Position numbers and translations under genes: made by a program
Notes under the pieces: model-generated
The model's input: only the letters and a program-made list of their open reading frames with translations
What the model was told of the DNA's origin: nothing
Databases searched by the model: none
Part shown: positions 1 to 64,000 of the stretch, piece after piece
How the letters are laid out: each line of letters starts with the position of its first letter
How positions within the stretch are numbered: position 1 is the stretch's first letter
Source: Yuukianura sp. NJ FZ-2021
Taxonomy: Eukaryota
Assembly (NCBI GenBank): GCA_046563655.1
Contig: CM102283.1
Location: 6,386,001 to 6,450,000, forward strand
Length of the DNA: 64,000 bases
Direction: 5' to 3'

Positions 1-264
1 GTATCGGTATCCAAATCCAAGAATTGTCGTAGTTCTTCCTTCTACGTCTCTGCCTTGGTCGTGTGGTGCCTGTCTCCAGCTATATAGGCGGCAGCAGGGC
101 GTGGTGGACTATAGGCAGACGCTCCACTCCCCCTCTATCTCCCACCCCTCTGCATCACTTTCATGCCACCAGAGGGCTTTCCCTGCAACCAACACGCATA
201 CGCAACTACTCAATCAATCGTTAATCCAATCAATCGATCCATAAACTATAGTAATTTCACTCAC

Positions 265-907
265 CTTCAATTAATTTAGAAGTACTCTGTAAAAAGTGGA
301 GTCGCCAGTATTCAATTGGACATCAGATTTTGGAAAGAGGCGATGAGTAAATTTTGTTCCTGAAGATGCATCTTCAACAGCAATGAAGATGAAGCGATGG
401 GTGGATCCTGAAACCAAAATAAAAAAGAACATTTAGTATTTAGTTTTCTACATTTAAGAAAATGACGAATAAAGTTAATTAAATTCCGTATTTAGTAATA
501 AACGGTAGTACAATTAATAGATTTTTAACATTTGCTTGGCAAAGGCCGAACTCAAAAAATATTCAACTTCAAATGACAGAGAAATATAAAAAGTCACTTG
601 AAAAACAAACTTAACTTTTAGAATCATCGGTATAATAGAAATTCGTATTGTTGAAAACATTCCAAAATTTTGAAATTGTTTTCATTTCAGGATTATGGGG
701 AAAATGTTCATACACAACAGGCGTCAACTTTGCATTTGCAAAAAAAAAAATATTGAATTTTTTAAACATTAGCTTGTCACTTTCTATAGTGTCATTTAGC
801 AGCAGTGGAGCATGTTTGTGTAGAATTGAAGGAATTACAATTTCGTGAATTGAAATTGAAAATCTTCCAAAATGTTCAAAAAACAATTTTTTGGTGAACA
901 ATTTCAA
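265..907 (-). CDS. Possible small multi-exon gene of unknown function, divergent from PP6 (structure uncertain)
   Basis: AG/GT-bounded segment ~265-407 reads GSTHRFIFIAVEDASSGTKFTHRLFPKSDVQLNTGDSTFYRVLLN*. The upstream ORF 611-907 may supply earlier exons. No recognisable domain. Confidence 0.25.
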
Positions 908-1041
908 TTTTGAAGTGACGCTTTTTTGAATTTGTGAGGCGAAAGGTAATGTTTACTGAAAGTGAAACGCAATCCGATAAGCCTACCGGGAAAAGTCCAC
1001 ATTCAAATACCGTTTCCACTGCTATCCCCGGTTGAAGTAAG

Positions 1042-1279
1042 CTTTAACGACCATCATTGTGGCCGCACAATGTAGCCAGTAGCCACTCCAAAATTTTGAG
1101 TGGCTACGGCTAGGGCTACAATATGTAGCAACTTATGTTGCCACTTTAGGTTAGGTGTTTTTGCGATAAAGCGGCTACTTAAGTTGTTGCCAATGTAGCC
1201 TCCCATTGTAGCTACTGAAAATGGTCGAGTGGCTACACTGTACGTCTACACAGTGGGTCTACCACCGTGGTCGTTAAAG
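1042..1279. mobile_element. MITE-like foldback element upstream of PP6
   Basis: 12-bp terminal inverted repeat ctttaacgacca (1042-1053) / tggtcgttaaag (1268-1279), with several internal gtagccac/gtggctac inverted motifs; non-coding. Confidence 0.6.
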
Positions 1280-1566
1280 TTTATGGCAACCGCTTTTCCC
1301 TGTCCAAAATCCATATTCCACCTTAAAATTTTGAACTTCAATTCAATTAATTGCCTGTCTCACACCTAATACCTTAGGTAATTGTGAGTTAAATTAAAGT
1401 GGACAGAAACGTATGGAGAAGTAGGAGTGGAAGTGTCATTGTGACTTTAAGAAAAACAGATGCTTGACCTTGATGCTTTCGATTGAAGAAAGTTAAACCG
1501 AAACTCATCATTTTAAAACAACTCGACAAATCTGGAAGAGGAAGTTAACTTACATCTGGGACTGAG

Positions 1567-2944
1567 ATGGTAACTGATTCGGATCTGGACGAGTGGATAG
1601 CATTGGTCAAGAAATGCAAATATCTTCCAGAAACTTATCTTAAGGTAAGAAAATAACTAACAAATAACACTAACAATTTCCTAATAACAATTGTTATCTA
1701 ACCATGGACATAATCAATTCTAGTATCTGTCATTCTCAACATTATTTAGAAACTGTGCGCTCTGGTGTCGGAGATTCTAGTGGAAGAGCCTAACATAGTC
1801 CCTATTACTACACCTGTAACGATTTGTGGAGACATTCATGGACAGGTAACGAAACTAGAAAGTTAACTGAAGGCCTTGTACTTGAAATGACAACGACAAG
1901 GACAAGGGCATGACAATGAAAAATGGAAATGTAACGTGCCAATGTTTCGGATACTTTTGTTTTTCAGTTTTACGATTTGGAGGAACTGTTTCGACAAGGA
2001 GGCGATGTACCGGATACCCGTTATGTCTTTATGGGGGACTTTGTGGACAGGGGATACTACTCCCTGGAAACATTTACACGTCTTCTTACGTTGAAAGCCA
2101 GATACCCTGATAGAATCGTACTTCTACGAGGAAATCATGAGTCTAGGCAGATTACACAAGTCTACGGGTTTTACGGTATGATTTTAACTTAATTTTAACT
2201 TGATTTAAGAAAAAGCTGTGTAATTGGTGATCTAATTGGGAAATTTGTATTGCAGATGAGTGCCTAACAAAATACGGAAACGCAAACGCATGGAAATCAT
2301 GCTGTGACGTATTCGACATGCTCACGATAGCAGCTGTAAGTTTACAGGAAATTCCCGCGAAATTGGATATGATGTGATGACATTTCAACTGTTTTTCCTA
2401 TTTAGCTAATTGACGAAGAAATCTTATGCGTCCATGGTGGCCTTTCTCCAGAAGTAAGAACGTTAGATCAAATTCAGACAATATCTCGTGGCCAGGAAAT
2501 ACCTCATGAAGGGGCATTCTGTGACCTCGTATGGTCTGACCCAGAGGAAGGCATTGAAGCCTGGGCAACAAGTCCGAGAGGAGCAGGATGGTAAAAACAT
2601 CGCAATTCTCTTAATCTATGAATTACTCTAACGTCTAAAATTCTGTTTCAACGTTTGATTTTAGGCTATTTGGTCCAAAAGTTGCACATCACTTTATGGA
2701 GATCAATAGTCTGAAACTTCTATGTAGAGCTCATCAGCTCGTAAATGAAGGTGTAAAGTTTCTGTTCGATGACAAAGTAGTCACTGTTTGGTCCGCACCA
2801 AACTACTGCTATCGGTGTGGAAATGTTGCTGCAATACTCCAGTTTCCCGGAAACAATGAAGCTCCAGTTCAAAAGATATTCCACGCAGTTCCAGACAATG
2901 AGAGAGTTATCCCTCAATCCAACGCAAGTCCCTACTTTCTATGA
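1567..2944 (+). CDS. PPP6C: Ser/Thr protein phosphatase 6 catalytic subunit (PPP family). Exons 1567-1644, 1750-1845, 1968-2175, 2256-2335, 2406-2590, 2665-2944
   Basis: GDIHGQ, GDFVDRG, RGNHE, HGGLSP, RAHQ and [11 protein letters not shown] motifs across GT-AG spliced exons. N-terminal KYLPE and C-terminal PYFL favour PP6/PpV over PP2A/PP4 (DYFL). Confidence 0.92.
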
Positions 2945-3225
2945 TAGTTGATAGTCTTTCTTTAGTTATCGTAGGACTTTAACGCAATTCCGACTGTACG
3001 TCCGACTTATTTCAAATACCCTGACATTACCTAATGACTAAATCTTAGACTAAAATAAAGTTCAAATCATGTTTGCCTCTTACCTTAAATTTGGAGAAGA
3101 TGGGCGTAGTATCCAGAAAATTGATTGGCTGGATACTTCTCCGGATCGAAATTAATTGTTGTCACCCAGTTGAATTAATTGTTGCACCGTGGTTTAATTA
3201 ATTGATTCTCACTTCTTCGTGTAGT

Positions 3226-3939
3226 TTAGGTTGATTTTCGGGCCTTGCGTTTCCTCAATCTGGTGTTCCAGTTGTTGAACTTCGTGATTGGACGAGGATT
3301 CTTGAGTAGCGTTTGACGTTGACTGGATCCGATTGATGCATTCTCCGACTCAGCTAAGGCTCTCTGCATGATCAGCGATCCTCTGGTGATGGCCGTATGC
3401 TTCTGAAGTTGATTTGGAGCAACTTCAACTTGTGGGGTTAGGATTGGCGCTGGATCGCTGAATTGGCTGAGGATGGAATCGAGAAATGAGCATTCATAAG
3501 CGATTGTGCTGCAGGAAGCGATTTCTTGGTGCTCCATTTTCCAGATGAAGTCAGCAATGTCTTCCCAATGGCGTCCTTCCGGTGTCCGCTCGCGACGGTA
3601 GAAGTGACGACGCCGTGTATTGGACCAGCGTAGAGTTGAAGGACGTTCCAGCTTGGTCATTTGTGATGCCGCAATATCCGGAGTTGTAGCTGGTTCGGCT
3701 TGGATGTCAACGTCTCCGGGAATGTCGGAGTCGTTGAGATCAAACAGCGCTTCATCAAAGTTAGCAAGAATCGCTTCGATGCTGTCGTCACTGATGCTGC
3801 TGAGGTGGTGCTTCGCGGCTTCAAACCCCTCCGGGGACGGCGGAGCTGGACTGATGACTGGGTCCATTTGACAGATTTCCTCAAGATCGACGGTGTTGCA
3901 GAAAGCTTCCCAGTCATTCCAAACCTTTTCGGCTTCCAT
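3226..3939 (-). CDS. Hypothetical intronless 237-aa protein; acidic N-half, basic C-terminal tail (RLRKRKARK)
   Basis: ATG-initiated uninterrupted 714-bp ORF, GC-richer than its flanks; no recognised domain. Confidence 0.55.
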   Translation of the reverse strand: MEAEKVWNDWEAFCNTVDLEEICQMDPVISPAPPSPEGFEAAKHHLSSISDDSIEAILANFDEALFDLNDSDIPGDVDIQAEPATTPDIAASQMTKLERPSTLRWSNTRRRHFYRRERTPEGRHWEDIADFIWKMEHQEIASCSTIAYECSFLDSILSQFSDPAPILTPQVEVAPNQLQKHTAITRGSLIMQRALAESENASIGSSQRQTLLKNPRPITKFNNWNTRLRKRKARKST

Positions 3940-4501
3940 TTTGAAAAATCGTGGACTTCGGAATCCAAAAAACAGTATTTTCCAGAAATCAAAAATTTGG
4001 GAGCAGCGCAGTAGATGTTCTCAGTTTGGAAGTCAACAAAGGAATGAGAAGAGATGGATTGGGTTTCCTTTGTTCCAAACCCACGCATGCGCAGACATAA
4101 ATGCACGAAAGGAGTCGAATTCCTTTGTTCTGAGCAGCCAATCAGAGAAGAGCTTCTCTTTTCCAAGGTCATTGGGGACTTTTGTTGCCAGGAATGGAAT
4201 GCACGTTGTAAACACGCTGTATTTCAGTTTTCAAGGTACGCGCGTTTTTTTAAACTAAAATATTTTCAAAATTTTTGAGACATTCCTTGATATTTTTTTC
4301 TGAACTCTGAATATGACCCTAAACGTGTATAATGCCGCATGTGGCGGAAAAATTCAAACTTTTGAAATTTTTAATTTATTCAGAAATTCAATTCAGAATT
4401 TAATTAATTTTTTATGGTTACTTTTACGTGCAAATATACTTTCAATGTTTTTTAGTTATGTTGGATACTTTGAGAATTAGTTGCTGCAAAGTCGTAATGA
4501 T

Positions 4502-6143
4502 TCAAAGGTTGAATGCTTGAGCAGATTGAGCTGATTGATGCTTCCCGATGAAGATGTTATGAGTGATAGTGTCTTGAAGCACGACGTTTTCAGTGCTGAG
4601 GCGGGTGCCAGAAGATCGAATTGAATCGATTTTGACATTGTCTCCTCCACCCTGATGACACCACGCCTGAAATTCAGCTGAAACAGGTTCAGGAACTAGG
4701 CGGGTTGAGTATGGTGCGAGTGTCAGTTGCCGAATTCCAGAGAACAAATTCAAAAGCCAACGAAGCTGCGTAGTGTCAAAAACGTCAACTGGATTGTCAT
4801 CCTGGATGAACCAGGGTTGTCTCGTCAGTGAAACTTTGGTCAAATTTGGATAGCGTAACGCTCCAGAAACGCCGAACATTTCCGACGATCCAGTTGGAGC
4901 AAATCCACACAGCAGCAACGTCTCCAAAGAAGTTGGAAGGTGCAAGAGGTCAAGCAGTCTGACCTTTCGATAGAGTGAGTGTAGTTGTAGTTTCTTCAAG
5001 TTCAAACATTTTGCAAAACTTGTACAACTCCACCAACGAAAAGTGTCCTGCTCAGTAGATTCCATGGATAAAAATTCAATTTCCTCCAATGTGCAGCAAT
5101 TTTTGTTGATAACGCTTTCAAGTCGATCCAAATCGGTCTGGTTAGTGTAGAAAGAGTGCAGACTCTTCAATTTGAACTGCGTTTCAAGAATTGTTAACAA
5201 CATTGTCCAGACTTGACGGTCAAAAAAATATGGTCGGAGGTTAAATTCACAGATTTGAGGAATGTGAATGCCATTCACAGAATTTGCAACAGCTGGAGAT
5301 GCCACTCCGTACGGATGTAATTGGACAAAAATTGGAGGCGTCGCCTGTACAACTCTGCGGTCTCGGTAATGAAAAGTTATGCGTTGGAGAGATTGTTTTT
5401 GGTTGTTCAGAACACGGTTAATGGCCATGCTTGGATCGTCAGTTGGTGGCTCTTCTTCAAAAACTCCCGCAAAAAGCAAACGCAAAGCTTTTTTCACTCC
5501 GAAACCAGAGTTGAGGTTAAGTTCCTTCAAACAGTTGGACTTCAGCAGAGCTCCGGCATGGTTCATCACAAAAAGAATGTCAAACAAAGTATCTTGTCCA
5601 TCGTCTGGCTCCCCAATGTTCAATTCCGTCAAGGCAAGGATCAAATCAACCTCGTCACTGTTGAAGTCGAGATGACGCGGAGTGTCATCCATCATGAACT
5701 TCTGAATTGTAAGTGATCGGAGATTGTGACATCCGTTGAGAATGTTGATCACGTTGGCTTGTAAAATCAACCCGGTCAATTCCAAAATCCTGACGCGTGA
5801 CACAAAGTCAGTGAATTCTGGGGCTTCGTACATTGGGTTCCGGACAGAGCTGATCTTGAGATGGATTTTTGATCCAGTTGACTTCTTGACATAAGCTTCC
5901 CAGTTGTCGTTGTTCATTTCCAGGCGTGTAAAGTACAGGGACTCAATGATGTTGCGCCAGTAGGCACACACTGTTCGATTTCGCGCCAGGTCTGTTGCGG
6001 TCGTGTTTTCAAAAATTTTGTCGATCAACTAAAAATTTTGAACAGGAAAAGTTAATTTAATTAACTTTTGAAAAAAGTTCCAGGTGAGCTACCTCAGGAG
6101 GCAACTGGTTGAAATCCTTTCGGTGGCTGAAGATGGCGGCCAT
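4502..6143 (-). CDS. F-box protein with LRR-like C-terminal region. Exons 6143-6093, 6028-4502
   Basis: Spliced N-terminus FNQLPPE|LIDKIFENT...RTVCAYWRNII fits the F-box consensus; LxxLxL segments follow. Clear paralog at 62153-63823 with the same intron position. Confidence 0.8.
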
Positions 6144-6720
6144 TGCCAATTCGTGTTCAATTCCTGATGATGAGAAAACAGTTATTTGGGATACTAAATT
6201 TTTGAAAACAGGAAAACACGAAACATGGAACTTACGTAATCGTTTTTCAAATTAGAATCCAAAATAGTCCAACGTCCAGTGCAACGTCTTTCGATGAGCG
6301 TAATTCACCCTGGTTCAGCAGCGTTTCAATTTTATTATCCAAAATTTTGAGATCTAATTTTCCAATAACTCCAGAATTTGTTTAAAATGTTTTAGAACTC
6401 AAGAAAACTTTCCGTTTGTGGAAACATATTTCCTTGGTAACACAATAGTTTTGGTTCAAATCCGCACTATAATTTTTATTGCAACTCAGCATTCTTCAAA
6501 TTGAGAGTAAAAAGACTTTTGGATTTGACACTAAACATAATTAAAGCATTTATTATGGCATCGGTTACTGACTTTTGAGTAAGAAGATCTTCAGTTGTAT
6601 TATACAATAAGTAACAAAATTAACAAATAAGTTTACAAAGAATAAGTTGAAGTTATCACTGCTCATTAAATTACGTTAAAAAGTTTTACAGGTGATCCAC
6701 TCTTAAGCTAAAACCTACAG

Positions 6721-8205
6721 TTATTTGGTAGTTCCAGAACCATTGTTAGTTCTTCTAGTGAGGGTTGTAGGATTAGTAGAGGAGGATGAAGCTCGCGGTG
6801 GGGCTGAAGGGGACAGGGTACTTCTGCTTCTCATCGTTCCAGTATTGTTAGTGTTTTCGGTAAATAAGGGGTTGGGGAATTCTGCTGGATGAGGTAGGGG
6901 GCCCTTGACGTGTCTTTTTGACTGGCGTCGGAAGGCCATTAGCCAACAGCATACAGCCAGGGCCACGGCGAGAAGGGACAGAAGAGCTGTCAGAACTAGG
7001 GAAACGATTATTCCTGTTCGGCTGATGCAAACTTCCATTTCGTCACTGATTTGGCGCGCTGAAATTTAAAAAATACAAATCCAGTTCAAATTTGATTTCA
7101 TAAAAATTCGAATTTTTAGTAAAGAACTAATCATAATTTGTACCTAAAATGGCATCGGGGCGCTGATTTTGGTTTGGAAGCGTCTCTGTGGTAAAAATTT
7201 GATTGGATGACACAATCACTTCTTCCCGGACATTTACGGTATTGTGTGACAGTGGAACGGAAGTGTCCACGTCAACTTGACGTTTTCGTCGTCGCCCGAA
7301 GGCATCCACTCCACGACAGTTTACCTAAAAAGCAGAACAAAAAATTAAGAAACTGAGTCTCTTTTTTTTTCGAAATTCAAATTTTTGTAATTACCGATTG
7401 ACATTTTCCAAAACAGACGCGGACAGCACAGTTGAATTTTAGGCTGTTGCTTCCGCTAGGGAATTTGAAGGCACTGAACTGTGCATTGAGTACTTGAGAA
7501 TCTGGATCTACACTCCATTCGCCAAACACAGTTGGATCACTGGCACATCCATTTTCGTCAGTGACATTGTAAGTGTTGACCTTGTCATCATCGTCAATCG
7601 TTCTCGCGACGCAGTTTCGAACAAAACCGCTGTAAATTGAAGAAGGTTCGACCGTTACTCGGAGTAAAAGTGGTTCTCCGAGTTGTGCTGATTCAATTGA
7701 GCCTCCTGATTTGGTAACGATTTTCATTGAGCAGACAGGGGCTGGTCCAACTTCTCCAATGGTTCCATTCGGGGTGTCAATTGTCAAGTCATAGCCAGCA
7801 CTTACTGTCCTTGACCCAGTAGCATAAACACATTTGACACTGTACGCCTGCGCAGTGTACGTGACCAATTTGTTGTTTTTCTGGACTACTAAAATGAACC
7901 CGGGCGTTTCCCCCTAGAAAATGAATTCAAAATCCAAAATTACGAATTTTCAAACTGGAATTGTGAAATGGAGAATTAAAATTTTGATTTTGATTTTACC
8001 TCTTTGTATTGCAAACCACACGAGCCGAATTTGACTTTGAATGTTACTGATTCCGAGGTTCCAGGAAGTGAAGTTCGACATGCTGCATCTCTCGAGTAAC
8101 CTTTGACATACATGAATCCATCAAATGCTTGGAATACTTCAAATGTCGGTTTAAAGTCCAGGTTGACTTCAATTCCATCTCCGGGACACTCGACGACCAT
8201 TCGTG
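6721..8205 (-). other. Dumpy C-terminal region: ZP domain, furin site, transmembrane helix, cytoplasmic tail
   Basis: [20 protein letters not shown] (ZP-N); [34 protein letters not shown] (ZP-C); RRRKRQ; hydrophobic [26 protein letters not shown]. Confidence 0.9.
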
Positions 8206-11200
8206 GTGGTGGGAATTCTCTGGGCGGTGGGACATGACAGTTTTCATCGTCAGATTGAATGAATCCCGGTAAGCAAATGCATCTAGCTTCATGGTAAGTG
8301 GCGACACATTCGGTATTCTTTCCACAAACTTTGGTTTCACATGCAGGAACACAAGTACGGTTGGAGACAAAGCAGAATTGGTCGTTTGCGCAGTCATCGT
8401 TGACGGAACAACCACATTCACCTTGTAGTGTAATGACGTATTTTTGGGTGTCACAGATACAGCGTCCAGTGTCGTCAACCACAAATCCTTTTTCTGCTAC
8501 GCAGTTAATGCAGTTTCCATATTCATCCAGGCCTTTTCCAGGAGGACAAATGCATTTTCCTTCGTCTGTTATCACAAATCCTTTCTCTACTGCACAAACG
8601 ATTGCTAGAATGCAAAAGGAAGTAAAATTTTGATAAGAAAAACTTTGTTTTTGGTTTTCCAATATTTTTTTTCGATTTTATTTTTGAAATGCTTCAAAGT
8701 ATTTCGAAACTTACGTGGATCACATCGAATAAGAGCAAAGCCCTTGTACCCAGGAATACACACTGAAAATATCCAAAAATTAATTTTTTCAAATTGTTTT
8801 CAAGAAATTCACGAAGGTGTGAAGTAAGTTTTGAAAACTTACCGCAAATCATTGTCCGAACTGGCAACGTATCTACTACAGTACACTCAGCATTTTCTCC
8901 GCAAGGGGGTGCATCGGAGCAAGGATTTCTGCATTCTCCACGAATACAAGCCAATTTCGATGGACATTCGCTGTCACTGACGCATCCAGGCGGTGGTGGA
9001 CCAACAGTTCTGCAGATTCCGTTTTCTGCTCGAGAGTATCCCGGTGGACAAACTAAAACAGAAATGACACATTTTATTCATTTTTCAAAATTCAATACGT
9101 TTTTAAATTGATTAAAAGTTACTTCAGTGAGTTCCTTACCACAATGTGCTTGATGAAACACGGATCTGCACGTTCCTGGTGGTAGACAAGCGTCTTTAAC
9201 AGCACAAGGATCCACACATCTTGAATTGACACAGGCACGTTCACTTGGACATTCCGTATCTGCTGCACAACCGACGCTAATACAGGAAGAGTATGGATCT
9301 GATCCAGGCCGAGAGTCAGGAGGACAAACACAGACAGGAGCATGCGCAACACCATTGCAAATTGCACCAGTTCCGCATTTAGAAGGACAAACGGCTTCAC
9401 AGTTTCGATTCCGACAAGCATGCGTAGTTGGACAATCGGAGTCTGCTTTGCATCCAACTAAAATCAAAATACAAGTCAAATATTTTAAAATCATAAAAAC
9501 AAAACTTTCCCATTTTTTTACATTTTGAATTTTGAACTTGCCTGGAAAACAGCCGTATTTTGGCTCCCCGTCAAAACCGGACAAACAGGAGCAAATCGGT
9601 TGATGGAATTTGACAACGCAGTGACTGTTGGGACCGCAGTCACAAGGATTGCGACAAAGTCCGTTGTAACATGCCTCTTCTTCGTTACATTCCGTGTCAG
9701 CTCGACATCCCGTCACACTAATTCCAGGTTGAAGACGACACGCTCCATTGGTCATTGAGACGTATCCTGGTGGACATTGACAAACCATTGTTCTCACTGG
9801 AACTGTATCGACAACTCTGCATTCTCCCGGACTTTGACATGGGCTCAACGTGAGACATGGATTTTGACACCGTTCGTTCAAACAAGCCAGTTGTGAAGGA
9901 CAGTCACCATCCATGACACACTCTGGTTGTTGTTCCGGCAAATCACAAGAGATCAATGGATTTCCGACGTATCCAACTCGGCAGTGACAGGAAGCACGAT
10001 GTTCTTGGTCGAAACATTCAGAGTTGAAGGGAGCACATGGATTCCGGACTGTGCAGGGACTGACACATTTCTCGTTGATGCAGGCACGATTGTATGGACA
10101 TTCTGAATCAGATTGACATTCAATGATGAAGCAAGTGTCATAAGGCGGTTGACCTCGGAATCCAACTCGGCAGCGACATTGAGCACGGTGCGAGGCGGCG
10201 AAACACTCTGAATTGTATCCACATGAATTTCGAATCAAACATGGATTGGTACATTCGCCACTCAAACAGGCTTTGTCATCTGAACACTCCGAATCAGAAC
10301 GGCATCCAACTAAAAATTGGACAAAAATCCAAATTAAAATAAAAGTTCCAAAATTTGAAAAATTTTGTCCAAAAAAGCACTGAAAACTTTATACCTGGAT
10401 AACATGCAACGTTGGGGTTGATTCCTTCATATCCAGTTTTGCACATACAAATAGCTCGATGGTTCCTAACAAGGCAGAGTGCATTTTCTCCGCAGTCGCA
10501 TGGACTTCGACAAGCTCGATTGACACAAACTTCGACATCAGAACATTCTGAGTCACTCGTACATCCTGGAGGTGGCAGCGGAGGTAGAAGTGGGCGACAT
10601 TGGCCATATTCATTTGGAACCCAACCTTCCGCACAAGTACATGTCATGGTTCGGAACGGATCGGAATTGATAACGCGACAGACAGCAGAGGAGTCGCAAG
10701 GATTGATTTCTTTGCACGGGTCAGCGCATCTCTCTTTCAGACAGGCGAGTCCCGGAGGACAGTCAGAGTCAATTCGACAAACAGGTTTAGGAACTCTGGC
10801 TTCCAGAGGAAGGCAGTAGGTATACGCATCGCCTCGGGGGAGTTCTGGCGGGCAACGGCATGACGTTCCATGATTAAAAGCAAGACATTCAGCATTTCTA
10901 GCACAAGGATTCTGGTAGAGGCAGGGGTTGACGCAGTTTCGTTCCAAGCAAATCTGAGAGTTGGAGCAATCCGAATGAGTTCGACAGCCAATCGGAATGC
11001 AGCGTGAAATGCCGTCACCCTCGTAGCCGGCGGGACCTGAAAATATTTTGATGTTTCAAAATTTTTATTATTTTGAAATTATGATTCTTTGATTTAAAAA
11101 AATTCTTACATTCGCATTGAGCACGATGAGATCGTCCAAAGCATTTGGCAATGAATGTACATGGATTTCCAGAGTAGCAGGGGTCAACGCAGCGAGTGTT

Positions 11201-14200
11201 GAGACAACGGAGGTGGTCAGCACATTCCGAGTCAGCAGTACATTCCACTGAAATTGTTTATAAAAAATCTGTATCAACAGGATTTTTCGAAATTTTCAAA
11301 ACCATCATACTAAAATTGTGTTTTTTTTTTTTTTACAAGAATTCTTACATTTGAAGCATGTTAAGAGGGGATTTCCTGAGTATCCTTCTCGGCAGGCTGA
11401 TTTTAAAAAAAGTTTTAAAATTAGTACAAAATTTTTGAATTAGGCCCATTTTTTGTATGGAAATACAATGTTAAGCTTACTACAAGTCGGAAAATGATTC
11501 AAAACTCTGCAATTGCTGTTTTCACCACAGTTGCAAGGATCTTGGCATCGTTGATTCACACAAGCCTCTCTTGCTGGACATTCATCATTTGAGCGACATC
11601 CTTCAATTGCTGAAAATTTTTTGGGGAAAATAAGTTTTAAACTGTTTTTTTTTTTTGAAAACTTTGAAATAGACTTACGAGTTGGAGGTGGGGTGATGTA
11701 GCGACACTCTGTTCGAGCATCACCAGTGAAACCTGCCGTTCAGTTTAAGAAAAAATTCATTGGGCATTCAAATATTATACTTAAATCTAAAATTATTTAC
11801 TCATACACAGCCCGGTATTAAAAAGTTTTAAATAGTTAAAATACAAACCTGGGGGACAACGGCAACTAGGTTGATGATTTTGAGCCAGGCAGTACGCATT
11901 TGCAGCACAAGCGTCTCTTCTGCAAGCATTCTCACATCTCTGGTTGATACAAGTTTGTTCATAGCGACAGTCGGAGTTAGCTTCACATTCAGGTCTCGGT
12001 GTTTTCACAACTTCACATCCAGGATATCCATATGGATTGCCAACAGTTCCTGGAGGACATGCACAAGAGGCACTGGTCGATCCTGACCTGGGTGTACAAA
12101 CAGCACTGGGGTCACAGAAATTCAAACAGGGGTCAACCGGCGGTCTTTCTTCTCTGCGGCAATAGGACGTAGCGTCTCCCACGAATCCTGGTGGACAAGA
12201 GCATGTTGCCACGTGATATCGGACGGCACACAAAGCTCCGACCCCACAAGGAGTTTTGAGACAAGGATCGACGCATTTGTTTTCGGAACATGCGCGAGTA
12301 AAGTCACAGTCTTCGTTTGTAACACACTCCGGGCGGCTGGTGTAAATTTTTCAAAAATTTTTGTTTACTAAAACTGCACAAACTTCAAAAAAAATTTTTT
12401 TTGTATATTAAAACGTACCAAGATGGAGGGCTTCCGAAATAAAATGGAAGACAAGAGCAAGAGGCGTAGTCACCAACAGATCGGCATGTACTGTGTGGTC
12501 CACAGTCAGTTATTCTACATGGGTCAACTTTAACGTCAGGTCGAGGTGTTGGCTGGACTATTTGAGTACATCGAACTTCTGGCTGCCCAGTGTATCCTTG
12601 GATACCTACAGAAAATGACGGGAAAAATTCAAAAAGTTCATAAATTTTGAAATTTTAGCTATTTTACAAAAAACAAAACTTACAGAAACATCTTGGAATG
12701 TGATTGGCAGTTCGACACAAAGCGTTTTCTCCACAGAATCCTGCCTGGCTACATCCATCTCTGCATTTGAATCCATTGCAAATCTGATCACTTCGACACT
12801 GTTGATTGACAGTACTAAAAAAATGAAAATGTAGAAAAATGTAGATGTTTATATAACGACAAATTACTTAAACTTGAACTAAAATGAAAACATTGTAATA
12901 GTGGCAATTCGAGAAAAAAATAGTTTAAAACCTTTGCTTAAAACCAGGGTTGGGTGGTTTTTGGTTTTTTTAAAATAAAAACCAAAAAAAAACCCTGATT
13001 TTTGGTTTAAATCAGGTTTTTTAATGGTTTAAATGAAAAGTGGGTTTTTATCCAAAATAGTGTGCTAAAGGTGTATTTTAGTTAAAATATTGTAAATAGT
13101 GTAGTTACTTTGTCCACTTCTGACTAAAATTTGACAACTAAAGGGAAAAAACTGTTAAATAGAACAAAGAGCATCATAATATAACACAACAATTTGCATG
13201 GACAGTTTCTGCACAGTTCTGGACAGTTTCTGCACAGTTCTGGACAGTTTCTGCACAGTTCTGGACAGTTTCTGCACAGTTCTGTCTGTCTGTACAGTTT
13301 CTGCAGTCCACAGTTCTGGACTAAAACATTTGACAACATGGTGTAAAGAGAGAAAATTTTTAACTTTTTGTTAAATAGAACAAAGAGCCTACTAAATTTT
13401 TAACGTTTTGGAATTTGGAATATAAAAAAGATTGATTTTCCTACTAAATTTTTAATTTGCACGGACAGTTTCTGCACAGTTCTGGACAGTTTCTGTACAG
13501 CTCGGGACAGTTTCCGCACAGTTCTGGACAGTTTCTGAACATTTCTGGACAGTTTCCGCACAGTTCTGGACAGTTTCTGCAGTTTTGGACAGTTTCTGGA
13601 AGTTCTGGAATTAGTTATTTAAAAAGATTGTTCTGGACTAAATTTAGGAATTTGGAATTATGTTATTTAAAAAGATTGATTTTCCTACTAAATTTTTAAC
13701 GTTTTGGAATTTGGAATTATGTTATTTAAAAAGATTGATTTTCCTACTAAATTTTTAACTTTTTGGAATTTGGAATTATGCTATTTAGAAAGAGTGATTT
13801 TCCTACTAAATTTTTAACTTTTTGGAATTTGGAATTATGCTATTTAGAAAGAGTGATATTCCTACTAAATTTTTAACTTTTTGGAATTATGCTATTTAGA
13901 AAGAGTGATTTTCCTACTAAATTTTTAACTTTTTGGAATTTGGAATTATGCTATTTAGAAAGAGTGATTTTCCTACTAAATTTTTAACTTTTTGGAATTT
14001 GGAATTATGCTATTTAGAAAGAGTGATTTTCCTACTAAATTTTTAACTTTTTGGAATTTGGAATTATGCTATTTAGAAAGAGTGATTTTCCTACTAAATT
14101 TTTAACGTTTTGGAATTTGGAATTATGTTATTTAAAAAGATTGATTTTCCTACTAAATTTTTAACTTTTTGGAATTTGGAATTATGTTATTTAAAAAGAT

Positions 14201-17200
14201 TGATTTTCCTACTAAATTTTTAACGTTTTGGAGTTTGGAATTATGTTATTTAACAAGATTGATTTTTCTACTAAATTTTTAACGTCTTGGAATTTGGAAT
14301 TATGTTATTTAAAAAGATTGATTTTCCTACTAAATTTTTAACTTTTTGGAATTTGATAATTTTGCTCAGACTTTTTAACACCAGAGACTTTAGCAATTTT
14401 GCTCAACGCTGCTTAAATTGTGACCAGGACGATTGAACGGGTGTGGGGCGGAGCCCCAGCAAGCTTTGCGCAGCAAAGCTTTTGGTGTTCTATTTACCTT
14501 GAATTTAAACCAGGTTTTTATTTAAAAAAAAAAACACTTGGTTTAAACCATGGTTTAAATCACTGGTTTAAATCAATTGGTTTAAACCAGCCAACCCTGC
14601 TTAAAACTCCTTTGAAATATTACGAGATTACCATTCCGGTTGACATCCAAGTCTTGCATCTCCAAAGTAGTCGGGCAAACATGAGCCTTAAAAGAAAATA
14701 GTTTTTAATTAATAACAAAATATTAAATATTGATTAGGTACTATTTTGGCAGTTTTTGTACTAACAAGATGCAACTCCATTGTGTTCCTTGCAAATGGCA
14801 TTTGATCCGCAAGGATTCGGCTGACAAGGTTGAGTTTTGGTCGGGGGTGGAGGTGGTGGAACGCATTCGACGAAAGCATTTCCGACTAAACCAGGGTTAC
14901 AGAAGCAGTTCGGTCTGTGCGAAATTGTTCGACACTGAGCTCCTCGACCACATAATCCAGGGCACTGAAATTAAAAAAATGCATAGTTTGAAAGTTATTT
15001 TGAAAAGTTTTAAAAATATTCAACTTTTGAAATCGTTCAACTTACAGGGTCAACACATTTGTTGTTTCGACAGTTTAGGTTGCTGGCACAATCTTGGTCA
15101 ATGGTGCATTCTGCCCGGCCTAGAGTTGTAAAATTGACAAATTAAAATTGACTAATTCAAATTTGAAACTAACAAAAAATTTATGCTATTACAGTATGGC
15201 ACTTGTCCAAAGTATCCCGGGCGACATTGACAAACACAAACTCCGCCTCGATCTTGGCAATCCGCATTGTCTCCTCCAGGAAATGGGTCACATGGATTTT
15301 TTCGGATTTCAGGTTTCACTGGTGGTGGTGGCTCGTAACAACGACTGAACGGGTCTCCAATAAGCGGTGCTGGACAACTGCATAGCGGAGAGTGTCTGAT
15401 GACCCGACATTCGGCTCCTATTCCACACTGGACTCTTGGACACGGGTCAACGCAACGCTGTTCAATACAAGCTTTGTCTGACGAGCACTCGGGATTGGAT
15501 AAGCACTAAAATTAACAAACAATCAATAATTTTTTGGATTTAAGTTGATTTTTTTTTACCTAGAATTCAATTTTCTGCTTTTGCTAGGAGTCAAATGTCG
15601 TATTACTTACCTCTGGTCTACAGTTTGGAGGACTTCCGATGTAAGTGGCCATACAGGAACAAGATGCTGCGTTATTAACAACTCTACAAAGACTGTAAGG
15701 TCCACATGGATTTGGAACGCAGGGGTCCTGTTGTGGTGGTGGACGTTCTGGAATTCTGTAGCACCCTTGGAATGGATTTCCCGTCATTCCTGGTGCGCAT
15801 GTACAGTATGGAGCATGGTTTCGAACTGAGCAAATTGCAGAGATTCCACAAACTCCGGGACACTGTTGACAAAAAATTGAAAATAAAAAACAAATTTCCA
15901 AAATTAAAATTTATATAAATTCAACTAATTCAAAAATAAGCTGTAAACCGGATGTACACAAGTAGCGACGGACAGACAGACAGACAGGCAATGCTTAAGC
16001 ATATCGTAGGTTTTGCTATTTTGCTGCTCTACTTACCGGATCTCCACACTTGTTTCCATAACATGCTTTTTCTTGAGGACAGTCATCGTTCGTTTCGCAT
16101 TCCGGCAAGCATGCGACATACGGATCACCTCTCTGGAATTCCGGCAAACATATACATGCACCCACTCCATTTCTATTTTCACATCGACTGTTTCTTCCAC
16201 AAGGTGACGGATTGCATGGATCCACTTTAACTGGTGGTGGTGGTGGCAAATTACATCCGAAGCTAGCGTCTCCCACATAGCCATCTTTACAAAAGCACTG
16301 TGGAATGTGATTGGACACATAACAGTTAGCATTGTACCCACAGAATCCTGGACACGGATCTCTACATTTCTCTTGGACGCAAGCCTTGTCGTAGTTACAA
16401 TCAGCAGAAATCATGCACTCTGCAAAATAAACGACATAAACGTTTATATAACGACAAATAAAATATTTACTAAAGTAACGTCAATTAAAATTAAAATTTG
16501 TAATACCGGGGTGGCAACTAGAGTGAAAAAATAGTTTTAAAATTTGTTTTTAAAAACCCCTTAAAAAGTGTAGTTTGAGGAAATGCCTTTAGATTAAGAA
16601 ATCTCATTTTTCTTCAAGCCTCTGTGTCACTTTCAGTGTCAAAGGTAGCAACGGAGTCCAGCTTTTTTACGAAGTCGAAGTCGATATGGAGATTCGAATA
16701 CCAATCTCCATACACTTTGTCCCGGTTGTGTACCCATTCCTCTCGTTCGCAGTCAGTTTGATTTGTACAAAATATGTATTTGCGACCCAACTTTTCGGCT
16801 GCGGTAAACTCGAATTGCCGATTGAGTATCTCAAACTTCTTTGACGGCAGATGTTCTGGATCGTTTTCAACATTTCAAGAACGTACTTGGTAAAATATCT
16901 CACAAGCTGACGCCAATTTCATGTTGCTCTCTAGTCCACTACCAGCAAACTGAATATACTTTACTACGAAGCATGACCAGTGTGGATCCGCGATCAATTT
17001 GCCGAGTTCTGTCTTGAAATTTCCGTTGCTGTATCTTTCGAAGTGATGACGTGAGACCAATTCTGAACGGTTGCGTCTCATTCTTCCAACGTACCACTTA
17101 AGTGGAATAGAAGCGTCCTTCAGAGCTGCCATTAATTCAGCAGCAGTGGCGTTCCGGCTTTGCAGACACAGAACGAAGTAAACCTGCACAGAACCGTCGT

Positions 17201-20200
17201 CGGTTGTTCTGCTTTTTTCCACCTTAGGAAGTTCACTTGCCATTGACAATAACAAAGTCTTTTTTTCGGCAGTGGATGATTTTCTGGAAGATGTTCTACC
17301 ATAACCAATTTTTTGGTTGGACATTGCTCTCAGGTGAGCACAGTTTCTAAAATCAAAGAAAATTAACCCTGCTAAAAAGTACTAATGAATGCATAAATCA
17401 TATAAATGAAGTGAAACTTACAAGGCATTTGGGTTTCTATTGTGAATTCTGGTCTTGTGCCCTGTGAGCGAAGTTGAAGTGGCAAAAGTCGCGCTACATT
17501 CGCTGCACGCAAACGTCTTCTTGGAAGCAATATCTTTTTCAGTCTTCTTGGCTCTAGATTCACGTTGTTGCTCGTTGCTGGAACAAAAAGAATTTCCATA
17601 TTTGCTTGCAACTCAAAATTGCAATTGACTTTGACTAATTAATTGCTGAATCAGATGATAAACAATAACAAACTTACTGCACTGCCTTCAAGTTGGGTGT
17701 TCCATGTTGGTAAATAACATGAGAGTAAATGGCGGAGTAAATTGCCGGTTCCTTTTTGTCTCTAATGCATTCGACCGCATTACAACAGTATAAAAACTGG
17801 TCTTTACGTTTCGGATTCCTCACTTTGCTCTTTGTCATCCAAAACTTAACGTCGGTCTTTTTGTCTGGCGGACGCCGTTGGGCCTAAGATTATTAAAAAA
17901 ACGATTAAGAATAACATGACAGGGTGTAGTACTAGCTAACTACTTATTTCACTTACACTGGTTCCAAACTGAAACCGCGATGTGGAGGGTTGAGGTTCTG
18001 GTTGACCAACCACGTCCTCAGGAACAGCACTATCCCCATCATCGTCCTATCGAAATAGTTCAAATTGGAAATCAGTGAATGATTGTGTGTGATTATTAGT
18101 GATGGAAGACATTACTTGTACATAACAGTTACTTACTGATGATAAGGTGACAACTGCGGATTCCGACATGTCGTCGTCATCTCCACCACACACATCGTCA
18201 CTGCCTACGGATTCTTGTTCCTCCATCTTGAATGAGGTCAATCGATCTCCAGTTGCCTCACTTTTACTCAGTAAGTTGCACAGAACGACAGAACAAACGA
18301 CAGACTTGACAAAAGAAAACAATCTCTGTTTGTTGTTTTTGGATCTATCTCCCTTCCAAATATGGACAACCAAAATAATAGTTTAAAACTTAAATTATTT
18401 GCTCAGCCCGGCATTAAAATGTTTTAAATAATTAAAATAAGGAAATTTTTAGTTATAATTATCGTATAATTTAAAATAGATGAAGACAATAAGATTACCT
18501 GGTCGACAGAACGGAGGATTTCCAAAGGTATAGCCAGGTAGACAGCTACAAACTGCCACTTCGTTCACAACAGTACAAGTGCTGTATGGTCCACAATTGG
18601 CCAAGGCACAAGGATCCCTCCTAGCTGGAATTTCTGGAACAACGATTGGATAGCAACTGTAGAATGGATCTCCCGTCATTCCAGCAGAGCAAGTACAAAT
18701 GGCCGAGTGGGAAATTACTTTGCATTGGGCAGTAGGTGAGCATGCGCCGATGCAAGGATCCAAGCATTTGTTTCTTACACAGGCTTTGTTTTGAGCACAG
18801 TCCGCGTTGGTATAGCATTCTGGACGGCATGGGGTATCCGGAGGCGATCCGAAATAGTCTCGAATACACCGACAAACTGCTACGCCATTTCGGTCACTAC
18901 ATTCTGCATTTGGTCCGCATGGATTTGGATAACAGGGTTGGCTCGGCAGAGGTTCCGGAATGATTCGGATTTGAGTACATCCTGAAAATGGGTTCCCTTC
19001 ATACCCTGTATTACAGGAGCAAGATGCAACGTGATTGGTTACTGAGCATCGGGCGTTGTGACCACAAAGTCCTGGACATGGATCGGTACATTTGTTTCTG
19101 CTACAAACTTTAGTTGTAGGACAATCTTCGTTTAGGCTGCACTCAGGTCTGCACCCAGTATATGGATCTCCGAAAAATTCTCCAAGGCATGTGCATGCTC
19201 CAACACCGTTTCGTTCTGTACAAGCAGCATTCGGTCCACATGGAGACGGGAAGCATGGATTCGGAGGCGGGGTAGGCTGGACACGGATCTCGACACATCC
19301 AGAACTGTATGGATCGCCTTCATAGCGATCATTACAGTAGCACTGTGGCATGTGACTCTTGACAAGACAGTAGGCGTTGAAACTGCATGTTCCTGGACAT
19401 GGATCTTCACAACGTTGTCGTACACAGGCTTTTGTCATTGGACAATCTTGGTGCACCAAACACTAAAATTAACAAATTAATTTGATTAATTAAGGCGATT
19501 TTTTCATTCCTTGTCACATTTACTTACCTCTGGTCTGCAGTTGGGTGGTCGTCCAATGTAGCCTACACGGCAGGAACATGTAGCCGAATCACCGAATCGC
19601 CGACATTCAGCATATTCGCCACAATCCAAACATGGGTCACGTGGAATTGGAATTATTGGTTCTGGTTTTCGTACTTCCTGAATACATGCTTGAAATGGAT
19701 TTCCGACCAAAGGATATGGACAACTACAGAGTGGATTGTGGTTGATGACTCTGCAAACGGCTCCCACGCCACACTGGGCTCTCGGACATGGATCTTCACA
19801 TCGCTGGTTGATACAACTTTTAGTCAGGTCACAATCGTTGTTAATAACGCATTCTGCACATTTAAACGACATTAATGTTTATATAACGACAAATAAAATA
19901 TTTACTAAAGTAACGTCAATTAAAATTAAAGTTTGTAATACCGGGGCGACATGCTGGTGGAGAACCGATGTACTCCTTTTGGCATGCGCAAATGGCAACT
20001 CCGTTTTCATTTCGACAAGTACTGTATGGACCGCAAGGTGACGGGAAACATGGATCTTGTGGAGCTGGTGTCGGTATAGGTTCTGCAGCTAAAGTTAAAA
20101 ACAAAAGTGTTTAAAAAAAATCAACAAAATGTACCGGAAAATGCTTTATTTTTTTGAAAAGTTGAAAAAAAATGAAACAGTAACATACGGATTCGATAGC

Positions 20201-23200
20201 ATCCGGAGAAGGCGTTTCCAGTAAAACCTGTGTCACATTGGCACTGCGGCGCATGATTCAGGACGTAGCATGACGCTTGAAATCCACACACCCCTGGACA
20301 TGGATCTTGACATTTGTTTTGAATACAAGCTTTGTTTGAAGCACATTCTTCATTGACTTCGCATTCCCTTCTACAGCCAGTATATGGATCCCCAAATGGA
20401 TATCCTTTTTCACATGTGCATGATCCAGCACCATTTCGTTCTCGGCAAACAGCGTTGTAAGCACAAGGATTCGGTGAGCAGACATTGATCGGTTCAATAC
20501 GTTCTGTTGAAAACAAAAATCAAAAAATGTAAATAAAAATTACTTAAAAAAGTGTTACAGTCGAACCCCTAATTGCGCAACACGCTTTGATTGGTTCGTT
20601 TGACTAAAATCTTTTCCCGGCTGCACCGTACGGTTTCAAATTCTAACGCTTCTACACAGATTAGGCCAGATAGAGCGTTTTTTGTCGTGTTTACATGTTA
20701 CAAAAGACTGAGCTAAAAGTTGCAAAATGAGAGGTTCGTCTGTATTTTGGATTTGGAGTTTTTGAATTTTTGAGTTTACGCGGTGGTTTATTGCAATAAG
20801 AGTATGCGTCTCCTGTAAATCCTTCCAGGCAATAGCAGTTTCCTCGATGATTGATTGCTCTACATTCGGCAGAAATTCCACAGCGACCGTCAGCACACGC
20901 GTCACGACATTTTTGATTGACACAGTTTTGTGTCGTGAGACAATCAGCATCAATTGTGCACTCTGCACAAATAGAACATTAGATTAAATGAATTCTGTAC
21001 TTAAACTTCAATTAAAATTACAACATTCTAATACCGGGGTGGCAATTGGAGTGAAAAATAGTTAAAACTTAAATTATTTGCTCAGCCCGGCATTAAAAAG
21101 TTTTAAATAATTAAAATATAGAAATTTTTAGTTATAATTATCGCATAATTTAAAATAGATGAAGACAATAAGATTACCTGGTCGGCAGAAAGGAGGTTTC
21201 CCTACGTAATCCTTCCAGCACGTACAAATTGCCAAATCGTTTTGATTGGTACAGTCTGCGTAGGGGCCACAAGGAGTCGGAATACAAGGATTTGGTTTTG
21301 GTGTTTCAATTCTCAGCGGTTTCTCACAGGCTCTGAATGGATCTCCAGTGTAACCTAAAAATAGCAGCAGCATCAGCATTTTAGCGGCTTTTCTTTCAAG
21401 TTTCTAGTTTAGCCTAAATACAGACCAAGATCACAGGCGCAGTTGGGACTGTGGTTGATGACTCTGCAACTGGCAAAATGGCCACACTGTGTTGTGAGAC
21501 ATGGGTCAACACACTTCTGGTTTATGCAGGCCTTGTCCAGTGGACATTCTGAGGAGGAAACACATTCTGGTCGGCTAACAATATAAAAAACATCGGTACA
21601 TGAGGTTTTCATGTATTTTTTTTTCAAATGTATGATTTTGGTTTTTAATTTAGAAATACAAATTCAGTACTTACCAAGATGGAGGACTTCCGACATAATT
21701 TGGCAGGCAACTACAAGAAGCAACTCCGTTCGTATCACGACATGAGCTGAATGGTCCGCATGGAGAAGGATAGCAAGGACGCGGTGTAACTTGTTCTGGT
21801 AAAGGTGGAGCTGTGAGTTCAAAATTTCAAAAATTATTTCAGGAAAAAAAATGAAAAAATGAAAGATCAGCAATGTTAAATTTTGGCCAAATTATTTCTG
21901 TCTACTGCGTAGCTACTGCATACTCCGCATTTACAATACAAGAATGACGCGTTCAGCAAAAAACCTTAAATCGTCGACAGAAGCAGCTGCAAAAATCAAA
22001 TGCCCGCAACGCATGCGCATCAGTATTTAGCGAAAGTGCGAAAATCGAAGTCTACTTATATTTTCTACTCGACTTAAAAATTATTTTTAGTAAAAGGTAG
22101 ACTCAAATAAGCCAAACTGCAGCAAGTCTCCAGATGAAAAGAACAAAAGATGCTGAAGAAGTGTTCCTGAAAAAACTAAAAAGCTCGAGTTAAAATTATG
22201 TTAAGTTTTGAGCAATTTACGAGCAGTGATTTCATAAATATGAGAATGAGCAGTGATATTTTTTAAAAATGCAGCAATTCTTACGCAGACGGATCAAATG
22301 ACAACTAGAATATGGATCTCCAGTAAAACCTGTAAATTCATTTATAGAAATTCTCCAATTAGTGAAACCCGTCATTAAATTATAGAAATTCTCCAGCGTA
22401 GTGTGTTACCCAGAACGCAGTCGCAAGTAGCAAAGTGATTTCGGACAGTACATGTTGCTTGGTAACCGCAAACTCCAGGACAAGGATCCACACACTTATT
22501 CCGAACACAGGCAAGGAGTGGTGAACATTCATCGTTCAGTGTGCTATATAAAAATTGATGTTTACATAAAAGACAAATTATAATATTTAATTCAACTTCA
22601 ACTAAGTTTAGAACACTTTAATACCGGGGTGGCGAATGGAGTGAAAAAATAGTTAAAACTTAAATTATTTGCTCACACTCCGGTATTAAAAAGTTTCAAA
22701 GGCTAATTATAATATGGATTTTAGACTATAATTGTAGCATAGTTTAAAATAGAATAAGAAGGTTACCATTCAGGCCGACAGCCTTGATACTGAAAATTTA
22801 AAAAAAAATGTAATTCAACGTGACCTTCGACCTTTACATTTTAACAGTGGCTTGGCAAATGTTGTAAATTGAGTTTACCGGGTCTCCGAAAAATTCTGGG
22901 AGGCAGCTACACGCTCCAACTCCATTTTGAGCTTCACATCTAGCATTTTGTCCACAAGGAAAGGGGTCACAGGGGTCATTGGGAACGGGAGGAGGAATTC
23001 TGGTAGGAGGGGGTTCGCATCCGCGTATGGCGTCACCAACAAAGTTTTCGAGGCAGTAGCAAGATGGATTGTGATTCACTGTTCGGCAACCGGCATTGTA
23101 TCCGCAACTTCCTGGGCACTACACAAGAATAACGGGGTTGAAAATTGACTGTGACCTTTGACCTCTGAATTTTTTTTCAAAATTCAGAATTAACTTACAG

Positions 23201-26200
23201 GATCTTGACAGCGTTGCTGGATACAAGCTCTGTTGGATGGACAGTCAGCCGAGAGCAAGCACTCCGGAGCACCTAGTTTTAAAAATATTTCAAACATAAT
23301 GTATTAATATACTAATTTATTTAATTTCAATGTTTCTTGGAATTTTGTTTTTATTGTTAGATTTACAAAACGGTGGTGTGCCGACATAAGGTGGTGGGCA
23401 AGAGCAAATTGGCAGCTCTCCTTGCATTTTGCACTGACTGTAATGTCCGCAATTGGTCGACGAACATGATTGGCGGAACGGCTCTCTCGGTTCAACCGGT
23501 TTAATTTGCCGAGTACATCCGTAAAGAGGATTACCGACATAACCAACATTACAACTGCAAATAGGAGAATGGTTGAGCACTCGACACTGAGATGTTGGTG
23601 GACAAGTTCCTGGACATGGATCTACACATTTGTAGTTCACACATGACTCATCCAATGCACATTCTGAATTTGAAACACATTCTGGAACGCAACGCGGGGG
23701 CATTCCCTTATAGCCTTTGAGACAAGAACAAACAGAAATTCCGTTTTGATCATCACATTTTGAATTTGGTCCGCACGGAGAAGGAAAACAAGCTTGCTGA
23801 ACAACCGGTTCGTTGATTATTCCTAAAAATCGCAATCAAATTAAAAAAAAAGGACAAAATTTTAAAAATTTCATTTTTTATCTTGAAGTTTTTTAAATAA
23901 AAACGTGGCTTACGTTTGACATGACAGCCACGGAACGCATCGCCTTCGAAACCTTCGTTACAGCGGCAAACTGCCGCGTGATTACGAACTTCACATCGAG
24001 CGTTGAATCCGCAGAGTCCTGGACATGGATCGACGCACTTCTGTCTAGCACAGGCTCTTGTTGGCGGACAATCTTCGCTCATCAAGCATTCCGGTTTACA
24101 GTAGGTGTACTTTTAAAAAAATCAGAATTTTAGTTGCTTGAAATTTTGATTTTTTCTGGAAATTCACAAATTAGTGGAGTTCTTACTGGGTCTCCAAAAT
24201 AATCCTTGAGGCAAGTGCAGCTTCCAACTGAATTTCGTTCAGTACACTCAGCATTGGTTCCACAGGGAGACGGAATGCACGGGTTACTGCGTTGAGGAAC
24301 CGTCGGAATTTCCCGGATCGGTTCTCGGTAGCATCCGCGAAATGGATCTCCTACGTAGCTATCGTCACAATAGCACTGCGGATTGTGATTGGCAGTACGA
24401 CAATGTGCATTGACTCCGCAGAGGCCACGGCAGGGGTCAATACACTTTTCTCTGACACAGGCTTTGTTGTAGTCACAGTCTGAAGATACTTGACACTCCG
24501 GTCTGAAAATACAATATATTATAAATATGTTTAAAAATATAAGTGCGAGAATAGTAGAATTCTGAATGTATTTTCAACCTGCAAAATGGCGGCTGTCCAA
24601 AGTATCCCTCGATACATCGACATTCAGCCTGGTCGTTTCTGCGTGTACAAGTTGCGTAACTTCCACACGGATCTCCTGCACATGGATCTCTAGGTTCCGG
24701 TGAAATTATTTTGAGCTCCGGTATACATTCGATGAATGGATTTCCAACCAACGGGGCGGAACAAACTAATTTCAAACAAGTAAGAAACACAACAGTATAA
24801 AAAAAATTAAGAGAATTTACACTTTTTTTGAATTGTTAGTTAAATGTTACCACAAATTGGAGAGTGATTGATTGCTCGACAAGTTGCAGTTGGAGCACAA
24901 GATGCTGGGCATGGATCACGACATTTGAGGTTGACACAAGCAAGATGCGTTGCACATTCAGAGTTTGTTAAGCATTCGGCTCTGCAATTAGGAGGAGTTC
25001 CAATGTAATTTTGTAAGCAACTGCATGTGGCTCCTTCGCTTGACCGACGACATTGACTGTATGGACCACACGCTAGGAAGAAATCGAAAACAAAAATTGA
25101 AATCGATGAAAAATATTGATGTTTCTTTTGAAGGACTGAAATCTTTTTCTTACGATTAGGTAAGCAGGGATCAACTGGTTGATTAAAAGACGGTTCAATT
25201 CGTTGCGGTTCAATGATTCTTTGACATCCAAATGCTGGGTTTCCAGTGTACCCGACTAGGCAGTTGCAGTTTGGCGAATGTTTCACGACATTACAGACAG
25301 CATTTTGTCCGCAAATTCCTGGGCATGGATCAATGCATTTATTTCTGACACATGCCTTGTTCCACGGACATTCCTCACTCTCCACACTATAAAATAGATG
25401 TTTATATAAAAGACAAATTATAATATTTACTATAACTATCGCACAATTTAAAATAGAATAAGAAGTATTACCATTCAGGACGGCAACCTGAAAAATACAC
25501 AAAATTCCAGATTTTGAATTATTTGTATTTCTTTCAAAAATGTTAGGTTAAAGGTCATTTGAGGTCATACCTGAGTAAGGGTCCCCTGTAAAATCTTTTT
25601 CGCAAATGCATGCGCCTACACCTCCTTGCTCTTTACAGAAAGCGTTGACTCCGCAAGGACTAGGTTGGCAAGGTTGGGCGGGAATTTCTCTGATTGGTTT
25701 TGAGCAGTAGCTATACGGGTCACCGATGTAGCCGTCATTACAAAGGCACTGCGACTTATGGTTAATCGGTTCACATCTAGCATTGATTCCACAGTTCCCT
25801 TCACAGACATCTCTGCATTTGAGTGATCGACAAGCTTGGTTGTAGGGACAGTCTTGGTCTATTGTGCATTCGGGTCTACAGTAAGGTACTTGTCCAAAAT
25901 ATCCAGGGCGACATTGACACACACAGACATCGTTCCGTTCTTCACAGTCCGCGTTGTCTCCTCGTTGAACAGAATCGCAAGGATTCCTGGGCTGAAGTGG
26001 CTCAATCTTCTTCTGAGGTGGAGAGTCACAACGGTAGAATGGATCTCCTACAAATGGCAGGATACAGGAACACAGCGGAGAGTGGGAAATTGTTCTGCAT
26101 TCGGCATTTATGCCACATTGAGCTCTGGAGCAAGGATCGACACATCGTTGGTCAATACATGCCTTGGTAGCAGGACATTCACTGTTTGAAATGCATTCGG

Positions 26201-29200
26201 GCCTACATCTCGGTGGAGCTCCAACGTAGGACTCTATACATTCACAGAGTGCAAATCCGTTTTGATTTCTACAGCGACTGAATGGTCCACAGGGTGACGG
26301 CAAGCATGGGTCAATGGGCTGAACGTCACGCACGGGCGGTGGTTCAGCTGAAAATTTGAAAAAAAAAGAAACAATTTTTTTTAAAATTAAAGTTGTTCGA
26401 GTGTGAAAAAGAAATCGAAAAAAAGTTGTTTCAAAAGATTGCTACTTACGAATTCGGTGACAGCCACTGTAAGCATTTCCCGTAAAACCTGTCAAACATT
26501 GGCAGCTTGCGATGTGGTTTCTGACTGAACATGTTGCTTGGTATCCACAACGTCCTGGACAAGGATCTCCACATTTATTCCTAATACACGCTTTGTCTTG
26601 TGCACATTCTTCGTTTTGGTTACACTCGACACGACATCCAGCATAAGGGTCTCCAAAAAACTCTGGCAAACAAGTACATGCCCCAACCTCGCCTTTCTGT
26701 TCACAGCGAGCATTGGGTCCACACGGAGAAGGAAAACACGGATTGGTTGGCTGTCTTGTGGGTGGTGGCGGTGGAGGTGAACAGCCACGATTGGCATCTC
26801 CCACGTAGCCGTCGGCGCAAAAGCATTGTGGAATGTGATTCAAAACTCTGCATTGTGCATTGAATCCACAGAATCCAGGACAAGGGTCAACGCATTTCTC
26901 CCGTACACAAGCTTTGTTGTAATCACAATCTGAAGAAACTTGACATTCCGGTCTGAAAATACAATATTATAAATATTTTATTAAAAACTTAAGTGCAAGA
27001 ATCGTAGAATTCCGAAATTATTTCCAACCTGCAAAACGGAGGTTGCCCAAAGTAGCCAGTCAAACACCGACATTCGGCTTGGTCGTTTCTGCGTGTGCAA
27101 GTTGCGTAGCTGCCACAAGGTTCTCCTGCACATGGATCTCTCACTTCAGTCGAAATTATTTTCAGTTCAGGTAAACATTCAATGAATGGATTTCCAACCA
27201 ACGGGGCAGAACAAACTATTTTTGGAAAAAAAAAACAGTATTTCATAAAGTTCTAAACCACGAAGTATAGATTTTTTTTTTAAATTGCAGGTTTTTTTAC
27301 CACAAATTGGAGAATGGTTGATTACTCGGCAAGTTGCTGTTGGAGCACAAGATGCTGGACACGGATCACGACATTTGAGATTGACACAGGCAAGGTGATT
27401 TGCACATTCCGAATTTGTCATGCACTCTGCTCTACACGAAGGAGGAGTTCCAATGTAATTTTCTAGGCAACTGCATATTGCTCCTCCGTTGGACTCACGA
27501 CATTGACTGTACAAACCGCATGGAGATGGCTGACACGGATTTCTGGAAGGTTCTGGTTCGTAAGATATTTTTTGAATTTCGATTTTGTAGCATCTCAAAT
27601 TTGGATTTCCTGTGAAACCGTTGATGCAACTGCAAGTAGGTAAGTGGCGGTAGACATTGCAAATTGCATTCTCTGCACAAAATCCGGGACAAGGATCAAC
27701 ACATTTGTTCCTGACACAAGCTTTGTTCGAGGGGCATTCCTCACTGACTTGACTGGGTTTTCAATAATTAAAATATAAAGATTTTTTAGTTATAACTATC
27801 GCATAATTTAAAAAAGAATGAGTATTACCATTCAGGGCGGCAACCAGCATATGGGTCCCCGTAGAAGTCTTTTTCACATATGCAGGCTCCAACATTACCC
27901 TGTTCTTTGCAAATGGCATTTGGACCACAAGGGCTTGGTTGACATGGCTGAGCTGGAATTTCTCGAATTGGTTTTGTGCAATAGCTATAAGGGTCTCCGA
28001 TAAAACCTTCCAGGCACAGGCATTGTGATTTGTGATTGACCGGTTCGCATTTGGCATTGATTCCGCAACTTCCATCACAAACATCTCTGCATTTGAGTGA
28101 TCTACAAGCTTGGTTGTATGGACAATCCTGGTCTATTGTGCATTCGGGTTTGCAGTATGGTACTTGTCCGAAATATCCAGAGCGACATTGACACACACAG
28201 ATATCGTTCCGTTCTTCACAGTCCGCGTTGTCTCCTCGTTGAACAGAATCGCAAGGATTTCTGGGCTGCAGTGGCTCAATCTTCTTCTGAGGTGGAGAGT
28301 CACATCGGTAGAATGGATCTCCTACAAATGGCGGGATGCAGCTACACAAAGGAGAGTGGGAAATTGTTCTGCATTCGGCATTTATGCCGCATTGAGCTCT
28401 CGTACAAGGATCGACACACCGTTGGTCAATACATGCTTTCGTAGCGGGACATTCACTGTTTGAAATGCATTCGGGCCTACATCGCGGAGGAGCTCCGACA
28501 AAAGACTCCAGACATTCGCAGAGAGCAAATCCATTTTGATTTCGACAGCGACTGAATGGTCCACAGGGTGACGGCAAACATGGGTCACTGGGCTGAATGT
28601 CACGAACTGGAGGTGGTTCAGCTGGGAATTTTAAACGACATTGTTTTAAAATTGAAGGTGCATTTTTTTTAAATGAAAAAGAACATTGAAGATGTTTCGA
28701 AAAAATTTCTACTTACGAATTCTGTGGCAGCTACTGTAGGCATTTCCTGTAAAGCCTGGAGAGCACTGACAACTTGCAATGTGATTTCTGACTGAGCATG
28801 TCGCTTGGTATCCACAAAATCCTGGACAGGGATCTACACATTTATTTTGAATGCAAGCTTTGTTTTGAGGACATTCTTCACTTTGAGTACACTCGACACG
28901 ACAGGCAGTCCACTGAAATCATTTTATATAAGTTATAAAATTTTTAATTTCAACAACTTTTTTCGTTTAAAAATTACTCAGGAAAGCTTAATCCCAACAA
29001 CTTACAGGGTCTCCAAAAAATCCCTTCAAACAACTGCAAGATCCAACCTCGCCTTTTTGCTCACACTGAGCATTTGTACCACATGCTGTTTAAAATTAAA
29101 AAAAATTATTTAGAACATAGAATTAAAACGCCCTAAAGTAAAAATTTCAACAAAACAACAAATTTCAAAATCTTACGAGAGGGGTAGCATGGATTCGTTG

Positions 29201-32200
29201 GCTGCCGAGTGGGTGGTGGCGGTGGAGGTGAGCAGCCAATATTGCCATCTCCAATAAATCCATCTACGCAGAAGCACTGTGGAATGTGATTCAGAACTTT
29301 GCACTCTGCGTTGAATCCACAAAATCCTGGACAAGGATCAACACATTTCTCTCGAACACAAGCTTTGTTGTAGTCGCAGTCCGAGGAAACCTGGCATTCC
29401 GCTCTAAAAATGCAATGATATATTAATTTAAAACAAATTTATAACTGTGATAATAGTAGAATTCAGAATTTATTTTTAACCTGCAAAACGGAGGTTGTCC
29501 AAAGTAGCCAGTCGAACATCGGCATTCGGCTTGGTCGTTCCTGCGAGTGCAAGTTGCGTAGCTTCCACAAGGTTCTCCTGCACATGGATCTCTCACTTCA
29601 GTAGAAATTATTTTGAGTTCTGGCAAACATTCGATAAATGGATTTCCAACGAGCGGAGCAGTGCAAACACAAATTGGAGAGTGATTAATTGCTCGGCAAG
29701 TTGCAGTTGGAGCACACGATGCTGGACATGGATCACGACATTTGAGATTGACACAGGCTAGGTGACTTGCACATTCAGAATTTGTCATGCACTCTGCTCT
29801 ACATGAAGGAGGAGTTCCAATGTAATTTTCTAGACAACTGCAAATGGCTCCACCGTTAGATTCACGACATTGACTGTACAACCCGCATGGAGAAGGATGA
29901 CAAGGATTCCTGGATGGCTCTGGTTCGTAAGATATTTTTTGAATTTCGATTTTGTAGCATCTCAAGCTGGGATTTCCTGTGAACCCGTTTATGCAACTGC
30001 AAGTTGGTGAGTGGCGGTAGACATTGCAAATTGCATTTTCTCCACAAAATCCAGGACATGGATCCACACATTTGTTTCTGACACAAGCTCTGTTTGACGG
30101 ACATTCCTCGCTGACTTGACATTCAGGGCGGCAACCTTTGAACAAAAACAAAAAATTATTAAAATTACTTCAAATTATTTCGAATTTTTTTTTGAGAACA
30201 AACCAGCATATGGGTCCCCATAGTAGTCTTTTTCGCAAATGCATGCGCCAACATTGCCCTGCTCTCGACAAATGGCATTTGAACCGCAAGGGCTAGGTTG
30301 ACACGGTTGAACAGGAATTTCTCGAATTGGTTTTGTGCAGTAGCTGTAAGGGTCCCCGATAAAGCCGTCAAGACACAGGCATTGTGATTTGTGATTCACC
30401 GGTTCGCATTTGGCATTGATTCCGCAACTTCCATCACAAACATCTCTGCATTTGAGTGATCGACAAGCTTGGTTGTATGGACAATCTTGGTCAATTGTGC
30501 ATTCGGGTTTGCAGTATGGTACTTGTCCAAAATATCCAGGGCGACATTGACACACACAGACGTCGTTCCGTTCTTCACAGTCCGCGTTGTCACCTCGTTG
30601 AACCGAATCACAAGGATTCCTGGGCTGAAGTGGCTCAATCTTCTTCTGAGGTGGAGAGTCACATCGGTAGAATGGATCTCCTACAAATGGCAGGATACAG
30701 GAACACAGCGGAGAGTGGGAAATTGTTCTGCATTCGGCATTTATGCCACATTGAGCTCTGGAGCAAGGATCGACACATCGTTGGTCAATACATGCTTTGG
30801 TAGCAGGACATTCACTGTTTGAAATGCATTCTGGGCGACATTGTGGTGGAGCTCCGACAAAAGTCTCCAGACATTCACAGAGAGCAAATCCATTTTGATT
30901 TCTACAGCGACTAAATGGTCCACAAGGTGACGGCAAGCAAGGATCGGTGGGCTGGATGTCACGAACTGGAGGTGGTTCAGCTGCAAATTTAAAAAAGAAA
31001 TTGTTATTTAAATCACATTAAGGTAATTTTAATTTTTTTCTTTTCATAATTGGAATAAAAACAATTTTCGCGTATGACTTTCAAAAATTTCCCTTACGAA
31101 TTCGGTAGCAGCCATTGTAAGCGTTTCCGGTAAAGCCCGGCGAGCATTGGCAACTTGCGATGTGGTTTCTGACTGAACATGTTGCTTGGTATCCACAACG
31201 TCCTGGACAAGGATCTCCACATTTATTCCTAATACATGCTTTGTCTTGTGCACATTCTTCGTTTTGGTTACACTCAACGCGACAACCTGTCCATGGATCT
31301 CCGAAAAATCCGTCCAAGCAGCTGCAGGACCCCACCTCTCCTTTCTGTTCACAACGAGCATTTGTGCCACACGCTGTTTGGAAAAAAAATGGTTTGAATA
31401 AGACTAATTTAAAAATTAAGACCTTGCGAAAAGCAGAAAAATGTGAAAATCTTACGTGAAGGATAGCATGGATTTGTTGGCTGTCGAGTAGGTGGCGGAG
31501 GTGGAGGCGAGCAGCCACTATTAGCATCTCCAATATATCCGTCGATACAGAAGCATTGGGGAATGTGATTCAGAACTTTGCACTGTGCGTTGAATCCACA
31601 AAATCCTGGACAAGGATCAACACATTTCTCTCGAACACAAGCTTTGTTGTAGTCACAGTCTGAAGAAACTTGACATTCCGGTCTGAAAATACAATTATTA
31701 TAAATATTAAAAAAAAAGTAAGTGAGAAAGTAGTTCAGATTTTATTTTCAACCTGCAAAATGGAGGTTGGCCAAAGTATCCTTCGAGACAACGGCAATCG
31801 GCTTGGTCGTTTCTGCGAGTGCACGTTGCGTAGCTGCCACAAGGTTCTCCTGCACATGGATCTCTCACTTCAGTCGAAATTATTTTCAGTTCAGGTAAAC
31901 ATTCAATAAATGGATTTCCAACCAACGGGGCAGAACAAACTATTTTTGGAAAACGAAAAAAAAACAGTATTTCAAAAAGTTCTAAACTGCGAAGTTTACA
32001 TTTTTTTTTAAATTGCAGTTTTTTTTTTACCACAAATTGGAGAGTGATTGATTACTCGGCAAGTTGCAGTTGGAGCACAGGATGCTGGACATGGATCGCG
32101 ACATTTCAGATTGACACAGGCAAGGTGACTTGCACATTCCGAATTTGTCATGCACTCGGCTCTACACGAAGGAGGAGTGCCGATGTAATTTTCTAGGCAA

Positions 32201-33789
32201 CTACAAATGGCTCCTCCGTTGGATTCGCGACATTGACTGTACAAACCACAAGGAGATGGATGACAAGGATTTCTTGACGGTTCTGGTTCGTAAGATATTT
32301 TCTGGATTTCAATTTTGTAGCATCTCAAGTTGGGATTTCCTGTGAACAGATTTATGCAACTGCATGTGGGTAAGTGACGGTAGACATTGCAAATTGCATT
32401 TTCTCCACAGAATCCAGGACAAGGATCCACACATTTGTTCCTGACACAAGCCTTGTTCGATGGGCATTCCTCATTGACTTGACATTCAGGGCGGCAGCCG
32501 GCATATGGGTCCCCGTGAAAGTCTTTTTCACATATGCATGCTCCAACGTTACCCTGTTCTTTGCAAATGGCATTTGGACCACAAGGGCTTGGTTGACATG
32601 GCTGAGCTGGAATTTCTCGAATTGGTTTGGTGCAGTAGCTGTAAGGGTCCCCGATAAAACCTTCCAGGCACAGGCATTGTGATTTGTGATTGACCGGTTC
32701 GCATTTGGCATTGATTCCGCAACTTCCATCACAAACATCTCTGCATTTGAGCGATCGACAAGCTTGGTGAAAGGGGCAGTCTTGGTCAATTGTGCATTGA
32801 GGTCGGCCTGTAGTTTCAAAATCAAAATTTTTATATAAAATTATGATAAGTTATGTAGAAAATATTGCTCAAGTGATACTGGACTTTTCTGGAAATTTTC
32901 TGCTTACAATTTGGTACTTGTCCAAGGTATCCTGAACGACATTGACATATGCAGACGCCGTTTCTCTCTTCACAATCTGAATTGTCTCCACGCTGAACCT
33001 CGTCACAAGGATTTCTGGGCTGAAGCGGCTCAATTTTCTTCTCTGGTTCGGGATCACATCTGTAAAATGGATCTCCAACAAATGGTCGAATGCAGGTACA
33101 TAACGGAGAGTGTCTGATGACTCGACATTCTGCATTGATACCACACTGTGCTCGAGCACAAGGATCTGCACAACGTTGGTCAATACACGCTTTGTTTGTT
33201 GGACAGTCTGTGTTTAGCTGGCATTCTGGAGATTTAAAAGACATAGATGTTTATATAACGACAAATAAAATTTTCACTAAAACGTCAACTAAAATTAAAG
33301 TTTGTAATACCGGGGTGGCAAGATGGTGGGGAGCCAATATAAGAAGGAAGGCATTCGCAAGATGCTGCTCCGTTACGATCTACACATCGACTGTATGGGC
33401 CACAAGGTGAAGGTTGACAAGGGTTGACCACTGTCGGTTCAGTTGTTCGTTCAGCTGAAAAATTACAAAAATGTTAAAATACACCGCATGCGCACATTTT
33501 TATACAAACTTACGCATTCGCTGACATGCAGTGTATGGATTTCCTACGAAGCCTTGGAGACACACGCAGTTTGGAACGTGATTTCTAACGGAGCAAGTAG
33601 CTTGGACTCCACAGAATCCTGGACAAGGATCCACGCATTTGTTCGAAATGCAAGCCTTCGTCTGGATACAGTCGTCGCTTGTGTAGCATTCCAGTTTACA
33701 TTCAATATGTGGGTCTCCAAAATACTGCGATTTAAAACAAATATAAACGTTTATTTGACGTAATATATAATAAAAATAATATAATAATA

Positions 33790-33823
<34 letters not shown>

Positions 33824-36800
33824 TTACGCACCTGATCTGGGCATGTGCAAGCTCCGACACCGTTCCTTTCTGTACACTTAGCATTCGCACCTACAAAAAA
33901 AATGATTTGAAATCCTCCAAAGTTTTCGGAAAATTGCAAATTCAAAATCAAAATTTACCGCATGGAGATGGATTGCAAGGATTCGCTGGCTGATATTTGA
34001 TTGGAGGAGAACATCCGCTGTATGGGTCACCAATAAACTCCGGAGGATCACAATAACATGTCGGTTTGTGAGAGGTCACCACACATAGTGCATTAGTTCC
34101 ACACATTCCAATGCAAGGATCTACACATTTTTCACGGACGCAGGCTCGGTTCGGTGGACAGTCTGGGGAAATTACGCATTCAGGATGGCTAAGACAAAAA
34201 AGAAAATTCGAAGTTGAATAAGTTCAGTTTCCAAAAACAAATCAAAGATTTACCAATTCGGAGGCACTCCGAAGTATCCGTGTAAGCATGAGCATACTGC
34301 TTGGTCTCGAACATTATGACATTCAGCAAAGCTTCCACAATTAGCAGTAGAACAGGGATCGACGAACGCTGGTTGCTCAATTTTCAGAACTTGTTGCATA
34401 CACTCGTAAAATGGATTACCGACGAAACCAGTTGGACCTGATAGCATTTCAAAAAAATGTCATAATAAATTTTCATATTTTTTTAAATAGATTTCTTACA
34501 TGAACAAATCGGTGAGTGGTTAATTACTCTGCAATTGGCTGATGGTGCACAAGACGCAGGACACTGATAAAAAGATTAAAAGCAATACATAAATTACTAC
34601 ATAAATAAATTTATGCATACATAAATACATGAATGCGTAACAACAACGAAAGTTCACACTCTTACAGGATTGCTGCATTTACGATTGAGGCAAGCTTGAT
34701 CCGGACCGCAATCTGAATTTTGTACGCTAAAAATGAAAATGTAGATTATTTATATAACGTCAAATTATAAGATTTACTTCAACTTCAACTAAAACATTCT
34801 AATACCGGGGTGGCAATTCGAGTGAAAAATAGTTAAAACTTAAATTATTTGCTCACACCCCGGTATTAAAAAGTTTCAAAAGCTAATTATAATATGGATT
34901 TTAGACTATAATTGTCGCATAATTTAAAATAGAAGAAGAAAATAACCTTACCATTGCGGGCGGCTGAAATTGAATTTTGAATTACAAACAATTAGAATGA
35001 CAATTTAAAACCATTAAAAATACATTGAAGATGTTTACCATTGCGGTGGAGTTCCAATGTAAGTGTCTGCACAAGAGCACACAGGTTGATCTCCTGACTC
35101 ACGACATACGCTGTAGGGACCACAAGCTACAACAAGAGGAATTATACTTCAATACTACAAATTTTTGTTGATTTAATTTGAGCAGAAAATTTGAAAATTT
35201 TTTAAAATAACTTACGGTTAGGAGTACACGGTTGGACAATTTCAGGTTGTTTGAAGATTCCTAATTAACCAATACGATCATTAGTTTGCAAATTAAAGAC
35301 AAATATATATATAAAATTAAAAAGTTGTTTTAAAAATTGAAAATCAAAGTCAACTGAAGAAGTTGAAAGTAGCTGGTTGCTGGAAGAAGTCGAAGTTTTC
35401 AATAACGTACTCAGAAGCCAAGCGATGGACGAATCCTTAAAAGATGCACTTTTGGAAGAAAGAGTATTAATCATTACTTCATTAATTAAATCTTTGCTAC
35501 TTGCCGCTCACTACCGACTGGATTAATTGCAAATTACGTCATAAATCTACTGCGCATAAACTCATAAAAGCTTTCCGGTTGGCGCATGCGCTGGCGTCAG
35601 TGCGAAGCGAATACTCAAAATACGCAAAATTGTTTTTTGAGCCAAATTGGAGCCAAATCAATATGCGATTAATCACTACTGAAAAGACAGAAAAAATAAG
35701 GCCAAAGTACATGCTGCATTTTCCCCAACTTCCAAAATCCTTACGTCGTTGAGCACATCCCCTAAACGGGTCGCCCTCAAAACCGTCGTTACAGTAGCAT
35801 GAAGCAGCATGGTTGATGACTGAGCAACTGGCGTGGTAACCACAAAGACCTGGACATGGATCGACGCATTTGTTCTTTACGCATGCTCTGTTTGGTGGAC
35901 AGTCTTGACTCAAAACACTGGTTGAATAGAACATTATATTAAATATAATCTTTACTTAAACTTCAATTTAAAATAGAAGAAGAAAATAACATTACCACTC
36001 CGGCCTGCAGCCACCGTTGCTACCATAAGGGTCGCCGAAGAACTCAGGAAGGCAGGCTGAAATTGAAAATTTCAAAATTTAAAGAAAAAACCGCTAAAAG
36101 TTTTTCAAAATTCTCCGTGTCAAAATTTCCATTTCGGTAAAGGAACTTACTGCAAGCACCGACGCCATTTCGTTCTGTACATTGTGCGTTTGGTCCGCAA
36201 GGAGATGGAAAGCAAGGATTGGCCGGTTGTGGTGTAGTCGTTATGATCCGCAGCTCTTCTCGGCAACCTTCGCATTCAAAAGTGTAATACATAAAGCATG
36301 ACCTTGACCTCTTGACCTTAATTTGCAACGGCACTATATTTTTGATAGTTGGCTGTATCAACGAACTTACCTGATCCGAATGGGTCTCCGGTAAAACCTG
36401 GCGGTACAAAGAGTTAGAAAAGTATCAGATTATTATATAATGTCAAATCTTTACAAAAAATCTTTACTAAAACGAAATACAATTAACATTGTAATACCAG
36501 GAAGGCAGTAGCACATTGGTTTGTGGTTTTGCACTCGGCATTCAGCTCCGAATGAACAAGCACCTTTGCATGGGTCTTCGCACTTCTGTTGCAGACAGGC
36601 CTTAGTGCTGATGCAGTCTTCATTGATTGTGCACTCGGGTCTAAGATTTAAAAAAAAGCGTTTTGTTTTTAATTCAAAAAAGTTCAATTTTCTTAATTTT
36701 TATGAAATTAAAAATGTCTACTCACCGACAAGATGGTGGTCGATTGATGTATCCTGGCTCACACGAGCAAGCTGCTACTGAATTTATTACCTTACAGATA

Positions 36801-39800
36801 CTGTATGGCCCACAAGCTAAGAATAAAAAAAATGCATAAATTAAATTCAAATGCATAAAAATTTTCAAACATATTTTTTTAATCGTGAAAACGAATAATT
36901 TTGTTTACGAGATGGGAAGCATGGATCTGTTGGTTCAGGCGGTGGAAGTCTAATTTCGACACAGTTGTAAAACGGGTCTCCAGTAAACTGCAGTATAGGC
37001 ATTACAAAGTTGTAAATAATTAAAATATAGAAATTTTCAGCTATACCAAGTGTGGCATAATTTAAAACAGAATAAGAAATATTATATTACCGTTGGAGGG
37101 CACTGGCACAAAGGACTGTGATTGCTCACTTTACAAATGGCCGTAGGTGGACACGGTCCTGGACATGGGTCAACGCACTTTTGGTTTCTACAAGCTTTGC
37201 TACAAAATATAAACCAAATAATTTTAGTACACTATTTAATTTTTAAATATATTATTTAAATGTTGGTTTCTGTGTTTACTATTTACCTGAGGTCACATTC
37301 ACCATTGGTCAAGCACTCTGGAGAACAGTTAGGTGGACTACCCCTGTAATCTGGTAGACAAGTACAAACTGCAACGCCATTTCGATCCAAACATTTTGAA
37401 AACGGACCACATGGATTTGGTTCACAAACTCTCAACGGTATAACTTCTGGCTCAAATTTGTGACATCCAGTAAATGGCTGTCCGGTGTATCCCGGTATAC
37501 CTAGATGAATACATTCAAGTAGTAATTTAATGTTCGAAGATTCATAAATTAGCATATCCATAATGAAGTCTTACAAACACAAGATGGGATGTGGTTGGAC
37601 ACACGACATTCGGCATTCGGACCACAAAGGCCTGGACATGGATCGATACATTTGTTTCGGTTGCAAGTTTTTGTGTTCGGACAATCTTGGTTCACTGTTT
37701 CGAAACAAACTCAAATTGACTGAAGTTATTTAAACATACGTTAAAATATTTTTAATAAATTATAATTTAGTTATGATTAAGTTAGTTAACGTACGAGTAC
37801 ATTCCGGTTGGCAAGCTGTGTAGGGATCTCCCTGAAAATCCAATATAGGAATTTAAAAGAATTATAAATTAAATAGATTAATTAGAATTAAAAACTTGTA
37901 ATACCGGGGGTGGCAATTCGAGTAAAAACAAACACTTCAAAAAATCTTTCCTTTAAACCCCTTAAGTGTATTTTTTTTAGTAAAAGCCTTTTTTTTTAGA
38001 ATTTTGAAGCATTAAGCTTCCTTCAATCGTCGTTTTTGTCACTTTCAGCATAATTTAAAATAGAACAAGAAATATTACATTACAAACCTGAAAATCTGGT
38101 AAACATGTGCATGCCCCAATTTCTCCTCGTTCTTCACACCGTGCATTTAGGCCGCAAGCTAAAACAAAAAGTACAGTATTACTAAAATGTTAAGTCATTT
38201 TTATGTCATATTGTATTTCATTTTATATTATTAGTTAATGTATCATAATTTTAGGGCTTAACATACGACTTGGATTGCAAGGCATCAGCGGTGGAGCAAT
38301 TTTCGGTATTGGGAAGCATGAAGTGAATGGATCCCCTGTGGACGGAAATTAAAAGAAATGTAACGACAAAACAAATCTTTAAACTTCAATTAAAATTAAA
38401 ACATTCTAAATACTGATGGGGCAATTCGAATGAAAAATAGTTAAATCTTAAATTATTTGCTCACAACTTGGTATTAGAAAGTTTTAAATAAGTAAAATAT
38501 AAAATATAGTTATGATTGTCGCATAATTTAAAATAGAATAAGAAATATTAACATTACATTACCTGTGTAATGGTCCAAGCATCGGCACACCGGTCTGTGG
38601 TTGATGGTATTGCAAAGAGCATTTTCTCCACAAGCAGAAATACAAGGATCACGACACTTTTCTCGAAGACAGGCCAAGTTACTTGGGCAGTCCGAGTTAT
38701 CTGTTCAGTAAATTCAGAAAAGAGTTGTGAAAAAACTAAAATTTTGAAAAATAAATCACAGAGTACTTGCCAATGCATTCGGGTCTACAATTCGGTGGAG
38801 ATCCAATTTTTCCTTCCTCGCACGAACAGAAATACTGATCATTCCTTGTAACACATCGTGCATGTAAACCGCATGGAGCTTTCAGGCATGGATCAACCCT
38901 GACATCCGTGTCATGTCCAACGACTGGTGGATTTGGAACACATCTCGTGAAAGGGTCCCCGGTATGATCAACGGGGCAGCTACAGATTGCACTGTGTTGT
39001 AGTACATGGCATCTGGCCAACGGAGCACAGGCAGCATCCAGACATGGATCGACGCATTTTTCATTACGGCAGGCTTTGTCAAGCGGACATTCAGAACTTG
39101 ACGTACACTCTTAAAAAAAGACATAGATGTTAATATAACGACGACTAAAATATTTACTAAAACGTCAATTAAAATGAAAACATTCTAATGCCGCGGGGTG
39201 GCACTTCGAGATATTAAAAGGCATTAAAAAGTTTTAAATAATTAAAATATAGAAATTCTTCATTACCGCTGCCGGGCAACTACAGATTGCACTGTGTTGT
39301 AGTACGTGACATCTTGCCAACGGAGCACAGGCAGCATCCAGGCATGGATCGACACATTTTTCGTTCCGGCAGGCTTTGTCCAGCGGACATTCAGAACTAG
39401 ACGTGCACTCAGGCTTACAAAACGGTGGATCTCCCACATATCCGATTTTACATGTGCACACTGCAACGTCGTTTACGTTTCGACAAGAGCTGTATGGCCC
39501 GCAAACTGGTCCTCTACAAGGATCTTGAGGAATTACTGGCGGAGGTGGAATTCTGGTACAACCAATGGCAGCATTCCCGGTGTAACCAGCTTGACAAGCT
39601 ATTCAGCACAAAATCAATTAATTTAGTACAATGTTAATTAATACAAATTATATTAAGTTAATAAAAGTGACTTACTGCAGAGCGAGGCGTGGTTTCGAAC
39701 AGAGCATTCACTATTTGTGCCGCAAGAACCGATGCAAGGATCTTTGCATTTGTTGGCGACACAAGCTCGGTCATAGGGACAGTCAGAATTTTGCAAGCAC

Positions 39801-42800
39801 TCCGGTCTGAAGCATTTCAATATGTTTGTAATAAGTTAATTTAATTAGGATTAAGAATTAATTATGGTATGTCACGGGAATTATTTAAAACAAAGGGTAT
39901 TATTTGGAATTTTACGGTACCTGCAGCCAGTTCTAGCATCTCCATAGTAATCCTTCAAGCAAATGCAGCTTCCAGCTCCGTTCCGTTCGACACAATTTGC
40001 ATTGGCTCCACATGGACTTGGTGGACCACAAGGTGAAATCGGTTTCTCGGTGACGACGTCAATTCGTTTCGGTTCTTCAACGCAGTCTCGGAATGGATCG
40101 CCCGTAAAACCTAACGTTACAGAGATCCAGGAAAATATACATGGTGTGGTACGGTTGAACATGTACACAGGCCAAATTATAATCCAGGCAAAATATAATC
40201 CAAATATATCAACTAACCGGGTAGACATGTACACAATGCTACATGTTGAGTTGTACGACAGTGAGCATTGGTTCCACACGCACCGACACAAGGATCAGTA
40301 CATTTGTAGTTGTTACAAGCTTTGTTTGTGGGGCAGTCTGGGTTAATGGAGCATTCTAGACGTTTGAAAGACATAGATGTTTATATAACAAGTAAAACCT
40401 TTACTAAAACATCAATTAAAATTGAAACAATGTAATACCCGGACGGCAATTTGGTGGGAAACCGACATAGCCCTCCAGGCAACTACATGTACCCTGCTCA
40501 TTGTGAACGCGACAACGACTGAACGGGCCTAAAATGAATTTAAAATGCTTAAAATTTTTCTAAATATTTTGAAATTTGGCAGCGAAATGGCTTACCACAT
40601 GGAGATGGAGAACATGGGTCAACTGGTGGAGCAGGAATGCGAACGCAAGCTACAAATGGATTTCCACTCATGTCTTGCGGGCATGTACAGATTGGCGAAT
40701 GGTTGAGAACACGACAAATTGCATTCTGGGCACATGGAGTTGGACATGGGTTGACACATCGCATGTTGTCGCAGGTTTTGTCCAACGGACAGCCAGAGTT
40801 GGTCACACACTCAGCGACACAGTTCGGTGGGCTTCCTTGGTAGTTCGGTAGACAAGAACAGGTCGCAACTCCGTTTAGAACTCGGCATTGGCTGTTGAGG
40901 CCACAGGCTAAAATTTTTCCGGAAAAAAAAACTTTAACAAATACTGATTCTTCTAAAAAAAATCTTTGCGTTGGTCTTACGCGACGGTGAGCATGGATCT
41001 GTCGGTTGGGGTGGCGGAATGCGGAAACATGATCTCAATGGTTCTCCAGTAAAGTTCGGAAGGCAAGTACACACTGGAACGTGGTTTCGTACTTGACACT
41101 GCGCATTAGCTCCACATGCTCCGTCACTGCATGGATTCTTACATTTTTGACGAAAGCAAGCCTTGTCATGAGGACAATCAGTGTTCAACACGCTGTAAAT
41201 GTAGATGTTTATAAAAAAAAGACAAATTACAATATTTAACTTGGATTAAAACTAAAATGTTCTGATACCGGGGTGGCAATTAGACTGAAAAAATAGTTGA
41301 AACTTAAATTATTTGCTCACAACCCGGTATTAAAAAGTTTTAAATAATTAAAATATAGAAATTAATTTTTAGTTATAATTTAGTAATAATTATCGAATAA
41401 TTTACATTACCATTCTGGACGGCATGCAATTTCGGGATTTCCGCTATGTTCTGGAATGCAAATGCAGACGGCTACTCCTCCTCGGTCTTCACATACTGCG
41501 TTGATCCCACATTGATGCTGGTAACATCCGTCTTTACGGACGTCAGGTTCAACGGGGATGGGTTTGCAGGAAGTAAACGGATCGCCTAAAAAGTTTTGGG
41601 TTGGTAATTTTACTGAAAAGGTCAACGTAATTAGTAGCTCGATTTTTGATCTCTACGGCAAGCTCTTCCTCAAAACCTTCAATTCTTGTTAAAGTACTAA
41701 CTTCACTAGTTGCAATTTGTTCTACCGAATTAAATCCCGTTACCGATAAATCCTTCGTTGCAGTAACAATTCGTCACATGATTGATGATGCGACAGTAGG
41801 CTTGGAATCCACAAGGTGCATTGCCAACACAAGTATCCGTACATTTTTCGTTGACGCAAACACGATCATTCGGACAGTCTTCATGGATCTGGCTAAAATG
41901 GAAATATAAAAAAATGTAGATGTTTAATAACGCCAAATTATAAGATTTACTTCAACTTCAACTAAAACATTCTACCGGGGTAAAATATTTATTCGAGGAA
42001 AAAATAGTTAAAACTTAGCTTGTTAGCTAACTCCCCGGTATTAAAAACTTTCAAAGGCTAATTATAATATGTACTTTAGACTATAATTGTCGCATAATTT
42101 AAAATAGAAGAAGAAAATAACCTTACCATTCTGGTCGGCACTGATCATTTGCAACATAAATGTAAAACAAAAAATTTATGGAATGAATTTTCTTCAGAGT
42201 CCTTAAAAACTTTTTTTTTGAACAAATTGTGATCATGCTGTGTATAACTTACGTTTGGTGGTGCACCAAAATATCCCCTTTTACAAGTACAAATCGCCCG
42301 CGTATTTTCAACTCGACATTCTCCATAAATACCGCAAGGGTCTCCTCGGCACGGTTCGACTCGTTCCGGACGCTCTGTATCAACAATGAACAATGGAATA
42401 ATTTTACTATAAACTGCATTAAAAATATATAACTGAAATCATTAATTTTTACCTGTGACGACGATAATTGAGCAGCGCGTCAGTGGATCACCGGTAAAAC
42501 CTGGCGTTACAGAGATTTAGGAAATTTAGATGATTAACGTCAAATACAATACTTTACTATATCGCCAATTAAAATGAAAACATATTGTAATACCGGGCTT
42601 GCAATTCAAGTGAAAAAGTCCTAAAAATATAGAAATTACCAGGTTGGCAGTAGCACATTGGAGAGTGATTGACAACTCTACACTTGGCAGTGGATGCGCA
42701 GACTCCTGGACAAGGATCCACGCATTTGAAGTTCCTACAAGCCTTGTCTATCGCACATTCAGAATTTGAAGTACTGTAGAAGTACATGTAAAAAAATGTA

Positions 42801-45800
42801 AACGTTTATATAACGACAAAGCATAATATTCAACTAAATTGAAAACATTTATAATCAGAACAAGACATGTTACATTACCATTCGGCAGAGCAGTGTGGTG
42901 GTGATCCTGGAAAATGAAATATTCAGTTGTAAATTGTAAAAATTGAAAATCCGAAATCAAATTTTAAAATAAGTTAAAAGGTCAAACGTCAGATTTTACC
43001 GATGTAGTTTTTGAGGCAAGAACAAATTGGAACCCCATTTTTGACTATACACTGACTGTAAGGACCGCATGGGCTTGGAGAGCACAAATCCTGCGGAACT
43101 GGGGTCAAAGTTCGACGACATCCTTGCAATGGGTCCCCCTGGACGTATATAGAAATTCTGGTTATCATTTTGAACGCAACTATCTAGAATGTAATTAATT
43201 ACCTGGAAGCCTTCAGGGCAGTAGCAAGACGGTATGTGATTGTAAGTTTTGCAGAGAGCTCCGTTTCCACAAGTTCCAACGCAAGGATCGATACATTTGT
43301 TGTTGAAGCAAGCTTGGTTCAGTGGACAGTCTGAGTTGTGGATGCATTCGACACGACAGAGTAAATATGGGTCTCCTTCAAATGGTGCGATGCAGTGACA
43401 TGTCGCCACGTCTCCGTTGGGACGACATTCGGCATTGGCTGCACAGGGTGACGGATTGCAAGGGTCAACTATCACTGGCGGTTGGATTTTGGTGCACATT
43501 GTCAAAGAGTCTCCACGAAATCCAGCTTGGCAAATGCAAACTGCAATGTGGTTGTAGACGTGGCAAATGGCATTGACTCCACAAACATTCCCAATACACG
43601 GGTCAACACATCTTTCTTGGACACAAGCTCGGTTGTTTGGACAGTCATCGTTGATGCGACATTCGGGACGACAGAAGGGCGGTACGCCTATTAAAACATA
43701 TTTGAATTAATACCTTAAACACATTTGGTATATTTATGGTACCCTAAATCCTCGCCTATAACGCATGCGATATTTCAGATAACAAAATGTTTAGGGTGGA
43801 AAACTTCTTTTTTTTGAATTTCTTAAATTCTTAAATTTTCGAAATTAAGAGATTTCTAGGTCACGTAATATGCATGCTGGGTATAGATAGATCTAATTCT
43901 TATTTAAAATTTAATCATGGACAAAGGAACAAATTATATTGTACGCGAATGTGAGGTATATTCGAGGATTTAGGGTAACCCAATCTACTTTACTGGGAAC
44001 TTTACCATAATATCCTGTGTCGCATGTACAAACTGCGTTGGACCCTTCAGTACGGCAAGAAGCGTACATTCCACATGGATTTGGATTGCATGGCAAGTAA
44101 GGCGCTGGAGTTCGAATTTGGTCAGGAACTACTTGGCAGAAACGTTCCGGATTTCCTGTAAGTCCTGGAGGGCAACTACAGTACGGAACGTGATGTCGGA
44201 CGTAGCATTGTGCACCTTGACCACACCTTCCTCGACATGGATCATCACATTTGTACTGAATACACGCTTGATTTATACCACAGTCCGAATCGACAATACT
44301 AAAATAGAATAAGAAATATTAAAATAAATGTATATAAATAGATATAAATAATTTTAAAATAGATAAGAAGTATTACCATTCCGGCTGACAGTTTGGTGGT
44401 GCTCCCACATAGCCTGCGAGGCAGGCACAGACTACTCCGGAGTTTCTGATTGAGCAAGACGAGTAAGGTCCACATGGGGATGGTTGACACGAAGGGGTGG
44501 GTGGGGGAAGATATGGGGGTGGTGTGGGAGTTACACGTTGAGGGGGGTATGGTGGGGTGGGTCGTGGGGAAACAGGGGGTGGGAGGTAGTCGATGGGAGT
44601 CCGTTTGATACAGATTTGCAAAGGAGATCCGAAGTAGTCCTGCGGCAAATAATAACGACAAATAAAATCTTTACCGAAACTTCAATTAAAATGAAAATAT
44701 TCTAAAACGGGGTGGCAATTCCAGAGAAATATTAGCTAAAAGCCTCTTTAGAATAGTAATGTCTCTGAGGAAAGGTCTTTTTTTTTTAATTCAATGATTT
44801 CGCTAATCCACTCCTCGTTTTAAATAATTAAAATATGGGAATTACCGGCGGGCAGTAGCAAATTGGCTGATGATTTTCTACTCGGCAGAGAGCTTTTTCT
44901 CCACAAACTTGGCCATTTCGACAAGGGTCCTCGCATTTGTACTCGTAGCAAGCCAAATGTCGTGGACAATCGGAGTTCAGAATACATTCTAAAAATTTTT
45001 TACATGTTTATATAACGTCAAATTATAATATATACTTAAACTTCAATTCAAATTAAAACATTGAGGCTGGCAGCCTGATTTAAAAAAAATCGAAAATTAT
45101 AAAATTTTGAAACCTACGATTAGTTTCTGAACGAAGAGATTTTTTTTTACCTAAGTTTGGATTTCCATAGTAGTTTTTGATACATTCGCATCGATAAGCT
45201 CCTGCTCCCAAATCAGTACAGATGGCGTTATTTCCACAGGGATTTTGATCACAGAGTTTGCGCGGTGGTAAGTAAGGAGCAGCAGTCGTAGGTTGAATAA
45301 CTACAAATAATTTTGATAATTGATTCAATTTTTTGTCATCATTTCAAAAACTTTCAATAAACAACATGTTTCGATGTAATCTTTCTTACTTTGTTTTCGG
45401 AAGCACATTTTATATGGATCGCCTTCATAATTTTCAACACATGTACAAACTGGCCGATGTTGAACTGAATAAAATAATGGAGAATTATTTGTTTACATGC
45501 GGAATAACAAATTTTTGGTGAAAATTTTGAAAGTTAACTCACCAACTTCACATCTAGAATTGATTCCGCAAGCAGAAATGCAGGGGTCAGTACATCGGAA
45601 ACTGATACAAGCTCGATTTAGTGGACATTCGGAGTTTCTTTGACTAAAATAAAATAGATAAATAATGTAAAATTTTTACTTAAACTTCAATTAAGATGAA
45701 AACATTGTAATAGCGGGGTGGCAATTCGAGGAAAGAATAGTTAAAACTTAAATCATTTGCTCACAGCCCGGTATTAAGAAAGTTTAAATAATTAAAATAT

Positions 45801-48800
45801 AGAAATTTTATGTTATAATTATCGCATAGTTTAAAATAGAATAAGAAATATTGCATTTACCATTCAGGTTGACATGGTGAGTAGCCGTAGGATCCAGTAC
45901 AGGCACACATCGACACGCCCGGTTCGTATAGACTCAACTCTCCATTGCCCCTGCAAGGCTGCCTTGGCTGTTCGATGACCTCTGCGGAGGTCAATTCAGG
46001 TCAAAATTCAAAACAAATGGAATACAAAAACATTTTTTTTACATATATACAAATCTTACTTGGATAACAGGCGAATTGAGGATGGCCATAGAATCCCTGC
46101 GGACACTGACATGTCACGACATGGTTAGTACAAGTACAACTTGCTCCCTTGCCACAAGATGCAGGACAAGGGTCAACACAGCGAAGTGCATCGCAAACTC
46201 TACTAGACGGACAATCACTATCCAGAAGACATGCAGGCCTACAGCCTTTCGATGGATCCGAACTCAGAAAGCCGGGATTGCAAGTACAGATTTCGTTTCG
46301 TCCAGAAGGGGTACATCGCGTATTTGGTCCACAAGATGGAGGTTGACATGGTGACTTCTCAATAGGTTGCGGAAGAATTACATCAAAACAGCGGTCATAA
46401 GGATTTCCTGATAGTCCGTTTGGACAGACACAAACAGGACGACGCAGCTCGTGGCGACATTCGGCTCGAAAACCACAAGCACCAATACATGGATTGATAC
46501 ACTTCTGCCTGAGGCAAGTCTTCGTCTGCGGACAGTCGGAGTCTGACTGACATTCTGGGATTAAAAGAAATATACATGTTTATATAACGTCAAATTATAA
46601 TATTTACTTAAACTTCAATTCAAATTAAAACATTCTAAGACCGTGGTGGCAAGTCGAGTGAAAAATATAGTTAAAACTTAAATTACCTGCTCACATTCCC
46701 GGTTTTGAAAAGTTTTAAATAATTAGAATACGGAAATATTTAGTTATAATTGTCGCGTAAATTAAAATAGAATAATAAGAAATACTACATTACCAGGTTG
46801 GCATCCAGTTGTACTAACTGGTGACCCCTTCATTCCCGTTGGACAAACACAAACGGCCTGGTTTCGCTCTTCGTAGCAACGTGCTCCAGGGCCACACGGA
46901 CTTGGTTCACAGGGTGAACGAACTTCTCGGCAGCCTTCATACTAAAAAAAATTCAAAAGTTTAATCTTTAATTTGAATGATTTTAATTGTGACCTAACCA
47001 AATGAATCGAATTATAAGTTTAAGTGAGTTTAATTATAAGTTTAATTATAAGTTTACGAAATCTTCTATCTTTAGTCTTTAAGTTTCATCCAAGTGTTTA
47101 TTAATTAAGGTGTGGAATTAAACTCAAAAGAGAAAATAAAAAAAAAAGTTTAAGTGAGTTGGAACAAAAGTGAAATTTTTTTCTTCATTTTCAAAAAGTC
47201 AAAAATAGCAAAGTCCAAAGACTTGCAAAGGAAGGACTCTTTCCACCAAAAAAATTTTTTTTTTGCATAAAACATTTGGAAATGGCTTAAAACGTCCTAA
47301 AAAGTGACTATGAAAAAAAAAATTCGAACAACGTTAAAATTTTTTTTTCCGGATCCGAAAAATTGTGGTGGGTTTAGTTTGGAAGTTTCAAAAAAAATTA
47401 TATTTAACTTACTCCGTTTCCAGTAAACCCCGGCTTGCACGTACAAACTTCTTGATTAGAGACAACTGAACACAGCGAATTCGGACCACACAGGCCGGGT
47501 TGACAAAATCGTCGTGTCGGCGGTGCACATCGATGATACGGATTTCCAACAGTTCCAGCCGGACCTATATTTATATAACACTTGAAGATAAAATTAATGC
47601 GTTCATAATTAATTTAACATTTAAATATTTACAGTAACATGGTGGAGACCGTGTAGTGTCACAAACAGCTCCCGCCGCGCATGGATTTGGTTCGCAAATG
47701 TTGACAACTTCAGCTGGTTTGCAGTAAGGTGGTGACCCTGTGTATCCTTTCAAGCAAGAGCAAACCGGTCTTCCGCCTGAAACCATGCATTCGGAATTCG
47801 GACCACATGGATTCGGTGAGCACAGTTTTCCTTGTGGCACTAAAGTTAATTAACATTAATAATTAACTAATTTCTTGTATTTACATCTTTAATAATTCAC
47901 AAATGAAAGTCACTATACCTCTGCAGCCAATCATGGGATCTCCTTCAAAGTATTCTGGACAACGACATACAGGTCGATGACCTCTGACCTCACACATGGC
48001 ATCTACTCCACAACGACACGGATTGACGCATCTTCGCTGAACACAGGCTTCGCTATCTGCGCATTCGCTGTCACTCCGACATCCCTCTGCACTTATTCCT
48101 TAAATTCAACATCGGACATGTACATTTTAAATCAAAATTTTGTTTCAAAAAGTGCAAAAAGCAAAAAAATTATGGCTGCAGATTATTTAACAAATTTTTA
48201 CGTTTTCTTGTGCAACCAATGTAAGCATTTCCCTCGAATCCATTCAAACACTGACACTTGGCGGCTCTGGAGTTAAAAACAATAAAATGTAAAGCATTTT
48301 AAAATATTTTTTATAATATGTTATAATATTTCCGGCGAATTTTTTTTAGTACCGATTGATCACGTAGCATTCCGAGTTGTCTCCACATGAGTCCGTTGAA
48401 CATGGCGACCGACATACACGGTTGAGGCGGTCACAGAAAAGATGAGGTGGGCAGTCTTGGTTGTACTGACAAACCGACGTCTGGCTGGGCGTCCTTTGAC
48501 ATCCATAGCTGGGACTGCTGTCCAATCCGTCCTTGCCTACAAATCACACATTAAATGTGTCACATTACCCCACAAATGATAGGGTAAAGGTCAAAGGTCA
48601 ACGTACATCGGCAAAGAGCTGCATGGTTAGCTCCATAGCAAACTTCGTGTGAACCACACGGGTCTCGGACGGAACAAACTTTGCTACATTTTTGGTTCAG
48701 GCACACTTCGTCATCTCCGCACTCATAGTCCCTTCGACATCCAACTAAAAAAGTACAAAGTGAGCAAAAAGTCATTAACTTAAGAAACAGTATAGAATGA

Positions 48801-51800
48801 GCAAAAAGTTCGTTAACTCAAAGTACAGAATGGGGCAAAAGTCGTGAAATTGAAAAGTGAACAATAAAAAATGGAAGCCAATTACTTTGAGGAATTGTCT
48901 AGTGGGCGACAACGGAAACATGACATGACACTAAGACCTCAGCGGGTGGTAATAAGTTATGGTTATGGCTTTAGCCTTGTGTGAGTGGGTGGACCTAGCC
49001 TAACATTTTCAGACAAAAGACACGAACAATATGGTTGTCCATGTCTAGGATGTCTGAAAACTGTCGGACACTTTCCATTTTTGGACAAAACGGGATAGTT
49101 TTAATTGGTGATGCGAAAATTGTAAAAGTTTGTCTGCTGTCTAGAGGTTTTTGAAATTTTAACTCACCTGTCACACACTTCCCTCCAACGCATCTTGTGT
49201 TTGGAGGGCAATAACCGCAGTCAAAGTCGTCTGGAAATTTTATAAAATTTTATTCAAAATTACGAAATTTTTGAAAGTTATCCCGATGCGAAGCTTCCTG
49301 CAATTTAAAATTCCAAAATTTTCATTGCGCTTTTAAAATTCACCTCGGTTACAAGCCATCACATGCTTCCGGACGTCGCAGACTTGACCCAAACCGCACG
49401 GATTTTTGCGACAAGGATCTTCACATTGGTAACCACTGCATAACATACGATCCGGACATCCAGTGTCTTTGAGACAAATGGAAATGGTGGCATTACAAGA
49501 TCCAGCCAATCCCGACTCGCAAGCACAAACCGGTTTTCCACCAATCACACGACAGGATTTTCCAGTTGGACATCTTAAACTACCGCACAAGTCTTGACAC
49601 TGACTATTAACACAAGTGAAACCCACAGAGCAGTCGCTGTTGCTGGAACAGTCTCCTTTGCGACATGTCATTTCGTAACGCTGATTCACCATGTTGCCAA
49701 ATCTACAGACACAAATTCCGTCTTCACAGCGCAGGCCCTGTTGACACTCACGATCAGATCGGCATTGGTAGAGGCGATTCGGCCGTCCAATGGCAGTGTT
49801 GAAGCAGCTCGGATCTGGAACGCAGGCGGACTCACCAGGGGGCAGCATGTAACAGGGTTCGCAGGCTATGTAACATTTTTTTTTGAAATTTGGAAATTTT
49901 TTTTATAAAATAGGATTTAAAAAATACATTTTTAAATTTTGACTCACTGCAAAGCGGAATGTGTTTCTCCACATGACAGTACGAATTTTCTCCACACGTA
50001 TAAAGCGATTGACACTGCGGAAAATTTAAGTATATTTTAGTAATTTAAACTTTAATTGAGTTTTTAATTTATGCTACTTAATTACACTAAGATTTAGCAA
50101 TTTGCTTAAAAAAATTTCATGGTTAACCTACCGGATAAATACACTTTCCACCATGACAGGTTTCTTGGGTCGAGCACTGATTGTCAGCGAGACAACTTCG
50201 GCCAATCGTAGCTATTGAAATTCAAATTGTACCTTTGCAATTTTTTTCCCGCCAAAATTTAAAAATCTAGTAAACTTACTTTTGTCCGTTGGAAAACAAG
50301 CTTTGTAAGGGTCCCCTTCAAACGAACTTTCACATTGGCAAGTATATTTTCCTGGACCATTGATACATTTAGCATTGGCTCCACAGGGCTGACTATTCCT
50401 CCGACTACACTCATCAACATCGACACAAGCAGATCCATCAGCATTCAGTTCATATCCAGGAAGACATTCACACTGGTGACCTCCGCCTCTCGCACTGACA
50501 CAGCGTGACCCCGGCCCACAACGGACATTACATTTGCTTGGGATAGTTCTGGTACACTAAAAATGTTGAAAAAGAAGTTTAAAAAAAGTTGAGGCCAATT
50601 TGCAAATTTTTTCCTCAATTACTTATTTACATCCATGCAAGCCTGTACTCGTGTCCAAATTTTCAAAATTTTAGAGTGGCGTCTATAATTAGCCTCCCAA
50701 AATTGCATACTTTTGGCACAAAAGTGAACTTTTAGTTACCGCCCCACTATTTGCGCTTTAAATCCACATTTTTTCAATTACAGCTTACGCCCTATACGTT
50801 TGTAATTTATGAAAACGATCGAACCCATAATGGCCTATCTCACAAAAAGTCAATTAGATGAGAAGCAGCTGAGATCATAAAAACGTTTTAGGGGGCAAAA
50901 AGTTTGCAAATTTGCAATTTTTTGCCAAAAACTTTTTTTTGCCAGTGTACCTAAGCCGATGGGCACTGACCTTTCTCTTATTGTTGTTTTCAAATGCATT
51001 GTACTGTACTCCTATCCAGAAATTTCACGATGACGATTGCCCTTATTTGTCAACTTGTTTTCTCACTCCTACATTGCCAAAATCTAATGCAAATTTGTGC
51101 AAAATCTCAGCGAGAACCCAACCCCCTTTGCCCAAGTGAAACTTACTGTTACAAGTGAGGTAGTGCACAGACACATAATGCAGAAACATATTATTCTATG
51201 CCAAACGCGTATCGTTTTAGTATGATTATGTTAATATCTACATTATGTTTAATTCCGAATTAAAATAAGGACCATACCTGAACATAAGGATTTCCGTAGA
51301 ATCCGTCAGGACATTGGCACGTGTAATTCCCAGGGAAATTCAAACACTGAGCGTTCCGCCCACACGCGTCACTCAAGGCACATTCGTTAATGTCTTGAGA
51401 AAATTTTTAAAAGTTTCAATTTTGAAATTGAAAATTTTTGAATAGAAAAAAATTAAATAGTTACTCCCACCTCGACATCCGTCTCGGGTGTCAGGACTCC
51501 CTTCAAATCCGGGTAAGCATTTACAGGCATAGTGTCCCGGCAAATTACAACATTCGGCATTCCTTCCACATTTGGCACGAATCGAAGGATCTTGACACTC
51601 ATCAATGTCTAGACACAAAAGAATTAATGTAAATAATAATATAAATAATTAATTATAAGCAATTTTCAAAATTTTAACAATAAGGAATCAAAATTTGTTG
51701 ATCATGCGTGCCGTTTGTTTTGTTTAAAATTAATCAAACTAGATTCTTTTGGATTCTTTTGTAAAGTTTGTTGAATTGACGTGTCGTGATTTTTTATTCT

Positions 51801-53732
51801 GCGACTTGGTTTTGTTTTCAAGTGACTCGATTTTTTCGAATTTGTTTTCAAGCTTATTTTTCTCCAGATTTCGTTTTCGTCAATTCGATTTTTTAGGTGA
51901 GCTGATTTTTTTTAAACATATTTTCATGCGAGCCAATTTTTTTAAATATTGGTTTCGAGTGACTAGATTTGTCCCAAGTTCAAAACGATTTTCCGCTCCA
52001 AGTGATTTATGGTTCACATTAAGCTTAAATCTCTATTTTGATTCATCTGACAAGTTCAAATTGATGTCATTTTGGAGTTGCGCACAAACAATTGAATTGC
52101 GTAAGTTTTTTGTGCACCAGAGGGAGTAAGTACTATGGTTTATTGTTGATTGTGCAATAACTAATTCAGACTATCCATCAGTTTCCCAATTACGAGTTAA
52201 ATAGGAAGTGTCAAGGATCTATTAAGGGTTGTGCACTTGGTCCTTCCTCGGAGACTTATAAGGCAAAGAGAAATTTAACTTTTTGCAAAAGAAACGACTT
52301 TTGTCGTGTGGGCGCGGACTTGAAGGAACAAACTTTCCAATTCGCAATTCTGCAAACTACCAAAGTGCAAAAACGTCTTCATCTTCTTAGGAATGCCGAA
52401 ACCAGTAGAGACCATACGATCATCCCACGCATCATCACCACAATTCACATCCGGATTCAATCATCACATCATCTTCCAGAAAAGTATTCATGAGAACTTG
52501 AATTTAAGTATGCCTCAAGTACTTTTTAAGAAAAACCACAACGTTACGTCATTTTCAGCCACTGCGCATGACGTAACACCTTGAGCATTCTTCTGCGCAG
52601 GAGACAAAATCATTCAATTCTGTTGCACATGAAACAAAATCACACGGATCTACCGCCCATGAAACAAAAGTCGGTGCTCCTGCTGTGCAACAAACAAAAG
52701 CAGGGCAAAAAATTGTCCTTCTAGGTGTAAAAATACTTTTGTGCCCAAAATTTTACTTTTCGGCACAAAAATCCTGCTTTTGAGCACAAAATTTTTCTTT
52801 TCAGCGTAAAAATCTTGTTTTTCAGCACAATATTTATCTTTTCAACGCAAAAATTCTGCTTTTGATCACAAAATTTTAGTTTTCAGCACAAAAATTCTAC
52901 TTTTGAGCACAAATCGTACTGACCTGTGCACTGGAGTCCATTTCCTTGGTAGCCTTCGTTGCAAGTACACTTGTAGCTACCAATGGTATTTGTGCAGTGG
53001 GCAAAGACATCGCATACCCCAAGGGAACATTCGTTGAGGTCACGCAGTTCACAGCCCTTCGCTCCAAATCCATCGTCACAGTGACACTGCGATGCCAGGC
53101 ATGCGCCATTTTGACACTTTTTGCCCGTTGCTCTCAAACAGTCATCTAGAATCAAATACCATAAAAATTTCAATAAGTTATAAACAAAAGACTAATTTAT
53201 GTTTTGAAATTAGGGGCTCAATTTGCGTGGGTGACAGTCCTGAAGAAACAGTTATGAACGGGGGAGGCTGTAACGCCTTAAATGGAATCAAGGTTCAATG
53301 CTATCTGCACTTTTACATCCAAGGAACAAAGTTTAGTTCGTTAGTTTTTTCTTACACTGTACGACCAAGTTAGGCTAATCCCTGAACAAAATGGTACAAT
53401 CTAGATTTGGACCAAATGCCTTGTAGGCATAATTACAAGTTGAGCCAATACCATTGTTTTACTGAATTTTGATTAAAAACGACTTCCTTGTCCAACCTAA
53501 CCTAAAAAAAATCAAAGTTTCAACAAAATTTAAACTCACCGGTACACTTGAGTTGTTGATGAAGCTCGTCTGAACCTTTGAAACACTGCGCACGCCCATC
53601 ACAGAGTTTGGACAGCTTGAATACTTTGAGTACATCTGACGAAGCGTTGACTTGGCATGCAAAGTAACCATTTTCCAGATTCAGCAAAAATAACTCCCCC
53701 TGCGTCAGTCTTACATTTTCAGTCTTAATCTG
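6721..53732 (-). CDS. dpy: Dumpy-like giant apical extracellular matrix protein (EGF + DPY repeats, ZP domain, TM); many exons; start/signal-peptide exon not identified
   Basis: Exon ~53540-53732 ([18 protein letters not shown]...LSKLCDG..C..GSDEL...LKCT) and the next EGF exons ([40 protein letters not shown]) match the dumpy N-terminus as I recall it. Dozens of CxPSPCG...CRPEC...C...ACxxxxCxDPCPG modules follow; the C-terminus has ZP, RRRKR, TM and [11 protein letters not shown]. Confidence 0.92.
11733..11848 (-). mobile_element. Dumpy intron-element family member (partial)
   Basis: Whole GT-AG intron containing aaattattt.ctca..cagcccggtattaaaaagttttaaata; CAGGTTT is repeated across both junctions. 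Confidence 0.65.
13200..13610. repeat. Two blocks of a 21-bp tandem repeat (ggacagtttctgcacagttct)
   Basis: Directly visible at ~13200-13320 and ~13460-13610. Confidence 0.9.
13625..14355. repeat. ~60-bp minisatellite, about 12 copies
   Basis: Unit ttttcctactaaatttttaacttttttggaatttggaattatgctatttagaaagagtga repeated head-to-tail. Confidence 0.92.
16420..18498 (-). mobile_element. Long (2079 bp) member of the dumpy intron-element family carrying a ZnF/GIY-YIG-like gene; candidate master copy
   Basis: Single GT-AG intron splitting the Glu codon of CRPG|EC. Ends 16420-16545 and 18375-18498 match the short family members; inverted arms 16501-16510 and 18407-18416 enclose the coding cassette. 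Confidence 0.8.
16614..18226 (-). CDS. Nested 5-exon gene: acidic N-terminus, two C2H2-type zinc fingers, GIY-YIG-like nuclease domain; in-frame TGA at 16875-16877 (337 aa to that stop, 424 aa if read through). Exons 18226-18137, 18046-17957, 17883-17678, 17577-17422, 17346-16614
   Basis: Four GTAAGT..AG introns with compatible phases (0,0,2,2) give one frame. Exon 3 has YCCNAVEC-x15-HVIYQH; exon 4 has the canonical [24 protein letters not shown]; exon 5 has QVYFVL-x-KWYVGR...SRHH...ACEIFY...EILNRQ, the order of GIY-YIG Y/YxG/R-H/E/N residues. Confidence 0.75.
19854..19941 (-). mobile_element. Dumpy intron-element family member (acceptor half; donor = CCCCG|GTATTAC)
   Basis: Nearly identical to 16430-16507; whole intron in the Glu codon of CRPEC. 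Confidence 0.8.
20963..21177 (-). mobile_element. Dumpy intron-element family member (full short form)
   Basis: Both inverted arms present; donor end nearly identical to 18378-18498. Confidence 0.85.
22544..22766 (-). mobile_element. Dumpy intron-element family member (full short form)
   Basis: taataccgg...ccggtatta hairpin core; splits a Cys codon (TG|C). Confidence 0.85.
25387..25471 (-). mobile_element. Dumpy intron-element family member (core deleted)
   Basis: gatgtttatataaaagacaaattataatattt fused to tataactatcgcacaatttaaaatagaataagaa. Confidence 0.75.
27753..27828 (-). mobile_element. Dumpy intron-element family member (donor half)
   Basis: aataattaaaatata...ttagttataactatcgcataatttaaaa; absent at the equivalent site in the sister repeats at ~30120 and ~32482. 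Confidence 0.75.
33226..33310 (-). mobile_element. Dumpy intron-element family member (acceptor half)
   Basis: Matches 19854-19941; the preceding exon ends TGCCACCCCG, identical to the element core. Confidence 0.8.
33770..33822. repeat. (TAA)n microsatellite in an intron
   Basis: Direct trinucleotide run. Confidence 0.85.
34727..34951 (-). mobile_element. Dumpy intron-element family member (full short form)
   Basis: Perfect arms taataccgggg / ccccggtatta; closely similar to 22544-22766 and 41893-42126. Confidence 0.85.
35918..35995 (-). mobile_element. Dumpy intron-element family member (core deleted)
   Basis: tacttaaacttcaatt fused to taaaatagaagaagaaaataacattac. Confidence 0.65.
36398..36497 (-). 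mobile_element. Dumpy intron-element family member (acceptor half) in the CLPG|FTGDP motif
   Basis: tatataatgtcaaa..tctttactaaaacg..aacattgtaatac. Confidence 0.6.
36988..37090 (-). mobile_element. Dumpy intron-element family member (donor half), phase 0 in CPPT|FTGDP
   Basis: ggcatta.aaagtt.taaataattaaaatatagaaatttt...gcataatttaaaacagaataagaaatatta. Confidence 0.7.
37832..38087 (-). mobile_element. Dumpy intron-element family member retaining the 3' end of the internal cassette
   Basis: taataccgggggtggcaattcgagt followed by aaaccccttaa.gtgta..gccttt..cttcaa..tgtcactttcag, as at 16553-16636; 10-bp direct repeat at the junctions. Confidence 0.75.
38336..38562 (-). mobile_element. Dumpy intron-element family member (full short form, diverged arms)
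   Basis: All three family blocks present; sits in YTG|DP. Confidence 0.8.
39108..39266 (-). mobile_element. Dumpy intron-element family member between two copies of a duplicated exon segment
   Basis: acatagatgttaatataacgac...ggggtggcacttcgag...ggcattaaaaagttttaaataattaaaatatagaaatt. Confidence 0.75.
40356..40438 (-). mobile_element. Dumpy intron-element family member (acceptor half)
   Basis: acatagatgtttatataac...tttactaaaacatcaattaaaatt...tgtaatac. Confidence 0.75.
41193..41410 (-). mobile_element. Dumpy intron-element family member (full short form)
   Basis: ataccggggtggcaatt...tatttgctcacaacccggtattaaaaagttttaaataatt. Confidence 0.85.
41893..42126 (-). mobile_element. Dumpy intron-element family member (full short form)
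   Basis: taccgggg...ccccggtatta arms; donor end nearly identical to the 34727-34951 copy. Confidence 0.8.
42501..42639 (-). mobile_element. Dumpy intron-element family member in CQPG|FTGDP
   Basis: caattaaaatgaaaaca..ttgtaataccggg.ttgcaattcaagtgaaaaa...aaaatatagaaattac. Confidence 0.7.
42774..42878 (-). mobile_element. Dumpy intron-element family member (core deleted)
   Basis: cgtttatataacgacaaa...tcaactaaattgaaaacatt...agaacaagacatgttacattac. Confidence 0.7.
44299..44376 (-). mobile_element. Probable degenerate family member (donor motif duplicated)
   Basis: taaaataga(a)taagaa.tatta occurs twice; same TG|T position as other members. Confidence 0.5.
44640..44845 (-). mobile_element. Dumpy intron-element family member with a diverged internal-cassette remnant
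   Basis: ataacgacaaataaaat...cggggtggcaatt followed by taaaagcctcttta..tgaggaaaggtcttt, resembling 16550-16590. Confidence 0.7.
44989..45062 (-). mobile_element. Dumpy intron-element family member lacking its usual GTATTAG donor
   Basis: tacatgtttatataacgtcaaattataatat.acttaaacttcaattcaaattaaaacatt, nearly identical to 46572-46634. Confidence 0.7.
45644..45860 (-). mobile_element. Dumpy intron-element family member (full short form)
   Basis: taatagcggggtggcaattcgag...gctcacagcccggtatta...atcgcatagtttaaaatagaataagaa. Confidence 0.85.
46555..46793 (-). mobile_element. Dumpy intron-element family member (full short form)
   Basis: All family blocks present; arms agaccg / cggttt. Confidence 0.8.
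52730..52914. repeat. Degenerate ~20-21-bp tandem repeat in a dumpy intron
   Basis: Recurring tttt(c/g)agcacaaaa(a)tt units. Confidence 0.7.
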
Positions 53733-56700
53733 CTGAAATTCAAAAACAAAAATCCAAATTTCAAAAAAGGAAGGAATTCCTCTCCCAGTTTTTCAAACAA
53801 AAAGGCCACCGTGAACGTGAAGTTTATTTGATACGTTTAAAGCGTTCAAATGAGCATCAATCACTTGTCAACAGTTTCAGGACTATCAATAGGTTCAATT
53901 AATCATCAATCGGTTTGTAATTAGCAATTGAAATTAGTTTTCAATTAAGCAGAGGCAATCATCAAGGTCGTTCGTGCCTAAGGACAAGGTAGCTCTCTCA
54001 ACATATCCGGGAACTTTCAAAATTAGAGTAACTTTAAATTTTAAATTAGAAGTATGACTAACTTCCTAAATTCAAAATTTCAAAATTATGAAGTCAAATT
54101 CTAAAATTCTTCTGAGAGTCTGAGCCTTACAACCTTGCTGAAATTGGTCAACTAATGTTAAGCTATGTTTAAGTAGGCGGATAGTTTATTGAGAGGTGAG
54201 TGGGACACTGATTGATTGATAGGTGACGACTTAAGTTTAAATCACGCATGCCCAAGTGCCCCCCTGCAATTTGACTCCAAGGTCACAGGGGGGACTTGAC
54301 TTGACTGGGTTAACTTACGCTTGTGGTGCCTTTTGCAAGGACTGCAGCAATGACTAGGAGGATCGGCAGGGCTCTGCGGTCCTTCCACACTGATTCGGGC
54401 GACATTCCTCCGCCCCTCCGACCTGCAATTGCAATTCAAAGCAAACATTCAATTTCACATCAACATCAACGATCAGCCTTTTTTAAAATTTGAATTTTGC
54501 CGCGTCATTTCTTCATTTCAAAGAACCGCCCTCCACCTACTAAAGTCAACTTTAAACTACCTTGAGTTTTAGTAAATAAGGAAACTAATTAGTACAACAC
54601 TCGTCGTAAATCATACACTACCGACTTGTCCAAACAACTCGGACACTCTCGGTCTTGCAAAATATGAAAAATGTGAAAAGCAACTTGCTAAATTTGTTGT
54701 AACATCAATTTTTCAAAATTTCAAAAAAAATTCTTCAAAAACATTTCATGGGTTTGGTCTGGGGGTTGGAAGCTTGTGGATCCGTGTCCTGCCAAAAGAA
54801 GTGTGAAGAGGCAATAAGTCATTTTCGCAAATTTAATTTTTTGCAAATTTTTTGCAACTTGAAGTTGCACTTGTTAATTAAATTGCTTGTGGGCCATTAA
54901 GGGATTAGCATAAGGACATGGAGGGTGTCCAAAAGGCAGAGATACATTACAAGTTTACAACGTTTATTTGCACAAGCGTCGCTACTTGACTCAACTTCTT
55001 GTATTTTGCATCTTGCTCTGTGATCCTTAAACCTTGAATCCAATTCCCCCTTGCTACACTTAACTCTAATTATTATTATAAATTATATTTTATATTATAA
55101 TATTTCATTTTTATTATTATACCCCTCATTGCTTCTCCTCTCCTTCAGGATCTGAAATTGTCATTACTGCGTCTGTGTAATCCTAACAATATTTGGCAGT
55201 GTACGACCACACCCACCCACGCACTTGCGCAGAAGTGGCCCAAAAATGGCAAGGGCATTGATGCCCTTCCGCTGTAGTTGTAGCAGTTTAGTACTTGCAA
55301 AAAACTTTGTTTGGAAAATGTTACGTTTGCAAAAATGTTTGCAATTTGCAAAATCTGTCACGTCCCTCCACTCAAGACCTCTTCCTTACCTTTAGCCCTT
55401 AGCTCTAGCACTTCAAGGCTCTTTTTGAAATGAAATGGAAAGTGGACTCGTAATGTTGGTTATGCTTCCCTTGTTCTCATTTGGCTTACAGCATTAGGGA
55501 AGACACAAATACTAAAACCTCTTTTCTTAATTTACAATTATGCTACTGCCAAATTATGCCAACTTTTTCAATTAGACTCGTAGCGGAGGTCAGGGGTCAA
55601 GTCAAATTGGAAAAAAATTAGAACAAAATATGCCGAAAAGAATACATCTCAGAAATTATACAATGCAAAAAATTGAGAAATCAGGAGGAAATTCTCACAA
55701 AAACTCAAAAGAACAAAGGAAACGCCGTTTGTTAATTTCAATTTTCCCAATACGTTTTTTTGTAAAACGTTTTGAATTTGAAATTGATTGAAATTTCATT
55801 CAAATGAATTTCTTTCGTTTTTTTTTCTTGCATGAAACTTACAAATTTTGAAATTTCTTAAAAATTGTGAGTGAGTGACCTGAAAATGTGTCACTTGCAA
55901 ATTTTACGCAGAAGGTGTAATGTGATCTCATTCTTAGCTAATATGGACAAAACCAAGTTTGATGTCTCGAAACTTCAATTTGGATGTTGGAGGAATGGAC
56001 TCCCTTGTTTTGCCAAAAACCAAAAAAGTTGACAAGGTCATCCGGTTCAGTTCTTCGTTTTTTGGTTTTGCAAAAAAGGTAGTCTGCAAAATATCCCTAA
56101 TTTGCGAAATTCAGAATAGCGGAACGGAGGGTTCTGCAGATGAACACCTTTTTGCATGTTTAACTGGATCCAGAGAATTACAAAGGAAAAGATCTTAACT
56201 CTTTTTTTTGCAATATTTTTGCAAATGTTTGCAGAAAATGGACTCATGACTTCCACCCTTTCAAATTTCGAAAAACTAACTTAAAAAGTAAACAATCACT
56301 TTCCTTCTATTGTCAATTTGGCCCAGGGTTGACAGGGGCCTGATAAAGATCTCACTTGCAAAATTGCATTTTGCAGTTTGTGTATGCAAACAATTGCAAC
56401 TTTTGATCTCGTCTCCTTCTAGCTACTCTGAGTCGTGAAAAGGAAGTTGAGCTACCGGTTTTTCCAATTGATGCAATTTCCAATTTGCAATACTTATCAA
56501 GTTCAAAATTTTGAAACTGACAACTACTATTTGTTCTTTTGTTTTCCTCCTGACAGGCAATTTTTTCCTTACACGGCACGCATGATTCGATTCGCCCAAT
56601 ATTGCCAATTTTTAAGACCGAAGGTAAATCATGAGAGCTTTACCATATTTTGAACAAAAAATTGCAAATAATGCAACATGCACGGTTCGTACTTGAAAAA

Positions 56701-59327
56701 AAGGCATTGTTTTCAAAGTGATTCCTGTCTAACTTGTGTGTGGGTGAAGATAAGCGAGGGTGATGGACTTTTGTAGCACCAAGCATAGCGCCACATCGCA
56801 TCATTGTTTAAAGGAAACCTTAAGAAATACGACCACGCCCATCATCAAATTTCTTCCCTGTTGGAAACGTCTTGTCCAAAAACCGTGGCAAATTTTGAAA
56901 AAAAAAACTTCGAACAAAAAATCAAAAGGAAAAACAGAAACATTGGACTACTAAAATATTTTTGGGAGCAGAAGATCACGAATTTGGAGCAGATCGCCTC
57001 TTTGAGCCGGGAAAAGTTTTGCACATGCGTAATGTCCAAAGCGGTCAAGATTCATGCACAGCGAATTTTTAGAGTCATGCGCAGAAGGAAAAAAGTGGCC
57101 CTTGAAGGACTAAAATAAGGAAAAGTTAAGCGTGAAAGTGAGTGTGCCAATCTGACATCCAAGTGTGAGAGATACTTGAAAAGTGCAAAAATGAAAAGCT
57201 GTGAAGCTGTAGGCTCTGGGTTTGAAAGGTTGCAGAAATTTTGCAAGTGCATAGGAAATAGACATACACAGAAGTGTGTAACTCTGAATTACAGAGCCGT
57301 GTAATGTGTGTATTCCGTCGAAGATGGCAGAGGGATGATTAGGAAATGGAGGGGAAGAGCAGGGTCTTAAAGTGCTTCGGAAGGGGAACAACAATAGGCC
57401 AATTGTTACTCCAATTTCCGCCCTTTCTTGCTTCAGTTCATAAAATTCCCCCGGGGGGAAATGGGAACATATTCAAACAAAATCAAATTCAAATGTTCCC
57501 TCTCTTTTCCATCTTCAAACAATTCCGCCAATCAAATCAATCTTCCTATTTTTAAATCTATCATTTTCATCTGTCAACCCCCACGAAACCTGTTTCAAAG
57601 AGAGCAATAAACTAAACAAAATCAGAAACAACTTTGCAACTAATCGTTGTTTACACAATTCACTTACTAAATGATTCTAAATAGCATATTAGCTCCAATA
57701 ACATTTTCGCACTGAAAAACAAGCCTTGTAATAATATCGTTTACACATTTTAAAATTTTGAATAGTTTGCAAAAGAACTGAGACTTTGTTCACAAAAATT
57801 TGAATACTTTGAAAACTTGAACAAAGTTGAATCTGGGAGTGTGTTGTAAAAATTTGAATTGAGTATACAACTTTTTGCAGTATGGTAGGTTGACTTTTTT
57901 GAAATTTTGTAAAGTTTGAAAACTTAAGATGAAGATTGATGAGCTAGCTAACAGTAATTTGAAAAGATGCCGATGCGCAGAGTGAATTTAGTAGTTTAAT
58001 TACCTCCAGGATTGAAGCTGAGAAAAACCATAATTTCATAATCCAACTGAAGATCTCAAGTACTATACGAAAGTAATTTGGCACCAATTAATTTTTGACG
58101 CTTCCCACAAAGCGTCTGACACTTTTCGAAACTTATCTTCACACTTTTTGAATGATGGGGTTACAGACCCTACCAGGGGGATGAAATTACACCGCCAAAA
58201 GTTAATTGCTCAAAGTTATCAACTTAAATCAACTTTACATTTTAAAAATTTAGTATTCCTTTTAATTTTAGAACTTCACTTGAAAAAGTCGGGGGATGAG
58301 GGATGAAGGGAAGTTAAAAATTGTTTTTGTTTCAAAAACTAAAAGTTTTGTACACTAAAACATGCACTTGAAACCGTAATTTTGTGAGTAATTGTTGGTG
58401 GTTGTTGGAGCGTTGCTGGTTCCACAACCGCCGTGCGAATGTTTGTGGTGCTGACTGAAAGTGAGGTTGGAATTTAGAAAGGAAGATACTTGTTCGTAGG
58501 GATGATCCACCTTTGCCAATAATCCCACAAGAGACCATCAACAATTGAGCAACAATCACTCTCGCTCTCTAACCCCCACCACCACAAACATCAACCACAA
58601 AAGTACAGATGACTTGCGCAGTGGGCAGTAAATGACCAAAGGTGACTAGAAATTAATTAAACACCACAAGAACAACCAGCAATCCACAAAACTGTCAACA
58701 GCTATAAGGGGTCAAGGGGGTTGGTCACTTGAGGGGGATGAAATTTCAACCCCCCTTCTGTTTTCTATAAATAAAATTCAGAATTCACACACCAAAAATT
58801 TTTGTATGAAGAAAAATCCACCAAAGTTGAATGTTTTTCATTTTTTTACTGTTTCTGCTGAAAATTTTTAGTTTCGGTTGTACTATTCACAGAACTTCAA
58901 ACCTGTTTGAGATTAACAAGAAATTATAAAACCTGCGTGAATATTTTTAGTTAGAAAATGTATTTCATCAAAATTCAACAATATTTCTTTAAAATCTATT
59001 TTAAGCGAGTTCCTAAGGTCATTTCTAGTAATTTACATTTAGGAGTGCCACCTAGTGAGTGCGTTACAATTTGGACGCAATAAATGGTTTGAAAATCCTA
59101 AGTTAGCTTTTGTTAATTGTGATTTTAGCAGTCGTGTGGGAGGTGACATTTTGAACAATAGAAGTTTTTATTAAACTAACAATCGAGATAATTAAGGCAC
59201 TTAAACATAGTTAATTCCTTTTCAGAATTTGAATGCTTAGAAACTGACCTACTTTTTATTTCTTTTTAACAAGTGAATGACCAAGCAGAAATTCAGTTTT
59301 GCTTCATTTGTTTAACTGATTGTGAAC

Positions 59328-61739
59328 ATGAATTCTTTCAAGTTCAAAATTTTGTCTTTGTCTATCAAATTATTTTTTGCAGTAACGTTTTTGTCAGGAG
59401 CGGAGTCTGTAACTCCTTCGCCTGATGATGAGCCAGGACTCGAATTCTGTGAAGGCCAGCAATACAGACATGCTGGACTACACGATTGTCCATCAGGAAT
59501 CACTTTTGGCATTGAGACTCCGCCACCTTGCATCTGTATAAGAGGAATGTAAGTCATTTACAATTCAAAAGTAAAGGTCAATGCCTATTAGGCTGAAAAG
59601 TGGAGGTCAATGACCTTTGCTGGGCAATGTGACCTTCAAGGCGAAAAGTCACAAGAACTATGAATGTAACAGGAATTGCTAGATAAAAGTGTAGGTCAAT
59701 GACCTTTGACCTGAGGCGGGTTAATTTTTTAAATTTTGTAATCCTAAAAAAATTTAAAACTGCTAAAATTTTGCAATTTGAGATTCCGGGCTCACATGGA
59801 TAACTGTGAAGTGACAGATGGATTTGCCAAGGACGTTTGTATGTTCCCTTATGAAAAACTACCGGGTCACACCGAAAAGAATCCAAAGATCAACCGAGTT
59901 CGCGCCGTTGAGTTCCTGGCTGAACCGGATTGGGACTACACTCATGCCGTTCTGGAAGGACCTGATGGGAAATGGTCCATTTTGACTGACGGCGTGCGTG
60001 ACACTCCGAACGAGATGACGCTAAAATCTGATTCGTTCTACATGATCAACGGCAAGGCTTTCATTTCCAAGAAAACAACGTCGGGCAAACCGGTATCAAT
60101 TTGTATCGAGCCGTCCGATGAACCGCTCAACGGTACCAAAGTGAACAAGGTCAAAAAATCAACCAATCAGAAGCTTTGGACCGCCGAGGAAGTGAACCTG
60201 TCGGTACGCAGGCCCAAAATGTGTTGGTACGAAAATGGGGACATGGACAAATTGACACCCGAACCAGGCCTCAGACCATTGATGCCCAGAAACGGTACGG
60301 AATTTCAAATTTTGTATTTCCCGCTCCCAATTATTTCAAATTTTGATCCAATTCGGCATTTTTTTTTTTTTGAAAATTGAAAGATGAGTGTTCGGCTTCG
60401 TGCGTTCGTGAAGGCCGTGTCAAAAATCCAGTGTGGCCAAACTGTCCCGATGCCGTTCAGAGAGTCCAATGGGACAATGAGTTCTTGGAGCGACAGCTTA
60501 AGCAGTACATTGTCCAGAGTCAGATCAAGGGAAAGCCAAAGATGGAACCCGGAGAGCCTATTCGCACAATGGAGCTGTTTCAAATCATGGTTAAGATCAC
60601 TACAAACTTCTGTCCGGAACCATTCGTGAAGTACGAGTGGCTGATGTGGATGGCTGATCTGTTCTACCTTCTTCACAAAGGAAATCGCTACAGATACCCA
60701 GAGACCATCACCGAAGAAGATTTCAAGGTCACTAAGGAAATTCTGGAAGAGTGTTTGGGCAAGGAGCGTCAAGTGAACTTGACAAACTTTGTAGACGGAA
60801 TGGTCAAGGACAAACGCTGTCAGCGGAACGACATTGGACCGGCAGTGGGATACTGTAAAAAGGAAGACTACAACTGTCTCAAACCGATACTGATCGATCC
60901 GATCAATGAGAAAATGGAACACCGAATTCGGGAGAAGCAATACGTTCCGGAAGTGGCTTGGAATATTTTGGATGCAACGCAAGCCATTTGCTTTAGGGAA
61001 TTCAATGCATCCTATAGGATGTTCCATATGGTTCAACAACATGTGGAAAAGCTGTTTACTTATGAAATCAAAAATTTTTGGCAAGTTTTTGGAAAAAAAA
61101 GGAACTTTTTTTGTCTGAAATTTCAGACTTTGTTCATAATTAAGTTTTTGGTGCCGTGGCAGGTACCATCCACCGTCCAATCATATTGAGCGCCTCAAAA
61201 CAATGATTTCTGGCAAAGGCGCTGAAGAACGGATTGGAAATCTCGAAATCTGCACGGGATCAGGTATTTGCATATCATAAAGTAAAATTGCAAAGATTGT
61301 CAAAAAATCAATTTCTGTTTATGAAAAATTTAAGACAAATTTTTATTTTATATCAGCATACCACATTATCAATTCGGAAGCCGTTGGGAGATTTGGTCCG
61401 CATGTGACTTTCCTTCAACGTCTCAAGCGTCCGCCATTGCAAAATCATTTTAGACGTCGGCGGTAAACTTTTAGTAAAATTTGAAACCTTGAAACCTAAG
61501 CATTAGGCGTTCCATTCTGATTTTCGGAATTCAATTAATTTACATGACTTTTCTAAATTACTTGACATAATTTATCTAGATTAATTTAAATAGTTTTAAT
61601 TGATTTAAATAATTTTCATAGGTCAATTGGAGGAAACAAAGATTCAAGTGGCTATGATGCTGCAAATCCAAACGGAAGCATTGGCCAAGTAGCGGAAGTG
61701 TTTTGCCGTTTTACTCCGCCAGAAAATTGCCCGAGTTAA
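59328..61739 (+). CDS. Putative secreted Cys-containing protein of unknown family, multi-exon (internal boundaries approximate)
   Basis: Signal-peptide-like start MNSFKFKILSLSIKLFFAVTFLSGAES; long GC-richer ORFs 59778-60380 and 60377-61189; small downstream exons ending ...EVFCRFTPPENCPS*. Confidence 0.6.
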
Positions 61740-62152
61740 AAATATGACCAGCCATAATGAACTATAGAGAAATATAATATCTTGGTCAAAAAATATATGT
61801 GTGAATATATTATAATAAATAGGTCTGCTTCCATGGAAACGCGTTAGTGATTTTTAAATTTATATTTTTAAATTTGGCGTTGTTTTGAAAGTTTCTTGAG
61901 AAAAAGAATGTTGAATTTTGTTTTGGCAAGCAGAAGCAGCCACTACATTTGCAGGCCAGCTAAGCAGATTCAATTATTATCCAAAACAGCCTAGCTTTGA
62001 TAACGTTGACGCAAAATTAAAATCAGTTTGCAGTTTTAAACTTGTAACACGTAAGTTGCTTCATTTGTTTAAGAAGTTTACTCTAAAATTCAAAATTTTG
62101 GCATTACTTTTGTTTAATTCCTTTCGACTTAAGGGTTTAAACGCCATTTCAA

Positions 62153-63823
62153 ATGGAGGCCAATGCCACTGAGCAACTAGGTTTTCATAACCTACCGCCC
62201 GAGGTAAAAATTGATATTCTTCCACAATTAATGATTGATTAATCAATTAGCTTTAATTTTTTAAAGCTACTGAAAATGATTTTTGAATACTCGGATGCAA
62301 CTACCATTGCAAAAAACCGAGCCGTTTGTGCTAACTGGCGCAACACTATTGAGTCCATCTACACAACCCGTTTGGATATGACCAAACACAATTGGGGAGC
62401 CTTCATCATGAAGTCTACAGCATCCAAGATTTGTCTGAAGATCAAGGGAGTTCAGTTGCCCATCTACTTGGCTCCAGAATTCAAACACTTTATGGCTCGT
62501 GTCAACACTCTGGAACTGACTGGACATATTCCAGAGGACAATATCACCAACATTCTCAAAGGATGTCGCAGAGTCAAGACAGTCTATATTCATCATGTCA
62601 AGTACGACGCTGTTGCTCGTCTTCTCAAAGTCAACACTGACAGGCATGATTTTATGTTCGAACTGAGAGAATTGAGCATTGGAAAGGCAGGGCGTGACGA
62701 GCGGAATTTGCGTGATCTTCTAATTGTGACAAACTATGTTGGTGCTATGCTCAAATTCAATTGTCTGAGAATACTCAACTTCAGTGAGATTTTCAAAATG
62801 GAAAACATTTTGCAATTGATTTTTCCTGGAATTTTTGACGCACCAACACCCAACAAGTACGAAGATAAAGTCATCAAGCAGATTTTGGACGAGCAACGTC
62901 AATCTCTTCGACTCATCACGTTTTACAATGACAACGGCAAAATTTCGCACACGAACCCACGCTGCTCCTTCATCCATTTCCATCCGTACTCGGACGCGTC
63001 AGTATCTCGTTCCAGCGCCAATCCAACCAATCACATACCTCAAATTCACGAAGCGGGGTTATATCCGGCTGGATACTATGGTGTTTGTCGTGCACATACT
63101 AGACTGTTGTTCAAAATTTTTGAAACGCAGTTCAGAATGAAAAATTTGGAGATTTCTTACTTTAACCAAGCGGATGTGGACCGAATTGAAAACATTATCA
63201 AAAACAATTGTGAAACATTGGAAGAAATTACAATTGCATCAATGGAGCATATGGACATGGAAGACTCTTTTCGCTCACTTAGTTGTTCATGGTTTGAAAC
63301 ATGCTTGACCTTGAAGAAACTAACACTTTGCTCGGACTATGAAAGTCGGAAGGTCAAATTGCTTGACCTCTTGCTTCTTCCGACTTCTTTGAAAAAGTTG
63401 TTTCTTACTGGATTTGCTCCAACTGGATCGCCAGAACTGTTAGCTGGATTGACCGAACCACAGCAGTATCCAGAATTGACCGAAGTGATGCTGGGTGCCC
63501 TGCCTTGGTTCTTTCAAGACGAAAACCCAGTTATTACTTTCGAAAAAGCGCACCTTTTTTTGCTTCTTAAATTGTTTCCTCAAATTCGAAAACTGACTCT
63601 CAGAGAAGGTTGGAGTGATGACTTTTGGTTGGATGCAAGTATGACAGATCCGATTCCACTTGCAGTTTCATCTGAATTTGTGACTTGGTGTCGCCAGGGT
63701 GGAGGGGACAACGTTGAAATCGCTTCAATTCAAATTTCCGGCAACGATGATAACTCTCCACTACGATTACTTGGTTTCTCTCAAACAGTACACGAAATAC
63801 TTATCGGAAACAACCAACACTGA
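62153..63823 (+). CDS. F-box protein with LRR-like C-terminal region. Exons 62153-62203, 62267-63823
   Basis: FHNLPPE|LLKMIFEYS...RAVCANWRNTI F-box; colinear similarity to 4502-6143 (LLDLL.LPTSL..L.L.GFAPTGS.E; WC.QGGGDNV.I.SI). Confidence 0.82.
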
Positions 63824-64000
63824 AGTTCAATCTGCGCAAACTTTTAATCCCATTGCGATTAATTTTTAAACTTTTGAGTGTTCAATTCAATGAATTCAAT
63901 GTTTGAATTTTTGCAATAACAAAATAATTTTGAAACACTTTTGAGCCTATCAAAATTATCCAATTGCATTACAAAAAAAGAAAATTAAACTAAAATTTAT

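Follow-up and report, generated by a model that had tools for sequence, protein, structure and literature searches.

A family of whole-intron repeats that probably multiplied within the EGF/DPY array of a dumpy-like gene

Introduction

How can 26 introns of a single gene come to resemble one another from donor to acceptor when the exons that they separate have long since diverged? This is the question raised by a giant dumpy-like matrix gene on the minus strand (6727 to 53678) of a 64,000-nt stretch of contig CM102283.1 from Yuukianura sp. NJ FZ-2021, referred to here as the window and numbered from its first letter. What is the unit that has been copied, and at what point relative to the exons did the copying take place? 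The 26 introns probably descend from one intron-sized sequence that was multiplied within the gene after its EGF and DPY modules had diverged, a reading that would make them an introner-like family of the type described as non-segmental same-gene duplication. It would also be one of the rare instances of new introns with parents that are still visible.

The host gene

The gene comprises an N-terminal EGF part, an EGF/DPY array, a ZP domain and a membrane anchor. In our own splice-aware gene model it contains 120 introns, one per 74 codons, and a coding sequence of 26,652 nt with no in-frame stops. Comparison of single exons with Pfam returned Dumpy_DPY (PF21164, 2.5e-21), EGF_3 (PF12947, 3.4e-15) and ZP-C (PF00100, 2.4e-11), and the organisation expected of dumpy, with DPY interspersed with EGF modules and a ZP domain at the C-terminus, is present. 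The array has grown by tandem duplication, as represented by four 2.3-kb units (U1 to U4) that are 76-97% alike, and the mosaic identity between the units means that conversion or unequal exchange is active within it. Around the DPY start, many of the 94 introns outside the family are distributed over 11 positions, and ordinary introns also occupy the P/G position at the EGF end (40111, 22330 and 21355).

A single family of whole introns

A first-pass annotation had proposed that the 26 introns are copies of one element, and this is borne out by profile searches and by all-against-all BLAST. A search profile built from eight full copies gave, at E<=10, 31 plus-strand and 4 minus-strand rows, all within 11777-46813 of the 64-kb window, and a second iteration at E<=1 gave 27 plus and 11 minus rows within 11772-46809; the minus-strand rows all coincide with the middle block, a palindrome, of plus-strand copies. 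At E<0.01 the profiles recover 24 of the 26 listed introns, that at 42774 scoring E 0.085 and then 0.0027 in the second iteration, and that at 36398 giving no profile match. When the 120 introns of the model are compared with one another, all 26 fall into one cluster, including 42774 and 36398 (the latter scores 35.5 against 42501, where the shuffle maximum is 19.5). Eight further introns are tied to the cluster solely via weak links of 34-42.5 bits, and 71 of the 120 have no matches in this comparison.

The orientation and location of the copies are also as had been suggested. All 26 lie in the sense of the dumpy-like gene, and none is found in the other genes, the ZP end or the N-terminal EGF part, with both 1-11700 and 46900-64000 being free of them. 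The profiles detect no copies, in either orientation, in the other introns (12.7 kb) and flanks (about 17 kb) of the window, so that the copies in non-coding DNA and in both orientations that would mark a MITE are absent from the 64-kb window. Were insertion uniform across the window, all 26 would interrupt coding sequence with a probability of 1.3e-10. Contigs from public runs include copies with flanks that are absent from the window, and contig ends hint at copies elsewhere, among them at least one further copy of the right end of a long form of the element; summed contig depth over the core, a weak measure, is about 5-6x that of unique sequence.

Fundamental to the argument is that the element is the whole intron, as had been claimed: with any of the copies excised, the reading frame is open and the module motif is whole again, and it is from these restored frames and motifs that splicing of the 26 copies is predicted. 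The profile covers full copies end to end (7-246 of 250), the donor ends align at all site types and similarity extends up to the donor GT. Gozashti et al. 2022 (PMC9860276) define an introner by similarity that comes close to both ends of the intron and stops there, as it does here; they also require non-paralogous hosts, whereas here all 26 are housed in one gene of paralogous EGF/DPY modules.

Where the earlier annotation spoke of the DPY array, 18 copies lie at DPY-module starts and the other eight at EGF-module ends. By site class there are seven copies at DPY +10, 11 at DPY +14 and eight spread over six EGF-end positions, giving eight codon positions and all three phases (4/11/11 for phases 0, 1 and 2). 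All that the sites have in common is that the donor is preceded by G and that the codon context is of C-x-P type. The donor type of the family is distinct, with GTAAT preceded by G at -1 in 26 of 26 copies against 49 of the 94 other introns. The spread may have been targeted, as the annotation proposed.

Forms of the element

The eight full copies measure 215-239 nt, around 2.6x the gene's median intron (225 versus 86 nt). Seven interrupt DPY starts, at 46555-46793 (239 nt, phase 1, inside CQP/EC, +10), 45644-45860 (217 nt, phase 2, CQPE/C, +14), 41893-42126 (234 nt, phase 2, CRPE/C), 41193-41410 (218 nt, phase 2, CRPE/C), 34727-34951 (225 nt, phase 2, CRPQ/C), 22544-22766 (223 nt, phase 2, CRPE/C) and 20963-21177 (215 nt, phase 1, CRP/EC), and the eighth, 38336-38562 (227 nt, phase 1), lies in the Gly codon of HYT-G/DPF at an EGF end. 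The 41893 copy is 92% identical to that at 34727 and is separated from a preceding ordinary intron by a micro-exon of 14 nt; the 34727 copy adjoins a 12-nt micro-exon (34952-34963), and its 13-nt palindrome arms, at 34800 and 34856, are intact. Its fold z-score is -3.89, compared with +0.29 in the 46555 copy, and Rfam holds no family that matches the element.

The long form, 16420-18498 (2079 nt, phase 1, CRP/EC), consists of a full copy, to the ends of which 20963 is 92% identical, with 1840 nt (16546-18385) inside its middle block; the piece at 18374-18514, previously read otherwise, is the donor end of this intron. Pieces of the long insert are common to four copies at four different positions: besides 16420 these are 37832-38087 (256 nt, phase 0, between CLPDFQ and GDPY), which keeps about 100 nt of it and most likely ends at 38087 rather than where it was previously placed; 44640-44845 (206 nt, phase 0, between CYCPP and DYFGSP at an EGF end), with a truncated donor end; and 12815-14631 (1817 nt, phase 2, CQPE/C), made up of block 1, the left arm and the start of the insert. 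Nested within the last is a non-autonomous hAT-like insert (12945-14599) with terminal inverted repeats CAGGGTTGG, an 8-bp duplication CTTAAAAC and an internal 59-bp tandem array. The canonical 225-nt form is probably one deletion derivative of the form of about 2.1 kb.

Further derivatives are smaller. The copy at 44989-45150 (162 nt, phase 1, NPNL/EC) combines block 1 with other sequence, and that at 39108-39266 (159 nt, phase 0, between CSCPAA and CTSSSEC) is internally deleted. Block 1 and the end of block 3 remain at 42774-42878 (105 nt, phase 2, CSAE/C) and 25387-25471 (85 nt, phase 2, CRPE/C, unit U1), and the end of block 3 at 44299-44376 (78 nt, phase 2, CQPE/C). Block 3 derivatives occur at 36988-37090 (103 nt, phase 0, between CQCPPT and FTGDP) and 27753-27828 (76 nt, phase 2, CRPE/C, recent unit U2), the latter having the variant AACTATCGC in common with 25387. 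A deletion derivative at 35918-35995 (78 nt, phase 2, CRPE/C) has its block 1 variant in common with 20963. Two EGF ends carry, respectively, the right arm with the start of block 3 (11733-11848, 116 nt, phase 1, CRCPP/GFTGDA) and a form with its donor within block 3 (42501-42639, 139 nt, phase 1, CYCQP/GFTGDP). The short type is represented by 40356-40438 (83 nt, phase 1, CRP/EC; block 1), 36398-36497 (100 nt, phase 1, CYCLP/GFTGDP, EGF end), both with a GTATTAC donor, 33226-33310 (85 nt, phase 1, CHP/EC), where the exon end TTGCCACCCCG is identical to an exon-like stretch internal to the element, and 19854-19941 (88 nt, phase 1, CRP/EC). New donors (GTATTAC, GTAATTYC) characterise some forms, each of which is found at two or more site types, and one deletion junction recurs in eight copies that represent three site types. 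Subfamilies differ in the final 15-25 nt upstream of the acceptor, and these tails tend to track site class; the ordinary intron at 40111 weakly shares one such tail.

Age of the introns relative to the exons

For the eight full copies the mean intron distance is 0.22 (range 0.13-0.33), compared with 0.54 for the flanking exons and 0.65 for their third codon positions, and the intron distance is the smaller in all 28 pairs. Local alignments of the introns are 83-92% identical, far above the flanking exons, which have diverged as the annotation maintained. The check that it proposed was a comparison of intron and exon trees, and the distances of the two are uncorrelated (Mantel r -0.03, p 0.49); neither congruence with the exons nor intergenic copies in both orientations, the two outcomes that would have spoken against it, are seen in the window. 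Outside the motif, module flanks have 35-55% identity, and modules with the element resemble one another in their flanks no more closely than other modules do, with the 15-nt bin that holds the site being slightly more alike among the former (0.73-0.76 versus 0.69). In the two closest intron pairs, 34727/41893 and 16420/20963, the exon flanks are also the most readily aligned, at 65-70% identity. The intron tree is star-like (one starred and ten open of 12 inner branches) and mixes the site classes, requiring 7 class changes against 7.4 in shuffles. Its terminal branches are long, with a median of 0.17, and the burst was therefore not very recent. The copies are within-gene duplications that are not segmental, with the description "near-identical" holding loosely at 83-92%. 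By the time the introns reached their several codon positions, the exons around them had long been diverged.

Boundaries, presence and absence

Boundary ambiguity amounts to only 1 nt in 17 of the 26 copies and reaches 9+1 nt at 37832 alone, where a 9-nt direct repeat GATTTTCAG flanks the copy; related contigs of X1 and X2 skip its 256 nt, with 8 letters fitting both sides. Among the 26 copies there is no consistent target-site duplication of the 3-9 bp kind associated with transposon-type introners. No terminal inverted repeats were detected, all eight full copies scoring within shuffles, and the sole inverted repeat of the element is internal.

Exact presence and absence is seen among the recent paralogous units, where the 27753 intron of U2 is missing from U3 and U4, the latter reading GCRPEC without an intron at 32470-32520. 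The 25387 and 27753 introns are sister copies in sister units and clearly co-duplicated, and co-duplication therefore contributes to copy number. Exact absence extends to related contigs from public runs: the 46555 copy is absent from X1-X4 contigs (46552 joined to 46794), as is that at 35918 from X1-X4 contigs that retain the neighbouring ordinary intron (36057-36150). One intron-less contig is listed for each of 45644 (X3) and 42774 (X1), a shorter variant of 44989 joins 44983 to 45058, and an X4 contig carries both 41893 and 41193, with 36988 also present in an X4 contig. Paralogues within the window were considered as the source of the intron-less contigs and rejected, as they cannot account for them. 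At least part of this recent presence and absence, notably that in the recent units, is better read as exact loss rather than gain. Five of the +14 copies still have an ordinary intron at a distance of 12-28 nt, which speaks against integration via long spliced cDNA.

How did the copies arise?

One alternative, simple co-duplication, is that an intron in an ancestral unit was multiplied together with its exons as the array grew, after which either the exons diverged quickly or selection conserved the intron. In favour are the growth of the array by tandem duplication, the sister introns of U1 and U2, and the fact that fast evolution of paralogous exons can mimic introners, as Gozashti et al. 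2022 (PMC9860276) note for Plasmodium var genes. Against this, third positions of the flanks are saturated (0.65) and uncorrelated with intron distances of 0.13-0.33, the flanks of element modules are as diverged as any module pair, and the copies occupy eight positions in three phases. Strong constraint on the introns is itself unlikely given their large deletions, nested inserts and decaying hairpin (z -3.9 versus +0.3), and there is no Rfam family. As the sole source, co-duplication is largely refuted, and we give this explanation very little weight. A related idea, that old and unrelated introns were overwritten by gene conversion limited to introns, gains from the tail variants that follow site class, the ordinary introns at the EGF-end P/G position and the mosaic identity of the units. 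However, a first conversion needs flanking homology and the flanks share 35-55% identity beyond the motif, similarity reaches the donor GT at all site types, shared derivative forms sit at non-homologous positions, and long terminal branches mean no ongoing homogenisation; such concerted evolution is quite improbable. A genome-dispersed DNA transposon, MITE or transposon-type introner, of which the window displays just the spliceable copies, appears rather unlikely. The perfect 13-nt inverted arms of the middle block lie next to TA, the long form has a 1.84-kb interior and several deletion derivatives, contig ends reveal a further right end and copies with flanks from outside the window, core depth is raised, and a 9-nt repeat flanks 37832. 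Yet the arms are internal, duplication is not regular, about 30 kb of other introns and flanks contain no copy in either orientation, and a depth of about 5-6x is modest. The open reading frames of the long interior have no transposase match, with Pfam giving one C2H2 finger only, the Atlas no match and the protein collection no homologue at near lengths.

The reading that an intron-sized sequence multiplied within the gene places the mobility in the intron itself, with the copied unit running from GT to AG. The most likely route would make use of the splice junctions, the excised intron being re-inserted into the gene's own transcript and then copied back into DNA; thereafter internal deletions and nested insertions would erode the copies, some of which would again be lost exactly. 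It is tentatively possible that a spliceosomal intron re-entered its own transcript in this way at new junctions after a G (reverse splicing, or "spliceosomal retrohoming") and became fixed in DNA, which would explain why the copies are exact GT-AG, always sense, without duplications and confined to one gene. If so, many of the other 94 introns could have arisen earlier in this way and since decayed, and this would be the first animal system with identifiable parents of new introns and a testable route of gain. The next most likely route, to which we assign a fairly low probability, is break repair in cis, where double-strand breaks in module exons would have been filled from a nearby intron-bearing module, primed on TGC-CNN-CCN-G. 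Confinement to a single locus would follow naturally, the upstream flanks at DPY +10 and EGF-end P/G are one kind of sequence (TGCCNNCCNG, running up to the junction), neighbouring ordinary introns are kept and the bin holding the site is slightly more alike in element modules. However, downstream junctions are exact despite the site types having no homology there, the +14 sites, the commonest class, do not end on the TGC-CNN-CCN-G stretch, and 26 templated insertions of 80-240 nt, precise at both ends, would need heavy selective filtering. Of the suggested targeted spread, then, the family, its whole-intron form, its sense orientation and its youth relative to the exons stand, with the qualification that some copies were co-duplicated.

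Relationship to known systems

Same-gene intron duplications and fungal introner-like elements are the nearest known counterparts. In the former, as set out by Collemare et al. 2013 (PMC3609843), introns are likewise duplicated within a gene without the flanking exons. That paper counts no more than 16 such introns across all genes of any one fungal species, and three in C. elegans; the dumpy-like gene alone has 26, which occupy eight positions and comprise subfamilies, a long form and deletion derivatives, and its full copies are about 2.6x the gene's median intron, where the introns of that paper are described as ordinary in length. Fungal introner-like elements, in the same account, are whole-intron repeats that are longer than regular introns, have a stable predicted fold when young and degenerate in sequence and length towards ordinary introns, all of which is seen here, including the predicted structure that degenerates. 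According to that account no transposon hallmarks are known for them, and "spliceosomal retrohoming" is a proposed route; their hundreds of copies are in unrelated genes, however, whereas here one gene is involved within the 64-kb window. Transposon-type introners, described from algae, dinoflagellates and others (Gozashti et al. 2022, PMC9860276; 2025, PMC12130899), similarly have many introns per family, similarity to both intron ends and sometimes tens of copies per gene, and these authors place introners in only two animal groups. Many of their families have 3-9 bp duplications and/or terminal inverted repeats and are genome-wide; neither hallmark was found here, and the hosts are paralogous modules of one protein, a situation that the pipeline outlined in PMC9860276 removes by design.

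Recent gains in Daphnia and Drosophila (Li et al. 2009, as cited; Farlow et al. 2010, PMC2809761) also involve presence and absence in close relatives, weak donor sites and short direct repeats, comparable with the 9-nt repeat over the splice site at 37832. Unlike here, where 25 of the 26 copies lack such repeats and every copy has 25 relatives, the novel Drosophila introns are reported there to have no parental homologues. Finally, the introns of Plasmodium var genes, the false-positive class of PMC9860276, are similar introns between dissimilar paralogous coding sequences, as in the present gene; as described there they keep one homologous position, whereas in the dumpy-like gene the copies vary in position and phase and are free to decay.

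A family of related introns within one gene

The minus strand holds a very large gene, single exons of which match the Pfam entries Dumpy_DPY (2.5e-21), EGF_3 and ZP-C, and which on the strength of these matches is dumpy-like. The family of 26 introns within it, each named here by its start in the window, is real and unusual, and represents an extreme and structured case of non-segmental intron multiplication inside one gene. The three sequence blocks on which the first-pass annotation based the family are present at all 26 starts that it listed, and its proposal of a single family is borne out by an all-against-all BLAST of the 120 introns of the gene, in which the 26 form one cluster; eight other introns are tied to this cluster solely by links of 34-42.5 bits and 71 match nothing. 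The same comparison gives 479 same-strand HSPs vs 9 on opposite strands. With a profile of the eight full copies (the ~225-nt form of the element) 31 plus-strand and 4 minus-strand rows are returned at E<=10, all within 11777-46813, and a second iteration gives 27 plus and 11 minus rows, all within 11772-46809. The minus-strand rows all fall within plus-strand copies, on their palindromic middle block, and therefore all copies are in the sense orientation of the gene, as had been claimed. That the copies are whole introns also holds, since removal of each restores both the frame and the module motif. The listed intron coordinates stand as an observation but need three corrections: 18374-18514 belongs to intron 16420-18498 (2079 nt), of which it forms the donor end, intron 12815 extends to 14631, and the end of intron 37832 is most likely 38087.

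Outside the 26 introns no copy is found in the ~30 kb of neutral DNA of the window, and a metagenome scan with a 25-nt core pattern of the element gives 0 matches. Summed contig depth, a weak measure of copy number, gives a weak hint that copies do not run into the hundreds. An ordinary intron at an EGF-end P/G site, 40111-40217, has its last ~25 nt (…TCTCTGTAACGYYAG) in common with element introns 42501 and 36398 (score 20 against a shuffle maximum of 18.5, exon flanks unrelated), and may be a decayed family member. Two ordinary phase-0 introns at CRPE|C, 19463-19527 and 15506-15610, have matching ends (CCAGAG|GTAAGTAA … TGTTAATTTTAG), and form no joint cluster in BLAST at E<=1e-4.

Gene model and insertion sites

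The gene model was built by our own splice-aware dynamic programming without existing annotation and was hand-corrected in two places. It comprises 120 introns and a stop-free CDS of 26,652 nt, with a median exon of 55 codons and an intron density of one per 74 codons; for Drosophila melanogaster dumpy the relevant passage of PMC2930355 reports 78 coding exons. Micro-exons of 12-28 nt that encode the CRPE stretch lie between an ordinary and an element intron at 34952-34963, 22767-22789, 25472-25487, 42127-42140 and 42879-42906. The first version of the model skipped these exons, and it divided the two long introns into false exons because the TTGCCACCCCG|GTATTA sequence inside the element resembles the end of an exon. 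Both the micro-exons of 12-28 nt and the exon-end look-alike inside the element call for caution from annotators. Inverted repeats of 74-82% identity, at 4875-5202 (inside an F-box-like minus-strand ORF, 4505-6028) and 63105-63441, lie on either side of the gene, which may be flanked by an inverted paralogue pair.

Among 57 DPY-module starts, counted by the pattern C..[EQ]C, all introns at offsets of +10 nt (six introns, phase 1) or +14 nt (ten introns, phase 2) are of the element type, with ordinary introns at nine further offsets between -24 and +12. Across 11700-46900 intron placement around the PPxCRPEC boundary is extremely heterogeneous, with 11 different offsets within ~40 nt and 21 of the 57 modules intron-free. 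When introns 44989 and 12815, whose modules escape the pattern, are included, seven copies stand at +10 and 11 at +14. The remaining eight are at EGF-module ends in six positions, namely P/G (three copies), P|D, T|F, Q|GDP, G/DP and AA|C. Phases 0/1/2 are distributed 4/11/11 in element introns vs 17/65/12 in the other introns (Fisher p 0.0017 for phase 2), and a G precedes the donor in 26/26 element introns, using the corrected donor of 37832, vs 49/94 others (p 1e-6). At donor +5 a G is found in 2/26 element introns, and the commonest donor among the other introns is GTAAGT. Boundary repeats amount to 1 nt in 17/26 copies; 37832 has one of 9 nt, GATTTTCAG, longer than in any of the 94 ordinary introns.

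Anatomy of the element

Full copies are 215-239 nt long and run, in the sense of the gene, from a GTAAT(G/A)TAAT donor through block 3, the middle block and block 1 to a variable tail of 15-25 nt and the terminal AG. In the best copy the arms of the middle block, at 34800 and 34856, repeat each other perfectly in inverted orientation over 13 nt, and the 3' arm, TTGCCACCCCG|GTATTA, resembles an exon end encoding C-H-P followed by a donor. In four short-type introns (19854, 33226, 40356 and 36398) the donor is GTATTAC and block 1 alone is kept; the true exon end at 33226 is identical to the internal stretch of the element, giving a CHPEC module in place of the usual CRPEC. The short types were probably produced by loss of the stretch that separates the true exon end from the similar sequence in the element.

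In intron 16420 the middle block is interrupted by 1840 nt, and this long form is probably ancestral, because pieces from the left end of the insert also occur in 37832, 44640 and 12815, the four introns lying at four different positions. The 225-nt form, in which eight copies have one deletion junction in common, is probably a single derivative that multiplied. The long-form interior (16546-18385, 1.84 kb) lies between near-repeats ATAGTTT(T)AAAA and contains several minus-strand ORFs of up to 168 aa. Their sole Pfam match is one C2H2 finger; the best score against the Atlas is 0.76, not a match, and among proteins of 92-294 residues no protein-collection match is obtained at E<=0.001. A contig of run X3 ends at 41288 in a second, diverged copy of the right end of the long form, located outside the window.

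Terminal inverted repeats are absent from 8/8 full copies, and Rfam identifies no known RNA family in the window. The palindrome was considered as a conserved RNA hairpin and rejected, since its arms decay without compensating changes and the fold is gone in 46555. Intron 12815 contains a nested 1655-bp non-autonomous hAT-like element at 12945-14599, with the TIR CAGGGTTGG(G/C)TGGTTT, an 8-bp duplication CTTAAAAC, an internal 59-bp tandem array (13525-14471) and arrays of ~22-nt units near 13190-13310 and 13470-13560.

Co-duplication or separate spread

Could the introns simply have multiplied along with the modules that carry them? Judged from the sequences, co-duplication is rejected as the main cause. 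Full copies are 83-92% identical in pairwise local alignments, and their 120-nt exon flanks reach 65-70% at best and are often unalignable. Over eight full copies from DPY starts, compared with their flanks in register, the mean distance is 0.22 for introns, 0.54 for exons and 0.65 for third positions, the intron distance being the smaller in 28/28 pairs. Congruence between introns and exons, which the first-pass annotation had named as the sign of simple co-duplication, is absent among these eight copies (Mantel r -0.03, p 0.49), and modules with an element resemble one another in their exon flanks no more than other modules do. A tree of the introns, built from 15 copies, has a star-like shape, with one starred and ten open among its 12 inner branches and a median terminal branch of 0.17, and it requires 7 changes of site class vs 7.4 in shuffles.

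Co-duplication does add some copies: 25387 and 27753 have a common derived variant and are located in sister 2.3-kb units. Four such tandem units of 2.3-2.4 kb, U1 to U4, make up 24851-34400, with U2-U4 close over the first ~1 kb and U1-U3 close over the rest (up to 98%). These mosaic relationships indicate unequal exchange or conversion inside the array.

Filled and empty sites

One GCRPEC site varies among the four recent units. The element intron and an ordinary intron 16 nt upstream are both present in U1 and both absent in U4; U2 has the element intron alone and U3 the ordinary intron alone. For each of the two introns, filled and empty sites differ by exactly the intron, give or take an ambiguity of 1 nt. 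The element was probably present in the ancestor of U1-U4 and then lost exactly from U3 and U4, mosaics though the units are, because the U1 and U2 copies derive from a longer ancestor by different deletions. The ordinary YS/GCRPEC intron, present at 25488-25570 and 30136-30203 vs absent at 27829-27850 and 32480-32510, shows that introns other than the element, too, are lost (or gained) exactly.

Further empty sites come from contigs of four DNA runs, X1-X4 (of guessed kind, from two coded organisms and two studies), aligned to 33200-47000 at 80% likeness. Among the joints listed, beyond which there are 37 more, contigs lack 35918-35995 and 46555-46793 in each of the four runs and 37832-38087 in two of them, and others are without 42774-42878 (X1) and 45644-45860 (X3). 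An intron-less contig in X2 (record 10; 29 other letters in 412) retains the ordinary intron 36057-36150 and so is not a processed copy. Since no stretch of the window is >80% identical to the flanks of the intron-less contigs over comparable lengths, these would derive from an allele, an orthologue or a second locus. Introns 36988, 41193 and 41893 are present in contigs of the second organism (records 23 and 24). The nearest in-window relative of 46555 is only 88% identical, compatible with an old intron since lost elsewhere as well as with recent copying from a source that is not seen here.

Comparison with known systems

The origin of new spliceosomal introns in animals is an old open question. 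The dumpy-like locus combines 26 related introns with known relatives, several insertion positions and derivative forms with filled and empty sites in recent paralogues and close relatives, so that intron gain, decay and exact loss can be studied at one place. Literature searches on introners in insects, dumpy intron gain and DPY-module introns gave no report of such a family, supplementary tables aside. For same-gene intron duplications, the account of Collemare et al. (PMC3609843), in the part bearing on them, gives 82 introns in 24 fungal species, with <=16 per species and half of them segmental, and three in C. elegans. Fungal introner-like elements are like the dumpy family in being longer than ordinary introns, toward which they decay, and in the stable fold of their young copies, but are dispersed over unrelated genes. 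Duplications and terminal repeats, frequent in transposon-type introners, were both looked for in the dumpy family and neither was found. The relevant text of Gozashti et al. (2022, PMC9860276) places introners in only two animal groups and describes a screen that drops intron pairs with similar host proteins. A family inside one repetitive gene would be filtered out by that step, and would thus be missed by design in such screens. For novel introns in Drosophila, the pertinent passage of Farlow et al. (2010, PMC2809761) states that no parental sequence was found for any.

Mechanism of spread

Reverse splicing, templated repair and transposition differ in predictions that can be checked at this locus. 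Several features fit a process that would make use of the splice junctions themselves: terminal repeats are lacking, all copies have one orientation, none occurs in ~30 kb of neutral window DNA, and there are derivative forms whose new donors recur at different site types. The classical candidate is an excised intron that would be re-inserted into a transcript and then copied into DNA, for which the corresponding passage of Collemare et al. (PMC3609843) uses the term 'spliceosomal retrohoming', or intron transposition within the same transcript. A long spliced cDNA intermediate is argued against by five of the +14 copies, each of which still has an ordinary intron 12-28 nt away. Repair of breaks with a nearby module as template, the second candidate, would account for the TGCCNNCCNG| context common to the +10 and P/G sites but would leave unexplained the downstream junctions, which are exact and non-homologous. 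Arm-guided insertion by exon-end pairing in the style of group II introns was rejected, the fit by eye being poor at C-x-P-G and nil at +14, and Helitron-like ends were likewise rejected by eye. On the evidence of the window a cut-and-paste transposon is the least likely explanation; in its favour are contig ends that represent another copy of the right end of the long form, and contig copies with flanks absent from the window, one of these flanks being DPY-like and one not Cys-rich.

Follow-up and report, generated by a model that had tools for sequence, protein, structure and literature searches.

Results

A predicted dumpy orthologue and its repeat array

The window, by which we mean the whole 64-kb stretch of DNA analysed, contains on its minus strand a predicted dumpy orthologue, the modelled part of which encloses an array of DPY-EGF units:

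8003..50556, minus strand: modelled part of the dumpy orthologue, 114 exons and 113 introns, 8,374-codon open frame
11476..46926, minus strand: DPY-EGF repeat array, units of roughly 107 residues, 92 introns in 35 position classes, 28 of these introns assigned to the family described below

The exon model is a frame-aware GT-AG model of the minus strand, in which the junctions rest on reading frame and module continuity. Its CDS of 25,122 nt is stop-free, and its 113 introns comprise 112 of GT-AG and one of GC-AG type, the usual intron size in this gene being about 85 nt. The assignment to dumpy is made from domain content: a 321-aa piece matches Pfam Dumpy_DPY in three stretches (E 2.5e-21, 75.7 bits versus a cut-off of 27) as well as EGF_3 (E 3.4e-15), and DPY modules alternate with EGF modules, as expected of dumpy. 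Pfam confines the DPY module proper to the PEC...DPC portion of the unit, and 83 unit-profile domains are found in the modelled protein. The C-terminal zona pellucida domain of dumpy is represented by a Pfam ZP-C match at 7377-7913 (E 2.2e-11), while an ORF at 6721-7065 contains a hydrophobic stretch that, judged by eye, is a putative membrane segment. The gene extends past both ends of the model, and EGF-like ORFs in the ORF list continue to about 53.2 kb. The gene also contains four super-repeats in one block, each 2.3-2.45 kb long.

A family of related introns

A family profile was built from eight full-length copies and run with nhmmer over the whole window. It returns 23 significant matches, all on the minus strand, in gene sense and inside array introns, and 22 introns score E<=1.4e-4. 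No family copy was found outside the array in the other genes, non-repeat introns or intergenic DNA of the 64-kb window, where the best remaining matches have E 2.6 and 8.5. Four further introns (44299, 42774, 36398, 35918) are tied to the family by BLAST alone, and two doubtful members (40111, 22330) resemble it by eye, with neither profile nor BLAST support. These three sets make up the family of 28, from which four more BLAST-linked, AT-rich introns were excluded by judgement; about 26 of the 92 array introns, or about a quarter, are copies or deletion derivatives of one element. The copies differ from the consensus by K = 0.11-0.29, apart from a single outlier at 0.44. All 28 candidates carry at least two in-frame stops if retained, and the modelled frame is open only with them taken out.

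The element, about 220 nt long, opens with its own GTAAT donor and a conserved 5' block. An imperfect palindrome follows, whose two arms of roughly 70-80 nt are separated by a spacer of roughly 45 nt, and after it come a conserved 3' block, a pyrimidine tail and the final AG. Half of the family copies are internal-deletion derivatives. At every position the conserved unit includes the GTAAT donor, the 3' block and the tail, so that by sequence the splice signals are supplied by the element: GTAAT begins 15 of the 28 family introns versus 2/85 others, and the last exon base before the donor is G in 28/28 versus 39/85. Splice-site scores of family introns lie below the non-family mean, and the GTATTAC donors found in some copies are weak (66th-84th percentile of all GT sites). 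Since the palindrome is internal, the element's ends are not inverted repeats: inspection by eye found no terminal inverted repeats there, the outermost 25-30 nt or so on either side being conserved among copies and non-complementary. The RNA fold of the 34727-34951 intron reaches -47.8 kcal/mol (z -3.9, 0/200 shuffles as stable), but the fold beats shuffles significantly in the best copies only, and the median z is +0.46 for the family versus +0.33 for other introns.

We placed all introns on a 107-column profile of the repeat unit and give each position as column and phase (e.g. c1p1). The 28 introns, grouped by position, are:

At c1p1 (Glu of xPEC)
46555..46793, minus strand: full length, 239 nt; nhmmer E 1.1e-51; one of the eight profile sequences
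44989..45150, minus strand: right arm only plus unrelated 5' part, 162 nt; nhmmer E 2.1e-5
40356..40438, minus strand: right arm only, 83 nt; nhmmer E 4e-6, match extending 21 nt into the exon; donor is the GT of the element's centre (GTATTAC)
33226..33310, minus strand: right arm only, 85 nt; the last 11 bases of the exon ending at 33310 equal the element's centre (11/11) and encode CHP versus consensus CRP
20963..21177, minus strand: full length, 215 nt
19854..19941, minus strand: right arm only, 88 nt; nhmmer E 1.4e-4; right arm close, by eye, to that of 18498-16420
16420..18498, minus strand: full-length element, 2,079 nt in total; nhmmer E 1e-26 for the left part, 3.6e-11 for the right; an insertion of about 1.85 kb is nested in the spacer and splits the element
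At c2p2 (Cys)
45644..45860, minus strand: full length, 217 nt
44299..44376, minus strand: short derivative, 78 nt; BLAST linkage only
42774..42878, minus strand: derivative with 5' end and right arm, 105 nt; profile E 0.19, BLAST-linked
41893..42126, minus strand: full length, 234 nt; 14 nt downstream of an older intron, with microexon 42127-42140 between
41193..41410, minus strand: near full length, 218 nt
35918..35995, minus strand: short derivative, 78 nt; profile E 0.11, BLAST-linked
34727..34951, minus strand: full length, 225 nt, best-preserved hairpin; nhmmer E 1.7e-57; 12 nt after an older intron (microexon 34952-34963)
27753..27828, minus strand: left arm only, 76 nt; nhmmer E 2.6e-8; missing at 32487 and 30124, two paralogous units of roughly 95% identity
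25387..25471, minus strand: inner-deletion derivative, 85 nt; nhmmer E 5.9e-5; variant left-arm stretch in common with 27828-27753; preceded by microexon 25472-25487
22544..22766, minus strand: full length, 223 nt
12815..14631, minus strand: spacer and right arm at the 3' end, other repeats elsewhere, 1,817 nt in total; nhmmer E 3.4e-14
At c2p0
39108..39266, minus strand: chimeric, 159 nt; nhmmer E 5e-15; 5' junction after SCPAA (hotspot-2-like), 3' junction before CTSSSEC (hotspot-1-like); flanked by two 137-nt exon-segment copies, 92% identical
At c47p0 (between PP and DY)
44640..44845, minus strand: shortened left arm, spacer and right arm, 206 nt; nhmmer E 2.5e-10
At c47p1 (first Gly)
42501..42639, minus strand: left-arm stub, spacer end and right arm, 139 nt; nhmmer E 1.2e-6; followed by 48-nt exon 42453-42500
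40111..40217, minus strand: doubtful, 107 nt; by eye, like 42501 and 36398 in the 3' tail only
36398..36497, minus strand: right arm only, 100 nt, donor GTATTAC; weak by profile (E 0.8), BLAST-linked
22330..22409, minus strand: doubtful, 80 nt; followed by 45-nt exon 22285-22329
11733..11848, minus strand: inner left arm and spacer, 116 nt; nhmmer E 2.6e-11; 7-nt direct repeat across the junctions
At c48p0 (between PPT and F)
36988..37090, minus strand: left arm only, 103 nt; nhmmer E 3e-12
At c50p1 (second Gly, G.xGDP motif)
38336..38562, minus strand: full length, 227 nt
At c98p0 (between FQ and GDP, second EGF)
37832..38087, minus strand: full length but diverged, 256 nt; nhmmer E 2.8e-8; 10-nt direct repeat across the junctions, with an alternative in-frame donor 9 nt downstream

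Positions occupied by the family

The family occupies eight column/phase positions in the repeat unit, and these fall into three clusters. An earlier note, which had read family introns at 24 coordinates, had counted at least seven positions at two motifs. All 24 coordinates coincide with the acceptor G (the last intron base) of an intron in our exon model, including the six Glu phase-1 and eleven Cys phase-2 introns of its first hotspot, and our analysis adds 44989 at c1p1, the two doubtful introns at c47p1 (40111 and 22330) and the chimeric intron at c2p0, which is the eighth position. The division into two motif clusters does not hold, as the 37832 intron, listed in the note with the other second-hotspot introns, lies in another copy of the motif, at column 98 in the second EGF of the unit, giving three clusters. 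The eight positions form nine pairs within 10 nt versus 1.76 expected (P = 5e-4, 100,000 random draws). Five of the seven introns of the second hotspot are significant independently in the nhmmer search. A sixth, the 38336 intron, is itself among the eight sequences of the profile, which makes its E-value circular; it is counted as a member for its 79-84% identity to the c1p1 and c48p0 copies.

Intron similarity is independent of exon relatedness

Family introns are about as similar between different positions (83-84% identity) as at the same position (84-85.5%). Across 129 pairs, mean intron identity is 0.735 versus 0.536 for the flanking exons, with the intron higher in 128/129 and r = -0.13, although in this comparison the different-position pairs set non-homologous exon flanks against each other. 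Intron BLAST matches are found in 51/86 same-position family pairs, all with flanking exons less than 75% identical, and in 136/292 different-position pairs. Among non-family introns, the same-position pairs have such matches in 5/13 cases at exon identity >=0.75 and in 0/72 below 0.75, and different-position pairs in 3/2,060. The family tree is star-like, with positions intermixed and modest supports. Together, the exon-independent likeness of the introns and the star-like tree suggest that the spread of the family postdates the divergence of the repeat units. Similar introns at non-homologous positions, as in introners, are found here for 22 profile-significant introns at eight positions.

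These comparisons bear most directly on descent from one or two ancient introns that were multiplied by unit duplication, slid by a few bases and were homogenised by gene conversion confined to the introns, a history that we consider improbable. Some features do point that way, and certain groups clearly share descent: the c47p1 introns have a 3' tail in common and the c1p1 right-arm-only introns another, 27828 and 25471 have variants in common, offsets within clusters are only 1-4 nt, and units with shifted introns have D or T in place of the column-47 Gly. However, positions about 45 and 97 codons apart are unreachable by sliding, the likeness stops at the intron borders and is unrelated to exon identity, the tree does not group copies by position, and non-family introns that were co-duplicated have no detectable likeness once exon identity is below 75%. 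As the earlier note had argued, duplication of one ancestral intron does not fit, and repeated insertion is favoured by introns that are alike whatever their position or the divergence of their flanking exons. As for its alternative of intron sliding, the 1-3 nt offsets among c47p0, c47p1 and c48p0 may reflect either sliding or separate insertions. For the 4-nt offset between c1p1 and c2p2 no simple sliding path was found.

Probable new introns beside older ones

A second alternative, less probable again, is that the positions are old and only their filling is shared, an ordinary palindromic MITE having landed in pre-existing introns. The palindromic core is what such an origin would lead one to expect, and the nested insertions in two family introns (16420-18498 and 12815-14631) indicate that introns here receive mobile DNA; moreover, c50p1 also holds one non-family intron and c47p1 the two doubtful ones. 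Against this, every copy consists of family sequence from the donor onwards, nothing of an older intron being left 5' of it, all copies are in sense with none in the window's other introns or intergenic DNA, and c1p1 and c2p2 together hold 18 family introns and zero non-family introns. Family introns also adjoin older introns at a distance of 12-28 nt, the older positions being common to units lacking the family intron, and the resulting microexons of 12-16 nt imply that a second intron was added next to an older one. Paralogous units that are roughly 95% identical differ in whether a family intron is present.

That the pattern is an artefact, produced in modelling or assembling so repetitive a gene, is very improbable: the program picked junctions that maximise the open frame, its first pass gave eight spurious mini-exons and four errors that were corrected by hand, and the super-repeat block could be misassembled, but each junction restores conserved P-E-C or G-F-x-G-D-P residues with no indel, most family introns lie outside that block, and the earlier reader and the exon model arrived independently at the same 24 junctions.

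A possible target motif, and junction repeats

The motif TGYNNNCCNG precedes both c1p1 and c47p1, and the centre of the element carries this motif too, directly before an internal GT. The Cys-x-Pro-Gly/Glu-like target put forward in the earlier note is therefore apt for these two positions, but c50p1 and c98p0 do not follow C-x-P. Right-arm-only introns are found at c1p1 or c47p1 in 4/4 cases and at c2p2 in 0/11. Such introns may arise where the upstream exon ends in TGYNNNCCNG, through a deletion between this exon motif and its look-alike in the element's centre that would leave the central GT as donor.

Target-site duplications are not convincing. Direct repeats of 10, 7 and 6 nt span the junctions of 3/28 family introns and repeats of 1 nt those of 17/28, while non-family introns reach 6 nt. 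The imprecise repair suggested in the note finds little in its favour here, as long repeats occur in only 2/28 introns and both (10 and 7 nt) resemble the splice acceptor consensus.

Discussion

The best explanation of these sequence patterns would be a repeatedly copied, intron-sized element that spread in the dumpy array after its units had diverged (probability about 0.7). The element would have been copied as a whole intron, always in sense, into at least eight codon/phase positions, and its copies then carried along by later unit duplications. Many copies would have been trimmed by internal deletions to the usual size of about 85 nt, and some may have been lost exactly. The pattern points to an intron that multiplied into new places by its own copying, which is rarely seen in animals.

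As to how new copies were made, we see not quite an even chance that the intron itself was copied, either by reverse splicing with reverse transcription or through template-switch repair that drew on a neighbouring copy. The sense orientation and the exact module continuity fit reverse splicing, whereas the stretch of 6-14 nt that follows the GT differs among copies in both sequence and length. Copying by a DNA transposon of the introner/MITE type is a possible but doubtful source, and the rest of the probability lies with the alternatives discussed above. We also offer, as an unlikely reading, a home-grown introner of a terrestrial hexapod that is restricted to one gene: an ordinary intron of the dumpy array would have gained an inverted duplication including the last roughly 14 exon bases and would since have placed copies of itself, complete with splice sites, at further sites in that transcript or gene. 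This copying would be guided by the match of its centre (TTGCCACCCCG then GT) to Cys-x-Pro-Gly/Glu codons, and no transposase would take part.

Introners are described as transposon-derived intron families in Micromonas, Aureococcus, dinoflagellates, some copepods and tunicates in the sections cited here of Gozashti et al. 2022 (PMC9860276) and a review (PMC11282704). In the same sections, introners occur in only two animal groups, with Folsomia candida and Orchesella cincta scored 0 (PMC9860276, Supplementary Table 4), and not every introner is said to have target-site duplications and terminal inverted repeats, while the splice signals may be drawn from the element, the target-site duplication or the exon (PMC11282704). 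Like introners, the dumpy family consists of similar introns at non-homologous positions, all in sense, with splice signals supplied by the element. It differs in that all copies, within the 64-kb window, lie in the repeat array of one gene, in that the element has no inverted repeats at its very ends and target-site duplications are unconvincing, and in that its host appears to be a terrestrial hexapod.

Reverse splicing has been proposed for the introner-like elements of fungi. In Oikopleura, similar introns at new positions within genes are reportedly known (Denoeud et al. 2010), and there too reverse splicing is said to have been proposed. As in both systems, the copied unit in the dumpy array would be a whole intron with its orientation kept and no convincing target-site duplication, some copies being within the same gene; unlike them, the dumpy family is much larger in a single gene, its core is palindromic and deletion derivatives are numerous. 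Reverse splicing is still a hypothesis for the dumpy family as it is for the Oikopleura and fungal elements.

Recent intron gains in Daphnia reportedly carry short direct repeats at their flanks, are attributed to double-strand-break repair, and are said to be mostly unrelated in sequence. The clustering of dumpy introns at hotspots and the few direct repeats at their junctions recall these gains, whereas a single sequence family fills the new introns in dumpy. Finally, the 'sister' stwintrons of Hypoxylaceae, as portrayed in the parts of PMC12403724 and PMC9024468 drawn on here, are near-identical intron families at new, species-specific positions. Unlike these nested twin introns, which occur in many fungal genes, the dumpy family consists of single introns, U2-type and GT-AG, in a gene of an animal.

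The dumpy gene and its model

The minus strand of the window is filled from ~8 kb to ~53 kb by cysteine-rich open frames; a 321-residue piece matches Pfam Dumpy_DPY (E 2.5e-21, three stretches) as well as EGF_3, and an ORF at 7377-7913 scores as a ZP-C domain. Because of these three matches, we assign the gene as an orthologue of dumpy, a giant apical matrix protein of arthropods. The closest relatives of the ZP ORF found in a protein search at the 'near' setting are two environmental JGI proteins (89% and 73% identical), and an orthologue search at the 'longer' setting returned no match. The first of the two, P0001, is encoded on an 11,064-nt contig and is 89% identical to the ZP-C ORF; the 3′ end of a close relative's dumpy is therefore present in public metagenome data.

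A profile of the ~107-residue DPY-EGF unit was built from nine uninterrupted repeat units, and exons and introns were predicted by frame-aware GT-AG dynamic programming. Eight spurious mini-exons were taken out of two long introns, and four corrections were made by hand from the DNA (two small exons that had been missed, a GC-AG intron and a donor). The final model is stop-free, with 114 exons, 113 introns (median length 85 nt) and 25,122 coding bases. Every intron was assigned a column and phase on the unit profile, written as cXpY for column X and phase Y; the 92 introns of the minus-strand repeat array at 11476-46926 fall into 35 column/phase classes of the 107-residue unit. The sole GC-AG intron in the model, at 38701-38770 on the minus strand (donor G/GCAAGT), is required for reading PECI/DNSDCP.

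Membership and positions of the intron family

Eight full-length introns of 215-239 nt in the array are alignable end to end and, with their deletion derivatives, make up what we call the family. A profile of these eight gives 23 significant minus-strand matches in 22 introns of the 64-kb window, all of them in the sense of the gene and confined to 11.7-46.8 kb. Three significant plus-strand matches are mirror images of palindromic copies, and the rest of the window yields no profile match better than E 2.6. Four further short introns are linked by BLAST alone, and two more are tied to the family only via a common 3′ tail, by eye. Four AT-rich introns of the BLAST component (50131-49831, 23913-23823, 16036-15863 and 10394-10310) were excluded because they have no profile match.

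Neighbouring genes lie at 1935-2944 (+), 3226-4020 (-) and 4502-6028 (-); the plus-strand exons are, by eye, like a PP2A/PP4-type serine/threonine phosphatase, and on the minus strand a 508-residue ORF shows a faint F-box-like match that falls short of the cut-off (E 0.0046). No family copies are found in or around these genes (1935-6028), and nothing within the window reaches the Rfam gathering score. In public collections, a pattern scan with a 20-nt motif from the element centre matched four metagenome loci and one bacterial MAG locus. The likeness is that of the motif alone, in unrelated coding context and with no significant profile match beyond it, so that these appear to be only chance matches; a 27-nt left-arm motif matched 0 viral contigs.

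The earlier note, made from sequence alone, had placed family introns at 24 coordinates, all 24 of which are acceptor ends in the predicted gene model. Its count of at least seven positions holds, as we find eight, while its two motif clusters become three because the intron at 37832 falls in the unit's second EGF.

Positions of family introns on the unit profile
c1p1: 7 introns (the six of the earlier note and 44989)
c2p2: 11 introns
c47p0: 1 intron
c47p1: 3 introns (two more doubtful)
c48p0: 1 intron
c50p1: 1 intron
c98p0: 1 intron
c2p0: 1 intron (chimeric, 39266-39108)

The clustering is non-random, with nine close position pairs observed against 1.76 expected (P = 5e-4). Around the xCRPECxx boundary, approximately ten distinct intron positions, those of unrelated introns included, crowd into ~25 nt.

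Insertion versus unit duplication

To tell insertion of family introns from multiplication along with whole repeat units, the key control is the number of intron BLAST matches by pair type, with the identity of the flanking exons split at 75%.

Intron pairs with a BLAST match between the introns, by pair type
Non-family, same position, flanking exons <75% identical: 0 of 72 pairs
Non-family, same position, flanking exons >=75% identical: 5 of 13 pairs
Non-family, different positions: 3 of 2,060 pairs
Family, same position, flanking exons all <75% identical: 51 of 86 pairs
Family, different positions: 136 of 292 pairs

Mean identity is 73.5% for the introns (profile-aligned columns) versus 53.6% for the 240 nt of flanking coding sequence, with intron identity exceeding exon identity in 128 of 129 pairs and the two uncorrelated (r = -0.13). 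In this identity comparison the same-position pairs carry the weight, because different-position pairs compare non-homologous exon flanks. Examples at the same position have intron versus exon identities of 84% and 52.5%, 84% and 57%, and 85.5% and 63%. In a tree of the 13 longest copies, which is star-like and has modest supports, c1p1 copies are mixed with c2p2 copies; all copies but one lie at K = 0.11-0.29 from the consensus. With an invertebrate rate of 4.4e-9 per site per year, as quoted in one survey (PMC12130899), these distances would place the age of the family, very roughly, in the tens of millions of years.

We consider repeated insertion the best reading of the family's spread, with a probability of roughly 0.7. 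The earlier note had proposed repeated insertion near a Cys-x-Pro-Gly/Glu-like target. The likeness of the introns independent of exon identity speaks for this proposal, as does the presence of such a motif before c1p1 and c47p1. The imprecise repair that the note added is not demonstrated: direct repeats at the junctions are long in only 2 of 28 introns and consensus-like in both.

Anatomy of the element

The donor is the start of the element, and GTAAT opens 15 of 28 family introns versus 2 of 85 others. Behind the donor, 6-14 variable bases lead into a conserved 5′ block; an imperfect palindrome, which stops short of the element's ends, flanks a ~45-nt spacer, and a conserved 3′ block, a pyrimidine tail and AG close the element. 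The best copy is predicted to fold as a single long hairpin (-47.8 kcal/mol, z -3.9, 0 of 200 shuffles equally stable). As a general property of the family the hairpin was rejected: only a few copies beat their shuffles, and by median z the family does not outdo other introns.

Half of the copies are derivatives of 76-116 nt, near the gene's median intron length, which retain the left arm only, the right arm only or the outer parts joined. Splice sites of family introns score below those of the gene's other introns, yet most of them lie beyond the 85th percentile for GT or AG sites overall; GTATTAC donors score weak. For the intron that starts at 38087, two donors are possible. Two copies carry nested insertions:

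~16540-18375: insertion of ~1.85 kb in the spacer of a family intron, with a ~10-nt direct repeat at its flanks and same-strand ORFs, one of which encodes a C2H2 zinc finger (17418-17612, Pfam zf-C2H2_6, E 4e-7)
12945-14600: repeat-rich insert within family intron 14631-12815, with inverted-repeat ends (e.g. 12965-12983 versus 14513-14531, 95% complementary), a tandem array with 13 copies of a 59-nt unit (13525-14471) and 21-nt repeats (13170-13610)

The centre of the element, TTGCCACCCCG followed by GTATTA, is present in both arms of the palindrome, and the exon motif TGYNNNCCNG (Cys-x-Pro, then G) precedes both c1p1 and c47p1. In all four right-arm-only introns (starting at 40438, 36497, 33310 and 19941) the central GT is the predicted donor; all four are at c1p1 or c47p1, and the type does not occur among the 11 c2p2 introns. 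At 33310, the final 11 bases of the exon are those of the element centre and encode His, where ~60 units have Arg or another residue. On the simplest reading, deletion between the exon motif and its look-alike inside the element would produce a right-arm-only intron. The reverse order is possible, with the palindrome arising when a right-arm intron and ~14 exon bases were duplicated in inverted orientation. By either route, the target named in the earlier note would be tied to the element itself.

Possible mechanisms of copying

A classical TIR transposon is not supported as the copying mechanism, since the ends are not inverted repeats and long junction repeats are as scarce and consensus-like as described. 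The 10-nt and 7-nt junction repeats are doubtful candidates for target duplications: they look like acceptor/donor consensus, and the variant 5′ start GTTTGTA is common to two copies. Introner families without TSDs or TIRs are on record, at least as cited in PMC11282704.

Copying of the intron itself would fit the predicted structures, in which whole introns are the copied unit, always in one orientation, exons remain exactly continuous and apparently one gene is involved. Such copying may proceed by reverse splicing followed by reverse transcription, or through template switches in the course of repair within the repeat array. The variable bases just after GT are a poorer fit to exact intron copying.

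Ahead of the chimeric intron at 39266-39108 lies a 137-nt duplicate (92% identical) whose left edge is a spliced exon-exon junction, and this single case hints at cDNA-mediated recombination in the dumpy gene. The 137-nt exon segment (EC...SCP) occurs twice on the minus strand, at 38974-39110 and 39274-39410; the upstream copy runs on directly from the preceding exon, as it would in spliced RNA, and the downstream copy comes after the chimeric intron.

Comparison with known introners

The family is of the introner kind and is set apart by its animal host and its apparent confinement to one repeat gene. In one survey (Gozashti et al. 2022, PMC9860276), introners were reported in 175 of 3,325 genomes; across animals and land plants combined, only two groups had them, both animal. 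Supplementary Table 4 of that survey gives the value 0 for Folsomia candida and Orchesella cincta. The main text of a 2025 survey mentions neither arthropod, springtail nor hexapod (PMC12130899), and a literature search for introners in Collembola gave one unrelated paper.

Intron gain in animals is largely unexplained, and intron-making elements are known from very few animal groups in large surveys, with both examined springtails negative as far as that table goes. One gene here offers a compact natural experiment: ~26 related introns at 8 positions form a graded deletion series, near-identical paralogous units give empty and filled sites, and new introns beside old ones gave microexons. The dumpy array could thus tell whether introns come from transposition, reverse splicing or templated repair, and it illustrates the tolerance of a long repeat protein for heavy intron traffic.

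Signs of intron gain and loss, and microexons

Older introns lie 12-28 nt upstream of family introns, and their positions recur in units without a family intron. The microexons are the following:

34952-34963, minus strand, microexon of 12 nt
42127-42140, minus strand, microexon of 14 nt
25472-25487, minus strand, microexon of 16 nt
22767-22789, minus strand, microexon of 23 nt
42879-42906, minus strand, microexon of 28 nt

Between ~24500 and 33250 we observe four tandem super-repeats of 2.27-2.45 kb, each with several DPY-EGF units, three of them at 90-97% identity and one at 68-76%. They vary in intron content: two of the four have a non-family c104p1 intron, and a different pair has the family c2p2 intron. 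The family intron is absent from the units at 32487 and 30124 and present in the unit at 27751, which is ~95% identical to both in protein; the older copy at 25379 also has it, and a variant left-arm stretch is common to the introns of 25379 and 27751. This distribution argues that the intron is older than these duplications and that two copies later lost it exactly or had it converted away.

Non-family introns at c106p2 are found at 24503-24578, 26953-27028 and 31683-31752 (with 29404-29480). At least three of these c106p2 introns close with 8 bases, ATTTTCAG, that resemble those at the upstream exon's end, TTTTGCAG, a junction echo of the same kind as in some family introns.
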